Made by a program: the position numbers and the translations under genes | IMG/VR virus record: IMGVR_UViG_3300014158_000003 | Coordinates: 1-64,000 of that record | Length of the DNA stretch: 64,000 bases | Direction: 5' to 3' (one strand) | From: a virus | Notes under the pieces: generated by a model | Told to the model about the DNA's origin: nothing | What the model saw: only the letters and a program-made list of their open reading frames with translations | Databases searched by the model: none | Part shown: positions 1 to 64,000 of the stretch, piece after piece | Numbering within the stretch: position 1 is the stretch's first letter | Layout: the number at the start of each line of letters is the position of its first letter

Positions 1-16
1 AGGAGAGGGCTAGACC

Positions 17-457
17 ATGACGGATAGCTGGAAGTGCCCGCACTGCGGGGCGTGGATCGGGGCGATGCAGGTGCACGAGGACTGCGCTCGCGAACAGGAC
101 GAAAAGAGGCGGCGCGAGGAGGCGGAGCGGAGAGACCGCGCGACCAATGCGTCGCCTCGGACGAAGCCGACGACAGAACTCCTCGGACTGGCGCTCGCGC
201 TCTTGTCCGCCTGCAAGGAGGACTGCCCAACGCCGGGCCCGCACGAGATCGCCCACGACGACCGCGGGTGCGTGACGATGCAGGTGGGGTGCGACAGCAT
301 CTACTACACGCGCTGCGACGGCAGGCCGTCCACATCCGACACCGAGTGCCACTTGGTGCAGGAGGGCAAGTTCCAGCGTCGAGTGTGCTTGTCCACGTCC
401 ACCGTCGACCCCGACGACCCGGGACCGGGCTGCTGCCCGCGCGAGAGGGCGCAGTGA
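17..457 (+). CDS. Cys-rich hypothetical protein (N-terminal CxxC, internal lipobox-like LLSAC)
   Basis: ORF with AGGAG-type RBS upstream; stop overlaps next start (GTGA). Confidence 0.55.
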   Translation: MTDSWKCPHCGAWIGAMQVHEDCAREQDEKRRREEAERRDRATNASPRTKPTTELLGLALALLSACKEDCPTPGPHEIAHDDRGCVTMQVGCDSIYYTRCDGRPSTSDTECHLVQEGKFQRRVCLSTSTVDPDDPGPGCCPRERAQ

Positions 458-765
458 CCGCCGAGTTCTCCGTCACGCTCCGCATGTCCGCCGTCGTCCG
501 GTCGCTCGTCGACCACGCGGCCGACGCGTGCGACCGGACCGCCACAGAGCTGGTGATGCGGGCGCTGCGCGAGAAGCTCGCGCCGCGGTGCCCCGCGTGC
601 GGTCGCGGAAATGAAGCCATCCTCGGAGAGTCCCACGATCGCAGCGTCGTCGCCGACGTCGTCGAGGCGCACGCGGAGTTCCTGGCGCACGCGCTCGTCC
701 GGCTCGTCGGCGTCGAGCGGGGGACGAAAATCATCGAGAAGACCCGCTTGACGGGCGGTACATAA
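454..765 (+). CDS. Ribbon-helix-helix-like protein with CxxC
   Basis: GTG start at 454; FSVTLRMSAVVRSLVDHAADACDRTATELVMRALRE is RHH-like, followed by CPAC. Confidence 0.55.
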   Translation: MTAEFSVTLRMSAVVRSLVDHAADACDRTATELVMRALREKLAPRCPACGRGNEAILGESHDRSVVADVVEAHAEFLAHALVRLVGVERGTKIIEKTRLTGGT

Positions 766-776
766 ATATGTACACT
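748..776 (+). promoter_or_regulatory. sigma70-type promoter with palindromic operator for the TA operon
   Basis: TTGACG(748-753)-17 bp-TACACT(771-776); perfect inverted repeat GTACATA-aa-TATGTAC at 758-773. Confidence 0.75.
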
Positions 777-784
777 CTCTCCCT

Positions 785-1141
785 TTGACTACCACACGCT
801 TTCCCGTCCGGTTCTTCCGCTCCGAGTCTGGAGCGGAGCCGGTACGGATCTGGCTTCAGGGTCTCTCAACCAACGCGAAGCGCACGATCGGGGCTGACCT
901 GTTCACGATCCAGACGATGTGGCCCGTAGGCGGTCCACTCGTGGCCAACCTCGGAGACGGACTCTGGGAACTACGCAGCACACAAGACCGCGTGGAATAC
1001 CGCGTAATCTTCGCGGTCGCCGCCGGCACGATCTGGGTCCTGCACGGGTTCGTGAAGAAGACGCAGAAGACTCCACACGAAGTAATACGACTGGCGACCG
1101 CTAGACTCTCTGCCGTCCGGGCGTTCTTGTTACAGAAGTAA
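785..1141 (+). CDS. higB: RelE/HigB-family (Gp49-like) toxin
   Basis: PVRIWL...LGDGLWELRS...YRVIF...VLHGFVKKTQKTP signature; toxin-first order. Confidence 0.85.
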   Translation: MTTTRFPVRFFRSESGAEPVRIWLQGLSTNAKRTIGADLFTIQTMWPVGGPLVANLGDGLWELRSTQDRVEYRVIFAVAAGTIWVLHGFVKKTQKTPHEVIRLATARLSAVRAFLLQK

Positions 1142-1152
1142 GGAAAAACACC

Positions 1153-1497
1153 ATGTCATCCTCACCCGTCGGTAGTTCTCTCCAAGACGTGTTCACCTCG
1201 TTCGGACTCTGGGACGAAGTCGTTCTCCTCGGACAGAAGAGGGTCATCGCGGAACGACTTCGCCAAGAGATGGCCCGAAAGAACGTCACCAAGACGGAAC
1301 TCGCTAAACGGATGGGCACCAGTCGCTCACACGTCGAGGCACTGCTCGACCCAACGAATACCGGCCTGACGCTTCAGAGCCTGTCGCGGGCATCACACGC
1401 GCTCCACCTCGAGCCGGCTGTCACGTTCCGTCAGGCTCACGAGCGTCCCCATCAAGATGTGACGCCTCGCCGCAGTCCACGTCGGGCGCGACCGTGA
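1153..1497 (+). CDS. higA: XRE-family HTH antitoxin
   Basis: VTKTELAKRMGTSRSHVEALLDP..LTLQSLSRA HTH, directly downstream of the toxin. Confidence 0.85.
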   Translation: MSSSPVGSSLQDVFTSFGLWDEVVLLGQKRVIAERLRQEMARKNVTKTELAKRMGTSRSHVEALLDPTNTGLTLQSLSRASHALHLEPAVTFRQAHERPHQDVTPRRSPRRARP

Positions 1498-2045
1498 AGA
1501 AGACGAAGAAGCCGCTCGCGCCCGCCGCCGTCGCCGAACTGTTCGAGCGGTTCTCGCTCGCCGGCTACCCGGCCGCCAAGTTCACCGACACGCTCTACCG
1601 CGCGATGTCCAACGCGTTCGGGTTCATCGCCCACTACGACCGCGCCGGCTTCTACAGCGCGCGGTTCTCGACGCCGACCGCCCGGGTCGAGACGCTGACC
1701 GTCATGTCGCAGAAAGACGAGTGGTTCTCGGACGGCCCCGTCGAGACCGCGCTCCGGGCCGTCGTCGAGCAGCACGACCTGCTGGCCGCCGCCGTCCGCG
1801 AGCGCGACGCGCTCGTCGAGCGGGGCGAGCGCGCGGAACTCGCGCGGCTGATCGGCAAGTATGGACTCCCCGATACCGCACACGTCCGCTGCGTGGGTGG
1901 TCGCTACGTCGTCAACGCTGTAACACCGTACGGCGGCGGCGCAACGATCGAAGTCGGTGCGCCACTATCTGCGAGCGCTGACAGCGAGGGTGAGGTAGCC
2001 GACCACAACGCGAGCGCTGTGCTCGAGGATGACCAGATCACATGA
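1494..2045 (+). CDS. Hypothetical protein
   Basis: Overlapping start/stop with neighbours; coding-like composition. Confidence 0.6.
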   Translation: MKKTKKPLAPAAVAELFERFSLAGYPAAKFTDTLYRAMSNAFGFIAHYDRAGFYSARFSTPTARVETLTVMSQKDEWFSDGPVETALRAVVEQHDLLAAAVRERDALVERGERAELARLIGKYGLPDTAHVRCVGGRYVVNAVTPYGGGATIEVGAPLSASADSEGEVADHNASAVLEDDQIT

Positions 2046-2476
2046 CTTATGACCCCAACGCCGATCCCGTCATGCGCGCGGGCCTGCAGGCGATGGGCGC
2101 GTGCATCTTGCAAGAGGTGGGGCCCGGCGTCGCCTTCGCCGTCTTCATCGACTGGCGCGACGGCCGGCCCCCGTCGTACCTCAGCAACGCCCAGCGCCGC
2201 TCGGTCACCGCCGCCCTCACCGAGTGGCTGGCGCGCACCGCGCCGGCGCCGGGCGCCGAGCCAGCGCGGCGCGCCGGCGCGCCGACGCCCCTGCAGGCCA
2301 GGGCCGCCGCCCTCGTCCAGTCGATGGACGAGGAGGACGTCGGCGCCGCCATCTTCCTGTTCGGCGGCGAGCCGGGCGCGGACGGGACGGCCGGCGAGAC
2401 GGCGTGGGCGGCGTCGGTCCCGGACGTGCGGGCGCGCGTCGAGCGGTGGGTGGCGGTCGAGCGGAGGCGGTCGTGA
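2042..2476 (+). CDS. Hypothetical protein (two similar halves)
   Basis: ATGA coupling; VAFAVFI and VGAAIFL half-repeats. Confidence 0.6.
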   Translation: MTYDPNADPVMRAGLQAMGACILQEVGPGVAFAVFIDWRDGRPPSYLSNAQRRSVTAALTEWLARTAPAPGAEPARRAGAPTPLQARAAALVQSMDEEDVGAAIFLFGGEPGADGTAGETAWAASVPDVRARVERWVAVERRRS

Positions 2477-2595
2477 CGGTCAATCGGGGTTTGGGTACTA
2501 TCGTGGCAGGTTCAACGCGCGTCTTACCCAGACCGATCAAATCGTGCGACGTGATCAAGAACCGGCGCGCCATCCTGCGCGCGAAGGAGGACGAG

Positions 2596-2730
2596 ATGAC
2601 TAGATTATCCCTGCTGATTCTCGCATTCGCCACCGCCTCCTGCGTCACCCCGCACGCCTGCTGGAGCGCATGCTATCCGGCGACGGTGCGGGTGCAGACG
2701 CCCGATCGGTGCGAGTGTTATCCGCGCTGA
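2596..2730 (+). CDS. Small Cys-rich lipoprotein
   Basis: AGGAGG RBS; MTRLSLLILAFATASC lipobox. Confidence 0.5.
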   Translation: MTRLSLLILAFATASCVTPHACWSACYPATVRVQTPDRCECYPR

Positions 2731-2826
2731 TCGCGCGCTCGCCCATTGGAATATGATTCTCCGGTACTTGCCAGTCGACAAAACGAATATATTGCCAATA
2801 TCGGAGTGTCGTGTAGATTGGCCACC

Positions 2827-3288
2827 ATGATGAATGCCAATAACCGAATGGACGTGATTCGACTGGTGCGGCCGGCGCGCGGTCGGAGGCAGGCCCCGCG
2901 GCACCTGGACGTCGTCGGCCAGGTCCGGGAGGCGTTCGCGCGCGGGCCGCTCGCGACCGCGTTCGGCGCGCTGCTCGGCGCCGGTGTGCCGGCGGGAGTC
3001 TACCGGATGGCGCACTCCGAGCTGCGCGCAGAGTGGTGGGCGGATCCCAAGGCGATCATCGTCCTCGGCGGCCTGCTCTTCTCGGCGGTCAAGGTGTGGA
3101 CCTGGGGGCGCGCGGCGTTCCGGTCGCCGTACTTGGCGACCGGGTTCGTCCTGCTCACGGAGGGGATCAGCGTCTTTAGCAGTCAGCCGTGCCTGTCGCT
3201 CGGCGCGCTCGCGTACCTCGTCGCGATCAATTCAATTTCGACGGCCTGCACGATCGCGCTCGCCGACAGGGGGTTGCGGGCGCACTGA
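2827..3288 (+). CDS. Multi-pass membrane protein
   Basis: About 4 hydrophobic segments; promoter-like TTGCCA-16-TAGATT ends 7 nt before the ATG. Confidence 0.6.
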   Translation: MMNANNRMDVIRLVRPARGRRQAPRHLDVVGQVREAFARGPLATAFGALLGAGVPAGVYRMAHSELRAEWWADPKAIIVLGGLLFSAVKVWTWGRAAFRSPYLATGFVLLTEGISVFSSQPCLSLGALAYLVAINSISTACTIALADRGLRAH

Positions 3289-3334
3289 TTCCGTGCAATT
3301 TAGACGAACTCATCTGGGAAGGGTGATCGAGTCG

Positions 3335-3523
3335 ATGGCGAACTGCGGCAGGTTCCGGTGTGCGGGGTGCGCGGGGTGCAAGCCGGACGACCCGCTGCCT
3401 GGCGAGAGCGACCCGCAGCGGCGTCGGCGCGAGGACGCCGCGCAGCGCGCGGCCGGCAAGCCGACGACGCGCGCCAAGCTGGGCGACGTGGCCAAGGTGC
3501 GCCCGAGGCGGGGCGACCGATGA
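3335..3523 (+). CDS. Small Cys-containing hypothetical protein
   Basis: MANCGRFRCAGCAGCK; stop overlaps next ATG. Confidence 0.4.
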   Translation: MANCGRFRCAGCAGCKPDDPLPGESDPQRRRREDAAQRAAGKPTTRAKLGDVAKVRPRRGDR

Positions 3524-4125
3524 CGGTCGCGTTCGACGCGAGTCCCCACGGGCAGGCGGGTCAGGACCGGTTCGCCGTCGCCGTGACCGGACTGCGGCGG
3601 CCGGGGACGTTCCTCGACGTCGGCTCCGGCGACCCGATCGTCTACAGCAACAGCTACTACCTGGACGCCCTCGGCTGGCGGGGCCTGATGGTCGACCGGG
3701 TCGACTGCAGGGACGTCGCGCTCTACCGCAACACGCCGCTACTTCGGGCGGACGCGATGGCGGTGGACTGGTGCGAGGTCCTCGCGGCGCACGGGCTCGG
3801 CCCGCGCGTCGACTACCTGTCGTTCGACCTCGACGACGACGGCGCCCGCGCGCTCGCGCGCCTGCCGTGGGGGCGAGTGCGTTTCTCCTCGATGACCGTC
3901 GAGCACGACGCCTACCGCGTCGGCGGGGGGCCCCGGGCCGCGATGCGGGAGCTACTGCTCGACTGCGGCTACCGCCTGCTCTGCCCCGACGTCTCGCTCG
4001 AGGGGTTCGGCGCGTTCGAGGACTGGTGGGTCGACCCGGGCCACGTCGACGCGGCTGTCGCGGACAGGTTCGCGACGGACGGGCCGACGGACTGGCGGGC
4101 GATCGTGGCGAAAGGCGGCGGCTGA
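3520..4125 (+). CDS. FkbM-like SAM methyltransferase
   Basis: GQAGQD, TFLDVGSGDP..SNSY, GWRGLMVD, VDYLSFDLD, FEDWWV motifs. Confidence 0.8.
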   Translation: MTVAFDASPHGQAGQDRFAVAVTGLRRPGTFLDVGSGDPIVYSNSYYLDALGWRGLMVDRVDCRDVALYRNTPLLRADAMAVDWCEVLAAHGLGPRVDYLSFDLDDDGARALARLPWGRVRFSSMTVEHDAYRVGGGPRAAMRELLLDCGYRLLCPDVSLEGFGAFEDWWVDPGHVDAAVADRFATDGPTDWRAIVAKGGG

Positions 4126-5687
4126 TGCGCATCACTCAGGCAGACATCGACCGAGTCAACCTGGAGCGGCTGCGGCCGATGATGGCCGGCGAGGAGTTCG
4201 TCTTGACCAAGGAGCCCTACCGGCTGCTCGCCCACCTGTCCACGCAGGTGTCCGGGACGGTCTTCGACCTCGGCACGTGGCGCGGCAACTCCGCGCTCGC
4301 CCTGTCCTACGGCGGCAACCCCGTCGAGTCGTTCGACGTCGCGGACCACACGCACGGGCAGCCGCACCCGCCGAACGTGCGCTACCACCTGGAGAACCTC
4401 TACACGCCCGAGGGGCGCGGACCTTGGAGGGAGCGGCTGCTCGCGAGCCCGCTCATCTTCATCGACACCGACCCGCACGAGGGGTCCTGGGAGTTCAACT
4501 TCGTCGAGTGGCTCCAGGCCGAGGGGTACCGCGGCCTCATCGTGCTCGACGACATCTGGTACTTCAAGCAGATGCGCGACAACCTCTGGTACCGGATCGA
4601 GGGGAGGCACAAGGCCGACGTCACGAAGTTCGGCCACTGGTCGGGCACCGGCCTGGTGTCGTTCGGCGATCTGCCTGAGGTCGAGGGGGAGGCGGACACG
4701 TCCAACTGGACGCTGGTCACCGGCTACTTCGACCTCACCAAGAAGGCGGACGCGAGCCCGGAGCTCTGCGCGCGACCGGCCAGCTACTTCCTCGACGCCC
4801 ACGGGTCCTCGGTGCTGTCCTGGGGGGCGAACCTCGTCGTCTACTGCGAGCCGGACAACGAGGCGAAGGTCTGGGGCATGCGGCCGAAGCACCTGCACGC
4901 GCGCACGCGCGTCATCGCGCAGTCGTTCGAGGACTTCCCGCTCACCAGACACCGCGACCGCATCATCCAGAATCGGGGCGGCAGCCCGTGGTGCCCCACT
5001 CACCCGCGGAGCACCGCCTCGTACTACCTCTTCTGCATGGCGCGCTACGCGATGCTCAAGCAGACGATCGCGAACAACCCGTTCGGTAGCACCCACTTCG
5101 CGTGGGTCAACGTCGACATCGAGCGGATGGGCTACCAGAACCTCGTCCACCTCGACGAGGCGCTCGCCGCGCAGCGCGAGAAGTTCTCGACCTGCTTCAT
5201 CGACTACGTGCCCGAGAGCACGGTGCGCGACTTGGACGCCTTCTTCGGCGGCAAGGCGTGCCTCGGACGCTGCACGATGTGCAGCGGGTTCTTCACGGGC
5301 AGCGCCGGGTACATGCGGGAGGTATGCGACCGGCTCGAGGCCAAGTTCCTCCACTGCCTCGACGCGGGTTACGGGCACTCCGACGAGCAGCTCTTCCCGA
5401 TGGTGTACTTCGACGCGCCGGAACTCTTCGACTGGTACCTGGGCGACTACGGCGAGATGGTGACCAACTACGCGCGCGTCTACGACCGGGCCGACCAGCC
5501 GATCGTCAATTTGATCCAGCACAGCCTCGACGCCGGCGACCTCGCGGTGTGCGCTCGGGCGTGCGACCTGCTCTGGCAGTCGTACGCGGCCGGCACGGTC
5601 GCGATCGGACAGCCGCACCTCGACCAGTTCCTGCGCGCCAGAGACCGCGTGTCGCCGCGCGACAACCCGAGGCGCAGGTCGCGATGA
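4125..5687 (+). CDS. Class I methyltransferase fused to WlaTC/HtrL-family glycosyltransferase
   Basis: N-terminal DLGTWRGNSALAL/IFIDTDPH/VLDDI; C-terminal TLVTGYFDL, NNPFGSTHFAWV, CSGFFTG, GHSDEQ. Confidence 0.75.
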   Translation: MRITQADIDRVNLERLRPMMAGEEFVLTKEPYRLLAHLSTQVSGTVFDLGTWRGNSALALSYGGNPVESFDVADHTHGQPHPPNVRYHLENLYTPEGRGPWRERLLASPLIFIDTDPHEGSWEFNFVEWLQAEGYRGLIVLDDIWYFKQMRDNLWYRIEGRHKADVTKFGHWSGTGLVSFGDLPEVEGEADTSNWTLVTGYFDLTKKADASPELCARPASYFLDAHGSSVLSWGANLVVYCEPDNEAKVWGMRPKHLHARTRVIAQSFEDFPLTRHRDRIIQNRGGSPWCPTHPRSTASYYLFCMARYAMLKQTIANNPFGSTHFAWVNVDIERMGYQNLVHLDEALAAQREKFSTCFIDYVPESTVRDLDAFFGGKACLGRCTMCSGFFTGSAGYMREVCDRLEAKFLHCLDAGYGHSDEQLFPMVYFDAPELFDWYLGDYGEMVTNYARVYDRADQPIVNLIQHSLDAGDLAVCARACDLLWQSYAAGTVAIGQPHLDQFLRARDRVSPRDNPRRRSR

Positions 5688-6544
5688 CGGTGCGCCTGCC
5701 GGACAAGCTGGCGGTCGTGACTGTCGTCCACTTCGACGCCGCTGTCCCGAACGCGAGCCACGGCATCCTACAGAACGGGGTCGACCGGCTCCCCTACCTC
5801 CGGGCGACTGCCGCCCACCTCGCGCAGCTCGCCGAGGAGGTCACCGTGACCGTGGTCACCAACACGGTCGACCCGGACCAGCTCGCGACGCTGCGCGGGT
5901 GCCTGCAGGACCGTGGGTTTCAGTTTCAGGTCCAGTCAGAGGTGGGGCTCGCGCACGGGTGGATGCTGCCGACTCGGGTGAGTCCGGTGCTGCGAACACT
6001 GGCGGGAGATCCGTCGACGTCGCACTTTATGTACTTCGATTACGACATCCTGATAACGCGAGAAAATATCTCGTACTGGCTCGAGGCCCGAGAGGTGTTG
6101 AGGCGCTACGGGCTGATCCCGTCGTTCTTGCGCGTGGAGCGCAGAGTCGGCGACGCTCGCTGGTACGTCACCGACACCCCGCGCCCGCTCCAGATCTCGA
6201 CGCTGCCGCGCGTGGAGCCGTCGGAGACCTCGCACTTCGTGGGGCTACCGACCCCGTTTCAGGGGGGCTACCTGCTCGATCGCGAACTGGTGACCGAGTA
6301 CCTGTCTGGACTGCCGCACGTCTGGGGACAAGGTCGCCACTGGGGCGGACCGGAGGGGGAGCTCGAGGGGCTCACCTTCGCCAACGTCCCGGACGGGTTC
6401 CACGCGCGCAACGTCGTGCCGTATCTGCCGGTCGAGCGGCGCGTCGACCCGCGCTGCCTGGTCCACCACCTCCCGAACAACTACGCGAGCGGCGCTGGAC
6501 CGTACGGGCAGGTGCTGCTCGAGGAGCTGCTGATCCATGGCTGA
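5684..6544 (+). CDS. Putative glycosyltransferase (GT-A-like)
   Basis: HFMYFDYDILIT DxD-like motif, LVHHLPNNY; cluster context. Confidence 0.55.
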   Translation: MTVRLPDKLAVVTVVHFDAAVPNASHGILQNGVDRLPYLRATAAHLAQLAEEVTVTVVTNTVDPDQLATLRGCLQDRGFQFQVQSEVGLAHGWMLPTRVSPVLRTLAGDPSTSHFMYFDYDILITRENISYWLEAREVLRRYGLIPSFLRVERRVGDARWYVTDTPRPLQISTLPRVEPSETSHFVGLPTPFQGGYLLDRELVTEYLSGLPHVWGQGRHWGGPEGELEGLTFANVPDGFHARNVVPYLPVERRVDPRCLVHHLPNNYASGAGPYGQVLLEELLIHG

Positions 6545-6776
6545 AACACTAGGAAGTCTCGTCGACAAGTTGACGGTGTGCAACGTGCGCATCTGGCACC
6601 TCATCGACAAGCACCGCGACAAGAGCCTGCCCGACAAGGAGCGGCTCGCGGCGGCCGACGCCGCCGACCGCGTCAACCGGCAGCGCAGTCAGCTCATCGA
6701 CGAGATCGACGCCTTCTTCGCGGACGCCGTCGCCGGCAAGGTCAGGGTCCTGCGCGACCCGAAGGAAAAGATGTGA
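6537..6776 (+). CDS. DUF4254-like helical protein
   Basis: ETLGSLVDKL...IWH...NRQRSQLIDEID. Confidence 0.7.
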   Translation: MAETLGSLVDKLTVCNVRIWHLIDKHRDKSLPDKERLAAADAADRVNRQRSQLIDEIDAFFADAVAGKVRVLRDPKEKM

Positions 6777-7660
6777 CCTCCCAACTCGAGCGACGAGCGC
6801 GGCAGCGGTGGGTCACGCGGCGGAAATTGACTTCCTATCCGATCCCACCGGGTGGACAAGGCGGGGGCGATCCGGTGTGCCAAGAAGCAGAGCGACCGTC
6901 CGGATCGTCCTCCACGCCGATCACGTACGTCGGCAGCGGGTCGCTGGGCGACTTCATCCACCAGCTCAGCGTGGTTAACGAGAAGTTCCTGACTACCGGC
7001 CGCCGGGGGCGCGTCTACCTCTCGGAGAGCGGCTTTCATTTCCGGTTCGGACTCGACCGCGCGTACGAGGACCTGCGGGAGATCGTGTCGGGACAGCCCT
7101 ACGTCGAGAGTTTCCACAAGCACGGCGGCGAGCCGGTCGACGTCAACTTGAGCGCGTGGAGGGGGTCGCCACTCATCTGCAGGGCGGACTGGCGCGCGAT
7201 CTACGAGGGCACCTACGGCGTGCCGTGGGGCTCGCGCAAGTGGCTGACGATGCCCGAGAGCGAGTACGCGGGCGCGATCCTGATCGGACTGTCCACGCGT
7301 CGGCAGCCGCAGGTGGACTGGGGGGTCCTGAAAGGACTGCCCGGACCCGCCACGTTCGTGACGGACGACGAGGGCGAACTCGCGAACTGGAAGGCGACGA
7401 CCGGGTCCGACCTGCCGACTCACCTCTTCCCGAGTCTCTACGAACTCTACCGGGCGATCCACGGCTGCCGGCTCTTCGTCGGCAACCTGTCCTCCCCCCT
7501 CGCGGTCGCGATGGCGGCGCACCGGCCGTCGATCGGCCTGCGCTGCCGCGAGGTCGACGACGTGCACGTCGTGGGCTTGGACAAGGTCTGGCCGCACTTC
7601 CGGTTCGCGGACGGCGACCTGGCGTCCGACCTGGCGGCGCTGTGGGGGGCGACCTCGTGA
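6773..7660 (+). CDS. GT9-like glycosyltransferase
   Basis: GSLGDFIHQL and AIHGCRLFVGNLSSPLAVA motifs; start position uncertain. Confidence 0.65.
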   Translation: MTSQLERRARQRWVTRRKLTSYPIPPGGQGGGDPVCQEAERPSGSSSTPITYVGSGSLGDFIHQLSVVNEKFLTTGRRGRVYLSESGFHFRFGLDRAYEDLREIVSGQPYVESFHKHGGEPVDVNLSAWRGSPLICRADWRAIYEGTYGVPWGSRKWLTMPESEYAGAILIGLSTRRQPQVDWGVLKGLPGPATFVTDDEGELANWKATTGSDLPTHLFPSLYELYRAIHGCRLFVGNLSSPLAVAMAAHRPSIGLRCREVDDVHVVGLDKVWPHFRFADGDLASDLAALWGATS

Positions 7661-10600
7661 TCGTCCTCGGCGTGCCGACTCTCACCCGCTACGACCTGCT
7701 CGACAGGCTATTCGAGTCCGCGGAGGGCGGCGCGCTCAAGCCCGACCGCTACCTCGTCGTCGACAACGGCGGAGAGTTCACCCCAACGCCGAGCGTGCTG
7801 CGGGCCCTGGCGCGCGGCGCGCGGGTGTCGGTGCTCGCCGCGGGCGAGAACCTCGGCGTCGCGGCGAGCTGGAACGCCATCCTGAGAGAGGCCGGTGGAC
7901 CGGTGGTCATCTCGAACGACGACGTCACGCTCGGCCCCGAGACGATCGCGCGCCTGTGCGGCGCAGACGGGGTCGGCCGGCACGCGTTCGTCATCGCCGA
8001 GGGGCCGCCGCACGCCAACGGCTGGTGCCTGTTCGCGCAGACTCCGGACTGCACCGGCCGGGTCGGCTACTACGACGACGGCTTCTACCCCGCGTACTAC
8101 GAGGACACCGACTACCACCGCCGGATGACGCTCGCGGGCGTCGAGGCGTTTCGCCTGCCGACCGACCACGCGCACGAGGGGTGGGCGACCATCAAGCGGG
8201 AGGGTCACGACGGACCGACGTACCGGGGACAGCAGAAGTGCCTCGAGTACTACGTGCGCAAGTGGGGCGGCGCGCCCGGCGCGGAGCGGTTCGAGCGACC
8301 GTTCGACGGCCGGGGCCCGGCCCTGCCGGCGGCGATCCCGCGCGCGGGCGCGTGGGTGGACGTCCACAGTGGATCGACCGGCCGGCCCGCGGGGTCGGCG
8401 GCGCGGCCGACCACGCGCTACGACGTCATCAACCGGGTCCTCGAGAAAATTGGGTCCGACCGCTACCTCGAGATCGGCGTCGGCAGCGGCGAGACGATGC
8501 GGCGGGTCCGCGCGTCCTTCAAGGTCGGCGTCGACCCGTCGCCGCACCCGGACGGGACCCGGGCGACCACCGAGTCCTTCGCGCTCGCGAGCGACGCGTT
8601 CTTCGCGCGCGGCGACGCGGTCGGCAGGTTCGGCGCGGCGTTCGTCGACGGGCTGCACCACGCCGACCAGGTGTACCGCGACATCGAGAACGCCTGCCGC
8701 GTGTCCGACGTCGTCGTCGTGCACAACGCGAGCCCGCCGACCGAGGCGATGCAGGTCGTCCCCTACCGCGGCGGGAACTGGACCGGGGACGTGTGGAAGG
8801 CGGTCGCGCGCGTGCGCGCCGAGGGGCAGCACGCGGTCCGGACGATCGACGCCGACTACGGCGTCGCCGTCGTCGTGCCCGACCGCGGCGAAGAGGTACC
8901 GGAGCTACCGCGCGAGGCGTGGGCAGACCTCGCGGCGCACCGCGCGGAGCTGCTCGGGCTCGTGGCACCGGACGCGTGGGAGGAGTGGTTCGACATGGCC
9001 AACAGGCGCGAGCGACTGGCAGCGCGGGCGACCCAGCGCAAGCTCGGGATCGAGCCCGGCAAGATCTGCCTCTGCATGATCGTCAAGAACGAGTCGGCCG
9101 TCATCGAGCGGTGCTTGGAGGCTGCGCTGCCGTTTATCGACTGCTGGGCCATCGCCGACACCGGGTCGACCGACGACACCCCGGCGAAGATCGAGCGGTT
9201 CTTCGCGGCGCGGGGCGTGCCCGGCAAGATCGGCAGGACGACGTTCAAGAACTTCTCCCAGGCGAGAAACGAGGCGCTCGCCCTCGCCAGGACGGTGCCC
9301 GGCTGGCACTACGCGCTGCTCATCGACGCGGACATGATCCTCTCCGGCACGCTCGACCGGGCGGCGCTCGCGGCCCCGGCGTACCTGCTCGTGCAGCGCA
9401 CGAGTGGCCTCGACTACTGGAACACGCGCCTGGTGCGCCGCGACGTGCCGGCCAAGTACGTGGGAGTGACCCACGAGTTTCTGTCGGTCGACAGTCCCGC
9501 GAACCTCGCGAGCCTCGCCATCGACGACCGGTGCGACGGCGGCGCGCGCGCGGACAAGTCCGACCGCGACATCCGCCTGCTCAGCGAGGACCTCGCCGAG
9601 AACCCCAAGAACTACCGGTCGATGTTCTACCTCGCGCAGACCTACCGCGAGGCGGGGCGGTTCCATGAGGCCATCCAGTGGTACCGCCGGCACGTGGAGC
9701 TCGCGACCTGGGACGAGGAGATCTGGGAGGCCCTCTACGGCATCGCGCAGTGCTACCGGGGCCTGGGCGACGAGCCCCAGATGACCAAGGCGTGCCTGGA
9801 GGCGTACAACGCCCGGCCGGGGCGGGGCGAGCCGCTCAAGCTGCTCGCGCAGCACCTGCGCGAGCGGGGCCAGAACGAGTCGGCTTGCCTCATCGCCGAG
9901 GCGATCCCGGACAGCACCGCGGACATCCTCTTCGTCGAGCGCGGCGTCTACGCGTGGGGGCGCGACGAGGAGCTCGCCATCGCCGGGTACTACAGCAAAT
10001 TTCCGGGCAGGCGAGAGGCTGCCGGGCAGGCGTGCGCGCGGCTGACGACGTGCGCGGACGCCGGCGTGCGCGAGCAGGCCCGCAAGAACTTCGTCCACTA
10101 CGTCAAGGGCGCGGGGGAGCTGTTCGGGGCCGAGGTGCGGCCGATCGACTGGGAACCGGGCGACGGCTACAGGCCGATGAACCCGAGCGTGTGTGTCGGG
10201 CCCGGGGGCCGGCGGCTCGTCCTGGTGCGGACCGTGAACTACACCGTGACCCAGGAGGGCCAGTACCCGACGCTCGACGGCAGCGGCATCATCCGGACGC
10301 GCAACCACGTGCTCGAGATGAGCGACAAATGGAGCCCGATCAAGTCGACTGAGATCCGCAACGACCCTGGACTGCCGGCGCGCAAGCTCGGGTTCGTCGA
10401 GGGCTACGAGGACTGCCGGCTGTGGTGGGGCGGCGACGGGTACCGCGCGTCGTGCACGGTGCGCGACGCGCCGGACGGCGACGGCCGCTGCGAGCTGGCG
10501 GTCGTGACCCTCGACGCGGCGTGGTCCGTCACGGCGGTCGACGAGGTCCGCGACTACGAGCACGACCGGCCCCAGAAGAACTGGATGCCGATCGTCGGCC

Positions 10601-11001
10601 GGCCGGGGCAGTTCGTGTACCTCTGCGACCCGACGGTCGTCGTCGAGCGCAGCCAGGGCGCGACCCGGGAAGTCGCGCGATCGGTGCCGGCCGCGCGGCT
10701 CGCGGACTTGCGCGGCGGCTCGCAGCTCGTCGCGCACGGTGGTGGCTGGCTCGCCGTCACCCACGAGGTCGCGTGGTGCCCGCACCGCGTCTACCTGCAC
10801 CGGTTCGTGCGCTTCGACGCCGACTTCCGAGCGACCGCCGCCAGCGACCCCTTCTACTTCGTCGCGAAGGGGATCGAGTTCTGCGCGGGTCTCGCCCGCG
10901 ACGGGGGCAAGCTCGTGGCGAGCTTCGGCGTGAACGACGCGTCGGCGCACCTGGCCTTCTTCGACCCGGCGGCGGTGGACCGCGCGCTGCGGTCGTGGTG
11001 A
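7657..11001 (+). CDS. Multidomain glycosylation protein: GT2 + methyltransferase + GT2 + TPR + beta-propeller-like C-terminus
   Basis: ISNDD/YYEDTDY; YLEIGV/FVDGLH; ICLCMIVKNE/DTGSTD/LIDAD; FYLAQTY TPR; NPS/GYEDCRL/KNWMP/RGGSQ/IEFCAGL. Confidence 0.8.
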   Translation: MIVLGVPTLTRYDLLDRLFESAEGGALKPDRYLVVDNGGEFTPTPSVLRALARGARVSVLAAGENLGVAASWNAILREAGGPVVISNDDVTLGPETIARLCGADGVGRHAFVIAEGPPHANGWCLFAQTPDCTGRVGYYDDGFYPAYYEDTDYHRRMTLAGVEAFRLPTDHAHEGWATIKREGHDGPTYRGQQKCLEYYVRKWGGAPGAERFERPFDGRGPALPAAIPRAGAWVDVHSGSTGRPAGSAARPTTRYDVINRVLEKIGSDRYLEIGVGSGETMRRVRASFKVGVDPSPHPDGTRATTESFALASDAFFARGDAVGRFGAAFVDGLHHADQVYRDIENACRVSDVVVVHNASPPTEAMQVVPYRGGNWTGDVWKAVARVRAEGQHAVRTIDADYGVAVVVPDRGEEVPELPREAWADLAAHRAELLGLVAPDAWEEWFDMANRRERLAARATQRKLGIEPGKICLCMIVKNESAVIERCLEAALPFIDCWAIADTGSTDDTPAKIERFFAARGVPGKIGRTTFKNFSQARNEALALARTVPGWHYALLIDADMILSGTLDRAALAAPAYLLVQRTSGLDYWNTRLVRRDVPAKYVGVTHEFLSVDSPANLASLAIDDRCDGGARADKSDRDIRLLSEDLAENPKNYRSMFYLAQTYREAGRFHEAIQWYRRHVELATWDEEIWEALYGIAQCYRGLGDEPQMTKACLEAYNARPGRGEPLKLLAQHLRERGQNESACLIAEAIPDSTADILFVERGVYAWGRDEELAIAGYYSKFPGRREAAGQACARLTTCADAGVREQARKNFVHYVKGAGELFGAEVRPIDWEPGDGYRPMNPSVCVGPGGRRLVLVRTVNYTVTQEGQYPTLDGSGIIRTRNHVLEMSDKWSPIKSTEIRNDPGLPARKLGFVEGYEDCRLWWGGDGYRASCTVRDAPDGDGRCELAVVTLDAAWSVTAVDEVRDYEHDRPQKNWMPIVGRPGQFVYLCDPTVVVERSQGATREVARSVPAARLADLRGGSQLVAHGGGWLAVTHEVAWCPHRVYLHRFVRFDADFRATAASDPFYFVAKGIEFCAGLARDGGKLVASFGVNDASAHLAFFDPAAVDRALRSW

Positions 11002-11023
11002 CCGGACTCTCCGCGGGGGCCGC

Positions 11024-11407
11024 TCACCCCGCGGGTGCCGCGGGGATCGTGTCGACCGCGTCGAGCACGGCGTCCGAGAACGGCAGGCAGGCGATCATGG
11101 CGTGGGCGCTCGGGAACGATCGCATCGGCGCCTCGACGATGACTTTCAGGGCGGCGTAGTCGCCCTCGTCGAGCGTGATCCAGTCGCCGACCTTGCTCGC
11201 CTCGAACCGGTCGATGACCGCGTGCCACTGGCGCATCCGCAAGACGCTCATCTGCCCTTGACTCGTGAACGCGCGCGGGTCGTCGAGCCAGATGTGCCGC
11301 GCGAACTTCAAGAACGAGTAGACCTCCGGTCTGGCGTCGGGGGCCGAGCCGGCGAGCGGCGCGACGGTGATGTCGGCGGGGACCTGGAACGACTTGGACT
11401 TGGACAC
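11024..11407 (-). CDS. Hypothetical protein
   Basis: GAGGTG RBS then GTG at 11407; 3' part of the listed 365-aa ORF. Confidence 0.6.
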   Translation of the reverse strand: MSKSKSFQVPADITVAPLAGSAPDARPEVYSFLKFARHIWLDDPRAFTSQGQMSVLRMRQWHAVIDRFEASKVGDWITLDEGDYAALKVIVEAPMRSFPSAHAMIACLPFSDAVLDAVDTIPAAPAG

Positions 11408-11429
11408 GCGGCTCACCTCTTTCCGTTGT

Positions 11430-11615
11430 TCAGGCGCCGGCGTCGCTGCGGGCGACGCCGGCCTCGCGCAGGGCGAGAGACAGGACCCAGGACGACGCGC
11501 TGATCCCGAGCTTCGCGGCGGCGGCGCCGATGATCGCGCGCTGCTCGGGGGTGCAGCGCACGTTGAGGTGCGCGTCCTTGCGGGCCTTCTTGCGCCTACC
11601 GACCACGACGACCAT
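11430..11615 (-). CDS. Ribbon-helix-helix (DUF1778/MobC-like) regulator
   Basis: KDAHLNVRCTPEQRAIIGAAAAKLGISASSWVLSLAL; true start may be GTG at 11606. Confidence 0.75.
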   Translation of the reverse strand: MVVVVGRRKKARKDAHLNVRCTPEQRAIIGAAAAKLGISASSWVLSLALREAGVARSDAGA

Positions 11616-11678
11616 TTGTACGCACAAGCGGCCTGTCCGTCAAGGGGGCTTGACAGGGGGCCAACTTGTGCGCACAAT
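11615..11678. promoter_or_regulatory. Divergent promoters with two palindromic operators
   Basis: Plus: TTGACA(11650-55)-17-CACAAT; minus: TTGACG(11643-38)-17-TACAAA; TTGTACGCACAA 11616-27 and TTGTGCGCACAA 11666-77. Confidence 0.75.
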
Positions 11679-11684
11679 TGGAAG

Positions 11685-12352
11685 ATGCTCAGCGCTCGCG
11701 TCGCGGTCGTGGTCGTCTCCATGCTCGTCCTGTCCGGGTGCGCGTCGGTCCTCGGGATCGACCCGCCCACGCTCGTCTCCGAACTCGACACGGAGGGCGG
11801 CTCTCCGAGTGCCGATGTGGACGGCGGGGAGAGGGAGGACGCCGAGAGTCCCTCGGCGGAGGCGGCAGCGGTCGACTCGGTCGACTCGGGGGACGTCGCG
11901 GTCGACGCGGGCCGCGAGGCGGCCGCACGGGTCGTAGAGGACGCCGAGGCTCCGAGGGAGGACGCGGGCGACGCCGGGTCGGCGCCGAAGGTCAACGCGT
12001 TCCCCGGTTCGCCGTACGGCCCGGCGACGTGCCGCGGGGGCGCGGACTGCTCGGGTGATGATGCTGGCGCGCAGGTGTGCCTCGCGAACGAGGCCGTGTC
12101 GAGCAACGGCGGGGCTGGCATCCTGACGGGTCAGACGACGTGCCGGCCGGCAGAGGGTTTTTTCGGACCTCCCAGCGTCGTCCTCTGCCTGTCCGATCTC
12201 GATTGCTCGGGGTACCCGTGCGTCGCGCAGACGTGCGAGGTCTCGGTCTACGCCCCGTACGACGCCGGCGACATCTCCGACGTGGTCGGCACGACGAACG
12301 TGGCCGTCTCCTACTGCCAGAGTCCCAGCTCCACGCCCCCGCTGGGCTGCAA

Positions 12353-12356
<4 letters not shown>
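11685..12356 (+). CDS. Lipoprotein with acidic DAG-rich linker and Cys-rich C-terminal domain
   Basis: Signal peptide with LSGC lipobox; leaderless ATG 6 nt after the -10 box. Confidence 0.75.
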
Positions 12357-17851
<5,495 letters not shown>

Positions 17852-18029
17852 TGCTTCCCTCGAACGCTTCTCTTGTCGCGAGACCTCCGAGGCGGCCCGC
17901 GCGGCCCCTCGCCTTCGAGGGGGGATCATACTCCCGATCGCGGGCGGCCCTCGTGAATTGTGCTTGCTGTCCCCGGGGGTCGAGATTCAGCGCGTTACCG
18001 CGCGCGGAAAGGCGCGTACGCTCGACGGG

Positions 18030-18404
18030 ATGGAAGTCCTAGTCGTCGAAGACGACCCCCTGCAGCGCGGGGCGATCGTCCAGGCGCTCGAGAATATGGG
18101 TCACCACGTGTGCTGGGCGGAGACCGGCGAGGGGGCGCTCGAATTGCTGCGCACCGAGCCGGTCGACGTCGTGCTCCTCGACCTCGACCTCGGCCCCGGG
18201 ATCGACGGCTGGGAGGTCGCCCGGCGCAAGCTGGCCACGCCCAAAGTGGCCCATGTCCCGGTCATCGTCGTGACGGGTCGCCCCCTCGGCGAAGTGCACG
18301 AGCAGGCCAAGAACCCGCTCGCCGGGGCCATGCTGGTCCTGGGCAAACCGACCGACCTCGTGCTCCTCGAGCGCGCGCTCGATCTGGTCGCCCGGGGCGG
18401 TTAG
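18030..18404 (+). CDS. Stand-alone CheY-like response regulator receiver
   Basis: VLVVEDD, VLLDLDL (phospho-Asp), DGWE, PVIVVTG, KP motifs. Confidence 0.9.
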   Translation: MEVLVVEDDPLQRGAIVQALENMGHHVCWAETGEGALELLRTEPVDVVLLDLDLGPGIDGWEVARRKLATPKVAHVPVIVVTGRPLGEVHEQAKNPLAGAMLVLGKPTDLVLLERALDLVARGG

Positions 18405-19279
18405 CGCCGACGCTGGGGAGGTCGTTGCTGCGACTTCGGTGCCCCCCGACTCTCCACGCGAGACGACCGTCGAGCCTCCGCCGTCCTCTGCCAGCCGCGC
18501 GCGAGGTAGTCGTCGATGGCCTGCTCGCCGGCGGGCAGTCGGCCGACGATCGCGCGGTCGCCCGGGGCCTGCCCGTGCCAGTAGCCGCCCTGCCTCCAGA
18601 CCTTCGCCTGCTCGTACTCGCCGTCGCTCGTCGGGTAGTAGATCGTCGTGTTGGCCCCGGCGACCCTCACGTGCGTGGCGCCGCCCTCGCGTCGGGCGTG
18701 CTCGATGATCTCGGGCAAGGTCGAGAAGTCGGCGACCTGGTGACCGCTCGGGCGGCGGTGGGCAGTCGGTCGGCGCGCCTCGCGGGCCAGCTTCGACTTG
18801 ACCGCGCCCCGCAGCTCTTCACCCTGCTGCAGCACCTCGTCGGTTAGCCACGCGACGGTGCTCGGGCTCTTCAGCGCCTCGACGAAGCTGTCGAAAAACG
18901 CGCTCGTGACGTCCCGCTCCGTGATCCCGTACGTGTCCCTCACCCACGAGGCGCTGCCGCTCTCGAACACACCCTTCGCGCCGCTCAAGTCGAGCACCTC
19001 GCGCGCACCCATCTGCCGCTTGGTGTCCCACTCGAGCTGCTGGAGCATGTTCCTGGCGGCCCGCTTCGCGCCCGCCGGGGTGTCATTCGGGAAGACGCTG
19101 CTCGGGTCGGTCGCGCGCATCCGCTCGGCCTCGACGAGTTGCTCCCAGACCCAGTCGTGGAAATGATCCCCGCCGACCTGCTCCATCGCGTAGTCGGCGC
19201 CGGCCTTGGCGGCGGCTTCGAGGATCTGCGCGCCCTCTTCTTTCGGAGAGGGTTCGCGGTTGGCCTTCTTGCGGGGCAT
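18401..19279 (-). CDS. Two-domain hypothetical protein with basic linkers
   Basis: Coupled to upstream ORF (TGATG); phage-like composition. Confidence 0.7.
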   Translation of the reverse strand: MPRKKANREPSPKEEGAQILEAAAKAGADYAMEQVGGDHFHDWVWEQLVEAERMRATDPSSVFPNDTPAGAKRAARNMLQQLEWDTKRQMGAREVLDLSGAKGVFESGSASWVRDTYGITERDVTSAFFDSFVEALKSPSTVAWLTDEVLQQGEELRGAVKSKLAREARRPTAHRRPSGHQVADFSTLPEIIEHARREGGATHVRVAGANTTIYYPTSDGEYEQAKVWRQGGYWHGQAPGDRAIVGRLPAGEQAIDDYLARGWQRTAEARRSSRVESRGAPKSQQRPPQRRR

Positions 19280-20031
19280 CAGCGGCTCCTCGGGGGGCGG
19301 CGTGCGGGTGCTGGTTCCAGTTCCCAGTCGTAGAGCGAGTTCGGGAACGGTTTGCCGCTCTCGTCGGCGAGGTCATAGAGCGCGCTGCCGGCGTCCGAAT
19401 CGAAGCCAGGGTGGTCTGCGCGACTGGTGGAGACGTGAGTGACGACCAGTACCTGCCCACGGTATCGCTCGCCGTAGTTCTCGAGTGCATCGTCGCTCAT
19501 CTGCACGCGACTGCCGACGCGGAACCGCTTGGCGAGGCGCTCGCGCAAGAATGGATTTCGGTGATGAGGTGGGTGACGAGATGTCGGTGCGCGAACGGAC
19601 GACCGACGCCGCGCCGCCTCACTCACCGCACCGCGCGCCGGCTCCTCGCCCACCGCGTAGATGACCCCGTCGTCGCCGACGTAGAGCTCGAAGTCGCCGT
19701 ACGACTTCGCCGCCTCGTACAGCTCGTCGTCGTGCTTCGGGAAGTTGCCGTCGCCGAACCCGGCGCCGTGGCCGTTCCTCTTGAGCCAGAAGTCGTGCCC
19801 GGCGAGCTCCCAGCGCCCCCACTTCTCGATCGCTTTCGAGTCGTCGTCCTCGATGAGCGAGCCGAAGCGCCGCTGGAAGTCGGCGCAGTCCCGGACGATC
19901 GCCGCCATCGTCTTCGCGTCGATGTCGCTCCGGTCGTAGTTCGCGTCGAGCGGCTCATCGTCGTCGTCGGACGTGCTCCAGAGCGCCGCCTCGATGTACG
20001 CGCGCGTGAAGGGGTCGAGTCTCGTCGCCAT
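19279..20031 (-). CDS. Conserved phage-type protein (GHDFWL.RNGHGAGF domain + SH3-like domain)
   Basis: FTRAYIEAALWS...AGHDFWLKRNGHGAGF; C-terminal FRVGSRV...SLYDWEL. Confidence 0.7.
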   Translation of the reverse strand: MATRLDPFTRAYIEAALWSTSDDDDEPLDANYDRSDIDAKTMAAIVRDCADFQRRFGSLIEDDDSKAIEKWGRWELAGHDFWLKRNGHGAGFGDGNFPKHDDELYEAAKSYGDFELYVGDDGVIYAVGEEPARGAVSEAARRRSSVRAPTSRHPPHHRNPFLRERLAKRFRVGSRVQMSDDALENYGERYRGQVLVVTHVSTSRADHPGFDSDAGSALYDLADESGKPFPNSLYDWELEPAPARRPPRSR

Positions 20032-20603
20032 CACTTCCTCCCGGGCCGGCGGTGGTCGCGGGCGACTGGGCGGCGTGTGCCGCGCAGGGTCGGCCGCGGG
20101 CGGCGCTTGCTGGCCTCGCTGGGCACCCACGGCACCCCGGGGCCCCAGTTGCCCGGCTTGGCGCGCGCGGGGTACTCGCGCACGCGGCGGCGCTCCTCCA
20201 CGACCCGGACGTCCTCCGCGTCCATCTGGTCGCGCACGTCGCGCTCGAGGGTCGCGAACGCGAGCGCCGCCCAGTTGACGTTCCCGTCGGTCAGGGGCGC
20301 CTCGCCGTACTCCTCGAAGTACGCGTCGTGGTGGTCACTGCAAAGGAGGACCTGGAAGTTCGCGTGCGTGTAGATGACCCAGTACGAGCCGTCGACCTCC
20401 TGGTGGACGGCGTCGTTCAGGGCGTCCTCGCTGGCGATCTCGCCCGACTTGACGCGCGCCTTGAGGTCTTCAGTGATCCCGCGGACGCCGCCGTAATACT
20501 CCTGGCGCAGGACGCGCATCGCGTCGTCGTGCTGCTGTTCCGGGTCGATGCGCGGCTCGGGGCGGGCGGGCGGGGTGCGGCGGGGCTTGGTCTTGCTGGG
20601 CAT
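20031..20603 (-). CDS. Ocr (T7 gp0.3)-like acidic protein
   Basis: LKARVKSGEIASEDALNDAVHQEVD..FEEYGEAP resembles Ocr [33 protein letters not shown] (from memory). Confidence 0.5.
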   Translation of the reverse strand: MPSKTKPRRTPPARPEPRIDPEQQHDDAMRVLRQEYYGGVRGITEDLKARVKSGEIASEDALNDAVHQEVDGSYWVIYTHANFQVLLCSDHHDAYFEEYGEAPLTDGNVNWAALAFATLERDVRDQMDAEDVRVVEERRRVREYPARAKPGNWGPGVPWVPSEASKRRPRPTLRGTRRPVARDHRRPGRK

Positions 20604-20620
20604 CTTGAAGTCTCCGTTCC

Positions 20621-21871
20621 TCAATGTTTTGTCGGCATCACGTACGCGACCCCGTCGATGACGTAACCGCCCTTGACGACGCCGCCGATCTGCCGAGCGA
20701 CGCGCGCCATCGCGTCTTTACCGATGGACGCGTCCACGACGCGTGCGTCATCACGACGGGAAGACATCGCGAAGAACCAGAACTGAGCGCGATTGCCGCG
20801 GGCGTGCGCGACCGCGTCCGGCAACATGGCGTGGGCGCGCGCACCTCTGGCTAGGAGCTGATCGACGACACTCTGAGGTTCGCGGACTCGCGACCGTCGC
20901 GACTCCTCGGTTCGAGCGGCACCGCGACGCTTCGCCCACGTGCTCGTGTCGCCGGAGGTGCCCCATGGGATCTCTTTCTGCCACCAGTCGAGCGTCTGGG
21001 CGATCTCCATGACTGTCTCTTCGGGCAGCTCCAATTGCTTGGCGACGGCGTGGACGACGTGCTCGCCGGACACCTCCTCCTCGGTGGTCGGCACGCGGCC
21101 GCCGAAGTCCGTGAGCTCGTAACCGTTCTTCTCGAGCCAGCCTTCGAGTTGCCGAACGCCGACCTCGTTCCAGAGCTTCGGGTGTTTGCCCGGCTTGATG
21201 CCGAGCGCCTGCTCCCAGCCCCTATCGACGAGGACGTCCCCGTTGACCGCCACCGCGTCGCCGAACCGCGCGATGCAGACCGCCGAGTCGGGGTCGTACC
21301 CGTCGGCCGCGATGTCGCTCAGGAGGGCGTCGCCGAGCGTGCTCCACGCCTGCGCGCCGCTGTCGTCGGCCATCCGCTCGACAGTCTCCTCGAGCGCGGA
21401 GACGATGCCGCTCTTGCCGCCGAGGTCCGCGTCGTACCGCTCCTCGGTCTCGAGCCGGGTGAGCACGAGCGGGTACTGGTCGAACTCGTGCCAGCCGTAG
21501 TGGCCGGCCCACGTTTCGTACGCGTACGCACGCTCCAGCGGATCATTACTCACGAACGCGGCCGCGAGTTCGTCCGGATCCTGATCCGTGGTCCTTGCCA
21601 CGTCTTTGATGTCGCCCCAGCTCGGCACTTCCGGGTCGAGGTCCACCCGGTAGATGGTCCAGCGCGCGTCCGGGTCGTCGAACTCGAGGTCGTCCGGCGG
21701 GATCTCGACGTACTCGACGAAGCAGTCGCCGTAGATGTCCTTCTGCTCGCCGGACTTCGGCTTCCGGCAGTAGATCGGACCGCCGTCGTACTCCGGAAAG
21801 TTCACGTCGCCGACGTCGCCGATCTGCTCGAGTTCGGGACCGTCGTCGGCTGCGACTCGGTGGCGCGTCAC
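20621..21871 (-). CDS. Acidic multidomain hypothetical protein
   Basis: GTG at 21871 after GGAGGG; strongly D/E-rich. Confidence 0.7.
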   Translation of the reverse strand: MTRHRVAADDGPELEQIGDVGDVNFPEYDGGPIYCRKPKSGEQKDIYGDCFVEYVEIPPDDLEFDDPDARWTIYRVDLDPEVPSWGDIKDVARTTDQDPDELAAAFVSNDPLERAYAYETWAGHYGWHEFDQYPLVLTRLETEERYDADLGGKSGIVSALEETVERMADDSGAQAWSTLGDALLSDIAADGYDPDSAVCIARFGDAVAVNGDVLVDRGWEQALGIKPGKHPKLWNEVGVRQLEGWLEKNGYELTDFGGRVPTTEEEVSGEHVVHAVAKQLELPEETVMEIAQTLDWWQKEIPWGTSGDTSTWAKRRGAARTEESRRSRVREPQSVVDQLLARGARAHAMLPDAVAHARGNRAQFWFFAMSSRRDDARVVDASIGKDAMARVARQIGGVVKGGYVIDGVAYVMPTKH

Positions 21872-22146
21872 GGTACCCTCCCCACCGGATTGACGGTGAT
21901 CTCGAACCGCTCGAAGACGCTCGCCTCGGGGTCCTCGTTGTACTCGTCGACGGCGTCGTCTCCGCCGTACCACTCGGCGCCCTCCTCGCTCCAGATGAGC
22001 ACGTCGAGGTTGACGGGCCGGCCGTCGGACGCCCCGACCGAGACGGCGAGGCCGGCTGCCTCGTCGAACGTCTTGAAGGTTCGCTCCTTGCCGCCCGCGT
22101 CCTCGACCGCGAACTCGACGTCGTCATGCGTCTCTTTGCGCGCCAT
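21868..22146 (-). CDS. Small acidic hypothetical protein
   Basis: Coupled ORF; D/E-rich. Confidence 0.7.
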   Translation of the reverse strand: MARKETHDDVEFAVEDAGGKERTFKTFDEAAGLAVSVGASDGRPVNLDVLIWSEEGAEWYGGDDAVDEYNEDPEASVFERFEITVNPVGRVP

Positions 22147-22979
22147 CAGTTGACCCTCCAGTAAACGAGACCCCCGTCGGTCGTGTACGAGTTCCCGTCA
22201 TAGGACGACAGGAAGTGCGCCGGCCCGTCCACGCTCACCGCCTCCTCGGCGGCGGCGTCGACGTCGATGCCGGCGATCTCGATGGCCCTCTTGACGGCGT
22301 CCTCCTTGCCGTAGATCCCTTCGAGGTACTCCATCGGGTCCTTGAGTTCGGCCTCGGTCAGGCTGGCGGCGAGCGTCTCGATGTCCGAGTCCTCGGGCTC
22401 AGCCGGCTCGGTGGAGTAGCTGAAGTCGCCCTCGTCGTAGTCCTCGTCCGTGTTCGCCGCGACCGCGTCGTGCTTCCAGTCCTCACCCGCGTCGATGGCC
22501 TCCGACTCCGACGCGAACGTCCCAGCCAGCGTCCCCTCACCGTCCGGGCTGTCCCACTCGACGACCCACTTCTCGTCCATCCCGTCGCGCGATGCCTCTT
22601 TCCAGAAGTCCTCGGGGGTCTCGTCGCGCAATCGTTCTTCGTTACTATTTTGAACGTCGCTCTCGAGGTCGCTACGCAACCTGTCCGTGTCGATGTGCGA
22701 CTCGATGAAGTTCGGCTCGAAGATCTCGGGCTGCTCTTCGAGGTCCTGCTTGACGATGGCGATGGCGAGGTCGCGCTCCGCGTCCTCGTTCTCGACCACC
22801 TGCCACTCTTTGCGACCACCACGGGTGGTGATCTCGTAGACCGTCGCGACGCCGAAGCTCGACTGTCCGCGCGCCTCCCCGATCGACAGCTCGTCCGGGT
22901 CGATGTCGAGCGCCTTGGCGACGTCCGCGAGGACCGCGTCCTCGTCGTCGAAGTCGACCTTCTTCTTGCGGGTGGCCAT
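22146..22979 (-). CDS. Highly acidic protein, ArdA-like C-terminus (putative DNA mimic)
   Basis: Very D/E-rich; ends IDVDAAAEEAVSVDGPAHFLSSYDG...GLVYWRVN. Confidence 0.55.
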   Translation of the reverse strand: MATRKKKVDFDDEDAVLADVAKALDIDPDELSIGEARGQSSFGVATVYEITTRGGRKEWQVVENEDAERDLAIAIVKQDLEEQPEIFEPNFIESHIDTDRLRSDLESDVQNSNEERLRDETPEDFWKEASRDGMDEKWVVEWDSPDGEGTLAGTFASESEAIDAGEDWKHDAVAANTDEDYDEGDFSYSTEPAEPEDSDIETLAASLTEAELKDPMEYLEGIYGKEDAVKRAIEIAGIDVDAAAEEAVSVDGPAHFLSSYDGNSYTTDGGLVYWRVN

Positions 22980-23680
22980 CAGACCCAGCTCCTCTCGATC
23001 GTGTACTCAACCTTGACGACCTTGCCGCGCTTGACCTCCGGCGTGACCGCGAGGAGATCGACGTTGCCGTGGTCGTTCACGTGGAAGACGTTCGGGAAGA
23101 AGTTCTGGTCGTTCGCCTTCTGCAGGCCCGCGATGAGAGCAGCGTCGAAGTTGCTGAACGACCCGAGGCTCTTGCCCCCCAGGGACATCGAGTATTTCCC
23201 GCCGCGCGCGTCCTTGATGATGAGGGCGTCTTCCATCTCGCTCTCGAGGTCAAAGTCGTCCTCCTCTTCCTCCTCTTCTTCCTCCTCTTCCTCCTCTTCC
23301 TCTTCTTCTTCCTCCTCCGCGGTGTCGGCCTCGATCGCCGCCCACGCCTCGTCAGCCTTCGCCTCGTCCTCGTACCAGTCGGCCTCGACGATGCCGTCCG
23401 ACCGCTCGAAGAAGATGACGGCGACGCTGTCATCGAGCAGCTCTCGCTCGTCCTCGGTGAGTTCGTCCTTGTTCTCGGCGGCGACCGCCGCGACGCGCTC
23501 GCGCGTCGGCGCGTCGAGCCGCACCAGGCCGTACCAGCCCTCCCCCTCGCCGTAGCTCGCCTCCTCGTCGACGCCGTCGCCGGCGACCTCGAAGGCGAAG
23601 CTGTCGATGAGCGTGTGGAACTTGCCCGGCCCGTAGGACCGGATGCCGTCGTCGCCCGTCTCGCGCACGATCCTCGTCAT
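22979..23680 (-). CDS. Acidic protein with 19-Glu tract
   Basis: GGAGGA-like RBS; poly-E encoded at 23261-23317. Confidence 0.7.
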   Translation of the reverse strand: MTRIVRETGDDGIRSYGPGKFHTLIDSFAFEVAGDGVDEEASYGEGEGWYGLVRLDAPTRERVAAVAAENKDELTEDERELLDDSVAVIFFERSDGIVEADWYEDEAKADEAWAAIEADTAEEEEEEEEEEEEEEEEEEEDDFDLESEMEDALIIKDARGGKYSMSLGGKSLGSFSNFDAALIAGLQKANDQNFFPNVFHVNDHGNVDLLAVTPEVKRGKVVKVEYTIERSWV

Positions 23681-23692
23681 CGCATTCCTCCG

Positions 23693-23908
23693 TCAGAACC
23701 CGATCCTGCTCACGTCAGTCAGTTGCGCGTCTTCGATGGTGAAGTCGATTTCCTCATCGTCTTCGATGCTATCGACCGCGTCCACGATGGCGTCCTGGAT
23801 GGTGCCCGCATCGAGTGCTGCCTCTACGGCATCGCGCGCGCGACTCACGTCAGGTCCGCTCACGTCGAACTCCACCGTGATCCGTAGTTTCTTAGGACCT
23901 TTCGCCAT
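23693..23908 (-). CDS. Small acidic hypothetical protein
   Basis: MAKGPKKLRITVEFDV...; coupled to upstream stop. Confidence 0.6.
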   Translation of the reverse strand: MAKGPKKLRITVEFDVSGPDVSRARDAVEAALDAGTIQDAIVDAVDSIEDDEEIDFTIEDAQLTDVSRIGF

Positions 23909-24306
23909 CACGCCTCCCACTCGATCAGCGGCTTGATCACCTTCTTGTCGCCGACCGGCACCTGCGACGTCGAGACCCCGACCGCCTTCAGGATCTCGCG
24001 CAGGGCGTCGTACTCTTGGAGAGCCGCGTCCTCGACGTAGTCCTCCCCCGAGTCGCTCTCGACGCCCCAGAGCCCGCCGCTCGTCAGCGTCTGGGTGACG
24101 CCCTCGACGACGACCTGGGCCTCGGCGCGCACGCCGACGAACGAGAAGTCGCCGCGCTCGTACGCCTCGCGGCGGGCCCGGTCCTGATCCCGGTACAAGT
24201 ACGACGGGTCCGGGTCCTCGTCGTGCATGACGCGCACGCGGATCGACTGCAGCTCGGGCCTGTGCCGGCTCGGCGGGACATCGACGACTCGCTTGCGAGC
24301 GCCCAT
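23908..24306 (-). CDS. Phage-type hypothetical protein
   Basis: FSFVGVRAEA...SGGLWGVESDS motif; start uncertain. Confidence 0.6.
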   Translation of the reverse strand: MGARKRVVDVPPSRHRPELQSIRVRVMHDEDPDPSYLYRDQDRARREAYERGDFSFVGVRAEAQVVVEGVTQTLTSGGLWGVESDSGEDYVEDAALQEYDALREILKAVGVSTSQVPVGDKKVIKPLIEWEA

Positions 24307-24385
24307 CGCGAAAAACCTCTCTTGTGCGGCCATCCTCGCAGGGATCTCGACCGAGCGCAAGCGGGCCTGACCACCCCTTAGCGGG

Positions 24386-24610
24386 TCACGCCCCGACGCG
24401 GTCGATCGCGAGCTTGGTGACCAGCATCGCGCCCGAGCCCGCGAGTAGGGCGCCCCAAGTCGGGGCCCGCAGGGTGTACGCCAGGAGCCCCGCCGCCGCG
24501 CCGGTCATCACCGCGGCGAGGATGGGGGTGGCGGCGGGGCCCGGGGCGTCCCCCACTCGGCCGAGTGCGAACCCGGCCACCGACCTGCCCCCGCGCGAGA
24601 CGTGCTCCAT
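24386..24610 (-). CDS. Small 2-TM protein with shared N-terminal tag
   Basis: MEHVSRGGRSVAGFALG then two hydrophobic helices; extended -10 TGgTAGTCT 6 nt before ATG. Confidence 0.7.
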   Translation of the reverse strand: MEHVSRGGRSVAGFALGRVGDAPGPAATPILAAVMTGAAAGLLAYTLRAPTWGALLAGSGAMLVTKLAIDRVGA

Positions 24611-24641
24611 GGCTCGAGACTACCACGACTCCGGCGGCGAC

Positions 24642-25256
24642 TCACTCGCGCGGCAGCGTGGCGCGGGCCACTTCGGCGGCGATCTGCCGGGCGACCGCCA
24701 GCCGGTGCTGCGTCTTGACGAGCGCCGCGTCGCACCGGCCGCTCTCGACGGCCGCGAGCTCGGTGCCCTCGGGATTGTCCGCGCACCACACGCTCCGGGC
24801 CAGCCGGAGCCACCGGCGCGTGGCGAGCGAGGGGTCGCACGCCTGGTAGCGGTCGGTGTGGGCGATGGAGAGCTGCAGGTACCCCCAGCTCCTGCCGCTG
24901 TCGCCGCGCGCGCACCGGTGGTTGCCCGTCTCCCACGCCCCGTGCACGGCGATGAGCGCCATGGTCAGCGCGCGGCTCTGGTAGAGCGGGTCCATCCCGT
25001 TGACGGCGCCCACGATGGCGACGGCGATCTCGCGCGCGTCGCCGATGCGATCGTAGTGGCCGGCAGGAGGCTCGCTGGCCTGCCGGGCCAGCTCCCTCGG
25101 AGTGAGTTCGCGCTCCGGGACCCGAGCCATCGCGGCGAGCACCTCGTCCACGGTCACGAGGTCCGCCGCCGGCGGCGACGCGTGGGCGGGCGTCCGCCCG
25201 ACGAGCGTCATGGTGACCAGTACAGCGGCTTGAACGAGCGATTGTTTCAGGTTCAT
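24642..25256 (-). CDS. Secreted lysozyme/SLT-like protein
   Basis: Signal peptide ending AHA; WETG...GDSGRSWGYLQL lytic-transglycosylase-like motif. Confidence 0.6.
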   Translation of the reverse strand: MNLKQSLVQAAVLVTMTLVGRTPAHASPPAADLVTVDEVLAAMARVPERELTPRELARQASEPPAGHYDRIGDAREIAVAIVGAVNGMDPLYQSRALTMALIAVHGAWETGNHRCARGDSGRSWGYLQLSIAHTDRYQACDPSLATRRWLRLARSVWCADNPEGTELAAVESGRCDAALVKTQHRLAVARQIAAEVARATLPRE

Positions 25257-25313
25257 CCAAACCCCTCTACCGTTTGAGCCCGGTCTAGGGCAAGCTATCT
25301 CTTCAGTAAGGCC

Positions 25314-25598
25314 ATGCCGGACGTCCCGCTCGCCGACACGTGCGTCTGCGGGGTCCCGCACTGGCACAAGTTCATCGCTCCCTCCGAGAAGCTGGCCAAG
25401 GGCGGCTCGGGCTCGATGTCCGCCGCGACGCCGTTTCTCTGGTGCCGCAAGTGCGGGTGCCTTCGCTTCATGCTCGAGTCGCACTGGCAGGTGCCGCTCG
25501 ACCGCGCGGGCGACGTCGCGCACTCGGTGCCGCTCAGCGAGGAGCCCGACGAGCCGCCGACGAGTCCGGGCACCCCGGGCGCGAAGGGGCGCCGCTAG
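25314..25598 (+). CDS. Small Zn-binding hypothetical protein
   Basis: CVC...H and CRKCGC motifs. Confidence 0.55.
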   Translation: MPDVPLADTCVCGVPHWHKFIAPSEKLAKGGSGSMSAATPFLWCRKCGCLRFMLESHWQVPLDRAGDVAHSVPLSEEPDEPPTSPGTPGAKGRR

Positions 25599-26308
25599 CC
25601 GACGGGCAGCGGGACGTACGTCGCCGGGTACCATAGGCGCGCGCGGTCGTCGCCGGCGGCCACGACCGCCGCCGCGTTCTGCAGCATCAGCACCTCGCCG
25701 AGGTCGCGCGCGACGATCCCCGGGTTGACCTTCTCCTCGTGCGCGCTGGCCTCGCGCACCAGGTCCGCGGCCGCCGAGAAGTCCGGCGGGTCCGCGGCGA
25801 ATAGCGCCTTGAACGCCGCGCCGTAGCCGACGCCCGCGGCGGTTTTACCGATCTTGTCCCACACGTTCGCGAAGTAGCTGCCCCACGCCCAGGCCGAGGA
25901 CAGCAACATCAGCTGCGCGTCGGCCGGCAGCGTCGGGGCGCCCGGGTACTGCGCGACCAGGTACCCCCAGTCCTCGGCGACCGTCTGGTCGATGAGCCCC
26001 GTGATGGCCGCCGCGGTCAGCCGGATCGTCGTGAGCTTGGCGCACGCGGTCGACTGCACGCCCGGCCACGCGGCCTTGACGAGCGCGTACGCGGCGTCGA
26101 CTTCTGCCTTCGTGCACGGCGACCCATTCTCAGGGTGGTACCAGGCGAGGGCGTCGGCGGCGGCCGCGGAGAAGAGCGCGTTGCCGGTCGCGCAGGTCAC
26201 GACACCTTTGATGTCCGTGTACATGTATGGCAAACGCTGGCCTTCGAATTTGGCGAAGAGCACCGGCAACTGGTCGACGACCTCCTGCTGCAAGCCGGTG
26301 ACGATCAT
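25595..26308 (-). CDS. Phage lysozyme (GH24-like), soluble
   Basis: FEGQRLPYMYTDIKGVVTCATG = E-x8-D-x5-T triad pattern. Confidence 0.75.
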   Translation of the reverse strand: MIVTGLQQEVVDQLPVLFAKFEGQRLPYMYTDIKGVVTCATGNALFSAAAADALAWYHPENGSPCTKAEVDAAYALVKAAWPGVQSTACAKLTTIRLTAAAITGLIDQTVAEDWGYLVAQYPGAPTLPADAQLMLLSSAWAWGSYFANVWDKIGKTAAGVGYGAAFKALFAADPPDFSAAADLVREASAHEEKVNPGIVARDLGEVLMLQNAAAVVAAGDDRARLWYPATYVPLPVG

Positions 26309-26366
26309 GGGTATCAAACTGTAGCACTTGCGCGGAACGCGCGATCGTGCGATCAGTCTTTGCCCC

Positions 26367-26552
26367 GTGGCGCGTCGCACAAAACCCGAGCCGCTGACCC
26401 TCACGGCCTTTCGGGCGCAGCCCGGCGAATACGTGCGTGAGGTGGCGCGTGCCGGCAAGCGCTACCTCCTGACCAAGGCCGGCAAGCCCGTGGCGCTGCT
26501 CGTGCCGGCGGGTGAACTCGAAGACGGTCGGCTGACGAGAGAGACCCCATGA
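26367..26552 (+). CDS. Phd/YefM-family antitoxin-like protein (orphan)
   Basis: LTAFRAQPGEYVREVARAGKRYLLTKAGKPVALLVP. Confidence 0.75.
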   Translation: MARRTKPEPLTLTAFRAQPGEYVREVARAGKRYLLTKAGKPVALLVPAGELEDGRLTRETP

Positions 26553-27229
26553 CCCTGAAGATCTTCATCGGCTCGCCCTGCTACGACTCCATGGAGCCGG
26601 AGTTCGTCGGCTCGCTGCTCGCGTCGATGGACGCCCTGCACGACCGCGGGCACGAGCTCTGCGATTGGGGGTACGTTCGGGGCACGCTCCCGCACTTCGC
26701 GCGCAACACGCTGGCGTTCGAGGCGCTGAGCGAGGGGGCCGACGTCATGGTGCAGGTCGACACCGACCACCAGTGGAAGTCGGGCGACCTGGTCGCGGCG
26801 ATCGAGTGCGTGGGCGCGGGCCGCGTGGACGTCGTCGGCTTCGCGCACGTCACGCGCAGCGACAGCACGCTCGGCGGCGACCCGTTCGTGTCGCCCAAGA
26901 TGCTGCCGGAGAAGTCGCTGCGCGCGATTCGGCACGAGGGCGTCGTCTACGTCGAGGTCCGCGCGGTCGGCGCCGGCGTGCTCGTAGCGTCCCGGCGGTG
27001 CCTCGAGCGGCTCGCTGAAGGGGCGCCGAAGGACAAGCGCGGCCAGCCGAAGCTCTTCATGATGCCGGACGAGACCGGCGAGGACGTCTACTTCTGCCAG
27101 CAGTGGCAAAAGCTCGGCGGCAGGATCTACTGCCACCGGGACGCGATCGTGGCGCACATCGGCAAGACGACGTTCGCGGCGAGCTTCCAGCTCGCCATCC
27201 GGGACATGCTGATCGAGATCGCGGAGTGA
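26549..27229 (+). CDS. GT-A fold glycosyltransferase
   Basis: IFIGSPCY, ARN, VDTD, VGAG, GEDVYFC, HIG motifs. Confidence 0.8.
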   Translation: MTLKIFIGSPCYDSMEPEFVGSLLASMDALHDRGHELCDWGYVRGTLPHFARNTLAFEALSEGADVMVQVDTDHQWKSGDLVAAIECVGAGRVDVVGFAHVTRSDSTLGGDPFVSPKMLPEKSLRAIRHEGVVYVEVRAVGAGVLVASRRCLERLAEGAPKDKRGQPKLFMMPDETGEDVYFCQQWQKLGGRIYCHRDAIVAHIGKTTFAASFQLAIRDMLIEIAE

Positions 27230-28050
27230 AGTTCGGGGTCATCGCGCTGGGTAGCGCCGCCGAGCGCAGCGCGCTCCAGGAGATCGCCGAGACCGTCCAC
27301 TACGGCCTGCTGTCCTTGGGCCACGACTGCGTGCTGACGCGGCGGTGGCTATCCGATCGCCGCCTCGTCCTCTTAGGGACGACGTCGATCCCGCTGCTCG
27401 GCGTGACGCCGCCGCCGGGGACCATCCTCTACCACCTCGAGCACGTCCACCCCGGCTCGCCGTTCGTCACGCCGAAGATGGTCGCCATCTTGCGGCAGTA
27501 CCCGGTATGCGACTTCAGCCAGAGCAACGTCGAGCGGTTCGCCAAGCTGGGCGTCCGGGCGCGCTGGCTGCCGGTCGGCTACGTCCCGGAGCTGACGCGC
27601 ATCGCGCCCGCGCCCGAAGAGGACGTCGACGTCCTCTTCTACGGCACCATGACCGACCGGCGCCGGGTCGTGCTCGACGGGATCGCGGCGCGCGGGCTGC
27701 GCGTGCAGGTGTGCTCCGGGCTGTACGGTCCGGCGCGCGACGCGCTCATCGCCCGGTCGAAGGTGGTGGTCAACATCCACGGCATGGACCAGAACACCGT
27801 CTTCGAGTCGGTCCGCGTCTTCTACCCGCTCGCCAACAAGCGAGCCGTCGTGTCCGAGCGCGGAGACGGCCACGAAGGGTTCGCGGGCGCCGTCGCGTTC
27901 GCGGAGTACGGCGAGCTCGCAGATCGCTGCGCGGACCTCGTGGCCGACGAACGCGCGCGCGCGGCGCTCGCCCAGCGCGGGTTCGAGGTCGTGTCGGCCA
28001 GGAGCGAGGGCGAGCACCTGAGGGCGGCGCTTGGAGATCTCGGCGCCTGA
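27226..28050 (+). CDS. GT-B (CgeB-like) glycosyltransferase
   Basis: DVDVLFYG..RR, RDALIARSKVVVNIH, FESVR, VVSE. Confidence 0.8.
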   Translation: MKFGVIALGSAAERSALQEIAETVHYGLLSLGHDCVLTRRWLSDRRLVLLGTTSIPLLGVTPPPGTILYHLEHVHPGSPFVTPKMVAILRQYPVCDFSQSNVERFAKLGVRARWLPVGYVPELTRIAPAPEEDVDVLFYGTMTDRRRVVLDGIAARGLRVQVCSGLYGPARDALIARSKVVVNIHGMDQNTVFESVRVFYPLANKRAVVSERGDGHEGFAGAVAFAEYGELADRCADLVADERARAALAQRGFEVVSARSEGEHLRAALGDLGA

Positions 28051-28061
28051 CGCGGGCGCCG

Positions 28062-28283
28062 TCAGCTGCCGTGGCGGATCGGTCGCAGGAAGATCGCGTA
28101 GTCGCGCGGTCGCGACGGGTTGCTCCACCCGCTGTACTTGGGGTCCCAGGTGGTGCCGATGTTGTTGAAGTTGCGCTTCTCCCGGTACGCGCACAGGTCG
28201 ATGAGCGCCCGGGGGTGGCCGGCGCCGTTGCCGTTCTGCACGCCGCCGCTCTTGCACTTCAACGTGGTCTTCTTGCGGATCAT
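28062..28283 (-). CDS. Small basic hypothetical protein
   Basis: GAGGAG RBS, ATG at 28283. Confidence 0.5.
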   Translation of the reverse strand: MIRKKTTLKCKSGGVQNGNGAGHPRALIDLCAYREKRNFNNIGTTWDPKYSGWSNPSRPRDYAIFLRPIRHGS

Positions 28284-28288
28284 GGTCT

Positions 28289-28564
28289 TCACTCCTCTGG
28301 GGGCCCCAGCAGCTTGGATAGTACCCCATCGGCCACCTGCGACAAGAAGCTCGTGGCGCACCCGACGACCAGGGCACCCAGCGCGCGCCCACAGCCGACG
28401 GACACGAGCCCCGTCGCGCCCGCCAGCGCCCCCACCCAGAACCCGCTGCACTGGCTGCAGTGAAGGAGCGGCGGGTAGAGCCGGCGCACGGGCCGCAAGA
28501 GCGTGCTGCTCGTGACGATCAGCGTCGCGCCGACGAGCGCGGAGACGAGCAGAAACGAGGTCAA
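28289..28564 (-). CDS. DUF1360-like membrane protein
   Basis: TM-LLHCSQCSGFWVG-TM pattern. Confidence 0.6.
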   Translation of the reverse strand: MTSFLLVSALVGATLIVTSSTLLRPVRRLYPPLLHCSQCSGFWVGALAGATGLVSVGCGRALGALVVGCATSFLSQVADGVLSKLLGPPEE

Positions 28565-28755
28565 CGCTTGCCTGTCAAGAGTTCGACGAGCCGTGCGGCA
28601 GCCTCTGGCTGCAATTTGATCGTGCCGGTCGAACCGACCTCTACATCATCGTCGGAGAGTGTCGCGCTGCCGTCTTCGAAGACGCGGATGGTGGGGCAGC
28701 ACTTTTTCCGACCACACGGAAGCATCTCTTCGTGAACTACACGAATCTCGGACAT
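28561..28755 (-). CDS. Small hypothetical protein
   Basis: GGAGG RBS; CGRKKCCP. Confidence 0.55.
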   Translation of the reverse strand: MSEIRVVHEEMLPCGRKKCCPTIRVFEDGSATLSDDDVEVGSTGTIKLQPEAAARLVELLTGKR

Positions 28756-28835
28756 GGTAACCTCCAAAATGTTGAACAGCCCCGCACCGCGTCACCGGCC
28801 GGGGCCTGGCTCGACCTCAATGAACGAGGCGAACG

Positions 28836-29501
28836 ATGGAAGCGTATCACGCTTGTCTTACATGCGGAACCTCGCTCAAGGGAAAGCGGGGAACTCGCGG
28901 ACCACGAAAGTTCTGCGACAAGAGCTGTGCGCAGAGCTATAGAAATCGACTTCGAGTTGTTCGTGTTGCGGTTTCGCCTCCGCCAGAGGCGGGCGTACGA
29001 TTCATCCCGCTCACACAGGGCAAGTTTGCGAAGGTAGACGAGGCGGACTTCGTCGATTTGTCGCGCTGGAATTGGCGCCTTTTCGGTCGAAGATACGCTG
29101 CAACCCATCGTACGCCAGAAGAGCAGGCATCTACCGGATTGGGTGCCACAATCCTGATGCACCGCTATCTGATGGGAGAACCGTCGGAAGAGGTCGATCA
29201 CGAGAACGGCGATGGCCTGGACAATCGCAGAAAAAACCTGCGTCGAGCAACTCATGCCCAGAACATGATGAACGCGTTGAGTCGACGCGGTTCGTCTCGA
29301 TTCAAGGGTGTTTTTTGGAGCGTGAACCGCTGGCAAGCGGCAATCCGAGACGATTACAGGAAGGTTTATCTCGGGCAATTTAAAATTGAGGAAGATGCCG
29401 CTCGGGCCTACGATGATGCAGCCCGTCGTATTCATGGCGCATTCGCTCGACTCAACTTTCCGATAGAAGGGGAGCGATCTGCCTTGCATGACGATCGATA
29501 G
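28836..29501 (+). CDS. HNH-AP2 homing endonuclease
   Basis: IPLTQGKFAKVD, MHR, VDHENGDGLDNRRKNLR, SRFKGV, AARAYD..A...HG.FA.LNF; lower GC. Confidence 0.9.
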   Translation: MEAYHACLTCGTSLKGKRGTRGPRKFCDKSCAQSYRNRLRVVRVAVSPPPEAGVRFIPLTQGKFAKVDEADFVDLSRWNWRLFGRRYAATHRTPEEQASTGLGATILMHRYLMGEPSEEVDHENGDGLDNRRKNLRRATHAQNMMNALSRRGSSRFKGVFWSVNRWQAAIRDDYRKVYLGQFKIEEDAARAYDDAARRIHGAFARLNFPIEGERSALHDDR

Positions 29502-29582
29502 CTACCACGCGGTCACGGCGCGCAGCAACGACTCGTGGACTACCCGAGACATACCCGAGGTCCCCGTGGTATCACTCGACCC

Positions 29583-30002
29583 ATGCTCGGAACCTCCCTC
29601 GAGTTCGCGCCCGGTACGACCGAAGACTGCCAGAAACTCATGGCGCAGCTCTTCAAGCCCGGCGAGCTGCTCGGCGCGTACCGCATGGCGCGCCAGCGCT
29701 TCGGCGTCAGCGACCTCGTGCTCGTCACCGCGCAGCAGGACGGGTCCGGGTTCGAGGCGATGGTGCGCTCGCACTACGTCAGCCGGCTGCGGCAGGGACT
29801 CGGCCGCAACGGCGCCAAGATGCTCGCGGCGCTCGGCGTCGCGCACAAGTCCGCCCACCAGGTCGTGAGCCTGCCCAAGGAGTCGGACGCCTTCTGGCTC
29901 GTCATCAACCGCCGGGACGCGCTTCCGGTGATGGTAGTGCTGTTCGCGACTCAGTATGCGACCGACGCCGACGCGAGCGAGCCGACGATCCTGAGGAACT
30001 GA
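29583..30002 (+). CDS. Hypothetical protein
   Basis: Coding-like codon use; ATG at 29583. Confidence 0.6.
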   Translation: MLGTSLEFAPGTTEDCQKLMAQLFKPGELLGAYRMARQRFGVSDLVLVTAQQDGSGFEAMVRSHYVSRLRQGLGRNGAKMLAALGVAHKSAHQVVSLPKESDAFWLVINRRDALPVMVVLFATQYATDADASEPTILRN

Positions 30003-30003
30003 A

Positions 30004-30306
30004 CTACTTGACGATCGCGGCTACGATGCCGCCCGCGACCGCGGTCGCGACGAGCGGCTTCCAGCTCCGCGCGAGCCGCTCGCCGGCGACGCCGAGACTG
30101 AGGCCGGTCCCCTCGCCGAAGAGGGCCGTCGCCGCGACGGCCGCCAGACCGCTGGCGAGCGTGCCGCCGAGGAAGGCGCCCATCTTGCCGGTCGGCGCGG
30201 AGAGGGCGCCGCCGTGGTCCGCGGCGGGCTTGACGTAGGTGCTCTGCGGGAACGGCGCGCTGACGCCGAACGTGACCGGCCGGCCACCGAGACGGATGCT
30301 CTCCAT
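30004..30306 (-). CDS. Tagged 2-TM membrane protein
   Basis: MESIRLGGRPVTFGVS tag; hydrophobic helices. Confidence 0.7.
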   Translation of the reverse strand: MESIRLGGRPVTFGVSAPFPQSTYVKPAADHGGALSAPTGKMGAFLGGTLASGLAAVAATALFGEGTGLSLGVAGERLARSWKPLVATAVAGGIVAAIVK

Positions 30307-30342
30307 GCCGGAGAGCGTACGCCAGTTCGGGCGGGTCGTCTA
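30307..30342 (-). promoter_or_regulatory. Leaderless promoter
   Basis: TAGACG-17-TACGCT-7 nt-ATG; identical layout at 30919-30954. Confidence 0.65.
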
Positions 30343-30918
30343 CGCGCTGCGGCTGCGCGCGAGGACCACCAGCCCGACGCCCGCGACGACGGCGGCGCCG
30401 CCCGCGGCGAGCAGCGGGGCCCTGTTCTCCGCGAGCCAGCCGAAGAAGCCGCCGGACGGCGGCGCGTCGGGCGCCGACGGCGTCGCGGGGGCGCGGGTCG
30501 CCGCTGAGCGGCCCGACGAGGTCGACGGTTTCACCTTCGCGGCGGCGAGGCGCTGCGCCACTTGGTACTGGTTGACCATGTCCAGGGCGATGGCCTTCGC
30601 CGCGTCGACGTCGGCCTGCGTCGCTGAGGGGCCGCTGTTGACGTTCGCGAGCTTGCCGTTGTCCACCCACGCGAGGTGGGTCGCGCCCATGACCGTCGAG
30701 TCGTTGCCCGATAGCGCGTCGATGGCGGGACCGACGGAGCCGACGGCGGCCGTCCCTGCAGTGAGCAGCGCCGCGACCGCACCGCCCGGGTTGGTGATGG
30801 TGCCGCTAGTGTACTGCGTGACCGCGGCCTGCAGCGCCGCGATCCCTGGGCCGATGGCGTCGGGCGCGCCCACGCCGAAGCCGGTGACCCGGAAACCGCC
30901 GCGTTGGAGACTCTCCAT
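30340..30918 (-). CDS. Tagged protein with C-terminal TM anchor
   Basis: MESLQRGGFRVTGFGVG tag; C-terminal hydrophobic helix + basic tail. Confidence 0.75.
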   Translation of the reverse strand: MESLQRGGFRVTGFGVGAPDAIGPGIAALQAAVTQYTSGTITNPGGAVAALLTAGTAAVGSVGPAIDALSGNDSTVMGATHLAWVDNGKLANVNSGPSATQADVDAAKAIALDMVNQYQVAQRLAAAKVKPSTSSGRSAATRAPATPSAPDAPPSGGFFGWLAENRAPLLAAGGAAVVAGVGLVVLARSRSA

Positions 30919-30954
30919 GCCGGTTAGCGTACGCCGCTCCGGTCTCAGCGTCTA
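30919..30954 (-). promoter_or_regulatory. Leaderless promoter
   Basis: TAGACG(30954-49)-17-TACGCT(30931-26)-7 nt-ATG. Confidence 0.65.
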
Positions 30955-31577
30955 TGCGGTACCGCCGCCGAGAGCAGTCGGGCGTAGGGAGAGAGCACGC
31001 CGAGGACGATGACGCCGCCGACGACGCTGCCGCCGACGATGAGCGCCGTCTTGTGGTCCTTGAACCACCGGCTCAAGTCGTCGAAGGGGTTGTGGATGTT
31101 CGACGGGTCGGTGTCCGCATAAGCCTTCTCGCCGAAGGTTTGTGGCACCAGGTGCGAGGGGACGTCCTCGGGTGGTTTCGCGTCGGCGGCCCGCGTCGCC
31201 GTATCGAGGCGGTCGAAGAGGTTTTTCCAGTCTCCCTTGACCGTGGGCGCGCTGCTCGGGGGGTAACCTTGCTGTACGGCCTTCTGTAAACTTTCCCACG
31301 ACGTACTGTTCAGTGTGAACGTGCCCACGTTCGCGAGTGCCGCCTGGTAGCGCGCCTGCAGAGCCTTCCAATCGCTGGTCCAGTCCGCGAACGCCTTAGG
31401 ATCCAAAGACGACCACTTCGACGCGAACGCGTTGTACGCCGCACCGAGCTTCTGCATCCGCGCGGCCCACTGCACCTTCGACGTCGCGAGGTCGTCGTCG
31501 CTCACATACAGGCCGGTCTCGGAAAAACCGACACCGAACCCAGCAACCGTCACGCCGCCGCGCCGGACGGTCTCCAT
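30945..31577 (-). CDS. Tagged protein with C-terminal TM anchor
   Basis: METVRRGGVTVAGFGVG tag; GGAGG RBS; C-terminal ALIVGGSVVGGVIVLGVL. Confidence 0.75.
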   Translation of the reverse strand: METVRRGGVTVAGFGVGFSETGLYVSDDDLATSKVQWAARMQKLGAAYNAFASKWSSLDPKAFADWTSDWKALQARYQAALANVGTFTLNSTSWESLQKAVQQGYPPSSAPTVKGDWKNLFDRLDTATRAADAKPPEDVPSHLVPQTFGEKAYADTDPSNIHNPFDDLSRWFKDHKTALIVGGSVVGGVIVLGVLSPYARLLSAAVPHRR

Positions 31578-31972
31578 CAGCGCCTCCTCTTCTTGAGGAA
31601 CGTCCGGTGCGCGACCTCGTCGAGGATCCAGCCCGTGATCGCTCCGGCCACGCTCATGATGACCGCCTCTTTCCACGGCGAGCGGTACTCCGGCTCCTTC
31701 GGGGCCTCCGCGCCGAGGCCGGCGTTCGTTCGCCTCCGCAACAGTTCCGCCATCTCGCGCGCGGTGCGCTGCGTGGGCGCGATCCCGCCTCCCGGCTCGG
31801 TGCAGCCGCCGCCCTCGACGAACTCGTCGCCGCGCCCCGCGGCGACGAGCCGCTCCATCGCGGCGAGTTTCGCGCCCGGCTCGCGCCAGTTCGGCGACCA
31901 GAGGGCGCCCACGCCGAAGCCGGCGACCGAATGGCCGTTGCGCTGGACGTGCTCTTGCTGCACGCCGGTCAT
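31577..31972 (-). CDS. Tagged protein with C-terminal hydrophobic helix
   Basis: EHVQRNGHSVAGFGVG tag; ends KKRRR. Confidence 0.7.
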   Translation of the reverse strand: MTGVQQEHVQRNGHSVAGFGVGALWSPNWREPGAKLAAMERLVAAGRGDEFVEGGGCTEPGGGIAPTQRTAREMAELLRRRTNAGLGAEAPKEPEYRSPWKEAVIMSVAGAITGWILDEVAHRTFLKKRRR

Positions 31973-31976
31973 CGTA

Positions 31977-32582
31977 TCACCAGTCCGGCAGCTCGGGCGG
32001 ATCGTTCCGAAGCTGGGCGACCAGGTAGAACTCGATGAGCCGCTGCAAGTCGGACACGTCGACGACCCCCGATGACCAAGCTCGGTCGGCTGCTTCTAGC
32101 GCCCGGTAGTACGCGCGCGGCGCGTACTTCATCCTCTGCGGCACCGGACGCTCTCCGGGGAGCTCTCTGCCTAGCCGCTGGCTCATGACCAGGTACGAAA
32201 CCGCCCGCGCGGTGCGCCCGTTGCCGTCGTCGAACGGGTGGATCCACGCCAATCGCCACATGATGAACGCCGCTGCAAAGAGGGCGTCATTCGAGCCGTT
32301 GACGTAATTGCACGCCTCCTGCGTCAGGCGAGGCAAGTCTTCGTGTGGAGGTGGTACGTGGCTGGACCCGAAGATCTCGACGTCGTCGCTCGTGCGCCAT
32401 CGGCCGGCGCTAGGGAGGATATCTCTCATTGCAGCCTGGTGGAGGCTGAGGGTCATTCGCGGGGTCAGCGTTTGATGCGCAGGCGACCGCACCCACCGCT
32501 GCACCATGCGTAACTGAGCTAGACCGCCCTCAGCCTCGAGAATCTCCGACTCGCTCTCGTCGTCGTCGAACCCCCACCCCAT
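31977..32582 (-). CDS. fic: Fic-family AMPylase
   Basis: Canonical HPFDDGNGRTAR motif. Confidence 0.9.
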   Translation of the reverse strand: MGWGFDDDESESEILEAEGGLAQLRMVQRWVRSPAHQTLTPRMTLSLHQAAMRDILPSAGRWRTSDDVEIFGSSHVPPPHEDLPRLTQEACNYVNGSNDALFAAAFIMWRLAWIHPFDDGNGRTARAVSYLVMSQRLGRELPGERPVPQRMKYAPRAYYRALEAADRAWSSGVVDVSDLQRLIEFYLVAQLRNDPPELPDW

Positions 32583-32758
32583 CAACGAACCGCGCGGCGT
32601 CGCCGCATTCTCTCCGCCGCGATGTCAACGATCTCGCGCGTCACTCGCGCGTTCTCCAGGCCGATGTTCCCTGCCACGAAGTTGCGCGCCTGCTCCTCGC
32701 GCTCCGCCTCCGTCATCGGGCGAGACTCTCGGATCAGTCGAGCGAGTTCGCGCGTCAC
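32582..32758 (-). CDS. Putative Fic antitoxin (VbhA-like), 58 aa, not in ORF track
   Basis: Own translation VTRELARLIRESRPMTEAEREEQARNFVAGNIGLENARVTRE...; TGATG overlap with fic; promoter TTGCGC-17-TACACT upstream. Confidence 0.65.
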   Translation of the reverse strand: MTRELARLIRESRPMTEAEREEQARNFVAGNIGLENARVTREIVDIAAERMRRRRAVR

Positions 32759-32889
32759 GGTAGGTCAGTGTAGCTCACGCACGAGTCTGGCGCAAAGACG
32801 CGCGCCCTCTACGGGCGATCGACACCGACGCGCGGCCCGCGCGCGATCGTGCTTTCGTAGCAGCGTCTCGTAGCAGCGCCAGCATCGCA

Positions 32890-33061
32890 CGCGCGGTACG
32901 CTGCGGGGGCGGTGCAGCCGCCACCCTCGACCAAATCGTCGCCGCGCCCCGCGGCGACGAGCCGTTCCATCGCGACGAGCTTCGCGCCCGGTGTGCTCCA
33001 GCCCGGCGATCGACTGGTCGTTGCGCTGGACGTGCTCCTGCACGCGGCCCCAGCGTATCAC
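32890..33061 (-). pseudogene. Degenerate copy of the 5' part of the 31577-31972 gene
   Basis: Near-identical DNA to about 31800-31980, lost ATG, about 29-nt frameshifting deletion. Confidence 0.8.
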
Positions 33062-33486
33062 ACCTGAAGTGGGGTCGACGTCTCCGGTCGCTTGGGCCCT
33101 TTGAGCCAAGGCTTGAGGTCCATGTAGTCCGGAAGCGCGAACACGTTGCGCTCCGTCATGCAGGCTGGGGTCATCAGCGTCAGGCGCAAGAAGAACGGGC
33201 AGTGCTTGGCCGACCGCACCAGAAACACTGGTGCAGGTGCCGGTCCGATGCTCCGCGTCCACGCGGGCGGGTCGTCCCCGTTTCTCCACGCGAGGAGTTC
33301 CACGAGTGAGGCGTAAACGGCGCGCGCGCGAACGTACGGGAAGTCGGGGGGTGGGGCGTCCGACCACGAGAAGTCAGCACGCGAGGCGTCCTTGATGATC
33401 TGGCAGACCGTCAGGTCGCTGTCGTCGATGTCGCGCAGTGCAGCGACGACGAGTTCGCGTGGGTTCAAGGAAAATGCTGGTCTCAT
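33058..33486 (-). CDS. Hypothetical protein, resembles antitoxin partners of nucleotidyltransferase toxins
   Basis: LVELLA...PPAWT..IGPAPAPVFL...TP....RNVF pattern; family call from memory. Confidence 0.5.
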   Translation of the reverse strand: MRPAFSLNPRELVVAALRDIDDSDLTVCQIIKDASRADFSWSDAPPPDFPYVRARAVYASLVELLAWRNGDDPPAWTRSIGPAPAPVFLVRSAKHCPFFLRLTLMTPACMTERNVFALPDYMDLKPWLKGPKRPETSTPLQV

Positions 33487-33689
33487 GCCGCCGGGCCGTC
33501 CTTGCGCGCGCCGATCCTGGAGACCTGCGACGCCTCGAACGCACGCAGGGCGTCCCGGCAGCGGTCGCCCGCCGTCCCGCGCACACTTCCAGGCTCGCGC
33601 AGCTCTTTCAAGATTGACCTCGGATCGACGTCATGTGCGGACGACAGACGTCGAAGGACCGTGATGGGGATCAATGGGCGGTCGGCCAT
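33483..33689 (-). CDS. Small putative DNA-binding protein
   Basis: LRRLSSAHDVDPRSILKEL is HTH-like; coupled to next ORF. Confidence 0.5.
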   Translation of the reverse strand: MADRPLIPITVLRRLSSAHDVDPRSILKELREPGSVRGTAGDRCRDALRAFEASQVSRIGARKDGPAA

Positions 33690-33851
33690 GCTTTCTGACG
33701 GATCATGCTCTCACGGTACGGCCTCAATGTCCACCGTGCTGTACGGCGCGGCACCGTGCCGCATGGCGCTAAGAATCGCTGTCAGAGCGCTCGCTGATCG
33801 ATTGACCCAGCCATGCGTACGACCGCAGGATGCCCCGAGTAGGACTCGAGG

Positions 33852-34061
33852 ATGCCGAGAGCAGCTCTGTACCCCGCGGTCGCGTCGGTCAAGATGAGCG
33901 CAGAGCAGATGCGCCTCATCAACCAGCGCGCCAAATTGTGCGGGGTGCGGCCGAGTGTCTGGATGCGTTCCATCCTGATGCAGGCGGCGTCTTCGGCTTC
34001 CAGGGACAAGCCGCGCGACGGCTACCTCCGCATCCGAGAGCCGGAAGGGATTACGACCTGA
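33852..34061 (+). CDS. RHH/MobC-like regulator
   Basis: VASVKMSAEQMRLINQRAKLCGVRPSVWMRSILM. Confidence 0.65.
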   Translation: MPRAALYPAVASVKMSAEQMRLINQRAKLCGVRPSVWMRSILMQAASSASRDKPRDGYLRIREPEGITT

Positions 34062-34516
34062 TGGACAGATCGCAGCAGCACATGCTCGGCCTCGACCCCG
34101 AGAAGCAGGTCAAGGTCGATGTGCGCGTCTGGTTCGGGCAGAAGCTCGCGCTCTGGCGCAGCAAGGTCGGCTGGGACATCGCCGTCCGGCAGGCGGGCGA
34201 GATCGTCGCGCGCTGCCGGCACACGGACGGCTGCGACGGCGCGAAGGACGAGGGGGCGCCGTGCCTCGGAGAGTGCCCGGACCGCGAGATCCGGATGTCC
34301 GCCCTGGTCGTCTTGAACGCCGCCCGGCAGTTCGCGCCGCCGAGCGCCAGCAAGATCGCCAACCAGCCGTACACGGCGCCGAGCCGGGAATACTTCTCGG
34401 ACGTCGTCGCGGAGCTCGGCGCGTGCCAGGCCGAACTCGCGGCCCTGCAGCGGGACGGTGGTTACGGCGCCGTCCGAGAACGACCCCACCCAAGCTCGAG
34501 GAGAAAAACCCAGTGA
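34061..34516 (+). CDS. Hypothetical protein with Cys/His cluster
   Basis: TGATG coupling; CRH..GC...C..ECPDRE. Confidence 0.6.
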   Translation: MDRSQQHMLGLDPEKQVKVDVRVWFGQKLALWRSKVGWDIAVRQAGEIVARCRHTDGCDGAKDEGAPCLGECPDREIRMSALVVLNAARQFAPPSASKIANQPYTAPSREYFSDVVAELGACQAELAALQRDGGYGAVRERPHPSSRRKTQ

Positions 34517-34905
34517 AGTTCGAACCACGCCGCGGTCAAGCCATCGGCCGCATCGTCATCAAGCCGTCGCGATCGTCCATCCTCAGGCCGGATCAGACCA
34601 AGGGGATCTCGAAGTTCGTGATCCTCGACGCGGTCGGTCCCGATCTCCTGGCCAAGGGCTTGAAGGTGGGTGACGTCATCGTTCCGCGGGCGGTCGGCAA
34701 CGTCATGATGGACGACGGCGCCTCGTTCCGGCCGACCGTCAACGAGGAGGACATCTTGCTCGTCGTGCGCGACTGGTCGAGCCTCGACGAGTTTCACGTG
34801 CAGGTCGACAACGGCACGAGGTACGTGCCCTTCAGCGACGCGCTGGCCGCCAAGTCGCTCGGAGCGATCAGCGAGGCGCAGGACGCCAACTCGGCGGCGG
34901 CATGA
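34513..34905 (+). CDS. groES: Divergent GroES-like co-chaperonin
   Basis: KFEP....., SSILRPD mobile loop, AVGPD...LKVGDVI, VNEEDILLVV. Confidence 0.6.
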   Translation: MKFEPRRGQAIGRIVIKPSRSSILRPDQTKGISKFVILDAVGPDLLAKGLKVGDVIVPRAVGNVMMDDGASFRPTVNEEDILLVVRDWSSLDEFHVQVDNGTRYVPFSDALAAKSLGAISEAQDANSAAA

Positions 34906-35597
34906 GCCGGATCGTCAGCGCGTACGACCCGACGGCGGTCGCCCGACTGCTCCAGCGCAGCGGCGGGTGCGGCTGTCGCGAGCCCGCAGCCGCGCGCGTC
35001 GTCGCCGAGCACACGGTGCGGTCGTCGCGCCGGCGCCGGGTGAGAGACGACGCGCACGAGAACGCGCTCGCCGACGCCGGAGCCGACCCGGTCGTCCTCG
35101 GCGCGGGCAACGGGTCGAAGTGTCGGCCGTTCTTGATGGTCCACAAGGATCCAGAGAGGTTCGCCGCGTGCAACGCGCTCGCCGACTCGATCGGGCCGCT
35201 CGACACACCGAAGAAGGCGTTCAAGTTGATCCACGAAGCCATCGGCGACGAGGTCAACGAGGTCTTCGGGATCGTCACGCTCGACCTGCACCTGCGCATG
35301 AAGAGCGTGGCCGAGACGGGTCGCGGCGAGCCGGCCGCCGTGCTGGCGCCCATGGTCCCGACGCTGCAGGCGGCACTCATCGACGGCGCGCATGCCGTGG
35401 TTGTTTTTCATTGTCACCCCTCTGGGATAGAGGCAGAGCCGAGCGACGCGGACAAGGAGACGACCGAGGCGTTCGCGGACGCGTTCGACACCGTCGGTGT
35501 CGGTCTGCTCGACCACATCATCCTAGGAGGGTCCGTCGAGAAACCGTCCTACTTCAGTTTCTTGGAGGCGGGTCTCTTGCCCCCGCTGCCAGAGTAG
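34902..35597 (+). CDS. radC: RadC-like JAB domain protein
   Basis: E...HCHPSG...PSDAD...LLDHIILG. Confidence 0.85.
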   Translation: MSRIVSAYDPTAVARLLQRSGGCGCREPAAARVVAEHTVRSSRRRRVRDDAHENALADAGADPVVLGAGNGSKCRPFLMVHKDPERFAACNALADSIGPLDTPKKAFKLIHEAIGDEVNEVFGIVTLDLHLRMKSVAETGRGEPAAVLAPMVPTLQAALIDGAHAVVVFHCHPSGIEAEPSDADKETTEAFADAFDTVGVGLLDHIILGGSVEKPSYFSFLEAGLLPPLPE

Positions 35598-35671
35598 CCG
35601 CCGGCGAGCCATCTTTTTCATTTCGAACGAAGTTCGCCAAGACCCAATTTTCATTGGAGCCAACCACTCTC

Positions 35672-36139
35672 ATGACCCAGCAACAGCATCCGAACGACCT
35701 GCCCATCCTCCCCGTGGAGCATGAGATACCCCAACCGGATCCGGACGCCACGATCCTGATCCGGCTGGCCACCCACTCGCTCGCCATTGGCGCGAGCGCC
35801 AGCCCCGAACCCATGGCCTGGGTCATGAGCCAGCAGCACCCGCTCGTCCGCACAGCGAAGATCGTGCGGATGTACCTGCGCGAGGACGGCGGGGTCGACG
35901 TGTACTGGAGCGACGGCAAGATGTACCTGCGCACGTTCATCCCGGAGCGCGCCATCATCTTCTTCGAGGAGATCATGAGCAAAGACACCTTCGTCGCGTT
36001 TATCGAGCAAGCCGAGACCGAGACCGAGTCCGAAGAGGAGGAAGAGGATCAGGGACAGGACGAGCCCGAGCCTGCGGGTCAGGTGACCGCCCCGATTCCG
36101 GACCCGAGCGAGCCGGGGCCGACGGGTCCCTCGGCGTAA
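35672..36139 (+). CDS. Hypothetical protein, acidic C-terminus
   Basis: ATG at 35672 within listed ORF; coding-like. Confidence 0.6.
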   Translation: MTQQQHPNDLPILPVEHEIPQPDPDATILIRLATHSLAIGASASPEPMAWVMSQQHPLVRTAKIVRMYLREDGGVDVYWSDGKMYLRTFIPERAIIFFEEIMSKDTFVAFIEQAETETESEEEEEDQGQDEPEPAGQVTAPIPDPSEPGPTGPSA

Positions 36140-36153
36140 AGGGAGGTCGACGA

Positions 36154-38145
36154 ATGCCGACCGGAGACGAGCCCGAGGATGTCGAAGAGGACGTCGAGGA
36201 CGAGGACGACAGCGATGACGAGGAGGGCGGCGACGCTGGCAGCGGAGACGACGACACCATCGAGTCGGACGGTCAGCGGCTTGTCCGGCTCGACCGGCGC
36301 CGGCGCATCGCCGCCGCGCCGTCGGACCTCGCCCCGACCTCGACCCGGGACTCGCGCGCGTCACCAAGACCGCCCGCGCCCACGCCTCGGGTCACCGCCA
36401 ACCCGACCCGCCGTCGACCCAAGAAGAAGAAGCGCCCCACCGAACCCGCCGCGAACCCCACGCCCGTGACCAACCACACAGCACCTCCGCCGCCCCAACC
36501 TCCCGCTCCGGCGGCCCCGGCGCCCCCCGCCGCGAGCGCGGCGGAGGGCAACGTCTTTCTTGCGTTCGAGGAGACGGTCAAACTGCACCCGGCTGCGTCG
36601 CACACGATCGCGGTCGTCCGCAAGAGCGGCACCCCGGCGCAGTGGATGATCGCCGACCGGCCGCGCACGGCCAACGAGCTGTACGCCGCGATCCTGAGGA
36701 TCCACGGGCGCAGCCCGGAGACCACCTACGAGGTCACCTTCCGCGACGGGGCCGGGCACGGCAACGGCGGCGAGGTCTCGATGCCGAGCACGGTGGACCA
36801 GCCCGGCGCGCCCATGGCGCCTGCGCCAGCGTACCCGTCGCCGCCGCAACCGCAGTACGCGCAGCCGCCGTACGCGCCGCAGTACCCGCCGCCCGCGGTC
36901 GCCGCCCCAGTCGCGCCGCAGGCCCAGCCGGGCACCCCGTTCGACGCGATGCTGGCGATGCAGAAGCAGCTCTTCGAGATGGTGAACGCGATGGCGCCGA
37001 AGCCGGTCGCCGCCCCGCCGGCGCCGCCCGCTCCACCCCAGCAGCCGCCCGCGCCGGACATCAACGCGCTGCTCGCGATGCAGAAGCAGATGTTCGACAT
37101 GATCCAGGCGCTGCAGGCCCCCGTCGGCGGTTCCGCCGCTCCGCCGCCGGCGCCACCCCCGCCGCAGCAGCAGGCGCCCGCACCCGCCGCCGCTCCGGAT
37201 CCGATGAGCGCGATGCTCGCGATGCAGAAGCAGGTGTTCGACATGATGCAGGCGCTGCAGACCGGACACCCGCCGCCGGCTCCGGCTCCTGCGCCGCCCA
37301 CACCTGCGCCTGCGCCGCCTACCGACCCGACCGGCGCGATGCTCGCGATGCAGAAGCAGATGTTCGACATGATGCTCACGATGATGCAGACGGCCCAGCG
37401 AGGGGCTGCCCCGGCGGGGCCTGCCGGCCCGTACAGGCGCTACGACCCGCGCGACCCGCGCGACCCCCGCGATCCGGGCGATCCCAGCGCGCCGCCGTAC
37501 GCGCGGCCGCCCTACCCGCCGTCGCCGCAGCGGCCGCAGACGCCGACCGAGCAGCTGCAGGACGCGGTCAGGGTCGTGCGCTCGACCGTGGAAATCGCGC
37601 GCGAGTTCGCCGAGGGGTTCGGCGGTCGCGCGGCCGAGCCGGCGCCGCCGCCCGTCGACGATGACGACGACAGCCCCGTGAAGGTCATCGACATGGGCCT
37701 GGCCAAGAGCGTCATCAACCGGAGCGACGGGACCCTGCGCGGCTTCGAGACGGCGATGGCCAACCTGCCGAGCGCCCTCAAGTGGTGGGGCGAGCAGCAG
37801 GAGAAGATCCGCTCCGCGAGGGCGGAGGCCGAGGAGCGAAGGCGCCAGCAGCAGCTGCCCCCTGGGTACGTGGTGGCGACGCCGGACTACCAACCCCCGG
37901 AGGGGTTCGTCGCCGTCCCGGTCTGCAAGCACGGGCGCCCCGTCGTGGAGTGTCCCGACGAGCGGTGCCGCGCGGGGCTGAGGCAGGCTGCGCCGGCGCA
38001 GCCGGTCGCCGCCCCGCTGCCGGAGCCGCCGGCCGAGATGCCGCCGCCGATCGCCCAGCGCGAGCCGGTCCGGCCGGTCGCTGAGAGTGAGGGGACGGGA
38101 CCGACGTCGTGGGGCATGCCGCCCGGGATCCCACAGAAACAGTAG
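36154..38145 (+). CDS. Pro-rich protein with four AMLAMQKQxFDM repeats
   Basis: GGAGG RBS; repeats visible in translation. Confidence 0.75.
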   Translation: MPTGDEPEDVEEDVEDEDDSDDEEGGDAGSGDDDTIESDGQRLVRLDRRRRIAAAPSDLAPTSTRDSRASPRPPAPTPRVTANPTRRRPKKKKRPTEPAANPTPVTNHTAPPPPQPPAPAAPAPPAASAAEGNVFLAFEETVKLHPAASHTIAVVRKSGTPAQWMIADRPRTANELYAAILRIHGRSPETTYEVTFRDGAGHGNGGEVSMPSTVDQPGAPMAPAPAYPSPPQPQYAQPPYAPQYPPPAVAAPVAPQAQPGTPFDAMLAMQKQLFEMVNAMAPKPVAAPPAPPAPPQQPPAPDINALLAMQKQMFDMIQALQAPVGGSAAPPPAPPPPQQQAPAPAAAPDPMSAMLAMQKQVFDMMQALQTGHPPPAPAPAPPTPAPAPPTDPTGAMLAMQKQMFDMMLTMMQTAQRGAAPAGPAGPYRRYDPRDPRDPRDPGDPSAPPYARPPYPPSPQRPQTPTEQLQDAVRVVRSTVEIAREFAEGFGGRAAEPAPPPVDDDDDSPVKVIDMGLAKSVINRSDGTLRGFETAMANLPSALKWWGEQQEKIRSARAEAEERRRQQQLPPGYVVATPDYQPPEGFVAVPVCKHGRPVVECPDERCRAGLRQAAPAQPVAAPLPEPPAEMPPPIAQREPVRPVAESEGTGPTSWGMPPGIPQKQ

Positions 38146-38158
38146 GAGAACGGAAACG

Positions 38159-38341
38159 ATGCGCTTCGCCATCTTCATGAGGGTCACCGTCGACGCGTCG
38201 GGCGAGCCGCAGGCGGTCGACTGGGCGAGGAAGTTCGAGAAGCTGCTCAAGAACCCGATGGCGAAGACGGCGATCGTGGCCGAGGGGATCAAGATGGTCG
38301 GCGAGCCGGTGGCGCTGCAGCCGAAGCGGGAGGACCCGTGA
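38159..38341 (+). CDS. Small hypothetical protein
   Basis: AGGAG RBS; MRFAIFMRV start. Confidence 0.6.
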   Translation: MRFAIFMRVTVDASGEPQAVDWARKFEKLLKNPMAKTAIVAEGIKMVGEPVALQPKREDP

Positions 38342-38979
38342 CCAGGGCCGAATACGAGAAACCGGAGGGCGCGTGCTCGTACGGCTCGTGCCTCAAGAAG
38401 GCGATCGAGGGAGGCCGGTGCGGCCGGCACCACCGGTTCGCCTTCAAGAGCCGCGTGAGATTCGGCGGCGAGAGCCGCGAGAAGGTCCAGCGGGTGCGGT
38501 TCGGGACCGACGTCGGCGACCCGCGCGAGGCCCTCGTCGAGGCCCTCGCGGGAGACGACGCGCTCGCCGTCGTGGACGCGCTCGACGTCTATCTGGATAT
38601 CCCGGTCGGGCTCCAGCTGTCGGTCCGAAACCCAGACGCCGAGCGGGACCAGGCGATCCGGGAGCGAGACGAGGCGGTCGCGCGCGCGGAGAGAGCCGAG
38701 CAAGGGCTGAATGGATCGCAGGTGTCCGAGCCGGTGTCGCCGGTGCAACCGGAACCGCCGTCGAGCGCCTCGTCGCTGCCACCAACGTCGCCCGACGTGT
38801 ACACGCAGAACGACATCGCCAACGGCGTGCCCGAGTCGACCGACGAGATCGTCGGCGTCGCGGACAACCTCAGGGTCGCTGCGGCTTCGCTGCGCGTGGC
38901 TGTCAGGACGCTCGCGGACGTCGCCGCGTCGAAGCTCGTCGCGGCGGTCGCTAAGTTCAAGCGCGCTCAGCGAACCTGA
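38338..38979 (+). CDS. Hypothetical protein with CxxxxC...CxxH motif and capsid-like N-terminal segment
   Basis: Contains GGESREKVQRV, shared with the 45641 ORF. Confidence 0.6.
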   Translation: MTRAEYEKPEGACSYGSCLKKAIEGGRCGRHHRFAFKSRVRFGGESREKVQRVRFGTDVGDPREALVEALAGDDALAVVDALDVYLDIPVGLQLSVRNPDAERDQAIRERDEAVARAERAEQGLNGSQVSEPVSPVQPEPPSSASSLPPTSPDVYTQNDIANGVPESTDEIVGVADNLRVAAASLRVAVRTLADVAASKLVAAVAKFKRAQRT

Positions 38980-38980
38980 C

Positions 38981-39475
38981 GTGGTCAAGAACGCGGAGAT
39001 CGTGACCGTGAACACGGTCGGCCTGACGCGTAACCAGCGCAGGGCCCTGAAGAACCCGAAGGTCATGCGGCGCATCGTCCAGGAGTCACTCGCCGAGATC
39101 AGGGCGGGTAGAAAGGACGTGCCCGCGGACCCCGTCGTCGCGGGCGAAGACGAGGACAGGAGGGAGATGCGACTCATGGCCGAGAAGGTGAGCGATGAGT
39201 GGACGGAAGAGATCCGATCGGCGGCCGGGCGCCTGCACCTGGTCAGGGAGCAGTTCCAGGAAGAAGCTGTGGCGGCCATCCGGGCGTCGATCTCCGCGAC
39301 CATCCGCTCTCCGGAGTTCAGGCGCGCGCTGGCCGAGACGATCGCGGGTGCCGCCAAAGAGGTCGCGAAGGAGATCCTCGCCGAGGACACGCCCCACTTG
39401 GAGGCCGAGGTGCGCGCGCTCGTGCGGGCCAGGTTCGGGGCCGAGGTCGAGAAGGCGGCGAGAACGCGAAGCTGA
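38981..39475 (+). CDS. Helical hypothetical protein
   Basis: GTG right after previous stop. Confidence 0.5.
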   Translation: MVKNAEIVTVNTVGLTRNQRRALKNPKVMRRIVQESLAEIRAGRKDVPADPVVAGEDEDRREMRLMAEKVSDEWTEEIRSAAGRLHLVREQFQEEAVAAIRASISATIRSPEFRRALAETIAGAAKEVAKEILAEDTPHLEAEVRALVRARFGAEVEKAARTRS

Positions 39476-39483
39476 CGCCAGAA

Positions 39484-39864
39484 GTGCTCGACCGAGTCCG
39501 CGCGAAGCTCGCGGACGGGTCGCACCTGCGCGCCATCGCGAAAGAACTACAGGTGCCGCTATCGACGCTGCACCGGAGAGTACCCGGATTGGCAAAGGGA
39601 GGGACTGACGAGGAGCGCGCCGGGTGGCTGCATAAGGCTTGGATGAAGAACTGGGACAACACGACGCCCGAAGAGCGGCGAAAGCGAACGGCGCATCTCC
39701 GTATGGTGACACATGAGCAGCGGAGCGAAGCCGCCAAGAAATCTTGGGCGTTGATGACGACTGAGCAGAAGGAACAGCGCAGGGAGCGGGTCCGAGAGAC
39801 GTGGGCGCGCAAGAGAAAGCAGCGAGCCATGAAAGGTCGCGCCGCTGTTCACGGCGACCCGTAA
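39484..39864 (+). CDS. HTH + TPEER-repeat protein (endonuclease DNA-binding remnant?)
   Basis: GSHLRAIAKELQVPLSTLHR HTH; TPEERR/THEQRS/TTEQKE repeats like those of the GIY-YIG ORF; start uncertain. Confidence 0.5.
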   Translation: MLDRVRAKLADGSHLRAIAKELQVPLSTLHRRVPGLAKGGTDEERAGWLHKAWMKNWDNTTPEERRKRTAHLRMVTHEQRSEAAKKSWALMTTEQKEQRRERVRETWARKRKQRAMKGRAAVHGDP

Positions 39865-39953
39865 ACCTGTCACTACACGCCGCCCGGCACCTCGTCGGCA
39901 GTGAGGAGCCGTAGCTTCTGGACGCTGCGACCGGTCGCGCGTAGGCTCGAGGG

Positions 39954-41066
39954 GTGCGCACCTACGTTGTCAAGCCCGGTGATTCGCCTGCCAGCATCGC
40001 CGCAAGAGACGAAATGGCGGGCTGTCCAAAGTGCGGGGCAGATTTGGCGAATCCGGAGGTCAACCCACAAAAAGAAGCTGTTGTTCTCTCGAATGGGTTC
40101 CGCACCTTCAAGTCGCTCACGCCCGGTGAAGTCATCAACTTGCCCGATGCTTGGTTCCACCCGGCCCGCGAGAAGCTGCCGAAGACGTACTACCAGATCC
40201 TGCCGCACCCGGACGGCGTCACGCGCGGCACGCTCGGCGACGCGCTCGGCGACTTCCCCGATCTCGACGCCGCCGTGACCGCGGTCGCCCAGCTCGCGGC
40301 GCTGGGCGACGCCGCGTTCACGCGGGCCGTCGGCGACGCCGGCGCGAAGGTCGACGCCGCTGTGAGGGAGGCGTACCGGTCGACGATCCCCGACGCCGCC
40401 GCCAAGGCGAGGCTCGTCAAGGACGCGACGCACTGGGTCTGGCTGCGCAACGTCGACCTCGCGGCCGCCATCGCCGCGGGCGACCGGGCGACCATCGTGA
40501 AGGCGCGCCTGGACATCCAGAACGCGCTCGCGACGGCGCTCGGCAACGCGCGGCTCGCGATCCTCGCGCTCGCGCCGGGCGGTACGTCCGTCGTGTCGCC
40601 GTCCTCCGCGCCGCCTGAGCTGCTCGCGGCCGCGAGGGCGGCCGCCGCCGCCATCGCGTCCGACCCCAACTACTGCACGTCGGTCACGCACCCCGGCACG
40701 CCGGTCAACGCCGCGGTGCACCGCTTTAAGCTCGCGTGGAACGCGACGCAGACGCCGAAGGTCCCCATCGGCACGAGCGCCTACGAGGTCGCGACGACCG
40801 TCGCGCTCGCGCAGGTGAACGGCAGCGCGCCGTCGGCGTGCGGCGCGGGTCGACGCCCGATGCCCGCACCGCCGCCGCCGCCACCGCTCACGCCCAAGCA
40901 GAAGGCAGAGCAGGAGAAGGCGCTCGCGCCGCCGAGCGAGGGCGGCTGGTCGCTGGGCAAGGTCGCCATCGGCGTCGCCGTCGCGGGCGCGGCGGCCGGC
41001 GGCATCGCGTACCTGGTGACGAGGCCGAAGAAGTCAGTGCGTCGAACGAGTCCGGGGTACGCATGA
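39954..41066 (+). CDS. LysM + peptidoglycan-binding-like protein with C-terminal TM anchor
   Basis: TYVVKPGDSPASIA...LTPGEVINLP; VHRFKLAWN...; C-terminal VAIGVAVAGAAAGGIAYLV; promoter TGGACG-17-TAGGCT 6 nt before GTG. Confidence 0.75.
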   Translation: MRTYVVKPGDSPASIAARDEMAGCPKCGADLANPEVNPQKEAVVLSNGFRTFKSLTPGEVINLPDAWFHPAREKLPKTYYQILPHPDGVTRGTLGDALGDFPDLDAAVTAVAQLAALGDAAFTRAVGDAGAKVDAAVREAYRSTIPDAAAKARLVKDATHWVWLRNVDLAAAIAAGDRATIVKARLDIQNALATALGNARLAILALAPGGTSVVSPSSAPPELLAAARAAAAAIASDPNYCTSVTHPGTPVNAAVHRFKLAWNATQTPKVPIGTSAYEVATTVALAQVNGSAPSACGAGRRPMPAPPPPPPLTPKQKAEQEKALAPPSEGGWSLGKVAIGVAVAGAAAGGIAYLVTRPKKSVRRTSPGYA

Positions 41067-41737
41067 TCATCGTAGACAAGCCCGTGGAAGGCGTAAAAAC
41101 CGACGCACGCATGCACCCTGCCGGTCGAGAGGGATCGCTCCTATCGCTCAAGGAAGTCGCCGAGCGCTCGTGGAAGAGTCGGATGTCTCCGCGCTTGCGC
41201 GCGTGGACGACGCAGAAGCTCGCCGAGGTGGGCGTGTCGACCGGATCGCGCCGACAGAAGGGTCAGGCGGTCCTCGACGCGTTTCGTAAGAAGGTGCCGT
41301 ACGTCGCTGACCCGGTGCTCGGCGAGTTCATGGAGACTCCAGAGCAGACCCTCTGCTTGGACGAGGGAGGTCTCTGCTTCATCGGCACCGACTGCGACGG
41401 CGCAGCCATCACACTCGCAGCCGCGATGATGTCGATCGGGATCCCAGCGATGATCGTCGGCTCGTCGCACAAGCACCCGTACGACGTCCCGACGCACGTC
41501 TTCATGGCGTTCCAGGACGAGCAGGGCGACTGGGTCCGCATGGACGGCACGACCAAGCACCCGGTCGGGCGCGTCGGCAAGCACGAGCGCGAATTTTGGG
41601 TGGAGCCGGGCGCGGAGGCGAAGGATCGCGGCGAGGGCGACTTTGTCGGCATGGCGGGCGGCAGCGAGGTCGGCGTCGGGTCGGCGCGCGTGCTCGCCGT
41701 GAGCACGCTCGACCTGCTCTACCCGTCGTTCAAGTAA
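41063..41737 (+). CDS. Transglutaminase-like cysteine enzyme (putative protease)
   Basis: YVADP, DCDG..ITLAA, THVF, WVRMDGT: Cys-His-Asp triad. Confidence 0.8.
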   Translation: MIIVDKPVEGVKTDARMHPAGREGSLLSLKEVAERSWKSRMSPRLRAWTTQKLAEVGVSTGSRRQKGQAVLDAFRKKVPYVADPVLGEFMETPEQTLCLDEGGLCFIGTDCDGAAITLAAAMMSIGIPAMIVGSSHKHPYDVPTHVFMAFQDEQGDWVRMDGTTKHPVGRVGKHEREFWVEPGAEAKDRGEGDFVGMAGGSEVGVGSARVLAVSTLDLLYPSFK

Positions 41738-41763
41738 CTCGCGCGACGCAGCGTCGCATCGTC

Positions 41764-41866
41764 GCTTGCAACCGTTGCATCCGCGGCTTGCAACCGTTGC
41801 ATCGATGCTTGCAACCGGCGTGCTCCTGTTGCATCCGTGCCTTGCAACTGGATGCTCCCGTTGCAC
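41764..41866. repeat. Array of TGCAAC/TGCATC half-sites
   Basis: GCTTGCAACCGTTGCATC at 41764 and 41786, partial third copy at 41807, further TTGCA cores to 41865. Confidence 0.8.
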
Positions 41867-42203
41867 ACCTCCGAGCGCCGACAATCCGAACTAAGGACTA
41901 CCCGGGACATACCGGAGTATTCTGTTTACGGACTGCGCATCGCGCGCGCGATCGAAATCCGAAGAGTCGATCGCGCGCCGCGCACTGACCTCTCGGTCGC
42001 GTCGCGAAGCGGCGACACGTCACGCCGGTAAGTTCACGACTTCACGGCTGTTTTTCCTGAACTCACGCGCCGCACCACCGCGCGGAGATCGGCCTCGTCA
42101 GCACTGCAATCTGCACGCGAAAATTCGAGTCGATCGCGCGCGATCGACCAAAACTGTTTGACGCATCCAGAGCGCATTGTGAGCCTTCTTCTACGTTGAA
42201 GAC

Positions 42204-45200
42204 ATGGGTCTCTACGCGCACCGCCTCGCCGAACTCTCCGCTGCGCGCGAGCGCGCCGGACGGCGCGCACCGGTGCGCCCGAGTGGACCTACAGACCGCC
42301 GCCGCCCGTACGCGCCGCCGCGCCGCGACAGCCGCGCCGCGCCGCGCCGGCACGACGTGCGCATCGGCACCGTCATCCCGAGCACCTACGTCCCGCCTCC
42401 CCCGCCACCGCCGGACACCTACGTCGAGGCCAAGCGCAAGTCTGCGATGCAGACCCAGTCGCTGCTCTTCAGTCGCGCCGACGGCTGGACCGAGAGCAAG
42501 GCGAAAGAGTGGGCGAAGGAGCACGGGTACAAGTCGAACAAGGTGGACGTCACCGACCAGTACATCCGCCTGCGCCAACTCGACCCGAAGAAATTCACTG
42601 TCAAGCGGACAGTTCCGTTTGGCAAGGGCATCCGCGCCGTAGTCGCTCGTGAGGAACCAATGCCGACCAAGAAGAAGAAGTCGACCCGTCGTCCCGCAGC
42701 CAAGCGCACCGCCGCCAAGCGCAAGCCCGCGCCGCGCAAGCACGCGGTGAAGCCCAAGTCGGCTCCGAAGCGGTCGGCCGCGCGCAAGCGCTCCAAGAAG
42801 GCGACGGTCGTCGCCGCGCGCCGGCGCCCGCGCATGGCCCGCGAGGTCGGTCGGGTCGTGGCCGCGAAGCGGCGCCCGGCGCGCCGCGTGCGCGAGGTCC
42901 GGGCGGCCGCCGAGGCGCGCCGGCGCAAACCTCGCGTGCGCGAGGTCCCGGTGGTCGCCGAGGCGAAGCGCAAGCCGGCCAGCTACGTGATGGCCAAGCG
43001 CCGCCCCGCGCCCAAGCGCCACCGGGCCGCCAAGCACAAGGTGCAGGCGTGGTTCGGCGACAGCGCGGGTCACAGCAAGGCCGCGAAGAAGGGCTGGAAG
43101 ACGCGCAAGGGCCACAAGGCCAGCAAGGTGACCCGCAAGGCCGCCGAGTCGCGCCGCCGCCCGAAGAAGCACCACCGCGTCCGCGAGACGATGACCGTCC
43201 AGGCGCGCCGGCGCCCGAAGAAGCACCACCGCGCCCGCGAGACGATGACCGTCCAGGCGCGTCGTCGCCCGAAGAAGCACCACCGCGCCCGCGAGACGAT
43301 GACCGTCCAGGCACGCCGCCGTCCGAAGAAGCACCACCTCGCCCGCGAGGCGTCGTCGGTGGTCCGCTCGAAGGCGCGCCGCAGCTACGTCCGCGCGCCG
43401 AGCATGCGCAGCATCGGGCGATCGGCGCTCGACATGGGACTCGAGCTCGGGCTCGGGGGCGCCGGCTACCTGCTCGCCGACGGCGTCGACCGCTTCCTCG
43501 CGACCTACGACCCGGCCAACGCGGCCAAGGCCGGCCCGAACAAGTTCACCTCGGACGGCACGGGCATGCTGGGCAACTCGCTCAACGTCGCCTCGGCGCC
43601 CGACTGGAAGCGCTACGCCAGCCTCGTCGGGCTGACGCTCATGCCGCTCGGCGGCTCGCTCTTCATCGAGAACAAGACGATCCGCTCCTCGGTGGAGGGG
43701 ATCGGTCTCGGCGCCGGCATCAAGCTGGCGACGACGCTCTGGGAGAGCCTGCTGATGCCGCTGCTCGTCGGCAAGGACACGAGCGCGCCAGCCCTGCAGA
43801 AGAGCTGGGTCGCGCGCCTGTACCCCGCCGAGGTCTCGGCGGCCCTCAACGAGAAGGCCGGGAAGGCCGCGGTCTCGAGCGGCGGCGCCAACAGCACGGC
43901 CGGCACGCTCTCGGGCGGCGCCGATCGCGATGCGGGCCCGTTCGCGCTCGCCGGTCGCTTCGACCACGGTCGCGGCGGTCGCGAGTGGGTGAGGCCCAAC
44001 CAGTGGCAGATGCCGGACGTGCCGGTGTACGACCCGAACGCGGTCGTCGTCGATCCGGACGCGGTCCCGGTCGCCGTCCAGCCGGCGTGGCCCGCGCACT
44101 TCGGCGAGCGGCACCGCTGGGGCCTGCGCGGCGTCGGCGACGCGGTGCAGGACGTGGCGCAGACCATCGCGGCGCAGACCGGCGTGCACCCGGCGCACGC
44201 CGTCAACGCGGCGATGCACGTGGCCGGCGAGCCGCACGACATCACGCAGGCGCTCCGACGCGCGCTGCCGCACATCCGCCGCGAGATCCTGGCCGAGTGT
44301 GCCCGGCACGTGCACCCGCACGTGGTCCGGATGCACGGCCACGCCCGCCACCCGCGCGAGCACGCCGAGTGGGAGGGCGAGCGGGCTGCCGAGGGCTTCC
44401 CGCCGCCCGCGCACGACGCACCGGAGCATGAGTGGCGCGAGTGGCACGGCAAGCGCGCGGCCGCGGACCTGCCCGCGGCTCCGCCCCCGCCCGAGCCGCC
44501 GGCCGCTGCCCCACGGACGCCGGAGCACCTGCGCACTCGGAGTGAGTGGCAGCCGAAGTCCGACCGCACGATCACCTTCGAACGGTTCGCGACCACCCAG
44601 CAGGCGCTGGGGATCGGCGGACCGGGAGGCCCCGCCGCGAGCGGCTACCCGGGCCAGCCGGGTCTCGGCTGCCTCGGCGACGCCTTCGCCGACGCAGCGC
44701 AGAGCGCGGCGGCCACCATCCCGGACATGCCGCTCGAGAACGCGGTCAACGTGGCGGCCCACGCGGCGACCGAGCCGTTCAGCTGCGACCGAGCGATCGA
44801 GCGCGCGATGCCGTTCGTCCGCCGCGAGCTCACCCGAGCCTGCGCGGAGAACATGACCCCGTACATCCGCCAGTTGACCGGGATCCCGCTCCCGCCCGAG
44901 GCTGCGGCCCCGCCGCCTCCGCCGCCGGGCGCGCCCGAGCTGCCCGCGCCGCCGGCGCCGCCGGTCATCGAGTTCGTGCCGTCGCCGCCTCCGCCGAGCT
45001 GGACCCGCTCGGAGGCGGAGTGGCACGACGAGGAGCGTCGCAACTGGGACCGCACGCACGGCGGTCACGCCGTCGTGGCGGCCGCGACGCACGCGGCCGA
45101 GGCTGCGGCCGCACCGCACCCCGACGCGCAGAAGCCCGCCGTGCAGGCGGCCGTGCACGCCATCGCCGACAAGGCCGCGCAGGCGGCATCCGCGGCGCCT

Positions 45201-45542
45201 CCCGGCACGCCTCCGGCGGAGGTCCACGCCGCTGCCCACGAGGCTGCGAAGGTGGAGGCCGCCGAGCACCCGGCGGTCGCTGCGCACCCGGCCGTCAAGG
45301 CCGCCGTCGCAGCGGCGCCGCCCGCAGCGGCGCACGCCGTCGCTGCGCAAGCGGCGCCGGTGGCCGGCGTCCACGGAGTCGGCAACCCGCCCCGCAACCT
45401 GCCGGTCGGGCCGCCCAAGATCGGCAAGTCCGGCCCGCGCGTGCCCCAGCACGAGTCGGAGTGCGGCTGCCTCGACGACAGCCCGTACCTCGGCTTCGTC
45501 GGCGACGAAGTCGAAGAGGACCAGCTGTTCACCCTGAGCTGA
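42204..45542 (+). CDS. 1112-aa histone-H1-like/membrane/His-Pro-rich protein (putative core/scaffold polyprotein)
   Basis: K/R-rich region, hydrophobic helices, duplicated helical domain; TACGTT 6 nt before ATG. Confidence 0.8.
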   Translation: MGLYAHRLAELSAARERAGRRAPVRPSGPTDRRRPYAPPRRDSRAAPRRHDVRIGTVIPSTYVPPPPPPPDTYVEAKRKSAMQTQSLLFSRADGWTESKAKEWAKEHGYKSNKVDVTDQYIRLRQLDPKKFTVKRTVPFGKGIRAVVAREEPMPTKKKKSTRRPAAKRTAAKRKPAPRKHAVKPKSAPKRSAARKRSKKATVVAARRRPRMAREVGRVVAAKRRPARRVREVRAAAEARRRKPRVREVPVVAEAKRKPASYVMAKRRPAPKRHRAAKHKVQAWFGDSAGHSKAAKKGWKTRKGHKASKVTRKAAESRRRPKKHHRVRETMTVQARRRPKKHHRARETMTVQARRRPKKHHRARETMTVQARRRPKKHHLAREASSVVRSKARRSYVRAPSMRSIGRSALDMGLELGLGGAGYLLADGVDRFLATYDPANAAKAGPNKFTSDGTGMLGNSLNVASAPDWKRYASLVGLTLMPLGGSLFIENKTIRSSVEGIGLGAGIKLATTLWESLLMPLLVGKDTSAPALQKSWVARLYPAEVSAALNEKAGKAAVSSGGANSTAGTLSGGADRDAGPFALAGRFDHGRGGREWVRPNQWQMPDVPVYDPNAVVVDPDAVPVAVQPAWPAHFGERHRWGLRGVGDAVQDVAQTIAAQTGVHPAHAVNAAMHVAGEPHDITQALRRALPHIRREILAECARHVHPHVVRMHGHARHPREHAEWEGERAAEGFPPPAHDAPEHEWREWHGKRAAADLPAAPPPPEPPAAAPRTPEHLRTRSEWQPKSDRTITFERFATTQQALGIGGPGGPAASGYPGQPGLGCLGDAFADAAQSAAATIPDMPLENAVNVAAHAATEPFSCDRAIERAMPFVRRELTRACAENMTPYIRQLTGIPLPPEAAAPPPPPPGAPELPAPPAPPVIEFVPSPPPPSWTRSEAEWHDEERRNWDRTHGGHAVVAAATHAAEAAAAPHPDAQKPAVQAAVHAIADKAAQAASAAPPGTPPAEVHAAAHEAAKVEAAEHPAVAAHPAVKAAVAAAPPAAAHAVAAQAAPVAGVHGVGNPPRNLPVGPPKIGKSGPRVPQHESECGCLDDSPYLGFVGDEVEEDQLFTLS
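43152..43349 (+). repeat. 54-bp coding tandem repeat (RRRPKKHHRARETMTVQA x3.7)
   Basis: Directly visible. Confidence 0.9.
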
Positions 45543-45640
45543 GAAGCTCGCAAAAAACCAACGACCCCTAGCGAAGAAGCAACAACCAACTCCCCGCGGC
45601 GGACCAAGGAAACGGCGGGGAAGCGAAAGAGAGAACGACC

Positions 45641-46936
45641 ATGGCGAGGAACGTGAGCGGTTTGAGCAAGAAGTCGATCAAGTACGGCGGCGAGAGCCGC
45701 GAGAAGGTCCAGCGGGTGCCGTTCGGCCTGGGCGCCCCGCCCGGCGACGAGGCGGCCGCCCAGAAGTGCCTGCGCTGCGGGTTCGGCAACGTGCCCGTGG
45801 TCGAGGAGGTGGTCTGGACGATCCCGCTGCCGCTGACCAGCGAGCAGGCGACCACGACCTTCGGCGACACGGTCAACCCGCTCAGCGGGTCCTCCGCGGT
45901 CCCCGGCGTCGCGTCGATCGACTCGACGTTCCTCATCAACGGCATCCTGCAGACCGACATCCTGACCCAGGGCATCGGCGTGCACGTGTTCTGCGAGCCG
46001 ACGTCGTTCTCCACGATCGGCAACGCCTGGTCGGCGCCGTCGACCACCACCGCTCCGCCGCCGTCTCCCGACGTGTTCACGGTCAACGACATCACCAACG
46101 GCGCGATGGGTGGACTCGTCGCGGAGGACCTCGCCTCCTTCTCTCCCGCCGTCTTCGAGTGGGGCGCGGCGACCTGGCGCGCGGGATGGAACTTCATCAA
46201 CGCGTATCAATTTCAATGGAAAACGTCGCAGCGTGAGCTCGTGCTCAACGAACTCGCCGCGGACATCAGCTACTTCGGGTCCTTCGCGGACGCCGAGGCG
46301 AGCGGCACGAGCGAGCTGCCGGTCATCGAGTTCGTGGCGCTGGTCAACGCGCAGTACCGCGCGCAGGACTCCGCGACGATCTTCCTGCCGGTCAACTTCC
46401 GGCGCGTCGGCAGCGTGACGGGCGCGTTCCCGTACGTCACCGGCGACAACCTCGGCATCTTCCACCCGACGCGCGACTTCGACCTCGCGCCGGTCACCTG
46501 GGGTGGCCTCAGGTGGCAGGGGTACGGCTGCCGCGGTCAGATGTACCGGCAGATCGAGTCGCCCTGCTTCCTCGAGCGCGGTATCCCCATCGGGATGATC
46601 TTCATTGCGCAAGACGCGGTCCATCAAGCCCAGATGATCGAGGCGCTCACGATCGACAACGAGCCGTTCGGCACGAACGTCGTGCCGGACGTGAACGTCA
46701 GCGACACCACCCTCACGTCCACCGACGTGGGTCCCGGCGCGCTGCCGGTCATGCTGGAGCAGACGCTCGACGCGACCCCGGTCAGCGTCTCGCAGTCGGT
46801 CAACGTCAACCGCCAGATCTTCAAGGGCGGCATCTTCAAGCTCGGCATCAAGATCAAGGGCTGGGAGATGCCCGGCGGGTGGAAGAGCTACTGCGCGGAG
46901 AAGGGCATCCGCGGGATGCACCACGCGGGCGCCTGA
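45641..46936 (+). CDS. Candidate major capsid protein
   Basis: 431 aa, beta-rich, strong codon bias, followed by intrinsic terminator, in structural context; fold not verified. Confidence 0.5.
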   Translation: MARNVSGLSKKSIKYGGESREKVQRVPFGLGAPPGDEAAAQKCLRCGFGNVPVVEEVVWTIPLPLTSEQATTTFGDTVNPLSGSSAVPGVASIDSTFLINGILQTDILTQGIGVHVFCEPTSFSTIGNAWSAPSTTTAPPPSPDVFTVNDITNGAMGGLVAEDLASFSPAVFEWGAATWRAGWNFINAYQFQWKTSQRELVLNELAADISYFGSFADAEASGTSELPVIEFVALVNAQYRAQDSATIFLPVNFRRVGSVTGAFPYVTGDNLGIFHPTRDFDLAPVTWGGLRWQGYGCRGQMYRQIESPCFLERGIPIGMIFIAQDAVHQAQMIEALTIDNEPFGTNVVPDVNVSDTTLTSTDVGPGALPVMLEQTLDATPVSVSQSVNVNRQIFKGGIFKLGIKIKGWEMPGGWKSYCAEKGIRGMHHAGA

Positions 46937-46967
46937 AGCGCGGAGACGCGCTTGAGCGCCTGAACCA

Positions 46968-47009
46968 GGGCGGCGTGGCGGGATGCGCCGCGCCGCCCTT
47001 TCGTTTTTT
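46968..47009 (+). terminator. Rho-independent terminator
   Basis: Stem GGGCGGCGTGGCG / CGCCGCGCCGCCC followed by TTTCGTTTTTT. Confidence 0.85.
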
Positions 47010-47029
47010 GAGATACTCTGGAGGAGCGA

Positions 47030-47629
47030 ATGCAGCCGAAAAGCGAGAACGTCCGGGACCTGGCGATTTGGGCGCCGAAGATCGCCTACGCGATGGTGGT
47101 CGGGGTCCCGCGCGTCCCGTTCGTCGTCGACATCCCGATCCAGTTCACGTCGAGCGTCGTCGATGCGCCGTACATCGAGGCGAGCTTCGACAACAACCTC
47201 ACGCAGGACACGCTTGTCGAGAAGATCGCGTTCACGCTCTTCCAGCAGAACTCGTTTCCTGGGAGCCCGTTCCAGAGCCTGTACTTCAACCAGTTGAAGG
47301 GGCAGACGGGCGTCGGCGTGAAGTTCGATGTCTACGGGGCGCCCCGCTACAGCGTGCAGGACACACCGATCGACCTCGCGAACATGGCCGACGTCCTGGC
47401 CGTCACGTGGCCCAACGGCTGGCCGCTCCCGAAGCAGTCGAACGTCAAAGTGTCGGCCGTCCTGTTCCAGACGCCGGTGAGCGTACCTTTCGACGTCAAC
47501 ATAACTTTCCTCGGTTGGAGTGCGTTGGACGCGGAAATTGACTCACTCTCGGACGACGATGCGCGCTGCCGGCTGCGCAAGCTCGGATTCGAGGTCCCGG
47601 ACCTGGAAGTTCTTCTGACCAGGCCGTGA
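47030..47629 (+). CDS. Beta-rich protein, candidate second/minor capsid protein
   Basis: GGAGG RBS; alternating hydrophobic strands; follows the candidate MCP. Confidence 0.5.
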   Translation: MQPKSENVRDLAIWAPKIAYAMVVGVPRVPFVVDIPIQFTSSVVDAPYIEASFDNNLTQDTLVEKIAFTLFQQNSFPGSPFQSLYFNQLKGQTGVGVKFDVYGAPRYSVQDTPIDLANMADVLAVTWPNGWPLPKQSNVKVSAVLFQTPVSVPFDVNITFLGWSALDAEIDSLSDDDARCRLRKLGFEVPDLEVLLTRP

Positions 47630-48714
47630 CTACTCGATTCACCTTCTACTGCCACACCAACCGGGTGAACGGCAAACAATACGTCGGCCAAACAGCCTGG
47701 ACGATGGAGGAGCGTTGGAAATCGCACGTCACGTCAGCGAAACTACATCAGGGCTGTCGGGTATTCGGGGCGGCCATTCGCAAGTACGGCCCGGACGCGT
47801 TCGATCACGAGATCCTCGAAGTCGTCGTCTGCACGCAGCAAGAGGCTGACCTCATTGAGACGGAATGGATCAAGCGAAAAGGAAGTCGTGTACCGTTCGG
47901 GTACAACCTTACGGCTGGCGGCGGTAGCCACGGTCTCCTCCACGAGGACTCCAAGCGTTTGATAGGAGAAGCGTCGAGAAAACGCTTGGCTGGCATGACG
48001 CCGGAGCAGCGAACGGAGTTCTTCAAAAAGAACATTCACATCTACACGCCGGAACGTTTGGCGCGTCATGCGGAGCGGTTTCGATCCAAAGAACACCGCG
48101 AGAAGGTGACAGCCGACCAGAAATACTTTTGGTCGAAGCTATCGCCCGAAGAGAGGCTCGCTCGCGCTAAGCATATGCACGCTGGCATTTCGGAAGAAAA
48201 GAAACACGAGCGCACGCGCAAAGCGTGGGCCAAACTGACACCAGAAAAGCGCGCAGAACGCATCCGAAACGCCAGCGAGGCCAACGTTCGGGCGTGGAGT
48301 CCAGAGAGATCGAAGAAGAGGAGCGAGGCGCAGTCTGCAAGACACGCAGCGATTCCGCCTGAACAGCGTCGCGAGGTCGTCAACAAGGCGTGGGTCACTC
48401 GTCGCGCGAAATACGGGCAGAGCGGCATGAAGAACCCAGCACCAGCCCGAAGTGGTTACGTCAAGCTGACTCCGGAGGAACTGTCAAAACGCCGCAGAAA
48501 AAGTTGGGCGAACATGACGCCGGAAGCCTACGACGAGCGGGTACGCAAGACTCGGGAAGGCAAACGGCTGGCGCGTCTGGCGAAGTCCGGTCAGCAGCTC
48601 GACGCCGAACTCGTCCCCTTCGTCCGCCACTGGCACAAGCGCGGCCACTCGATCCGGTCGATCGCCCTCGCCTTCGACGTGTCCACCAATGAGATCGAGA
48701 GGGCGGTGGCCTGA
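47626..48714 (+). CDS. GIY-YIG homing endonuclease
   Basis: TFYCHTNRVNGKQYVGQT..R, AIRKYG, E..WI, GYNLTAGG; TPEQR repeats; C-terminal HTH; lower GC. Confidence 0.85.
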   Translation: MTTRFTFYCHTNRVNGKQYVGQTAWTMEERWKSHVTSAKLHQGCRVFGAAIRKYGPDAFDHEILEVVVCTQQEADLIETEWIKRKGSRVPFGYNLTAGGGSHGLLHEDSKRLIGEASRKRLAGMTPEQRTEFFKKNIHIYTPERLARHAERFRSKEHREKVTADQKYFWSKLSPEERLARAKHMHAGISEEKKHERTRKAWAKLTPEKRAERIRNASEANVRAWSPERSKKRSEAQSARHAAIPPEQRREVVNKAWVTRRAKYGQSGMKNPAPARSGYVKLTPEELSKRRRKSWANMTPEAYDERVRKTREGKRLARLAKSGQQLDAELVPFVRHWHKRGHSIRSIALAFDVSTNEIERAVA

Positions 48715-49661
48715 TGCCCGGCAGAGACGCCAAGGCCCGAAACTGCGGCAGCGCAGAACTCGGCGAGCGCGAGGCGAAGTTGATCCGCCTGGCGCGGTCT
48801 CCCGGAGGAATCGCGCGCGGGATCCGCACGCGCTTCTACCCCGGTCGCCACGAGGTCGTCCCCGCATCGCTCGACCCGTACGTCGCGCTGATCAGCAGCG
48901 ACCCCTGGGGCTCCCCGGTCGGCACGGGACTCCTGGTCCCGTCGACGCCGACCGGGTCGCTCGTCCCTGCCGGGGCCTCGCCGTCGCAGTACCGGTACCT
49001 GTTTCTGCTCGCCCGCGAGCAGTTCGCGTCCGGCAACACGGGCGCGCGGCTCACCGGCATCCGGCAGTACGCGGAACTCATGGCGACGGTGGCCGGCACC
49101 GACGGGTCCCCGAACACCGTCTTCCGCAAGGAGATCACGAGTCCGCTCTGGCACCCGCCCGACGGCAACGTCTCCTGGCACGTGATGGTGATCGCGAAAA
49201 ATCGGATGGTGACGCGCAACGTCCAGAACGCCGACAGCCTCAAGTTCCGAGACGCGTTCGGCCCGTGCCTGCTCTTCGAGACCTTCGCGGGCCCGCAGTT
49301 CGCGCCGACCGCGTACGCGCCGCCGAACGGCGGCCGCCCGTGGGGCAAGCCCCTCGGCGGCGTGAGCCTGGGCAACATGCACGACCTGCGGTACCGCTGG
49401 CGCACCGGCTACCTCGAGCAGATGCTCGACATCCCGGTGCCGCTGCCGTGCGACGTCGCGCTCTTCGCGAGCGTCCGGCAGAACGACCCGCTGACCAACC
49501 CGTGCGCGGGGATCCTGACCTCCTGCCAGCTCGCGGCGCTCGGTCCCGAGGACCAGTTCCTGACCTCGTTCTGCGGGTCCGCGCAGTACGGCCGCATTGC
49601 GGGGTCGCTCGTCTTCAGCGAGACTTCGAGGGACCCCATGGACGAGGAGGGCGCGGCATGA
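48714..49661 (+). CDS. Putative structural protein
   Basis: Coupled ORF in virion module; beta/Pro-rich. Confidence 0.65.
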   Translation: MPGRDAKARNCGSAELGEREAKLIRLARSPGGIARGIRTRFYPGRHEVVPASLDPYVALISSDPWGSPVGTGLLVPSTPTGSLVPAGASPSQYRYLFLLAREQFASGNTGARLTGIRQYAELMATVAGTDGSPNTVFRKEITSPLWHPPDGNVSWHVMVIAKNRMVTRNVQNADSLKFRDAFGPCLLFETFAGPQFAPTAYAPPNGGRPWGKPLGGVSLGNMHDLRYRWRTGYLEQMLDIPVPLPCDVALFASVRQNDPLTNPCAGILTSCQLAALGPEDQFLTSFCGSAQYGRIAGSLVFSETSRDPMDEEGAA

Positions 49662-50599
49662 CCACCGGAGTCGGAGGGTGCGGAGGCGGGTGCCGGGGCG
49701 GGTGCGGGGACCTGTCGCACGCGGTGGTCCGGGCGCCTCGGGCGCCGGGCAGGCTGACGCCGACGCCGGCGCAGGCGGCCAACATCGCGCAGAGCAACGG
49801 CTCGTACGGCGACTGGGTCACCGACGTCCCGGTCCAGGGACCGACCGACGAGGGGATCCGCAGGGCGGGCTGCTGGTGGAAGAACAACGTGCTCGACAAG
49901 GTCACCGACGACCAGGGCGCCATGGTGCCCCGGTGGACGCAGTCGTCCCTACTCTGCCTCGACGGCCGGCCGCTGCAGTCGGGCGTCGGTGGCGAGACGG
50001 TCCGGCGCCGCGGGGTGAGTGCGGGCGCGCTCGGCGCGGACCCAGCGCCCAACGCGCCGCCCGCGGCGACGACGACCAAGCCCGCGGCCTCGCTGCCCGC
50101 ACCGCCCGGCATCTGGTCCAAGCTCACCGCCGACCAGTCGCACTGGGTCGCGACCACGCTGATCGCGCTCAACGACTTCATCGTCAAGGCCGGCAACAAG
50201 CTCTGCGCGAGCTGGCCCGCGGACCTCTTGAAGGACGACGCGTCGGCGACCGCGAAGATGCCCGCGGCGGTCGGGTGCTTCCAGAGCTGGTACAACCTGA
50301 ACCTCCAGCCGGACGCGCCGCTGCGCACCGACGGCACGCTCGACGAGCGGACCGCGTGCGCGCTCGTGGCGACCACGGGCCTGCACGCGAACGACTTCCC
50401 GACGCCGTACCCGGGAGTCCTCAAGTGCGGGGGCCTGTCCCTCTACGCGAAGGTCGGCATCGGCGCCGGCGTCGCGGTCGCCGTGGGCGGGGCCATCGCG
50501 GCGGTCGCGGCGGCGAGCCACAAGAAGAAGAAGGCCGCACCCGCGGCCGCAGCGGAGGCGCGGCGCGGCGCCCAGTACGGAAGGGAGCGACGACGATGA
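49658..50599 (+). CDS. Tagged protein with PG-binding-like domain and C-terminal TM
   Basis: Internal ETVRRRGVSAGALG; FQSWYN...LRTDGTLDERT; C-terminal hydrophobic helix + KKKK. Confidence 0.7.
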   Translation: MTTGVGGCGGGCRGGCGDLSHAVVRAPRAPGRLTPTPAQAANIAQSNGSYGDWVTDVPVQGPTDEGIRRAGCWWKNNVLDKVTDDQGAMVPRWTQSSLLCLDGRPLQSGVGGETVRRRGVSAGALGADPAPNAPPAATTTKPAASLPAPPGIWSKLTADQSHWVATTLIALNDFIVKAGNKLCASWPADLLKDDASATAKMPAAVGCFQSWYNLNLQPDAPLRTDGTLDERTACALVATTGLHANDFPTPYPGVLKCGGLSLYAKVGIGAGVAVAVGGAIAAVAAASHKKKKAAPAAAAEARRGAQYGRERRR

Positions 50600-50943
50600 A
50601 TCAGCTCGTGAGGTCCAATCTCGGCGGCGACACCCTGCGGCGCGGAGGTGTGCGGATCGGCTGGCTCGGCGACGCGCCGGCGACGAGCGCGCCGGCCACG
50701 ACTCCGCCCCCGGTGCCCGCCGCGGGGCCGGCGCCGGCGACGCCCGCCGCGACTGCGCCCGCGGCCGCACCCGCGTCAGCCCCGACGAGCCCGCCCGCCG
50801 CTGGCGACAAGACCAAGGGCGACGCCGCAGCGGGTCCCCTGGCGGCCCTCGAGCGCCTGCCGACCCTCGCGAAGGTCGGCATCGGCGTGGGTGTCGCCGC
50901 GGTCGTCGTCGGCATCGGCGCGGCCATCGCGGCGGCAAAATAG
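50596..50943 (+). CDS. Tagged Pro/Ala-rich protein with C-terminal TM
   Basis: DTLRRGGVRIGWLGD; AKVGIGVGVAAVVVGIGAAIAA similar to previous ORF's anchor. Confidence 0.7.
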   Translation: MNQLVRSNLGGDTLRRGGVRIGWLGDAPATSAPATTPPPVPAAGPAPATPAATAPAAAPASAPTSPPAAGDKTKGDAAAGPLAALERLPTLAKVGIGVGVAAVVVGIGAAIAAAK

Positions 50944-50952
50944 CGGGGACCC

Positions 50953-51834
50953 GTGCACGTCGAGTCCTGGGAGAGCGTGACGCCGCCGAGGCGGTTCGCT
51001 CGGGCGCTGGGCCTCGCGGCCACGAGCGGTGGGCGCGCGACCCGCAACTCGGTCCTCGACGCCTTCGTCAAGGTGCAGTCGCCGTGGGAGGGCGTCGCGC
51101 ACGTCATGTACACCGACAAGCTCGGTCTGGTGACCACGGCGATCGGCTACTTGATTGATTCGAACAAGATCGCGACGCCGATGGCCGACATGAGCGGCTA
51201 CGGCCCGGCGCTCGTCATCCCCTGGGTGCACAAGTCCGACGGCAAGCCCGCGACGCAGGCCGAGATCATCCAGGACTGGCAGACGGTCAAGAGCGCGCAC
51301 AACCAGTCGGGCGGCTACGACCTGCCGAACGACAAGAAGATCACGCAGCTCGAGATCCCCGATCTGGTCGTGCAGGACCTGACCGCATCGCGGATGGCCG
51401 ACAACGAGAAGGTGCTGCTCCAGTCGTTTCCGAACTTCACGAGCTTCCCCGCCGACGCGCAGATGGCCATCCACGGCATGGCGTGGGCCATGGGCGCGGG
51501 GTTCGTGCCCGCCTACGGCTTTCACGCGTTCGCCGACGCCGCCAACCGCGGCGACTGGGCGACGGCGAAGGCGCACAGCGACTTCAAGGGCGTCTCGCCC
51601 GAACGCAAGGCGGGGCAGGACAAGATGTTCGACAACGCGGCCGCCGTCGTCGCGAATAAGCTCGACCCGGACAAGCTCTGGTACCCGCAGAGCGTCCCGA
51701 CGACGGCGATCGGTCACGCGCTCGCCCAGCTGCGGCGGCCGGCGGTCGCGGCGGCAGTCACGCTGGCCGTCGCGGCGGTCGGCGGCGGGATCTACCTGGC
51801 GACGCGCCCGGTGCCCAGGCGGGTGCCCGCGTGA
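50953..51834 (+). CDS. Membrane-anchored lysozyme (GH24-like)
   Basis: WEGVAHVMYTDKLGLVTTAIG; paralog of 25595-26308; C-terminal TM. Confidence 0.75.
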   Translation: MHVESWESVTPPRRFARALGLAATSGGRATRNSVLDAFVKVQSPWEGVAHVMYTDKLGLVTTAIGYLIDSNKIATPMADMSGYGPALVIPWVHKSDGKPATQAEIIQDWQTVKSAHNQSGGYDLPNDKKITQLEIPDLVVQDLTASRMADNEKVLLQSFPNFTSFPADAQMAIHGMAWAMGAGFVPAYGFHAFADAANRGDWATAKAHSDFKGVSPERKAGQDKMFDNAAAVVANKLDPDKLWYPQSVPTTAIGHALAQLRRPAVAAAVTLAVAAVGGGIYLATRPVPRRVPA

Positions 51835-52154
51835 ACCGCTCCGGCAAGTCCAGCCTCTCCGCGTTCAAGTGCCCGCTGTGCGGGTGCTCGGAGTGGGGAT
51901 CCAGCTACAACTTCGACGGGCCCGGCGACACGCCGGCCGACCCGAAGGCGACGGGGCTCGACCAGGGCGGCCGGTCGGCGCGGTTCGAGGGGACGTTCAC
52001 GCGGCACTGCCACGGCTACGTCCCCGCTCCCGACGGCAGCGGCTACAAGTCGTGCGGCTACAAGTGGAACTCGAAGGACGACGCGAAGCACGGGGTCGAG
52101 CCGCCGTCGCAGAAGAGCGTGCACGGCTGGACGCCGCCGAAGGTGCCGTCGTGA
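51831..52154 (+). CDS. Zn-ribbon-like small protein
   Basis: CPLCG ... CHG ... SCGYKW. Confidence 0.6.
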   Translation: MNRSGKSSLSAFKCPLCGCSEWGSSYNFDGPGDTPADPKATGLDQGGRSARFEGTFTRHCHGYVPAPDGSGYKSCGYKWNSKDDAKHGVEPPSQKSVHGWTPPKVPS

Positions 52155-53203
52155 GTCGCGAGCCCGCCCACCAGCGACCGGGCGCGCGCGTCCGGTACAA
52201 CTACACGGACGGCCCGGTCCCCGCGGGCACGTTGGGTACGATCCTCGGGTTTCTGCCGCGGAGCCAGCAGGCTCAGATCCGGTGGGACGACGACACCGTC
52301 AACAACCACACGCCCGACGAGTACGACGTGGTCCCGCGCGGGACGAGGCGACCGATTGGTGAAGCGCAAGACGTTCTCGCCGCCAAATATTTCGAACGCG
52401 GTGCTCGACTGCGTATCCGCAGCAAGGGGGCAAACGGGCAACCGTTCGAGGCGTTCTGGTTCTTGGTTCCGTCTGAGATGACTCCTGAGGAGGTTGCACT
52501 GCAGTTCGCGCAGACCGTGCAACCAGGCATGCTCCTCGAGATCGAGGAAGGCGGCGGTGTGAAGCGGACATTTCGGCAGAACGGTGACGGAACAGTCACG
52601 CCCGTACCGAACGTCTCTGGGCGCCTTCGGGAGATAGGTGAGTCACGCCGCCAGACGAAGTGGTCCGACTGGGACATCCTCGACGCCGTCGAGCGCCGCC
52701 ACGGGATGACGCCCGAGGCGAAAGCCCGCGCCTTCGAACTCATCGACCTCGGGTACATCGACGCGGCGGGGACGTGGGAGCTCACGCCCAGAGGGCGTCG
52801 CGCCTGGGAGCGCGACGCGCCGAAGGGTGGGTGGTCGAACAGGCACCAGCAGGCGCCCCGACTCGAAGCGCGTCGACAGATGCGCCGGCAAACCGTTCAC
52901 GCGGCACCCACTAGCGGCTGGACCTCCGGCAAGCGACCGAGCCACGCCGAGATCTGGGCGGACGGCAAGCCGATCACCGTCGCTAAATCCGGGCGCAAGT
53001 GGACGGTCACCGTCATGGGCCGACCCGTCGTCAACGGCGCGTCCGGCGGGCTCACGTTCGAGGGTCGCTCGGACTACGTCGACGGCCTCACACAGGCGAG
53101 GTTCAACAGCAAGGGCGACGCCGACTCCGTCGCGCACAAGATCGGCCGGTACATGCTCAACCTCGGTGACTTCGTCCACACGTACGTGGAGCACGTCGGA
53201 TGA
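52151..53203 (+). CDS. Multidomain hypothetical protein with basic linkers
   Basis: GTG at 52151; SH3-like N-terminus; several short domains. Confidence 0.6.
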   Translation: MSREPAHQRPGARVRYNYTDGPVPAGTLGTILGFLPRSQQAQIRWDDDTVNNHTPDEYDVVPRGTRRPIGEAQDVLAAKYFERGARLRIRSKGANGQPFEAFWFLVPSEMTPEEVALQFAQTVQPGMLLEIEEGGGVKRTFRQNGDGTVTPVPNVSGRLREIGESRRQTKWSDWDILDAVERRHGMTPEAKARAFELIDLGYIDAAGTWELTPRGRRAWERDAPKGGWSNRHQQAPRLEARRQMRRQTVHAAPTSGWTSGKRPSHAEIWADGKPITVAKSGRKWTVTVMGRPVVNGASGGLTFEGRSDYVDGLTQARFNSKGDADSVAHKIGRYMLNLGDFVHTYVEHVG

Positions 53204-53517
53204 CCGAGTCCGTCTCCCGCGGCGGCCGCCCGGCGCCAGGCTTCGCCCTGGGCGACGCGTCGCCCGCGTGCGCCGCGTGCCCCGCGGCGCTGCCGTCCGG
53301 GTCGAGCGCGGCGGCCCTGCTCGGCGGCGACTGGCGCGCGCTGCCGCTGGCCGTCGGGCACACGGCCCTGCGCGCGACGCTCGTCGGCGCGGGTCTCTAC
53401 CTCGCCGGCGAGCGCGATCCCAAGCGCCTGGTCAAGAACGCGGCGGCCGGCTCGCTCGCGATTGAGGCGTTCGTGCTCGGGTGGGCGGCTTGGAAGCTGA
53501 GGCATAGCGCGCCCTAG
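53200..53517 (+). CDS. Tagged small membrane protein
   Basis: MTESVSRGGRPAPGFALGD tag; hydrophobic helices. Confidence 0.7.
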   Translation: MTESVSRGGRPAPGFALGDASPACAACPAALPSGSSAAALLGGDWRALPLAVGHTALRATLVGAGLYLAGERDPKRLVKNAAAGSLAIEAFVLGWAAWKLRHSAP

Positions 53518-53541
53518 CGACTTGTACGGTAAGCTGCGCCG

Positions 53542-56511
<2,970 letters not shown>

Positions 56512-56515
56512 AGCG

Positions 56516-57841
56516 GTGACCTCTCCCGCAGTCGTCCAGTCGGCCGTCATCAACGCGGCTGGGCCGCCGATGACGGCGAACTTCTCGCTCGCGCAGACCG
56601 CCGGCAACTGGAACATCGTCGTCAGCGGCCCCCCGGGAGGGCAGAGTACCGGCATCCCGACGGACACCAGCGGCAACACCTACGAGCTGGCGGTCGTGAA
56701 CCTCGCTACCGCGGGGCAGTGCCAGGACGCGTACGTCTACGTCTGCAAGGGCATCAAGGCCGCCGGCGCCGGCGCCAACACCGTCTCGATCCCGTACGCC
56801 CCCGGCGGCGGGGGGGCCCCGCCCGACTGTCTGATCCTGGAGGTCAGCGGGGCCGCCGGCATCGGTGCTATCGCGGGCGCTGGTCAGAACAACAGCGGCG
56901 GCGGCTCCGTCTCGGTCTCGCTGACGACGCTGGCCTCTAGCTCGCTGGTGCTCGCCTGCGGGATGAGTGACAACGGGTGGGTCAGCGTCTCGGGATCATT
57001 TACCGAGGTGGCGCTCACGCCGGACACGTACGGTGGTGTCTGGCAGGACTCGGTCTCGACGCCGTCGACGGTCACGTGCAGCCTCACGCAGTCGGCCGGG
57101 TCGTGGTGCATCGCGGCGATCGAGCTGACGTCGGTCGCGCAGCCGGCGAGACCGTCGCCCGTACAGCAGATCAACGGGACCGGGCTATCGCAGACATTTT
57201 ACTCCGCGCAGAACGCCGGCGACTCGAACCTCTTCGTCGTGCAGCTCGGGGCGACGAGCACGCCCACGATCACGGTCGCGGACGACGCGAACGGCGCGTA
57301 CGACACCGCTTCGGCGCTCGAGTACAACCCGGCGAGCGGCCTGTACTTCCAGTTTTTCTGGTACCCGAACACCGCCGCCGCCGCCGCGGGAACGAACACC
57401 GTCACGGCCACCGTCACGGGCGGCGGCACGCTGTCCAACGAGTACACGTACGCGATCGAGGTCGCGGGCCTCGCGACGACGGGGACCTTCTACACCTCGG
57501 GGCAGACGTCGCAGAAGACGACGGCGTCCGGTTACACGCCGCCGGCCACCTCGGGCTCGTACGCGACCGCGAGCGCGTACCAATTCGCGCTCGCTTGGTT
57601 CTACAGCACGGGCGACGACATGCAGCAGGGCGCCGAGAGCAACTTGATCGGGTACCTGCCGAACGGCGGAGTAGCGGCCAATGGGCTCGAGTACCAGATC
57701 ACGGGGGCGAGCGGGTCGACTGTCCAAGCGACCGCCACCTTCCAGAGTTCGGCCGACGCGGTCTACGCGCAGATCGCCGGTTTCAACGCGGCGCCCGCGA
57801 CGACGACCTTCGACGCCGTCGGCTTTGGCGCCGAGGTCTGA
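56516..57841 (+). CDS. Beta-rich virion surface protein with two similar domains
   Basis: AQTAGN/AQNAGD, AAGAGANTV/AAAAGTNTV, LEVSG/IEVAG duplicated motifs. Confidence 0.7.
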   Translation: MTSPAVVQSAVINAAGPPMTANFSLAQTAGNWNIVVSGPPGGQSTGIPTDTSGNTYELAVVNLATAGQCQDAYVYVCKGIKAAGAGANTVSIPYAPGGGGAPPDCLILEVSGAAGIGAIAGAGQNNSGGGSVSVSLTTLASSSLVLACGMSDNGWVSVSGSFTEVALTPDTYGGVWQDSVSTPSTVTCSLTQSAGSWCIAAIELTSVAQPARPSPVQQINGTGLSQTFYSAQNAGDSNLFVVQLGATSTPTITVADDANGAYDTASALEYNPASGLYFQFFWYPNTAAAAAGTNTVTATVTGGGTLSNEYTYAIEVAGLATTGTFYTSGQTSQKTTASGYTPPATSGSYATASAYQFALAWFYSTGDDMQQGAESNLIGYLPNGGVAANGLEYQITGASGSTVQATATFQSSADAVYAQIAGFNAAPATTTFDAVGFGAEV

Positions 57842-57916
57842 AATTTTGGCCGCGGGAGACTCGATGTTCGGCTCTCCTGATAGCGCCGAGCACCGCTTGA
57901 CGTAGGCTCGTACCCT

Positions 57917-58882
57917 GTGGCGCGCCCCGGCCTGTTCGACACCGACGGCGTCCCGTGGGGCTGGTTCGACACCTGCGGCCAGGACCAGGGCTGGTTCGAC
58001 CGCGACCTGCTCACGTACCCGGCCGCCGTACCGCCGCCACCACCCCCGCCGAAACCGCGTCCGCGTCCGCGCCCAGTCGCCGGGGGCGGCGGCGGCGGGG
58101 GCGTCATCGTCCCATACTGCCCGCCCGACTGGCTGAAGCTCTTCTACACGGACCCGGACGCCCTGCCGGTCGAGTGCGACGACGAGCCGACCGAGATCGG
58201 GGCGGAAGCGGAGACCGACTACGCCCTGCTGTACCTGCCGGGCGGCGCCCGAGGGTCCCCCGTCCGCGCGCTCGCCTCCGGCGTCGTCGAGCGGGTCGTG
58301 GACAGCCGGGGGCGCACGGCGGTCGTGCTGACGGCCGCCGACGGCACGCGGTACTGGTACGCGGACCTCGGCCGCGTCGACGTCGCGCACGGCGCCCGCG
58401 TCGAGGTCGACCAGGTCATCGCGCGGACCAAGCCGGGCGCGCGGCCCATCCCGACGGTGGTCCCCGCGCCGGCGGCGCCCGCGGATCCGGCGAGCGCGCC
58501 CGCGCAGTCGCCGGTCGGCGCCCTGCCGGCCGGCCCCCCGAGTCCGGCGCCGAGACTGAAGCCGGCGCAGGTGGTGTTCGTCGAGGCCCCGCCGCCGGCC
58601 GAGGAGCCGAGCCGCCCACGCGTCGAGCCGCCTGCAGGACCGACCCGGCCCCCGGTCCAGCCCGGGGCCGTGGTGTGGATGCTCCTGCCGAAGCCCGGGA
58701 CCCAGCCGGAGCCTCCCCCGGCGCCGGCGGTCCGCGCGACCCCGATCCGCGACGCGATCCTGAGTCTGAGCCTCGTCGCCGCGCTGCTCTCCGCGGCCTA
58801 CTTGCTGGACCGCAGGGCGAAGGCGTCGCGGCAGAAGAGGGGGCGGAGGCGCAAGGGGCGCCCGGGTCGCCGGCGGTCGTGA
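57917..58882 (+). CDS. Degenerate M23 peptidase-like protein with C-terminal TM
   Basis: GSPVRALASGVV...GTRYWYADL..VDVAHGARVEVDQVIA; metal-binding His absent. Confidence 0.65.
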   Translation: MARPGLFDTDGVPWGWFDTCGQDQGWFDRDLLTYPAAVPPPPPPPKPRPRPRPVAGGGGGGGVIVPYCPPDWLKLFYTDPDALPVECDDEPTEIGAEAETDYALLYLPGGARGSPVRALASGVVERVVDSRGRTAVVLTAADGTRYWYADLGRVDVAHGARVEVDQVIARTKPGARPIPTVVPAPAAPADPASAPAQSPVGALPAGPPSPAPRLKPAQVVFVEAPPPAEEPSRPRVEPPAGPTRPPVQPGAVVWMLLPKPGTQPEPPPAPAVRATPIRDAILSLSLVAALLSAAYLLDRRAKASRQKRGRRRKGRPGRRRS

Positions 58883-58949
58883 GGCGCGGGGAAAAGCAGC
58901 GGTCACCGGAGCCGGAAGCTGGTAGGATCCCCGAAAAGGAGCGGCGCCC

Positions 58950-59267
58950 ATGGAGCACATCGTCAGAAACGGTCGCCCGGTCAGGTTCGGCCTGGGCGGC
59001 GTCAGTGACGCGGCGGCGCTCGCGCCCGTCTCCCAGAGAGTCGCCGCGAAGATCGCGTCCGTGGCGGTCGGCGCGCTGACGGTCGGCGTGCTCGGGACCA
59101 TGGTCGGGGCGGGCATCTCGCTCCTGGACACCAAGAAGCTGCGCCCCGCCACGGTGGGGCAGGGCGCGGCGGTGGGCGCCGCGCTCGGCGGCGCGATGGG
59201 CCTGTTCACGGAGGTGAGCGTCCGCACCGTCCCCGCTGCGGACGCGAAGGGCGGAGTGTCGACATGA
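58950..59267 (+). CDS. Tagged 2-TM membrane protein
   Basis: MEHIVRNGRPVRFGLG tag; AGGAG RBS. Confidence 0.75.
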   Translation: MEHIVRNGRPVRFGLGGVSDAAALAPVSQRVAAKIASVAVGALTVGVLGTMVGAGISLLDTKKLRPATVGQGAAVGAALGGAMGLFTEVSVRTVPAADAKGGVST

Positions 59268-61603
59268 GGAAGCACCTGATCGGGGCCGGTGAGAGCATCT
59301 CCAGGAACGGGCAGTCGGTCGGCCTGGGCCTCGCGTGCTGGCCGCGCGAGTGGGAGCCCGACCCCGGCGGCGGCCGGGTCGGCGACGTCGGCGTGGGCTT
59401 CCACTTCGACGTCGGCCACCTGATCAAGGGCGCGCTCAAGGACGTGGGCAAGGTCGCCTCCGCCCCGGTGCACATCGCGGTCGAGGCGGTGAAGGACCCG
59501 AAGAAGCTGATCCACGACATCGGCCACGTGGCCAAGGACGTGGTCAAGATCGAGAAGTTCGTGCTCGAACAGGCCGCGGGGATCTGCTCGCTCGTCCCCG
59601 GCCTCGGCACCGCGATCTCGACCGCCATCGCCGCCGGGCTCGCGGTGCTCGAGGGCGGCGGCGTGCTCGAGATCGCGATCAAGATCGCCTACGGCGCCAT
59701 CCCGATCCCGCCCGGCATCAAGACCTTCACGGACCTGGTGCTCGGGGCCGTGCTCGACATCGTGAGCGCGATCCTCAAGGAGGGCACCAACCTCGGCAAG
59801 GTTTTGGAGCGCCTCATCGCCGAGGAGATGGCCAAGGCGCTGCCGGACAACGTCCGGGCCGCGGGCACCACCATGCTCACCGCCCTCACGCCGACGGTGC
59901 TGCAGGCGCTGACCGGCAAGCTGCCCGGCCTGCCGTCGGCCTCGTCGGTCGCGTCGGCGGCGGGGCTACCGGCCGTCCCGTCGGTCTCCTCGATCGCGGC
60001 GGCGCTGCCGACGCCGTCGGTCCCGGGCGTCACCGGGGTCGGCGACAAGGTCGACGACTTCGTGGCCCAGCTGAAAGCGCAGTACGCGGCGATGAACTTG
60101 CCGGCGAGCGTCAAGTCGCAGACCGACCCGGTCTTCAACGCGCTCGTCTCGATGGTCCACTCGATGAACGTGGGCCCCGCGATCCTCCTGACCGTGCGCA
60201 CCGGGATCACCTCGAAGCTGCCCGCCGGCGTCGCGCGCGACGTGGGCCTGCACGTCTTCGACACGCTCGCGCACCTCATCCTGGGCAAGCTGTTCAAGGG
60301 CAAGCCGACGCAGGCCACCGTGACCACCGCGCTCACCCCGGCGCAGCTCACCGCCGTGCACCTCGCGGCCGCTCGCGGCGCGCCGCTGCCGGCGAGTGTC
60401 ACGCCGATCCCGCCGACGGTGGCCGCGTACAAGCCGATCGCCAAGGCCGAGGTGGCGCAGAGCACCGTCGTCTCGGTCCCGGTCATCGCGGTCGACAGCA
60501 GCCCCTACGGGCCCTACCCGCAGCCGAGCGCCGGCGCGACCCCGTCGACCGCGGCGCCCGCGATGGCGCCGCCGCCCGTGCCTGCTGTGAGTGCGTCGAC
60601 GCCGGCGACCGCCGCTGCCGCGCCCATGTCGACGCCGGCGGCCACGTCCCCAGCCGGCACGACCGCGGGCGTCGGCGAGAGCAGCTGCCCGCAGGAGCCG
60701 GTCCCGAGCGGCTGGCGCGTGTGGCAGGGTCCCGTGCCGCCCGAGCTCGTGCAGTTGGCCGTCGAGGTGCGCGACCACGTCCGGCAGTACCCGCGCGGCA
60801 CGATCGCCAAGACGGTCGACTACCGGGGATCCGCGGTCGCCGCCTTCGTGAGCAGCCACACGTGGACGTACCGCAACGGCCAGCTCGTCACCGGGATCTG
60901 CATCCCCGGCGTGTCGCTGCTGGTCCGGCCGACCGCGGACGTCGGCACCAGTCGCGGCGGCGGCGGTGGTGGTGGACGCGGCGGGGGTGGTGGTCGTGGC
61001 GGTGGCGGCGGTGGGGGGCACCCCGGGCGCCCGGGAGGGCGCGGTGGTTTCGACGGGTGGGCAGGCGGCCGGGGGCGCCCGTGGGGTCGGGGCGGCTACG
61101 GCTGGGGGTGGGGCGGCGCGTGGTGGCCGTACGTCGTCGTCACCAGCGACGCCGCGTGCGCGAGCTGGGGTGACCCGATCAGCTTCCCGGCGAAGCTGCT
61201 GTCGGCCGCGCGCGCGACGCTCACCGACTCGGGCTGGGCCCCGGTCGTCGTCCGCGGCTCGGACGGTGGGCTCTACCTGCTCAGCCTCGAGCCCGGCGTG
61301 CCGACGGGGGGGCCGGTCGCGCAGCTCGTCACGATCCGCCCGTGCGTCTCGGTGGGGGTCGGCGACGCGAACGACGACGTCCTCAAGGCGATGGCACTCG
61401 ATCTGCTCGGCCAACTGCAGCGCAGCGTACCGCAGGGCGCGACGCGCGCGGTGAAGAACTTCGCGCAGGCGTGGAACGCCGCGAGCGCCGACTCACAGAT
61501 CGACACCAGCGGCAAGTACACGCAGGAGACCGCGGCGGCGCTCAACGCGGCTTTGAGCGCGCTCGCGCCTGGATCAGGGTCGGCGCCGGCGGCCGTGCTC
61601 TAG
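59264..61603 (+). CDS. Tagged multidomain protein (amphipathic helices, RGG tract, PG-binding-like C-terminus)
   Basis: ESISRNGQSVGLGL tag; domains separated by GVG(D/E). Confidence 0.75.
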   Translation: MRKHLIGAGESISRNGQSVGLGLACWPREWEPDPGGGRVGDVGVGFHFDVGHLIKGALKDVGKVASAPVHIAVEAVKDPKKLIHDIGHVAKDVVKIEKFVLEQAAGICSLVPGLGTAISTAIAAGLAVLEGGGVLEIAIKIAYGAIPIPPGIKTFTDLVLGAVLDIVSAILKEGTNLGKVLERLIAEEMAKALPDNVRAAGTTMLTALTPTVLQALTGKLPGLPSASSVASAAGLPAVPSVSSIAAALPTPSVPGVTGVGDKVDDFVAQLKAQYAAMNLPASVKSQTDPVFNALVSMVHSMNVGPAILLTVRTGITSKLPAGVARDVGLHVFDTLAHLILGKLFKGKPTQATVTTALTPAQLTAVHLAAARGAPLPASVTPIPPTVAAYKPIAKAEVAQSTVVSVPVIAVDSSPYGPYPQPSAGATPSTAAPAMAPPPVPAVSASTPATAAAAPMSTPAATSPAGTTAGVGESSCPQEPVPSGWRVWQGPVPPELVQLAVEVRDHVRQYPRGTIAKTVDYRGSAVAAFVSSHTWTYRNGQLVTGICIPGVSLLVRPTADVGTSRGGGGGGGRGGGGGRGGGGGGGHPGRPGGRGGFDGWAGGRGRPWGRGGYGWGWGGAWWPYVVVTSDAACASWGDPISFPAKLLSAARATLTDSGWAPVVVRGSDGGLYLLSLEPGVPTGGPVAQLVTIRPCVSVGVGDANDDVLKAMALDLLGQLQRSVPQGATRAVKNFAQAWNAASADSQIDTSGKYTQETAAALNAALSALAPGSGSAPAAVL

Positions 61604-61624
61604 CCCAGGGATCAGAACCCCAAA

Positions 61625-62677
61625 ATGTCCAATCCGCGCGAGACGTGCCCGACCGGATCCGCCGGCCAAACCGGCCCGACCGGCCCGACCGGCGCGACCG
61701 GTCCGACCGGCGCGCCCGGTCCGACCGGCGCGCCCGGCTCGGCCAGCAACACCGGCGCGACCGGACCGACCGGGTTCACGGGGCCGACGGGCGTCCCGGG
61801 CTCCGCGACGAACACGGGTGCGACTGGGGCGACCGGCTTCACGGGGCCGACGGGTGCGACCGGAGCTCCGGGCTCGGCGACCAACACGGGCGCGACGGGG
61901 CCGACCGGCTCCACGGGGCCGACGGGTGCTCCGGGCACCGCCTCGAACACGGGAGCGACGGGGCCGACCGGGGTCGCCGGACCGACGGGGGCGACCGGCG
62001 CGACGGGGGCGACCGGCGCGCCTTCGAACGTCACCGGGCCCACCGGTTCGGGGAACACCGGACCGACGGGGCCCGCCGGTCCTCAGGGGACCGGAATGAC
62101 CGGGCCGACCGGGCCGACCGGGCCGGTCGGGGGGCCGACGGGACCGACCGGGGCGGCCGCGACCGGGTCTACGGGACCGACCGGCGCGACAGGGCCGAGC
62201 GTAGCGACGTCCATCTCGGGGACGGGGACCAACGAGTTCACCGGCGTCGGCACGCTCGTCGACATCACGTCCACCGAGACCGTGCTGGCGTCTGGAGACA
62301 CGTACGCGGTCAAGGGGTTCACCGGCGAGATCCAGACGCCCAGCGACGCGTTCGTGACCATCGCGTCGTTCACCCCTCCCACCAACTCCGCGGGCGACTG
62401 GTCTGTCACGCTCCTCGGCCTCGACGTCACGGGAGCGCCGCCGGTGCCCGGCAACTTCTACCGAGCCGACGTCACGTTCTCCCACGTGCGCGCCGCTGGC
62501 GCGCCGACGCTCTACCCGGCGACGCCCGCCGCGACCAACGTCGTGTCGAACGGGACGGGCTCGACGTACGCGGTCCAGGTCGTCCTGTCGGGCAACATCA
62601 TCGAGATCCAGGTCGCCGGCAACGCCGCCACGGACGTGGACTGGAGCGTCATCGGTCAGCTCCAAGCGGTGACCTGA
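61625..62677 (+). CDS. Short collagen-like fibre protein
   Basis: GPT repeats; C-terminal domain similar to that of the 12353-17851 protein. Confidence 0.85.
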
Positions 62678-62678
62678 C

Positions 62679-63506
62679 GTGCAGGTCGTCCATCCGGACC
62701 GGAGAATATGGACGCCGAGGCGAGCTAGCCCGTCGGCGGATGGGTTGTTGGCGGCTCCGCCGCCGCTCGGTCTGGGACTCAAGCAGCGGGTGAGCAAGGG
62801 GGCTTGGTACGACGCCCTGCTCAGCATCCCCGACTGCGTGCTCCTCATCGATGCCAGCACGAGCAGCAGCGTCACGCTCAGCGGTTCGCACGTGTCTGCG
62901 CTGGCCGATCTTTCGGGTCAAGGAAACAACTTCACCCAGGCTACTGGGGCAATGCAGCCACCGTACAACTTGACCGGCATCAACGGTCTGCCGTCCGTGG
63001 ACACGCGCGCAGCCGTGAGCCAGAAAATCATGGACTGCGTCAACCCAGGCACGTCGATATTGACTGGATCTGGGGCCACGTCCGTGATCGTCTTTGACCC
63101 GGTCGCCGCCGCATCCCAAGCGGGGATCGGGGCATTCTCAGAGCACTGGGGTAATACCGGTGTAGCTCAGGACCTATTTCCTTATACGGACGGAAATTTC
63201 TACGACACATGGTTCACGACCGTGCGAAAGGCGATCTCTGGGATCGTGCTGGGCAGCGCGTTCGCGTACGCCACCACCTCAGAGACTGGAAACTTCACGG
63301 CCTACCAAAACAACGTCCAAGTTTTCACTACGTCAAGCAACAGCACGGGATCGGACGGCAGCAACCCGAGCATGTTCGGCGATTCACTCGCGCAGGACGA
63401 CTGGTGGATGGGTCTATTCAGTCTCCGGGCTGCGTGGAATCGCGTCTTGACGTCGATTGAGTTGGGTCAAGTGCAGGCGGCCCTGTCCTCAAGGTTCGGT
63501 GTGTGA
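62679..63506 (+). CDS. LamG/ConA-like carbohydrate-binding virion protein
   Basis: IDAS....VSALADLSGQGNNFTQATGAMQP..INGLPSV...WNRVLT pattern; lower GC. Confidence 0.7.
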   Translation: MQVVHPDRRIWTPRRASPSADGLLAAPPPLGLGLKQRVSKGAWYDALLSIPDCVLLIDASTSSSVTLSGSHVSALADLSGQGNNFTQATGAMQPPYNLTGINGLPSVDTRAAVSQKIMDCVNPGTSILTGSGATSVIVFDPVAAASQAGIGAFSEHWGNTGVAQDLFPYTDGNFYDTWFTTVRKAISGIVLGSAFAYATTSETGNFTAYQNNVQVFTTSSNSTGSDGSNPSMFGDSLAQDDWWMGLFSLRAAWNRVLTSIELGQVQAALSSRFGV

Positions 63507-63599
63507 CGATGGATCAGAACTCTTACCAGTGCCGCGAGCCGATCGCCGCCCGCGCGAAGGCGCCCGGGCTGGCGGCGGCCGTGCTCTGAGGGGCGGGCC

Positions 63600-64000
63600 G
63601 TGCCCGTCCACTCCCGCGGCCGCGGGTGCTACCAGTGGGGCCAGCACGGCAAGGTCTACTGCGGCCCCGGCGCCCGCCAGAAAGCCGAGCGGCAGGGGCG
63701 GGCGGCGCACGCGCGCGGGTACGGCCTGCGCGAACCGTCGAGCGACTGGGAGGACGCGCTCGTCCGCGGCGACGCGCGCTACGTCCCCGCTGGTGTCGCA
63801 CCGCAGATGCCGGGCGTCGTCGCGCGAGCGCGCGCGGCCGGCGCGCGCCCACCGCTCGAGTACGTGGGCGCCGGGATGACCGGCGTCGTCCTCTGCGCCG
63901 GCGACGTCGCGTACAAGGTCGCCCGGGACACGCGCCCGATCGACCACCAGTTCTTCGAGGAGGAGGCCGATTGGCTCGCGGCGGCCTCGCAGGTCCCCGC
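63600..64000 (+). CDS. Partial protein: small phage domain fused to a protein-kinase-like N-lobe (runs off window)
   Basis: Own translation MPVHSRGRGCYQWGQHGKVYCG...LEYVGAGMTGVVLCAGDVAYKVARD...FEEEADWL. Confidence 0.6.
   Translation, partial: MPVHSRGRGCYQWGQHGKVYCGPGARQKAERQGRAAHARGYGLREPSSDWEDALVRGDARYVPAGVAPQMPGVVARARAAGARPPLEYVGAGMTGVVLCAGDVAYKVARDTRPIDHQFFEEEADWLAAASQVP

Follow-up and report, generated by a model that had tools for sequence, protein, structure and literature searches.

Ocr (gp0.3, PF08684) of phage T7 is a DNA mimic that inhibits type I R-M and BREX. ArdA (PF07275) is a DNA-mimic anti-restriction protein of conjugative elements with an elongated fold of three small domains. 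Ocr is described as phyletically limited in an earlier survey (PMC5512222), and known anti-defence genes cluster (PMC7648647). A sequence-only reading of a 64,000-nt stretch of viral DNA (positions 1 to 64,000 of IMG/VR record IMGVR_UViG_3300014158_000003; hereafter the window) had proposed such an anti-defence island at 18401-24306, with one member resembling Ocr, one carrying an ArdA-like end and the others being candidates for new inhibitors. The window is part of the complete genome of an uncultured phage (117,319 bp, 70% GC) found in freshwater and wetland metagenomes. Judged from sequence and predicted structures, the anti-defence reading of this locus is plausible, and it is a single member, G7, that makes it so.

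The gene layout proposed earlier, nine tightly coupled minus-strand ORFs (G1 to G9, numbered downwards from 24306), was borne out. A codon-usage gene caller trained on the whole 117,319-bp genome predicted 154 genes and picked the same nine in this region. Neighbouring genes overlap at six of the eight junctions (by 1 nt in five cases and by 4 nt in one), the remaining two being gaps of 12 and 17 nt. The start codons, which were chosen by us, are preceded by Shine–Dalgarno-like sequences; a promoter search gave no matches. Long spurious ORFs are common in high-GC DNA, and 81 ORFs of at least 40 aa overlap the 11-kb stretch considered here, so that the nine frames might be chance open frames with acidity as a compositional by-product. 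There is practically no chance of this: the caller selects these very frames, every larger protein of the operon has homologues, numbering from tens to hundreds, in which motifs are conserved, two of the larger proteins yield confident structure models, and ribosome-binding-like sequences stand before the starts. The homologue searches had already refuted this explanation.

The statement that most of the proteins are strongly D/E-rich is true of four, G2 to G5, and not of the other five (G1 and G6 to G9). G2 to G5 contain 25-29% D/E, compared with a median of 12.5% for the 154 predicted proteins, have pI values of 4.05-4.09 and occupy ranks 1 to 4 of 154 by net charge per residue. G6 (pI 4.6), G1 (pI 4.9) and G8 (pI 5.2) are moderately acidic, and G7 and G9 are net basic as whole proteins (pI 8.7 and 9.1) because their acidic cores are offset by Arg-rich tails. 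The conspicuous run of 19 consecutive Glu residues was located in G3 (residues 122-140, window 23261-23317). The short basic N-termini are real and enriched, with at least two K/R within residues 2-8 in 8/9 operon proteins versus 47/145 other proteins of the genome (Fisher p=0.0012). Acidity by itself is no evidence of DNA mimicry; by their charge and neighbourhood, G2 to G5 are weak candidates for decoys or inhibitors.

G7 (20031-20603, minus strand, 190 aa) comprises a basic N-terminal tail (residues 1-19), an acidic all-helical core (residues 20-140, window 20184-20546, net charge -15) and an Arg-rich C-terminal tail (residues 141-190, window 20034-20183, net charge +12). It is the protein for which the suspected resemblance to Ocr found support, in profile, fold and predicted-dimer comparisons alike. 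A PDB sequence search with G7 returned only two matches at E≤10, both of them Ocr (E 0.076 and 0.081), and the Pfam Ocr model has one match genome-wide, which lies within G7 (15.9 bits, E 0.0014 for one genome). At 15-15.9 bits G7 stays below the Pfam gathering cut-off of 25 bits, as does its best-scoring homologue, P0013 (20.9 bits), and sub-threshold matches to the model also occur in 3 of 14 control genomes. PF08684 is reached at E≤0.1 by 7/38 members of the G7 family and by 0/7 remote small relatives, and the newer version PF08684.17 appears as a precomputed label on five of the 120 listed G7 homologues. Searching the PDB with a HMMER profile of the G7 family brought no better match (E 0.83). 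When the G7 family (45 rows) was aligned by hhalign with eight annotated Ocr proteins, T7 gp0.3 among them, the probability was 91.8% (E 7.5e-7) over 91 columns, the aligned part being Ocr residues 7-98 of 117; control comparisons of the Ocr profile with other families and single sequences gave 0.1-0.4%, with 5.6% for G2.

The predicted structure of G7 points in the same direction. In a Foldseek search of the PDB its top match was Ocr (1s7z; probability 0.98, E 0.23, target TM 0.58, 27% identity), and in one VIA-align comparison the seven top rows for G7 were all Ocr entries (Z 5.7-6.7). In another, Ocr ranked first among 48,161 representatives (Z 6.3, rmsd 5.1, 102/106 residues aligned, 21% identity). 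As modelled, G7 has a compact all-helical domain of the Ocr kind, with modest scores. The next chain after Ocr, an unrelated helical one, scores Z 5.9, which is 0.4 lower. Z values of about 6.3 fall in a range where common helical arrangements score too.

A symmetric homodimer was predicted for G7 with a score of 0.70, versus 0.01 for the best control, the runs agreeing in 100% of contacts and the partner having a pLDDT of at least 91. Of 30 proteins solved as pairs of one chain, 20 attained the mark used, as did one of 23 solved as single chains; G7 may have passed because the predictor remembers solved Ocr dimers. Conservation is higher in alignment columns of the predicted interface than elsewhere in the core (0.84 vs 0.71, p=0.003), and the core is acidic throughout the family (net -10 to -19 in 38/38 rows). 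Seven remoter relatives on other viral contigs (108-159 aa, net -10 to -28) all lack the Arg-rich C-terminal tail, and the five shortest of them (108-129 aa, net -15 to -28) have an Ocr-like format. Cultured phages gave no match to G7; the tblastn relatives of T7 Ocr in cultured phages amount to 572 records, almost all from enterobacterial phages by organism and host tallies. On these sequence and model comparisons, G7 is a credible, if divergent and distant, homologue of the DNA mimic Ocr.

As to the ArdA-like end, the protein intended was presumably G4 (22146-22979, minus strand, 277 aa), a member of an orphan family with a net charge of -52 and the N-terminus MATRKKK. This likeness found no support in any test run. 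The Pfam ArdA model gave no candidate at E≤10 in the six frames of the genome and no match at E≤0.1 among the nine operon proteins, and ArdA is absent from the PDB sequence list and the Foldseek list of G4 as well as from the best 50 rows of the wide VIA-align search, lists in which a related family need not appear. A tblastn search for an ArdA link in 72,556 plasmids gave no match at E≤1, and hhalign against one ArdA domain returned a probability of 0.8%, with values of at most 0.9% for six operon families. G4 has 369 homologues at E≤0.01, the family alignment having a mean column identity of 54% and a net charge per residue of -0.18; an insert at residues 136-195 (window 22395-22574, minus strand) is present in a minority of the aligned homologues only. 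The AF2 model of G4 is confident (pLDDT 90.9) and lacks a clear solved counterpart, with no Foldseek match at E≤0.001 and a best VIA Z of 6.0 over 52 residues.

For the eight proteins other than G7, sequence, profile and PDB searches detected no link to an anti-defence family or a known mimic, and these proteins represent phage-only families without known function. G1 (23908-24306, minus strand, 132 aa, N-terminus MGARKR) is a mildly acidic member of an orphan family with a weak match to phrog_5644 (E 0.0023), itself a family without known function; its orthologues stand first in the cassette of 17 related viral loci. G2 (23693-23908, minus strand, 71 aa, 25% D/E, pI 4.05), whose start shares 1 nt with the stop of G1, gave nothing above noise in Pfam, PHROGs and NCBIfam, and no orthologues of it were seen in related viral loci. 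The most acidic protein of the genome, G3 (22979-23680, minus strand, 233 aa, 28.8% D/E), consists of a conserved N-domain, an acidic linker that contains the Glu run, and a C-domain. Its 108 homologues are full-length or restricted to the N-domain, the linker being D/E-rich in all and variable in length, and its profile had no credible match in the PDB. G5 (21868-22146, minus strand, 92 aa, 25% D/E) shows 63-78% identity in related phages and had no match in Pfam, PHROGs and NCBIfam.

G6 to G9 consist of small globular domains, and after each domain comes an Arg-rich linker or tail. G6 (20621-21871, minus strand, 416 aa) contains domains A (residues 1-150) and B (151-318), an Arg-rich linker (319-340) and domain C (341-416). 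Its homologues at E≤0.001 number 430 representatives, which match single domains; of the multidomain homologues, 35 in all, 34 gave no Pfam family at E≤0.001, and the other matched WXG100 below threshold. In G8 (19279-20031, minus strand, 250 aa) an N-domain (residues 1-135) is followed by an Arg-rich linker, a small C-domain and an Arg-rich end. The N-domain corresponds to phrog_1915 (E 7.4e-23) and the C-domain to phrog_34111 (E 1.8e-10), both without known function. In cultured phages the N-domain was found in 157 records, the matches listed all being hypothetical; the ESM Atlas contains viral hypotheticals at TM 0.9, and the G8 profile had no match in the PDB. G9 (18401-19279, minus strand, 292 aa) has the N-terminus MPRKK, an N-domain, an Arg-rich linker (residues 166-182), a C-domain and an Arg-rich tail (residues 263-292), and its profile gave only a weak PDB match, to the AlaRS C-terminal domain (E 0.0036).

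The recurrence of these tails suggests another possible explanation, that the proteins, at least G6 to G9, are virion-internal cargo ejected with the DNA, as are T4 Ip1-3 or P1 Dar. Their Arg-rich C-tails would then bind packaged DNA or mark the proteins for packaging, with possible clipping after a conserved Glu (E|ARR-like sites). T4 internal proteins are injected, bear a packaging signal at a terminus and act as inhibitors of restriction enzymes (PMC12373910); for P1 DarA, both cleavage and packaging are described (PMC5512222). C-terminal peptides of one kind recur in non-homologous families: with an Arg-rich end defined as at least five K/R in the last 15 residues (frames run from stop to stop and some merge neighbouring genes), it was found in 6/6 orthologue frames of G6, 15/21 of G9, 7/13 of G8 and 7/15 of G7, in contrast to 1/11 of G1, 0/8 of G3, 0/6 of G5 and 2/24 of G4. 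The same definition applies to 20/145 other proteins of the genome. G9N orthologues are 32-40% identical in the domain, yet their tail peptide is nearly the same, and the basic stretch turns into a linker in domain fusions. The enrichment of basic N-termini in the operon and a head-maturation-protease-like protein encoded by the genome (phrog_11747/1684) also agree with packaging. However, the operon proteins show no similarity to any known packaged protein, the small remote relatives of G7 do without tails, and the E[AS]RR motif is also present in Ala/Glu/Arg-rich structural-module proteins, where it is perhaps compositional. Arg richness is moreover general in high-GC genomes, and basic N-termini could just help translation. 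We regard packaging as unlikely; it would be compatible with an anti-defence role but would alter timing and mode of action.

A more elaborate proposal is that the cassette is a toolbox of at least ten unrecognised inhibitor domains, each an acidic globular head joined through a conserved Glu-Ala-Arg-Arg-type junction to an Arg-rich tail, which would tether the inhibitors, a new Ocr-like DNA mimic among them, to the phage's own DNA for packaging and delivery or mask the mimic until cleavage, with G4 as a new mimic fold. Though quite improbable, it would, if true, mean that DNA-mimic anti-defence proteins can be delivered or regulated on a new principle.

The order G1-G3-G4-(G5)-G6B-(G7)-G8N-G9C-G9N is kept among 40-odd viral loci while genes come and go, and each of G2, G4, G5, G6 and G7 is missing from some relatives that keep the remaining genes. 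In a close relative from a freshwater metagenome, 160 other letters replace the segment 20605-22725, which contains G6 and G5 in full together with the G4 codons from residue ~85 to the end. The variant contig (metagenome run X6) shows 1 difference over 20213-20604 and 15 over 22726-23158, and depth is low over 20672-22005 in runs X6, X9 and X11. Domains of G6 are found alone or in other combinations elsewhere, fusions such as G9N+G6C and G6A+G3C exist, and the N- and C-domains of G9 are separate genes in relatives, in swapped order. The families are restricted to phages: a search of one genome per species from 185,579 bacterial and archaeal species found one locus only, on a 13-kb MAG contig. 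An accessory, fast-shuffling and phage-only cassette of this type fits a counter-defence island.

Its gene order, stable across phages with only 40-70% protein identity, is more conserved than in typical anti-defence islands, and might instead indicate a conserved life-cycle function unrelated to host defence, such as that of acidic chaperones, assembly scaffolds or remodellers of the host's nucleoid or transcription. The Ocr-like domain would in that case be a general DNA-competitor; Ocr itself binds RNA polymerase too, as in PDB entry 6r9b, where it is bound to the bacterial enzyme. High family conservation, as in the G4 alignment, many invariant aromatic and His residues, and hundreds of metagenome homologues are in line with such a function, as is the position of the operon between a collagen-like fibre gene and other genes without assignment, not at a recognisable early end. 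Against this, five of the genes are absent from one relative or another, and that a near-identical strain does without G5, G6 and most of G4 speaks against these genes being essential. Shuffling of domains as seen here is typical of conflict proteins (PMC5512222). A life-cycle function has an appreciable chance of being correct but seems to us on the unlikely side.

The nine genes make up a single accessory operon with translational coupling, and we give about even weight to counter-defence or host takeover as its role, the most likely one. Of the proposed island, the Ocr homology of G7 and the accessory, phage-only character stand; the ArdA likeness failed, and the searches detected no similarity of the eight other proteins to known mimics or anti-defence proteins. 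By analogy with Ocr, a G7 dimer would fill the DNA-binding groove of host DNA-recognising defence enzymes and block them, type I R-M or BREX methyltransferases being candidate targets. DNA mimicry, the targets and an anti-defence function are inferred for every member, G7 included, and the operon is a reasonable candidate set of inhibitors of bacterial defences.

Like Ocr, the G7 core is acidic and all-helical, with a symmetric dimer as its predicted form, but it has about half the net negative charge (-15 versus -23 to -29 in 8/8 annotated Ocr proteins; whole G7, +2). G7 also has disordered tails at both ends, a basic N-tail and an Arg-rich C-tail of 50 residues, whereas Ocr proteins have no tails, and it is one of nine genes in an operon of a high-GC phage of 117 kb, while ocr is the first gene of T7-like phages. 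With ArdA, G4 shares strong negative charge only (one ArdA domain has a net charge of -25 over 158 residues); the sequence, profile and fold searches described above brought no similarity to light. Like T4 Ip1-3 and P1 DarA/DarB, the operon encodes together several small unrelated, phage-only proteins with shared terminal peptides; it differs in that its proteins are not homologous to these, the peptide they have in common is rich in Arg and lies at the C-terminus or in linkers, and packaging is hypothetical here. The idea of inhibitors arriving with phage DNA is itself found in earlier work (PMC12373910, PMC5512222). Relative to known anti-defence clusters of mobile elements (PMC7648647) and to polyvalent or shuffled conflict proteins (PMC5512222), the operon has no Aca-type regulator or known enzymatic effector domain, and its order is unusually stable over distant phages. 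It resembles them in that small unrelated genes surround one recognisable inhibitor, the putative distant Ocr homologue G7, gene content varies from locus to locus and domains are re-fused.

Nine minus-strand genes fill the stretch from 24306 down to 18401, and a gene caller trained on the codon usage of the genome picks exactly the same nine among its 154 calls. In transcription order they are G1 (24306-23908, 132 aa), G2 (23908-23693, 71 aa), G3 (23680-22979, 233 aa), G4 (22979-22146, 277 aa), G5 (22146-21868, 92 aa), G6 (21871-20621, 416 aa), G7 (20603-20031, 190 aa), G8 (20031-19279, 250 aa) and G9 (19279-18401, 292 aa), with the starts that we prefer and a Shine–Dalgarno-like sequence ahead of each. 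Six of the eight junctions overlap (five by 1 nt, one by 4 nt) and at the remaining two the genes are separated by 12 and 17 nt, so that the tight coupling of these ORFs proposed in the sequence-only reading is borne out. The same reading described most of the products as strongly D/E-rich. This holds for G2 to G5, which contain 25–29% D/E (genome median 12.5%), have a pI of 4.05–4.09 and, in the order G3, G4, G5, G2, occupy ranks 1 to 4 of the 154 proteins for net charge per residue; however, G6, G1 and G8 are only moderately acidic, and G7 and G9 are net basic over the whole protein. The run of 19 consecutive Glu residues is present, in G3. The basic N-termini are equally real and enriched, with at least two K/R in residues 2–8 of eight of the nine operon proteins versus 47 of the other 145 (p=0.0012), a count that is affected by the choice of start codons. 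No named function was found for the nine proteins in Pfam, PHROGs or NCBIfam, nor any paralogy among six operon families (hhalign at most 1.2%), and the sole blastn match of the region to cultured phages is a GAG repeat covering 2% of the query. Sigma-70-like promoters were not found, terminator-like sites show no excess (four seen, 3.2 expected from shuffles) and no upstream 9-mer is shared by more than four of 59 upstream regions.

One of the products had been said to resemble Ocr, and this can be attributed to G7, with a score under the Pfam cut-off. The signal from single sequences is weak but specific. G7 matches Pfam ocr with an E of 0.035, the only two PDB sequences matching it at E≤10 are both Ocr (E 0.076 and 0.081), and the ocr model run over the six frames of the genome gives one match, within G7 (E 0.0014), whose 15.9 bits lie under the 25-bit cut-off; sub-threshold ocr matches also occur in three of 14 control genomes. 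The sole other Pfam row for the operon, PRP1_N on the acidic linker of G3 (E 0.072), was rejected. An HMMER profile of 38 G7-family members gave no better PDB match (E 0.83), and seven of the 38 match Pfam ocr at E≤0.1, the top homologue reaching 20.9 bits. When the G7 family was compared by hhalign with eight annotated Ocr proteins from cultured phages (T7, SP6, VEc3, STP-SP3, phi1_066062, K1F, IME205 and MmP1), the probability was 91.8% (E 7.5e-7) over 91 columns, G7 35-127 aligning on Ocr 7-98. Against the same Ocr profile the G3, G4, G6, G8 N-domain and G9 families, together with G1 and G5, scored 0.1–0.4%, and G2 scored 5.6%. Since the acidic control proteins score low, acidity by itself is not the source of the G7 match, and G7 is, judged from these profiles, a distant relative of Ocr. 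No match to G7 was found by tblastn in 50,697 cultured-phage records; the same records hold 572 relatives of T7 Ocr, almost all from enterobacterial phages according to organism and host tallies, and an earlier survey calls Ocr phyletically limited (PMC5512222). Seven remoter relatives of G7 are encoded on other viral contigs (108–159 aa, net charge −10 to −28). None of the seven has the Arg-rich C-terminal tail or matches Pfam ocr at E≤0.1, and the five shortest (108–129 aa, net −15 to −28) share the Ocr format.

The AF2 model of G7 has a mean pLDDT of 79.9, with 87–98 in the core and 50–54 in the tail past residue 140. Its best PDB match by Foldseek is Ocr (1s7z; prob 0.98, E 0.23, target TM 0.58, 27% identity). 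Using VIA-align on the top chains from Foldseek, rows 1–7 are all Ocr entries (Z 5.7–6.7) and the following chain has a Z of 5.2; on 48,161 representatives Ocr again ranks first (Z 6.3, rmsd 5.1, 102 of 106 residues aligned), with a lead in Z over an unrelated helical chain of only 0.4. As this range of Z is also reached by common helical arrangements, the fold evidence is supportive and not decisive. A homodimer of residues 18–140 is predicted with a score of 0.70, the best control giving 0.01, at a mark which 20 of the 30 proteins solved as same-chain pairs and one of the 23 solved as single chains reach. Contact agreement between the runs was 100% and the partner pLDDT at least 91. This pass may stem from solved Ocr dimers that the predictor has memorized. 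The most conserved motif of the G7 family, at about residues 79–87, falls in the predicted interface, and conservation is higher in the interface columns than in the remaining core (0.84 versus 0.71, p=0.003).

At E≤0.01, 369 homologues of G4 were found, with a mean column identity of 54%; the family is uniformly acidic (mean net charge per residue −0.18) and the AF2 model is confident (pLDDT 90.9, pTM 0.69). Compared as a whole, the predicted structure appears to be without a clear solved counterpart: Foldseek gave no match at E≤0.001 (prob 0.13 for the top-ranked row and at most 0.33 among the matches listed), and none of the 48,161 chains reached Z≥8 in VIA-align, the best being Z 6.0 over 52 residues. 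The latter row, T4 endonuclease VII, and others to kinase N-lobes (about 85 residues, Z 5–5.7) are partial and too weak to name the fold. The single G4 sequence finds nothing in the PDB at E≤10, and the best PDB match of its profile, gasdermin-B (E 0.1), was discarded as aligned on an acidic low-complexity stretch. Tandem duplicates of the G4 family occur in two related viral contigs (L035:6384-7762 and L036:5106-6484), with a second copy that is 29% identical to G4. An ArdA-like end had also been claimed for one operon protein, and this idea received no support. The ArdA Pfam model detects nothing in the genome at E≤10, ArdA is absent from the Pfam matches of the nine proteins at E≤0.1, from the PDB sequences matched by G4 or by its profile and from the Foldseek and VIA-align matches listed for the G4 model, and a tblastn check of 72,556 plasmids gave no match at E≤1. 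In hhalign a single ArdA domain, its source being a bacterial genome of the same phylum as the MAG that holds a related locus, L021, gave scores of at most 0.9%.

G3, with 108 homologues, joins a conserved N-domain to a C-domain by a D/E linker whose length varies, and many relatives consist of the N-domain alone; its profile has no credible match in the PDB. G6 is made up of three domains (G6A to G6C), each found alone or recombined elsewhere, with 430 representatives at E≤0.001. Of its multidomain homologues 34 of 35 are without a Pfam family at E≤0.001, the other having a sub-threshold WXG100 match. Fusions between domains of different operon genes were seen in two of 150 listed proteins, namely the N-domain of G9 with G6C and G6A with the C-domain of G3. 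A metallo-beta-lactamase match of the G6 profile in the PDB (43 columns, E 0.023) was judged to be due to chance, and the ESM Atlas gave no usable match for G6. The N-domain of G8 (phrog_1915) has matches in 157 cultured-phage records, among them phages of Mycobacterium, Caulobacter, Klebsiella, Serratia and Erwinia, and is hypothetical in all 25 matches listed of the 157. The family is also found within annotated terminal repeats of jumbo Caulobacter phages (e.g. MZ574430.2 22708-23091). Its profile finds nothing in the PDB, and the ESM Atlas returns for G8 only unnamed viral clusters plus a weak C-domain row, a Chromo/Tudor-like likeness with a TM <0.5 that was not retained. For the G9 profile, the AlaRS C-terminal domain (PDB, E 0.0036) runs over the Arg-rich linker and is a weak lead on which we do not rely.

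In IMG/VR contigs, the best-preserved being about 110–125 kb long, the genes recur in the order G1-G3-G4-(G5)-G6B-(G7)-G8N-G9C-G9N (N and C denoting the domains of G8 and G9) with protein identities of 40–70%. G2, G4, G5, G6 and G7 are each absent from some related loci, and the halves of G9 are two separate genes in relatives, in swapped order. DNA nearly identical to that studied here turns up in 20 metagenome runs of wetland, freshwater and lake origin, which belong to 17 studies; three of these may be the record's own source, and no RNA run is listed among the 20. In a contig from one freshwater run, 20604 is joined to 22726 via 160 other letters, the shorter side measuring 255 letters, and relative to the window the contig shows one difference on the G7 side (392 bases) and 15 on the G3/G4 side (433 bases). 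By this joint and the near-identity, a close strain lacks G6, G5 and most of G4; the same joint in a second run was left out of the count because its shorter side has only 29 letters. Among 185,579 bacterial and archaeal species (one genome each) a relative of G4 was found at a single locus, which lies in a Polyangiaceae MAG on a contig of 13 kb, so these families are essentially phage-only. Our best reading, which we consider about as likely as not, is an accessory operon for counter-defence or host takeover. A rival reading, a conserved function without relation to defence, has to be weighed against the same observations, the recurring order on the one side and the repeated absence of individual genes on the other.

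G6 to G9 follow a common plan in which acidic or neutral globular parts are followed by Arg-rich linkers or tails. At least five K/R in the last 15 residues were counted in 6/6 orthologue frames of G6, 15/21 of G9, 7/13 of G8 and 7/15 of G7, and in 1/11 of G1, 0/8 of G3, 0/6 of G5 and 2/24 of G4, the frames being taken from stop to stop so that some join neighbouring genes. Such ends are found in 20 of the 145 non-operon proteins of this genome. In different phages the G9 N-domain orthologues carry tails of nearly identical peptide on domains that are just 32–40% identical, which argues for a tail with a shared function. The candidates to which the sequences point are DNA binding, packaging, masking and a cleavage junction after the conserved Glu. 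The E[AS]RR motif is also present in Ala/Glu/Arg-rich proteins of the structural module (g052, g057 and g061), where it is probably compositional and gives no support for a cleavage site. Packaging of the operon products as virion cargo is a second rival reading, one that is compatible with an anti-defence role. If the tails are a packaging or masking device, they would be relevant to the way in which large phages shield their DNA at the very start of an infection, within its first minutes.

The window covers the initial 64 kb of one linear contig of 117,319 bp, an IMG/VR virus record with a CheckV completeness of 100% and a GC content of 63–80% per 2-kb window; no terminal repeat was found in the contig, and no tRNA genes in the window. 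Phage functions recognized elsewhere in the genome with Pfam and PHROGs are HNH endonucleases, a head-maturation-protease-like protein, a helicase, Sak4, an exonuclease and a DNA methyltransferase, further identifications being RadC, Fic/DOC, GIY-YIG, an M23 peptidase, two collagen-repeat proteins and large glycosyltransferases. The majority of its proteins are without a family in either database. Proteins with Fic/DOC, RadC-like JAB and GIY-YIG domains are encoded at 31977-32582 (−), 34902-35597 (+) and 47626-48714 (+). In phages and plasmids such domains are frequent among proteins that are injected or take part in conflicts. Domains of this sort are discussed in PMC5512222. The 1119-aa product of 7642-11001 (+) has a pair of glycosyltransferase-like regions together with a methyltransferase-like stretch and TPR repeats, and that of 3360-5687 is HtrL/YibB-like; both may serve in the modification of a surface or of DNA. 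In the later part of the genome, a 689-aa protein at 81125-83194 (−) (L018:17125-19194) matches phrog_1735 from end to end (E 1.4e-225) and its neighbour at 80697-81104 (−) (L018:16697-17104) matches phrog_2018 (E 4.5e-36), both widespread phage families with no function assigned.

Next to the operon, a stand-alone response-regulator receiver domain is encoded at 18030-18404 (+) (Pfam Response_reg E 1.5e-17; longer frame 17808-18404). The gene is convergent with the operon, with 3′ ends overlapping by 4 nt, and in the related viral loci L033 and L008 homologues are encoded close to the cassette. Two very large collagen-triple-helix-repeat proteins, presumably fibres, are encoded at 12353-17851 (−) (1832 aa, Pfam Collagen E 5.6e-76) and 53542-56511 (+) (989 aa, E 4.2e-22). 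The former gene directly follows the operon, in the same orientation, and its repeats show many internal joints in metagenome contigs. Immediately upstream of G1, on the same strand, 24386-24610 (−) encodes a 74-aa Ala/Gly-rich protein that probably spans the membrane. No family was found for the next two genes upstream, 24642-25256 and 25595-26308, and the idea of lysozyme-like or transglycosylase-like products was dropped, the Pfam and PDB searches being empty.

Within the operon, the only member that can be placed is G7, as a predicted dimer of the Ocr family, and such a dimer would probably compete for host DNA-binding enzymes. The remaining members are candidate inhibitors by neighbourhood and charge only. 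These neighbouring orphan families, with hundreds of members, no known domain and in one case a confident model lacking a clear solved counterpart, make up a compact and cloneable set of candidates among which new inhibitors of bacterial immunity may be sought.

According to PDB titles, Ocr itself has been captured in complex with a type I methyltransferase, BrxX/PglX, RNA polymerase and AriA. Ocr has been viewed as a lineage-limited invention of T7-like coliphages. An Ocr-homologous family in large high-GC freshwater phages, with Arg-rich tails in some of its members, would broaden the Ocr family and offer a new test case for the tuning of DNA mimics. The G7 core is less charged than the eight Ocr proteins (net −15, and −10 to −19 over 38 rows of the family alignment, versus −23 to −29), and in contrast to Ocr the protein carries in addition a basic N-terminal tail (net +5) and a 50-residue Arg-rich C-terminal tail (net +12).

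What the first reader, a model, noticed from the sequence alone, without database searches (positions are those of the whole stretch)
24386..59340. A shared peptide tag on about 10 unrelated, mostly membrane-anchored proteins: a candidate virion sorting/maturation signal
Seen: the same 15-18 aa motif starts, or lies near the start of, dissimilar ORFs on both strands. 24610- MEHVSRGGRSVAGFALG; 30306- MESIRLGGRPVTFGVS; 30918- MESLQRGGFRVTGFGVG; 31577- METVRRGGVTVAGFGVG; 31972- EHVQRNGHSVAGFGVG; 50596+ DTLRRGGVRIGWLG; 53200+ ESVSRGGRPAPGFALG; 58950+ MEHIVRNGRPVRFGLG; 59264+ ESISRNGQSVGLG; internal in 49658+ ETVRRRGVSAGALG. A variant, EKVQRVPFGLG, is in the candidate capsid protein. Sequence after the tag is unrelated, but nearly all carry 1-2 hydrophobic helices, often C-terminal with a basic tail. 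It is not a Sec, Tat or lipoprotein signal (no h-region). Inference: a portable leader that docks cargo on the capsid or inner membrane and/or is clipped at G-[VL]-G, comparable to Gly-motif processing by adenovirus/poxvirus cysteine proteases. I do not recognise it as a described family.
Basis: partly seen in the sequence, partly recalled or inferred. Interest (0 to 1): 0.92.

Follow-up and report, generated by a model that had tools for sequence, protein, structure and literature searches.

The report
Shared start tag, virus membrane proteins
An uncultured 117-kb, apparently tailless bacterial virus starts at least seven unrelated small membrane proteins with the same 16-residue peptide, whose last four residues also sit on the flexible arm of its capsid protein, so the peptide is probably an address label (and perhaps a cutting site) used to build the virus particle.

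Summary
Seven ORFs between 24.4 and 59.3 kb start with E-x-[VIL]-x-R-[GN]-G-x-x-V-x-(G)-F-[GA]-[VL]-[GS]. They score 23.6-32.4 bits, the next best hit in all 117 kb scores 7.3, and the best of 50 shuffles scores 12.0. Codons differ synonymously, and the sequence after the tag is unrelated. One of them is backed by positional homology.

The tag recurs at protein starts in 5 of 5 complete related virus genomes. In one family of 32 proteins the tag and the C-terminal membrane anchor are kept while the middle domain is swapped. The core F-G-L-G sits on the N-terminal arm of the jelly-roll major capsid protein. A hydrophobic-G-hydrophobic-G motif is found there in 79 of 85 relatives, down to about 20% identity. 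A transglutaminase-fold Cys-His-Asp enzyme lies 3-5 kb upstream of the capsid gene in 22 of 22 informative loci.

Best reading: an address tag that mimics the capsid arm and is probably clipped after G-x-G, like vaccinia A17/D13/I7. Neither binding nor cutting is shown. Earlier notes of this scan report similar G-x-G tags in other large tailless viruses. My six literature searches found no description.

The parts
24560..24610 (-). Tag MEHVSRGGRSVAGFALG at the start of a 74-aa membrane protein (ORF 24386-24610)
   Evidence: (32.1 bits)
30259..30306 (-). Tag MESIRLGGRPVTFGVS at the start of a 100-aa protein with two hydrophobic segments (ORF 30004-30306). TAGACG-N17-TACGCT-N7-ATG lies upstream.
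   Evidence: (25.5 bits)
30868..30918 (-). Tag MESLQRGGFRVTGFGVG at the start of a 192-aa tail-anchored protein (ORF 30340-30918)
   Evidence: (26.7 bits)
31527..31577 (-). Tag METVRRGGVTVAGFGVG at the start of a 210-aa tail-anchored protein (ORF 30945-31577). Its family keeps the tag and anchor but swaps the middle domain.
   Evidence: (23.6 bits)
31907..31972 (-). Tag MTGVQQ-EHVQRNGHSVAGFGVG at the start of a 131-aa tail-anchored protein (ORF 31577-31972)
   Evidence: (32.4 bits)
53200..53253 (+). Tag MT-ESVSRGGRPAPGFALG at the start of a 105-aa protein (ORF 53200-53517)
   Evidence: (29.5 bits)
58950..58997 (+). Tag MEHIVRNGRPVRFGLG at the start of a 105-aa membrane protein (ORF 58950-59267)
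   Evidence: (27.0 bits)
49994..50035 (+). Degenerate internal tag ETVRRRGVSAGALG at a domain boundary of the 313-aa tail-anchored protein 49658-50599
   Evidence: Below noise by score. Positional homolog of clear tags in G004 and G005.
50629..50670 (+). Possible degenerate tag DTLRRGGVRIGWLG near the start of the 115-aa tail-anchored protein 50596-50943
   Evidence: Seen. Not above noise, so uncertain.
59291..59329 (+). Possible degenerate tag ESISRNGQSVGLG at residues 10-22 of the 779-aa protein 59264-61603
   Evidence: 5.2 bits for a partial match, so uncertain
45641..46936 (+). Major capsid protein candidate (431 aa, jelly-roll model). The N-arm motif SREKVQRVPFGLG is at residues 19-31 (nt 45695-45733).
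41063..41737 (+). Transglutaminase-fold Cys-His-Asp enzyme (224 aa): candidate protease for the G-x-G end of the tag
   Evidence: distant homolog of SSIP-1 structural protein gp34

Best explanation
The peptide is a portable N-terminal address tag for membrane proteins of the virus particle. The virus belongs to an undescribed group of large (110-125 kb) bacterial viruses. They have a jelly-roll capsid protein, many tail-anchored membrane proteins, and no recognisable terminase.

Proposed mechanism:
1. The tagged proteins are held in the membrane by hydrophobic segments, mostly at the C-terminus. (Shown only as sequence features.)
2. Their free N-terminal tag presents the same R-x-V-x-F-G-[LV]-G element that the capsid protein carries on its own flexible N-arm.
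3. Tag and arm are therefore read by one common partner. That partner is either a pocket on the capsomer or the conserved transglutaminase-fold cysteine enzyme. This couples membrane proteins to the growing shell. (Inferred.)
4. The sharp end of conservation at G-[VL]-G marks a probable cut, by the 41063 enzyme, that removes the tag on maturation. (Inferred.)

In function this is the scheme of vaccinia A17 N-tail / D13 jelly-roll scaffold / I7 protease.

Shown here: the motif, its excess over chance, its N-terminal position, its portability, its conservation, its sharing with the capsid arm, and its co-occurrence with the enzyme.

Not shown: presence in virions, binding, cleavage.
For: - Statistics: seven hits of 23.6-32.4 bits, against 7.3 for the next best and 12.0 for the best of 50 shuffles. 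Leave-one-out scores are 19.6-34.9 bits.
- Protein-level selection.
- Independent recurrence. A model built from this genome alone finds the tag in 5 of 5 complete related records, with best E 1e-10 to 4e-5, and in 8 of 29 capsid-centred loci.
- Position. In four whole genomes, 20 hits of 22 bits or more all lie 0-7 residues from a start codon.
- Modularity. The cargo is unrelated. In 32 homologs of the 31577 protein the majority-residue fraction is 0.72 for the tag and 0.75 for the anchor, against 0.50 for the middle, which is swapped. 30 of 32 keep the tag.
- Split and fused forms.
- The G001 ortholog of the 31972 protein has tag + about 70 extra residues + a second A-G-V-G-I-G directly before the conserved ALWSP start.
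- Capsid arm. G29 and G31 are kept in 90% or more of 85 relatives down to about 20% identity. 79 of 85 have hydrophobic-G-hydrophobic-G in an N-part of about 51 residues, against a background of 0.002 per residue, and 14 have two or more copies.
- Enzyme. Transglut_core in 19 of 20 members. C111, H145 and D161 are invariant. It is present in 5 of 5 complete relatives, in 22 of 22 loci with at least 5 kb upstream of the capsid gene, and in 2 of 2 distant loci.
- SSIP-1 gp34 is annotated as a structural protein in its GenBank record and is a distant homolog of the enzyme (E 1e-6, DCDG/HV/LD motifs) with a C-terminal anchor.
- Precedent. [quoted passage not shown] Cleavage of A17 by I7 correlates with scaffold release (PMC3169552, passages).
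Against: - There is no experimental or proteomic evidence that the tagged proteins are in particles or are processed.
- The conserved span (about 16 residues) is longer than a typical protease site. Conversely, the capsid protein shares only the last 6-8 residues, so 'one partner for both' is an inference.
- Transglutaminase-fold enzymes also include cell-wall peptidases and true cross-linking enzymes. This virus carries LysM, M23 and lysozyme-like genes nearby, so the 41063 enzyme may act on the wall and not on the tag.
- No conserved hydrophobic-G-hydrophobic-G site was found inside the large structural proteins. Of 10 conserved proteins aligned over 3-4 genomes, only the capsid arm and one membrane helix have one.
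- The full 16-residue tag is confined to the close subclade. It gave no hit in two distant loci. The tag model was not scored on SSIP-1.
- The jelly-roll assignment rests on weak structural matches (best Z 5.8).
- Basic C-terminal tails after the anchor do not fit a simple N-in topology by the positive-inside rule (established rule, recalled).
Confidence: 0.45

Rival explanations
1. The tag is only a protease leader. It is an N-terminal propeptide whose sole role is to be removed after G-[VL]-G by the transglutaminase-fold cysteine enzyme. The capsid arm is cut at the same site. Nothing docks on the shell.
For: - Conservation ends sharply at G-x-G, and the residue after it is variable (A, D, E, Q, G, R, F).
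- Some capsid relatives have 2-3 tandem copies of the motif.
- A second G-V-G-I-G sits directly before the conserved start in the G001 ortholog.
- The enzyme has an invariant catalytic triad and strict synteny with the capsid gene.
- The enzyme itself has an invariant GDFVGM[AS]G near its C-terminus, which could be a self-cut site.
Against: - Sixteen conserved residues, including an [GN]-G turn-like element, are more than a cleavage site needs.
- No cleavage has been shown.
- The enzyme could equally be a cell-wall peptidase.
- No conserved internal sites exist in the large structural proteins.
Confidence: 0.25
2. The tag is a membrane-biogenesis or self-association element. It guides insertion, topology or clustering of tail-anchored viral proteins in the host membrane, independently of the capsid protein and of any protease.
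For: - Almost all carriers have hydrophobic segments, and many are tail-anchored without a signal peptide.
- The tag and the anchor are the two conserved ends of the 31577 family.
Against: - The soluble capsid protein carries the core of the motif.
- Other tail-anchored proteins of the module lack the tag: LysM 39954-41066 and lysozyme-like 50953-51834.
- The tag itself is not hydrophobic.
Confidence: 0.15
3. The tag is the substrate site for a true transglutaminase reaction. The 41063 enzyme cross-links tags, or the capsid arm, covalently to stabilise the particle.
For: - The enzyme matches Transglut_core with an intact Cys-His-Asp triad.
- Its SSIP-1 homolog is a virion protein by record annotation.
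Against: - No conserved Gln or Lys lies in the tag.
- Most microbial members of this superfamily are annotated as proteases (recalled).
Confidence: 0.05
4. The tag is a by-product of shared ancestry. A 5' gene cassette (promoter plus first codons) was copied in front of different genes, and the peptide itself has no function.
For: Some tagged genes share an upstream TAGACG-N17-TACGCT-N7-ATG element.
Against: - Synonymous codon differences with kept residues.
- The tag is conserved across relatives whose capsid proteins are only 63-84% identical.
- Most tagged genes have different upstream DNA.
- The tag is more conserved than the cargo.
Confidence: 0.04

Closest known systems
Vaccinia virus A17 N-terminal tail / D13 double-jelly-roll scaffold / I7 cysteine protease
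   Same: A viral membrane protein uses a short N-terminal tail to hold a jelly-roll lattice on a membrane. The tail competes with the lattice protein's own N-terminus for one site (PMC13672803, passages read). A viral cysteine protease then clips the tail at a small-residue motif (PMC3169552, passages read). Here, membrane proteins and the jelly-roll capsid protein share an N-terminal motif, and a conserved Cys enzyme is encoded beside the capsid gene.
   Different: The host is bacterial, not eukaryotic. About 7-10 tagged proteins are involved rather than one. The motif is ...G-F-G-[VL]-G rather than MSYLRYY... plus A-G-X (the latter recalled). The enzyme is transglutaminase-fold, not I7 (no Peptidase_C48-like match). 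Binding and cutting are untested here.
Adenovirus protease (adenain) and its sites (M/I/L)XGG-X and (M/I/L)XGX-G in several virion precursors (consensus recalled, not read here)
   Same: One glycine-based motif is shared by many unrelated virion proteins of a jelly-roll virus. V-x-G-F-G in the tag resembles the (M/I/L)XGX-G type.
   Different: No adenain-like gene was found (but that control rang nowhere, so the result is inconclusive). The tag is strictly N-terminal and 16 residues long. P4 is Val. No cleavage has been shown.
Phage T4 capsid targeting sequence of internal proteins, removed by the gp21 prohead protease (recalled)
   Same: A short N-terminal peptide shared by unrelated proteins addresses them to the particle and is then removed.
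   Different: In T4 the cargo is soluble, the head is HK97-fold, and the cut follows Glu. Here the carriers are membrane proteins, the capsid is jelly-roll, the motif ends in G-x-G, and no terminase or prohead-protease signature was found.
Double-glycine leaders cut by papain-like C39 peptidase domains (recalled; PCAT paper PMC6959990 seen only in a search listing)
   Same: A 15-25-residue N-terminal leader with spaced hydrophobic residues ends in glycines and is read by a papain-superfamily cysteine peptidase.
   Different: No Peptidase_C39 match in this genome, and I saw no ABC exporter. The leader ends G-hydrophobic-G, not G-G. The cargo is membrane proteins.
[quoted passage not shown]
   Same: A cultured tailless phage with an internal membrane (review PMC6356626, passages). 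Its structural protein gp34 is a distant homolog of the 41063 enzyme and is tail-anchored. Several of its small anchored proteins have an N-proximal G-[LM]-G.
   Different: The genome is 43.8 kb. No detectable capsid-protein similarity (best E 0.45). No 16-residue tag was seen by eye in its protein starts. The original paper, which may give N-terminal sequences, is not held.

Membership tests
Sec, Tat or lipoprotein signal peptides | A hydrophobic h-region of 7-15 residues after a basic n-region. Tat also needs S/T-R-R-x-F-L-K; lipoproteins also need a lipobox Cys. | tested here: not met
   The tag is Gly/Arg-rich and has no hydrophobic stretch. The first hydrophobic window starts at residue 26 or later. 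There is no RR-x-FLK and no lipobox Cys, by inspection.
Adenain-type maturation system (clan CE protease plus GG-X / GX-G sites) | A Peptidase_C5 or Ulp1-like protease gene in the genome | tested here: inconclusive
   Peptidase_C5: no match, but the control rang nowhere. Peptidase_C48: no match, and the control rang.
Adenain-type maturation system (clan CE protease plus GG-X / GX-G sites) | Site consensus (M/I/L)-X-G-G|X or (M/I/L)-X-G-X|G (recalled) | tested here: inconclusive
   V-x-G-F-G fits the second type only if Val is accepted at P4. Variants without the first Gly (V-T-F-G-V-S) do not fit.
Vaccinia A17/D13/I7-type docking and release | The lattice protein has a jelly-roll fold | tested here: inconclusive
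   The AlphaFold2 model is confident (pLDDT 87.6, pTM 0.85). The best structural matches are jelly-roll capsid proteins but are weak: Z 5.8 PBCV-1, 5.7 SPV1, 5.4 HHIV-2, 5.3 PRD1 P3, 5.3 Orf virus scaffold. Foldseek found nothing at E <= 0.001.
Vaccinia A17/D13/I7-type docking and release | The membrane protein's N-tail binds the lattice protein and competes with its own N-terminus | not testable with these tools
   Only motif sharing between tag and capsid arm is shown. A capsomer trimer plus the tag exceeded the size limit of the complex tool.
Vaccinia A17/D13/I7-type docking and release | The tail is cleaved by a viral cysteine protease | not testable with these tools
   A candidate enzyme with an intact Cys-His-Asp triad is present and syntenic. 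No cleavage data exist.
Transglutaminase-like superfamily (Pfam PF01841), for the 41063 enzyme | A profile match above the curated cut-off and a Cys-His-Asp triad | tested here: met
   24.1 bits against a cut-off of 23, E 4.5e-5. 19 of 20 family members match. C111, H145 and D161 are invariant in 20 sequences.
T4-type capsid targeting sequence | An HK97-fold head with a prohead protease, and a leader ending in L/I-x-E (recalled) | tested here: not met
   The tag ends in G-x-G, not Glu. The capsid model is a beta-sandwich, not HK97-like. No Terminase_6N match.
Double-glycine leader / C39 peptidase | A Peptidase_C39 domain and a leader ending G-G | tested here: not met
   No Peptidase_C39 match, and the control rang in 7 genomes. 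The tag ends G-[VL]-G/S.

The most novel reading that the evidence does not exclude
Bacterial jelly-roll viruses use the same switch as poxviruses. N-terminal tails of several tail-anchored virion-membrane proteins mimic the capsid protein's own N-arm and compete with it for one capsomer pocket, which nucleates the shell on the membrane. A transglutaminase-fold cysteine protease then clips the tails after G-x-G. Peptide-tail-guided coupling of membrane and shell would then be an ancient, general feature of membrane-containing jelly-roll viruses, carried out here by a non-homologous protease.
Probability: 0.2. Interest if true: 0.9.

Novelty: new variant of a known kind. Interest (0 to 1): 0.72.

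Why it matters
How viruses with an internal membrane choose which proteins enter the virion membrane, and how the shell is tied to that membrane, is poorly understood even for model phages such as PRD1. This finding gives a short, portable, conserved peptide, a matching element on the capsid protein, and a candidate enzyme. All three can be tested with synthetic genes, without culturing the virus.

If the reading is right, it extends a poxvirus- and adenovirus-style assembly logic to a large, widespread and undescribed group of soil and wetland bacterial viruses. The group holds at least 375 capsid-protein clusters at 90% identity and 182 representatives at 50% identity. It would also offer a tag for loading proteins into membrane-lined particles.

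Tried and rejected
Structure and binding
- The first AlphaFold2 run of the capsid protein, on 44 close homologs, failed (pLDDT 37.5). It was repeated with 85 diverse homologs.
- Foldseek against PDB and BFVD found nothing at E <= 0.001.
- Complex prediction of capsid protein residues 36-431 with a 36-residue tag alignment scored 0.00. The verdict was 'no answer', and I do not count it for or against binding.

Searches that found nothing
- The capsid protein and the enzyme have no match in the phage collection.
- The enzyme profile has no sequence match among solved structures.
- A host search in genome contigs gave only two 5.7-5.8-kb contigs of one Candidatus Binatia bin, so the host remains unknown.
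- No Terminase_6N, Pox_A32, Peptidase_C5, C48 or C39 match in the genome. There is one sub-threshold FtsK_SpoIIIE match.
- No Pfam hit above the curated cut-off for 10 tagged proteins or for the two.

Ideas rejected
- A nucleotide-level element. The codons vary synonymously.
- Full-length paralogy.
- G-[VL]-G-D as conserved polyprotein sites in the large proteins (note e1-6141638). No conserved site was found in 10 conserved proteins, apart from the capsid arm and one membrane helix.
- A shared promoter as the explanation. Only some tagged genes have it.

Literature
Six searches found no description of this tag or of this virus group. Supplements were not consulted. The SSIP-1 paper (PMC3344969) is not held.

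Full report
WHAT THE WINDOW IS

The window is the first 64 kb of a single 117,319-bp virus record with 69% G+C and no N. The stretch 36-62 kb holds a conserved gene block:
- a LysM protein with a C-terminal membrane helix (39954-41066);
- a 224-aa transglutaminase-like enzyme (41063-41737);
- a 1112-aa Arg/Lys-rich protein (42204-45542);
- a 431-aa protein (45641-46936);
- a 199-aa and a 315-aa beta-rich protein, separated by a GIY-YIG endonuclease;
- a lysozyme-like protein with a C-terminal helix;
- collagen-like fibre proteins;
- an M23 peptidase.

The 431-aa protein has no Pfam, PHROG or phage-collection match. It does have at least 375 relatives at 90% clustering, 182 representatives at 50% clustering, and 29 IMG/VR loci on contigs of up to 125 kb.

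With 85 diverse homologs it folds confidently (pLDDT 87.6, pTM 0.85). Foldseek finds nothing significant. The exhaustive aligner puts jelly-roll capsid proteins of membrane-containing viruses on top, but weakly: PBCV-1 Z 5.8, SPV1 5.7, EhV 5.6, HHIV-2 5.4, PRD1 P3 5.3, HCIV-1 5.1, FLiP 4.9, P23-77 4.7. These are mixed with carbohydrate-binding jelly rolls.

I read it as the major capsid protein (MCP) of a jelly-roll virus. The fold class is likely, and single versus double barrel is not resolved. No Terminase_6N or Pox_A32 match exists in the genome. Earlier notes of this scan reached the same view of this virus group on other genomes.

THE OBSERVATION

Seven ORFs on both strands begin with E-x-[VIL]-x-R-[GN]-G-x-x-V-x-(G)-F-[GA]-[VL]-[GS].
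- A profile of the seven scores them at 23.6-32.4 bits in the six-frame translation of the whole genome. The next hit is 7.3 bits, and none lies outside 24-59 kb.
- Fifty triplet shuffles never exceed 12.0 bits.
- Leave-one-out scores are 19.6-34.9 bits.
- Gly, Arg and Ser codons differ between copies, so the constraint is on the peptide.
- With the tag removed, none of the 45 pairs among ten carriers is significantly similar.
- Nine of the ten have a hydrophobic segment. In six it is at the C-terminus, often followed by Arg/Lys.

THE TAG IN RELATIVES

A model made only from this genome finds the tag in 5 of 5 complete related records of 110-125 kb, two of them with terminal repeats. They hold 7, 9, 7, 6 and 3 matches at E <= 10, with best E-values from 1e-10 to 4e-5.

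I scanned four whole genomes (7,767 open frames of at least 30 aa) with a second-round model that was trained on those same four genomes. Twenty hits score 22 bits or more (7, 6, 4 and 3 per genome). All lie 0-7 residues after a start codon. The next scores are 17.1, 11.1, 10.1 and 7.3 or less.

The most conserved core is G-G-R-P-V-x-G-F-G-[VL]-G. In the more distant genomes the first five residues are often missing.

PORTABILITY

(a) The 31577 protein has 31 database homologs. In the alignment of 32, the tag (majority fraction 0.72) and the C-terminal anchor (0.75) are kept, while the middle (0.50) falls into at least three unrelated versions. Thirty of 32 keep the tag.

(b) The C-terminal domain of the 49658 protein is a separate gene in G005 that starts MISYGGRPVAGFGV. 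In G000, G001 and G004 it is fused behind another domain, and the tag is internal at the junction.

(c) The G001 ortholog of the 31972 protein has the tag, about 70 extra residues, and then a second A-G-V-G-I-G directly before the conserved ALWSP start.

No tagged protein has a Pfam hit above the curated cut-off. This holds for the 10 proteins and the two.

LINK TO THE CAPSID PROTEIN

The MCP N-arm reads GGESREKVQRVPFGLG. R25, F28, G29, L30 and G31 are invariant among 44 close homologs. G29 and G31 are kept in 90% or more of 85 homologs, down to about 20% identity, in a region that otherwise does not align.

Seventy-nine of the 85 have hydrophobic-G-hydrophobic-G within an N-part of about 51 residues. 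Fourteen have two or more copies. The rate in the rest of these proteins is 0.002 per residue. Several of the six without the motif look like truncated gene calls.

The model gives the arm around F-G-L-G moderate to good confidence (pLDDT 76-87 for residues 21-40) but no secondary structure. So the end of the tag is the same element that the whole MCP family keeps on its arm.

THE CANDIDATE ENZYME

The protein at 41063-41737 matches Transglut_core (24.1 bits against a cut-off of 23). Nineteen of 20 family members match. C111, H145 and D161 are invariant.

It is as conserved as the MCP. It is 54-91% identical in 5 of 5 complete relatives and has 364 database relatives. It lies 3-5 kb upstream of the MCP gene in 22 of 22 loci that extend at least 5 kb that way, and in 2 of the 7 shorter loci. 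It holds the same position in 2 of 2 loci whose MCP is a distant relative.

Its profile also hits gp34 of the cultured, membrane-containing Salisaeta phage SSIP-1 (E 1e-6 among 57 proteins; DCDG, HV and LD motifs aligned). The GenBank record marks gp34 as a structural protein, and it ends in a membrane helix. The enzyme family is therefore plausibly virion-associated.

Its function is not settled. The same superfamily holds proteases, cross-linking enzymes and relatives of cell-wall peptidases, and this module is rich in wall-binding and wall-cutting genes.

MECHANISM

Two facts need explaining together:
- a 16-residue peptide fixed at the start of unrelated membrane proteins;
- its last residues, shared with the flexible arm of the shell protein.

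The simplest account is a common reader. I rank the readings as follows:
1. Docking plus clipping, as in vaccinia. [quoted passage not shown] Confidence 0.45.
2. A pure protease leader (0.25).
3. A membrane-biogenesis or clustering element (0.15).
4. A cross-linking site (0.05).
5. A functionless copied cassette (0.04).

The [GN]-G pair flanked by alternating hydrophobic residues suggests a beta-hairpin that could add to a jelly-roll sheet. That is my inference from turn propensities (recalled) and is not a computed result.

Points against a polyprotein-style system: no conserved hydrophobic-G-hydrophobic-G site occurs inside ten conserved module proteins, apart from the MCP arm and one membrane helix.

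NOVELTY

Peptide address tags and glycine-based maturation sites are known kinds (T4, adenovirus, poxvirus, double-glycine leaders). This tag, its carriers, the sharing with a jelly-roll MCP arm, and the transglutaminase-fold partner are not described in any paper found by six searches. Neither the MCP nor the enzyme matches any phage in the phage collection searched.

Earlier AI notes of this scan report similar tags ending in G-x-G, with other leader sequences, in other large tailless viruses. One of them also has a transglutaminase-like enzyme. Those notes are leads, not evidence. Here I tested the claim for this clade only.

I class the finding as a new variant of a known kind, with interest 0.72.

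LIMITS

- There are no experimental data.
- The host is unknown.
- The structural matches are weak.
- The complex prediction gave no verdict.
- The SSIP-1 paper, which may hold N-terminal sequences, could not be read.
- Supplements were closed.

Noticed in passing
window 30307-30345 and 30919-30960 (minus strand); also L067 upstream of 11286: A sigma-70-like element, TAGACG-N17-TACGCT, ends 7 nt before the ATG of two tagged genes and of a G001 ortholog. This suggests leaderless late transcripts. Other tagged genes have Shine-Dalgarno-like sequences instead.
   Followed up: partly
window 38338-38979 (+): This 213-aa ORF carries a partial copy of the capsid protein's N-terminal part (blastp E 2e-6, 30% identity over about 130 residues), including the arm GGESREKVQRVRFGTDVG with a degenerate G-x-G. 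Only one of the 29 related loci (L002) matched that part of the ORF.
   Followed up: partly
window 47626-48714 (+): A GIY-YIG homing-endonuclease-like gene with a C-terminal HTH sits between two conserved capsid-module genes (47030-47629 and 48714-49661).
   Followed up: no
window 41063-41737 (+), residues 190-224: The transglutaminase-like enzyme has an invariant GDFVGM[AS]G, then a variable linker, then a conserved DLLYPSI[KR] end. This may be a self-processing site plus a targeting tail.
   Followed up: no
window 32765-33367 (-), around 33030: A degenerate tag-like remnant, VQEHVQRNDQSIAGLEH, nearly identical at its start to the 31972 tag, lies in an otherwise unconvincing frame (5.1 bits). 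It may be a decayed duplicate.
   Followed up: no
window 34902-35597 (+) and 31977-32585 (-): A RadC-like JAB domain protein (E 1e-21) lies just upstream of the structural block. A protein with a Fic-like HPFxDGNGR motif (motif recalled) lies next to the tagged gene cluster.
   Followed up: no
G000:C1:81125-83206 (-), outside the window: A 693-aa ORF has a sub-threshold FtsK_SpoIIIE match (11.4 bits, E 0.006). It is the only hint of a packaging ATPase. There is no Terminase_6N or Pox_A32 match anywhere in the genome.
   Followed up: partly
   Followed up: no
L086 (SSIP-1, JN880423) 21296-22210 and neighbouring small ORFs: SSIP-1 gp34, annotated as a structural protein, is a tail-anchored distant homolog of the transglutaminase-like enzyme. 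ORF36, gp37, ORF52 and gp53 have an N-proximal G-[LM]-G, and ORF36, ORF52 and gp53 end in a hydrophobic stretch.
   Followed up: partly
window 12353-17929 (-), 53542-56511 (+), 61625-62677 (+): Three large collagen-like (G-P-T / G-x-y repeat) proteins, probably fibres. In one region G+C reaches 0.80.
   Followed up: no

Follow-up and report, generated by a model that had tools for sequence, protein, structure and literature searches.

Glycine-containing elements at protein leaders and module boundaries in an uncultured phage lineage, and a transglutaminase-like enzyme that may recognise them

What is the meaning of a short glycine-containing peptide that recurs in several large proteins encoded near a transglutaminase-like cysteine enzyme? 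The question is raised by a window comprising the initial 64 kb of a phage-like record of 117 kb (69% GC) from an uncultured lineage, for which the first-pass annotation had proposed that a G-[VL]-G-D motif marks domain boundaries at which the enzyme matures structural polyproteins. Our family-library scans covered about 60 of the about 114 called ORFs, so a canonical protease may have escaped notice. The ORFs scanned yielded no match to a terminase, a portal or any known capsid family, and the designation of this region as a morphogenesis module is therefore conjectural too. The multi-module proteins concerned, and their motif sites, are the following.

39954..41066, plus strand: 370-aa LysM-like ORF, with matches in 26 of 29 loci
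40230..40253, plus strand: TLGDALGD junction (aa 93-100 of the 370-aa ORF), after the conserved N-terminal domain ending in ..DGVT
42204..45542, plus strand: 1112-aa multi-module ORF
43935..43955, plus strand: GPFALAG, conserved junction after the hydrophobic region of the 1112-aa ORF
44121..44339, plus strand: helical domain copy 1 of the 1112-aa ORF (aa 640-712)
44127-44141, plus strand: RGVGD, start of helical copy 1 (aa 642-646)
44661..44882, plus strand: helical domain copy 2 of the 1112-aa ORF (aa 820-893)
44667-44681, plus strand: GCLGD, start of helical copy 2 (aa 822-826)
45375..45386, plus strand: GVGN before the conserved C-terminal tail PPRNL..ECGCLDDSPYLGFVGDE of the 1112-aa ORF
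59264..61603, plus strand: 779-aa multi-module ORF (P0002)
59375-59398, plus strand: RVGDVGVG in the 779-aa ORF (aa 38-45)
60032-60046, plus strand: TGVGD in the 779-aa ORF (aa 257-261)
60665-60679, plus strand: AGVGE in the 779-aa ORF (aa 468-472)
61352-61366, plus strand: VGVGD in the 779-aa ORF (aa 697-701)

Every motif instance cited by that annotation is present in the sequence. The consensus itself was over-specified, as its Asp is variable and the strict form is not enriched in three relatives (G001, 2 vs 1.40; G005, 2 vs 1.43; G004, 1 vs 0.62), counts for which ORFs were called crudely, by GC3, with no more than 55 in G004. In the window (18,256 aa, 61 ORFs), strict G[VL]GD was observed four times against 1.37 in shuffles, 29 of 500 of which reached four, and at 36-64 kb three times against 0.60 expected (8 of 400 shuffles reached three), a weak enrichment. 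GTC-GGC-GAC are favoured codons, and six of the eight [VL]GD sites use these same ones. Genome-wide in G000, plain G[VLMI]G shows no enrichment (47 vs 47.4), while [FYW][GA][VLMI]G is enriched (14 vs 6.84; 2 of 200 shuffles reached 14). At 36-64 kb, GD plus an acidic residue, followed by a hydrophobic one 4-5 positions on, was found six times against 0.99 and in none of 400 shuffles to that number; since this and the other looser motifs were picked post hoc, their shuffle counts in this interval overstate significance.

As judged from the alignments, the conserved core is hydrophobic-Gly-hydrophobic-Gly, with the forms FGLG, FALG, FGVG, AGVG, VGVG and RGVG. The residue following GVG in the 1112-aa orthologues (n=5) is D in four and A in one, that following the motif at the two sites conserved in the 779-aa family is E/D/R/N and D/N/S, respectively, and D follows the first site in only 2 of 65 homologues of a 431-aa protein. 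Because this Asp is retained chiefly ahead of helices, we take it for an N-cap. What the first-pass annotation had picked up was the end of a genuine peptide element, present family-wide, whose borders it misplaced; the clearest home of the core is an N-terminal leader, which had been handled separately. Such a leader begins the 431-aa protein.

45641..46936, plus strand: 431-aa candidate capsid protein (putative role)
45722-45733, plus strand: FGLG, leader end of the 431-aa candidate capsid protein

We infer a capsid role for this protein, which has no Pfam, PHROG or PDB match. In the alignment of 73 homologues, as little as 20% identical, the FGLG positions G29 and G31 hold Gly in 69 and 70 of 72 residues and belong to only 16 near-invariant columns, with a linker of variable length after the motif; the fourth residue before the second Gly is variable (K, Q, E). 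At least one G-phi-G lies in the first 70 aa of 65 of the 73 homologues and at least two in 22, the density being 1.76 per 100 aa there vs 0.41 in the remainder. The alignment shows the core to be located in the N-terminal arm of this candidate.

The core also ends a leader of about 20 residues at the N-terminus of at least seven ORFs of the record. The small ORFs, with one untagged neighbour, are as follows.

24386..24610, minus strand: 74-aa ORF with N-terminal leader ..SRGGRSVAGFALG, then a hydrophobic helix
30004-30306, 30340-30918 and 31577-31972 (span 30004..31972), minus strand: three leader-bearing ORFs, by leader profile
30945-31676, minus strand: ORF without the leader tag, between these leader-bearing ORFs
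38338..38979, plus strand: 213-aa ORF bearing a copy of the leader of the 431-aa protein
53200..53517, plus strand: 105-aa ORF with leader ..SRGGRPAPGFALGD
58950..59267, plus strand: 105-aa ORF with leader MEHIVRNGRPVRFGLGG, then a hydrophobic helix

Exact 25-mers tile 35 nt at 38463-38497 that are identical to 45685-45719. The leader profile was built partly from the leader-bearing ORFs themselves, and the 74-aa ORF, which it matches with E 2.1e-8, is a training member; before the three ORFs of 30004..31972 joined the profile, they scored E 1.2e-5 (31577), 0.011 (30004) and 15 (30340). Six leader-bearing ORFs are listed in G001 (one without the FG core) and three in G005, and the profile found none in G004. 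A conserved Gln common to the small-ORF leaders was not found. Several leader-tagged proteins contain hydrophobic helices.

Comparison with orthologues supports a recurrence of the glycine motif, partly conserved, where modules meet in the 779-aa, 1112-aa and LysM-like proteins. Motifs coincide with, or closely follow, the C-terminal end of linkers rich in Pro/Gly/Ser/Thr/Ala in the 779-aa (aa 258, 469) and 1112-aa (aa 820, 1058) ORFs. The latter starts with a small N-terminal domain, basic repeats and a hydrophobic region (aa ~400-590, its only part conserved across 27 loci), and continues with the duplicated helical domain, Ala/Pro/His tracts and the conserved C-terminal tail. Among the 17 distant orthologues listed, 14 show the FAL of GPFALAG, which all five close ones have too, GVG precedes the tail in 4 of 5 close orthologues, and orthologues read PGLGE at the GCLGD site. 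The helical duplication noticed earlier is real (30/74 identical, pairwise E 5e-17); its two copies retain ..DVAQ.. and ..DAAQ.., and distant orthologues have one to four tandem units [AT]G[VMI]x(G)DSPYP[DST]AxQALR with one Gln each.

In the 779-aa family, GTTAGVG is kept in 4/4 homologues covering the region and RPCV..GVG in 3/3; the G004 homologue ends at RPCAG, where the others run on with GVG, and the G005 homologue has tandem motif copies. In G005, two modules of this protein are separate genes, each starting at the glycine element, one with MDGIGD directly before a Gly-rich stretch and the other with a peptide that resembles a leader and has VGFAD at its end. The 370-aa protein has at its N-terminus a LysM-like domain carrying a CxxC insert, then a helical middle and a C-terminal hydrophobic anchor, although its earlier LysM label falls below threshold (E 0.018, 15.4 bits vs a Pfam cut-off of 20.9; 15 of 43 profile positions). 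Among 20 orthologues, [LVMI]GD lies at most 18 residues past the DGVT anchor in 12 (11 by script, L006 by eye), either [LVMI]GD or G-phi-G follows the anchor in 14, and neither does in six. Internal sites behave like leaders, a view supported by gene fissions in relatives falling at the motif. The claimed coincidence with domain boundaries holds in part, at linker ends and gene fissions. G-[VLMI]-G also occurs within stretches that are hydrophobic and resemble membrane segments (1112-aa ORF, aa 416, 499 and 501; 779-aa ORF, aa 113), at which cutting is unlikely.

The candidate enzyme is encoded immediately after the LysM-like protein, whose stop overlaps its start by 4 nt (41063-41066).

41063..41737, plus strand: 224-aa transglutaminase-core Cys-His-Asp enzyme (P0001), by Pfam PF01841 and predicted structure
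41393-41395, 41495-41497 and 41543-41545, plus strand: catalytic residues Cys111, His145 and Asp161

The triad is intact, as had been noticed, and invariant in 17/17 aligned orthologues. The transglutaminase-like fold is borne out by PF01841 (E 4.5e-5, 24.1 bits, cut-off 23) and by an AF2 model with a confident core (mean pLDDT 66.4), for which Foldseek retrieved 3isr (E 6e-4) as well as PeiP and PeiW (rows 17 and 20). Structural matches of the model include 3kd4 (Z 11.0), factor XIII (10.0), PNGase (9.5), PeiP (8.6), LapG (8.1; rmsd 3.9, 129 aligned) and PeiW (8.0), transglutaminases 2 and 3 being with factor XIII among the best (Z 8.8-10.0). The enzyme profile had no match among PDB sequences, and Pfam, giving only Transglut_core, placed it in no characterised protease family. 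The fold, as modelled, is compatible with a protease, a transamidase, an N-glycanase or a cell-wall isopeptidase and does not discriminate among them. The enzyme was found in 24 of 29 loci and 5/5 near-complete relatives, and in the five remaining loci the sequence upstream of the match is under 3.3 kb, shorter than in the two shortest enzyme-positive loci; by these comparisons, it occurs in every relative covering its position. Its orthologues are 54-88% identical, and 386 database proteins match. Inteins usually occupy conserved active sites of proteins that the element cannot lose, and in 5 of 24 loci one immediately precedes the catalytic Cys. Other protease-like genes occur in only some relatives or in none (a ClpP-like SDH protease, 0/5; a weak subtilase-like ORF, 3/5).

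We tentatively prefer the reading in which the core is the recognition and cutting site of this enzyme, which would be the particle-maturation protease of the lineage; cleavage is plausible but conjectural. The enzyme would recognise and cut at the hydrophobic-G-hydrophobic-G element, proteins would be directed by their leaders to the particle under assembly, the leaders then being trimmed, and multi-module proteins would be cut into their constituent modules. Such a scheme would be comparable to that of T4, in which gp21 removes the capsid targeting sequences, but the protease fold and the site differ. Proteases of the T4/phiKZ type are serine enzymes with an assemblin-like fold and sites ending in Glu, whereas the candidate here is a transglutaminase-fold cysteine enzyme with a putative hydrophobic-G-hydrophobic-G site, and several of the tagged proteins have hydrophobic helices. 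In T4, short N-terminal peptides bring unrelated head proteins into the assembling head and are afterwards removed by the phage protease, many head proteins, the capsid protein included, being trimmed (PMC9026906); propeptide processing in giant phages of the phiKZ/SPN3US type is a related case (PMC5694885, PMC7411985).

A closer parallel in fold is LapG, of the bacterial transglutaminase-like cysteine proteinases (BTLCP), which shares with the phage enzyme a Cys-His-Asp triad on a transglutaminase-like fold. LapG is a periplasmic enzyme that depends on calcium and trims one adhesin, whereas the phage enzyme shows by eye neither an N-terminal hydrophobic stretch nor an export signal and has no sequence-level membership of that family. 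LapG is a site-specific endoprotease that cuts LapA between two Ala, Ala108 and Ala109, in a small-residue stretch (PMC3032545). Adenoviruses, asfarviruses and poxviruses have a virion cysteine protease that, as the particle matures, processes several structural precursors and polyproteins at short sites containing glycine, namely (M/I/L)XGX-G or (M/I/L)XGG-X in adenoviruses and GG-X and AG-X in asfarvirus and poxvirus core polyproteins. As in these viruses, a basic core protein adjoins the candidate capsid gene, but the protease fold is another and the present motif departs from the consensus: for a cut after the second Gly, the preceding residue is hydrophobic instead of Gly, and for a cut before it, the fourth residue back is variable.

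It is possible, if somewhat doubtful, that the element is real but uncut, G-phi-G being a flexible hinge or an assembly/targeting peptide that binds shell, scaffold or membrane, the Asp capping the next helix and the enzyme having an unrelated role. Encapsulin cargo-loading peptides are similarly short Gly/hydrophobic peptides on unrelated cargo, directing it into a virus-like shell; they are usually C-terminal and uncleaved. The post hoc GD-acidic-hydrophobic pattern is as expected of a helix N-cap, D is missing before non-helical modules, tandem motifs (the 22 N-terminal arms and the G005 homologue) fit binding avidity at least as well as serial cutting, and linkers are needed at module junctions whether cut or not. 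However, a leader common to unrelated proteins, with a small-residue end and beside a conserved Cys-His-Asp enzyme, is the pattern of systems with leader removal (PMC9026906), and two near-invariant Gly flanked by hydrophobic residues, as kept in 73 diverged homologues, would not be needed for a pure hinge. Because the enzyme gene is translationally coupled to that of the LysM-like, membrane-anchored protein, a cell-wall role fits as well; the enzyme would then be a peptidoglycan cross-bridge isopeptidase for entry or lysis, acting with this upstream protein and unrelated to the motif, which we regard as unlikely. PeiP and PeiW of methanogen viruses, virus-encoded and of the same fold, are by their PDB titles pseudomurein (cell-wall) endoisopeptidases and not virion-protein enzymes, with no sequence similarity to the phage enzyme at the thresholds used. 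Other wall-directed parts occur in the same block, notably a Peptidase_M23 ORF (57917-58882), and the last ~85 aa of the 779-aa protein resemble a wall-binding domain by eye (best Pfam match, a weak DUF6861, E 0.0042). Against such a role, the LysM match does not reach the cut-off, the enzyme itself lacks a wall-binding domain, and it is conserved like the two adjoining core proteins, whereas phage lysins usually vary among relatives.

A true transglutaminase, joining the Gln of the repeats that follow the motif in the 1112-aa family to Lys of another particle protein, would make the motif a mark of cross-link substrates instead of cut sites. The Gln retained in the tandem units and helical copies and the matches to factor XIII and transglutaminases 2 and 3 agree with this, but it is quite improbable, as the small-ORF leaders have no common Gln, no Lys-rich acceptor was identified, the matched bacterial proteins of known activity are mostly hydrolases (LapG, PeiP, PeiW), and 3kd4 and 3isr were deposited as putative proteases. 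Least probable, at a slight chance, is a meaningless motif produced by composition, Gly, Val, Leu, Ala and Asp being common at 69% GC; the favoured codons, the strict count in the window, its non-enrichment in relatives and the plain G[VLMI]G count are in line with it. As an explanation of the whole core element, it is refuted by positional conservation across deep divergence, by the leader common to unrelated ORFs and by gene fission at the motif, and the [FYW][GA][VLMI]G excess in G000 also speaks against it. Chance can explain single instances, e.g., RVGDVGVG and TGVGD.

The first-pass annotation had proposed that G-[VL]-G-D marks domain boundaries in large proteins; every instance that it quoted was found at its position, but the consensus itself is weak, fails to replicate in three related records and does not keep its Asp in orthologues. 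Across the window, four occurrences in 18,256 aa compare with 1.37 expected, a count reached by 29 of 500 shuffles, and in the block from 36 to 64 kb there are three against 0.60 expected (8 of 400 shuffles). No enrichment was observed in the three related records (2 against 1.40, 2 against 1.43, and 1 against 0.62), for which the ORF calling was crude, and poor for the relative G004 (59% GC). The consensus of the orthologues differs from the one proposed: the stable part is Gly-hydrophobic-Gly, before which a hydrophobic or small residue usually stands, and the Asp is present in some cases and absent in others. A post hoc pattern, GD followed by an acidic residue and then by a hydrophobic one four to five positions on, occurs six times in this block against 0.99 expected (0 of 400 shuffles), and is interpreted here as a helix N-cap. 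The codons GTC-GGC-GAC are common to six of the eight [VL]GD sites; these are favoured codons and, therefore, their sharing leaves a reading as recombination microhomology at the DNA level undecided.

The same core closes a leader, ME[HS][VI]xR[GN]G[RQ]xxx(G)F[GA][LV]G, and a small leader profile trained on the window's own copies retrieved seven ORFs of the record at E ≤ 1.2e-5:

24386-24610, minus strand, leader-bearing ORF
30004-30306, minus strand, leader-bearing ORF
30340-30918, minus strand, leader-bearing ORF
31577-31972, minus strand, leader-bearing ORF
53200-53517, leader-bearing ORF
58950-59267, leader-bearing ORF
59264-61603, leader-bearing ORF of 779 aa

These seven ORFs present the hallmark of T4-type leaders, a short N-terminal peptide that particle-module proteins share although they are otherwise unrelated. 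Among the relatives, the profile listed six ORFs in G001 (one doubtful) and three in G005, and retrieved no ORF in G004.

A variant of the leader, ..REKVQRVPFGLG-APPGD.., is carried by the 431-aa core protein (45641-46936), which we infer to be a capsid protein. F28 is invariant in 25 of its relatives, and G29 and G31 are at least 90% conserved. A total of 186 homologues (clusters at 50% identity) was found in 1.84 billion representatives; 72 of these were aligned with the protein of the window (A3, with identities down to 20%), and the alignment retains only 16 near-invariant columns, which include G29 (69/72) and G31 (70/72). The motif lies within the first 70 aa in 65 of the 73 members, at least two copies being present in 22, and it is denser in this region (1.76 per 100 aa) than elsewhere in the protein (0.41). 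Residues that follow the motif include A (21 cases), R (8) and Q (7), D being found in two cases only. An exact 35-nt duplication links part of this leader (45685-45719) to positions 38463-38497 in ORF 38338-38979. The AF2 model of the 431-aa protein, built from the 25-sequence alignment, was unusable (mean pLDDT 36.7), and its Atlas features hinted weakly at small jelly-roll capsids (0.86, no more than a lead), while those of the 663-aa ORF gave nothing. Profiles A2 and A3 retrieved no meaningful match among PDB sequences, and a search of PHROGs with all 73 members of A3 gave a hit for a single member, at E 0.0093.

Similar elements occur inside the large proteins. The internal duplication reported for the 1112-aa ORF (42204-45542) was recovered (30/74 identical, E 5e-17). 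At its first site, the five close orthologues read HRWGLRGVG followed by D (four) or A (one); at the second, four have PGLGE, and GCLGD is found in the window alone; at a third, four of the five have GVG, with N, F or R as the next residue, ahead of the conserved C-terminal tail. In 17 more distant orthologues, the hydrophobic core is followed by ..GALSGAP..(GVG or GMG)..DVGPFAL[AS]GDSPYPDAAQALR and then by one to four tandem units, each beginning with [AT]G[VMI]x(G)D and each containing Gln; the two helical copies of the window look like enlarged forms of this unit. The tail of the family (45489-45539 in the window) reads CxC[LIV](G/D)D..(Y/F)LGF[VI]GDE..acidic..L[FY]. The N-terminal third (42204-43400) consists of a small conserved domain followed by basic tandem repeats, ..ARRRPKKHHRARETMTVQ.., present about four times; long Arg/Lys tracts are retained in the orthologues, and this basic region may serve in DNA condensation.

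Relatives of the 779-aa protein were obtained by searching the records behind five loci, a pattern scan of viral contigs having returned none. GTTAGVG is kept, with E, D, R or N as the next residue, in all four homologues that span this region, and RPCV..GVG in three of three, followed by D, N or S; RVGDVGVG is not conserved in the homologues, and TGVGD falls in a module that is swapped between relatives. In G005, the Gly-rich module with WWPY..RPC is a separate gene that begins with MDGIGD and ends with ..RPCAGFNSY, and a further gene, with a leader-like start ending in VGFAD, encodes the module located after AGVGE in the window. The homologue of G004 terminates at RPCAG, and in that of G003 (locus L041, ORF from 1558, approximately aa 250-480) a different middle module, with a weak match to bulb-type lectins below the cut-off (B_lectin, E 0.0061), replaces the helical one. 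Modules of this protein are swapped between fixed junctions and, given the gene splits at the motif in relatives, the internal sites and the N-terminal leaders look like one kind of element set before a module. The proposed coincidence with domain boundaries holds for two motifs of the 779-aa protein (aa 258 and 469) and two of the 1112-aa protein (aa 820 and 1058), which lie at or just past the C-terminal end of linker-like segments; however, G-[VLMI]-G is also found inside hydrophobic segments, which runs against a clean rule. In the ORF 39954-41066, described earlier as a LysM protein, the LysM match stays below the cut-off (E 0.018, 15.4 bits against 20.9) and covers profile positions 1-15 of 43 only. 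Its orthologues show [LVMI]GD soon after a conserved DGVT in 12 of 20 cases, and [LVMI]GD or G-hydrophobic-G in 14, the remaining 6 having neither.

The enzyme of the first-pass annotation was borne out as a transglutaminase-like protein with the residues Cys, His and Asp in the expected order. The 224-aa ORF (41063-41737) matches PF01841 over residues 62-161 (E 4.5e-5, 24.1 bits, barely over the cut-off of 23), and 42 of the 120 homologues listed carry a precomputed mark for this family. C111, H145 and D161, together with C98 and C105, are invariant in all 17 orthologues (54-88% identity); we take the first three to be the catalytic residues on the basis of where they lie in the Pfam-matched core. 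Most of residues 30-80 and 110-190, approximately, were modelled by AF2 at pLDDT >77, with low confidence for residues 1-26, 83-102 and 192-224, parts of which are conserved in orthologues; the latter include the conserved C-terminus, GDFVGM[SA]G..LDLLYPGIR. The C-terminal tails of the enzyme and of the 1112-aa family could be docking motifs. Foldseek retrieved 3isr (E 6e-4) and 4xz7 (E 2.4e-3), and VIA aligned the model with 3kd4 (Z 11.0, rmsd 3.0, 138 residues aligned) and factor XIII (Z 10.0, rmsd 4.0, 150 aligned), followed by 3isr (Z 9.8), PNGase (9.5), PeiP (8.6) and LapG (8.1). The papain-like transglutaminase fold is certain, the reaction catalysed is less so; 3kd4 and 3isr were deposited as putative proteases, and the enzyme is a candidate protease. 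A total of 386 database proteins match it, all of the 120 listed being about 215-245 aa long, and its family is already known, since JGI labels some homologues "transglutaminase-like putative cysteine protease". The 431-aa core protein is encoded two genes downstream of the enzyme gene, the neighbours of which have putative roles. The enzyme gene is present in five of five complete relatives and in 24 of 29 related loci; the five loci without it reach less than 3.3 kb upstream of the match.

In five of these 24 loci, an in-frame insertion of 324-328 aa, from which the window's copy is free, lies directly before the catalytic Cys:

L031, 6585-7568, putative intein, CFPEGTLL...DVTVSN then Cys
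L019, 6535-7515, putative intein, same termini
L015, 6604-7575, putative intein, same termini
L021, 6610-7587, putative intein, same termini
L009, 2 to approximately 730, partial putative intein

The insertion starts with Cys, ends with Asn and is followed by Cys, and it contains Hint and LAGLIDADG-like homing-endonuclease motifs, with Pfam matches that are all below the cut-offs (Hint E 0.007, Hom_end_hint 0.041, LAGLIDADG_3 0.059). It has the features of an intein, for which splicing is putative, and its location at the catalytic Cys marks the enzyme as one that the phages are probably unable to lose.

The record is a single sequence of 117,319 bp with 69% GC, of which the window is the first 64 kb; the rest encodes phage-type replication genes (UvrD helicase, Dam methylase, PD-(D/E)XK nuclease, and AAA_24) and a tyrosine integrase. 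Between about 36 and 64 kb, the likely genes are nearly all on the plus strand, and hardly any matched Pfam or PHROGs. The exceptions, to which a weak lectin match is added here, are as follows:

41063-41737, transglutaminase-core ORF of 224 aa
47626-48714, free-standing GIY-YIG homing endonuclease, flanked by the two genes of highest conservation (ORFs of 199 and 315 aa)
53542-56511, collagen-triple-helix repeat ORF (Pfam E 4.2e-22)
61625-62677, collagen-triple-helix repeat ORF (Pfam E 2.7e-17)
62679-63506, concanavalin-like lectin ORF, weak match (E 0.0025)
Peptidase_M23 ORF, in the same block

The GIY-YIG gene is found in only 6 of the 29 related loci and its GC3 (0.70) is below that of its neighbours. 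The two collagen-repeat ORFs and the weak lectin ORF could be fibres, and we infer that the whole block builds the particle. The scanned ORFs of the record, which included all those of at least 400 aa except the Cas12-like ORF 78411-80468, yielded no match to a terminase, portal, tail tape-measure protein or known capsid family.

In large phages and several eukaryotic DNA viruses, particles are built through leader-guided delivery followed by proteolytic trimming. To our knowledge, the proteases known to trim leaders represent only a few folds, and we know of no maturation protease of transglutaminase fold in any virus. Known prohead proteases have an assemblin-like or ClpP-like serine fold, whereas the present enzyme has a transglutaminase core; as a maturation protease that trims particle proteins, it would add a new fold class to that role. 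In T4, the leaders are taken off by the T4 protease (PMC9026906). LapG, a site-specific protease of transglutaminase-like fold, cuts among small residues (PMC3032545). The enzyme differs from LapG/BTLCP in sequence membership, as Pfam lists Transglut_core alone at E ≤ 0.01, and a profile of the 17 orthologues retrieved neither LapG nor any other PDB sequence at E ≤ 1. A literature search of limited coverage found nothing linking a transglutaminase-like enzyme to particle maturation.

Leaders on at least eight unrelated proteins, including the candidate capsid protein, would deliver them to the particle and would then be cut off by the enzyme, which would recognise the hydrophobic-G-hydrophobic-G leaders and could also split multi-module "polyproteins" at internal copies of the motif. 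This leader-guided delivery with trimming is the single most likely reading in our judgement, and a tentative one. The broader proposal, that the transglutaminase-fold enzyme is the capsid-maturation protease of widespread uncultured high-GC phages of 110-125 kb, trimming leaders and splitting polyproteins, is more doubtful; the interpretation in the first-pass annotation is supported in part, in the fold and triad of the enzyme and in the recurrence of the element at module junctions. The element may instead be an uncut hinge or targeting peptide, a rival only slightly less likely than the main reading and one that the linker-like segments would suit. Even without cutting, there remain two results, a conserved address-like peptide carried by unrelated proteins and the shuffling of modules at this peptide.

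Other functions for the enzyme are considered less probable. A role as a wall isopeptidase, acting together with the LysM-like protein, would fit the structural match to PeiP and the neighbouring gene, but it is unlikely, the LysM match being partial and below its cut-off. A transglutaminase that cross-links the Gln-bearing repeats, to which the factor XIII alignment could point, is less likely still, the best VIA match being to a putative protease. For the strict motif, chance is in keeping with the related records, and we give it the lowest probability of all. If leader-guided delivery with trimming is true, the particle proteins would carry a readable address in a lineage in which no structural gene matches Pfam, PHROGs or solved structures, and the leader/junction motif would allow these proteins to be listed.

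Two other candidate proteases were found. A ClpP-like serine protease of SDH type (72171-73172 of the record; 8171-9172 of locus L001; Pfam E 4e-11) lies beside an IS-like transposase ORF. Its lower GC3 and its lack of a match in the five complete relatives, an empty search that carries little weight, suggest that it is probably a recent acquisition. A weak subtilase-like ORF was matched in three of five relatives.

Distant homologues of the 431-aa protein used singly (P0160, P0201, and P0140) found no viral contig, and no enzyme was seen in the metagenome locus L067, which ends 2.5 kb upstream. Both the enzyme and the core protein genes are present on a 5.8-kb contig of a Binatia-labelled MAG, and a Polyangiaceae-labelled MAG gave a 31-residue match only; neither label indicates a reliable host. 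No matching record for the 431-aa ORF or the enzyme was found among 50,697 phage genomes. IMG/VR contains 29 related loci, with contigs reaching 125 kb, and five of the related records are rated 100% complete; the lineage is common in metagenomes, as seen from the numbers of enzyme homologues and core-protein clusters. One of its few ties with cultured phages is a 693-aa ORF (81125-83206 of the record, minus strand), which matches phrog_1735, of unknown function, at E 8.7e-226 and has homologues of 43-46% identity (best 15 of 529) in tailed-phage records from many hosts.
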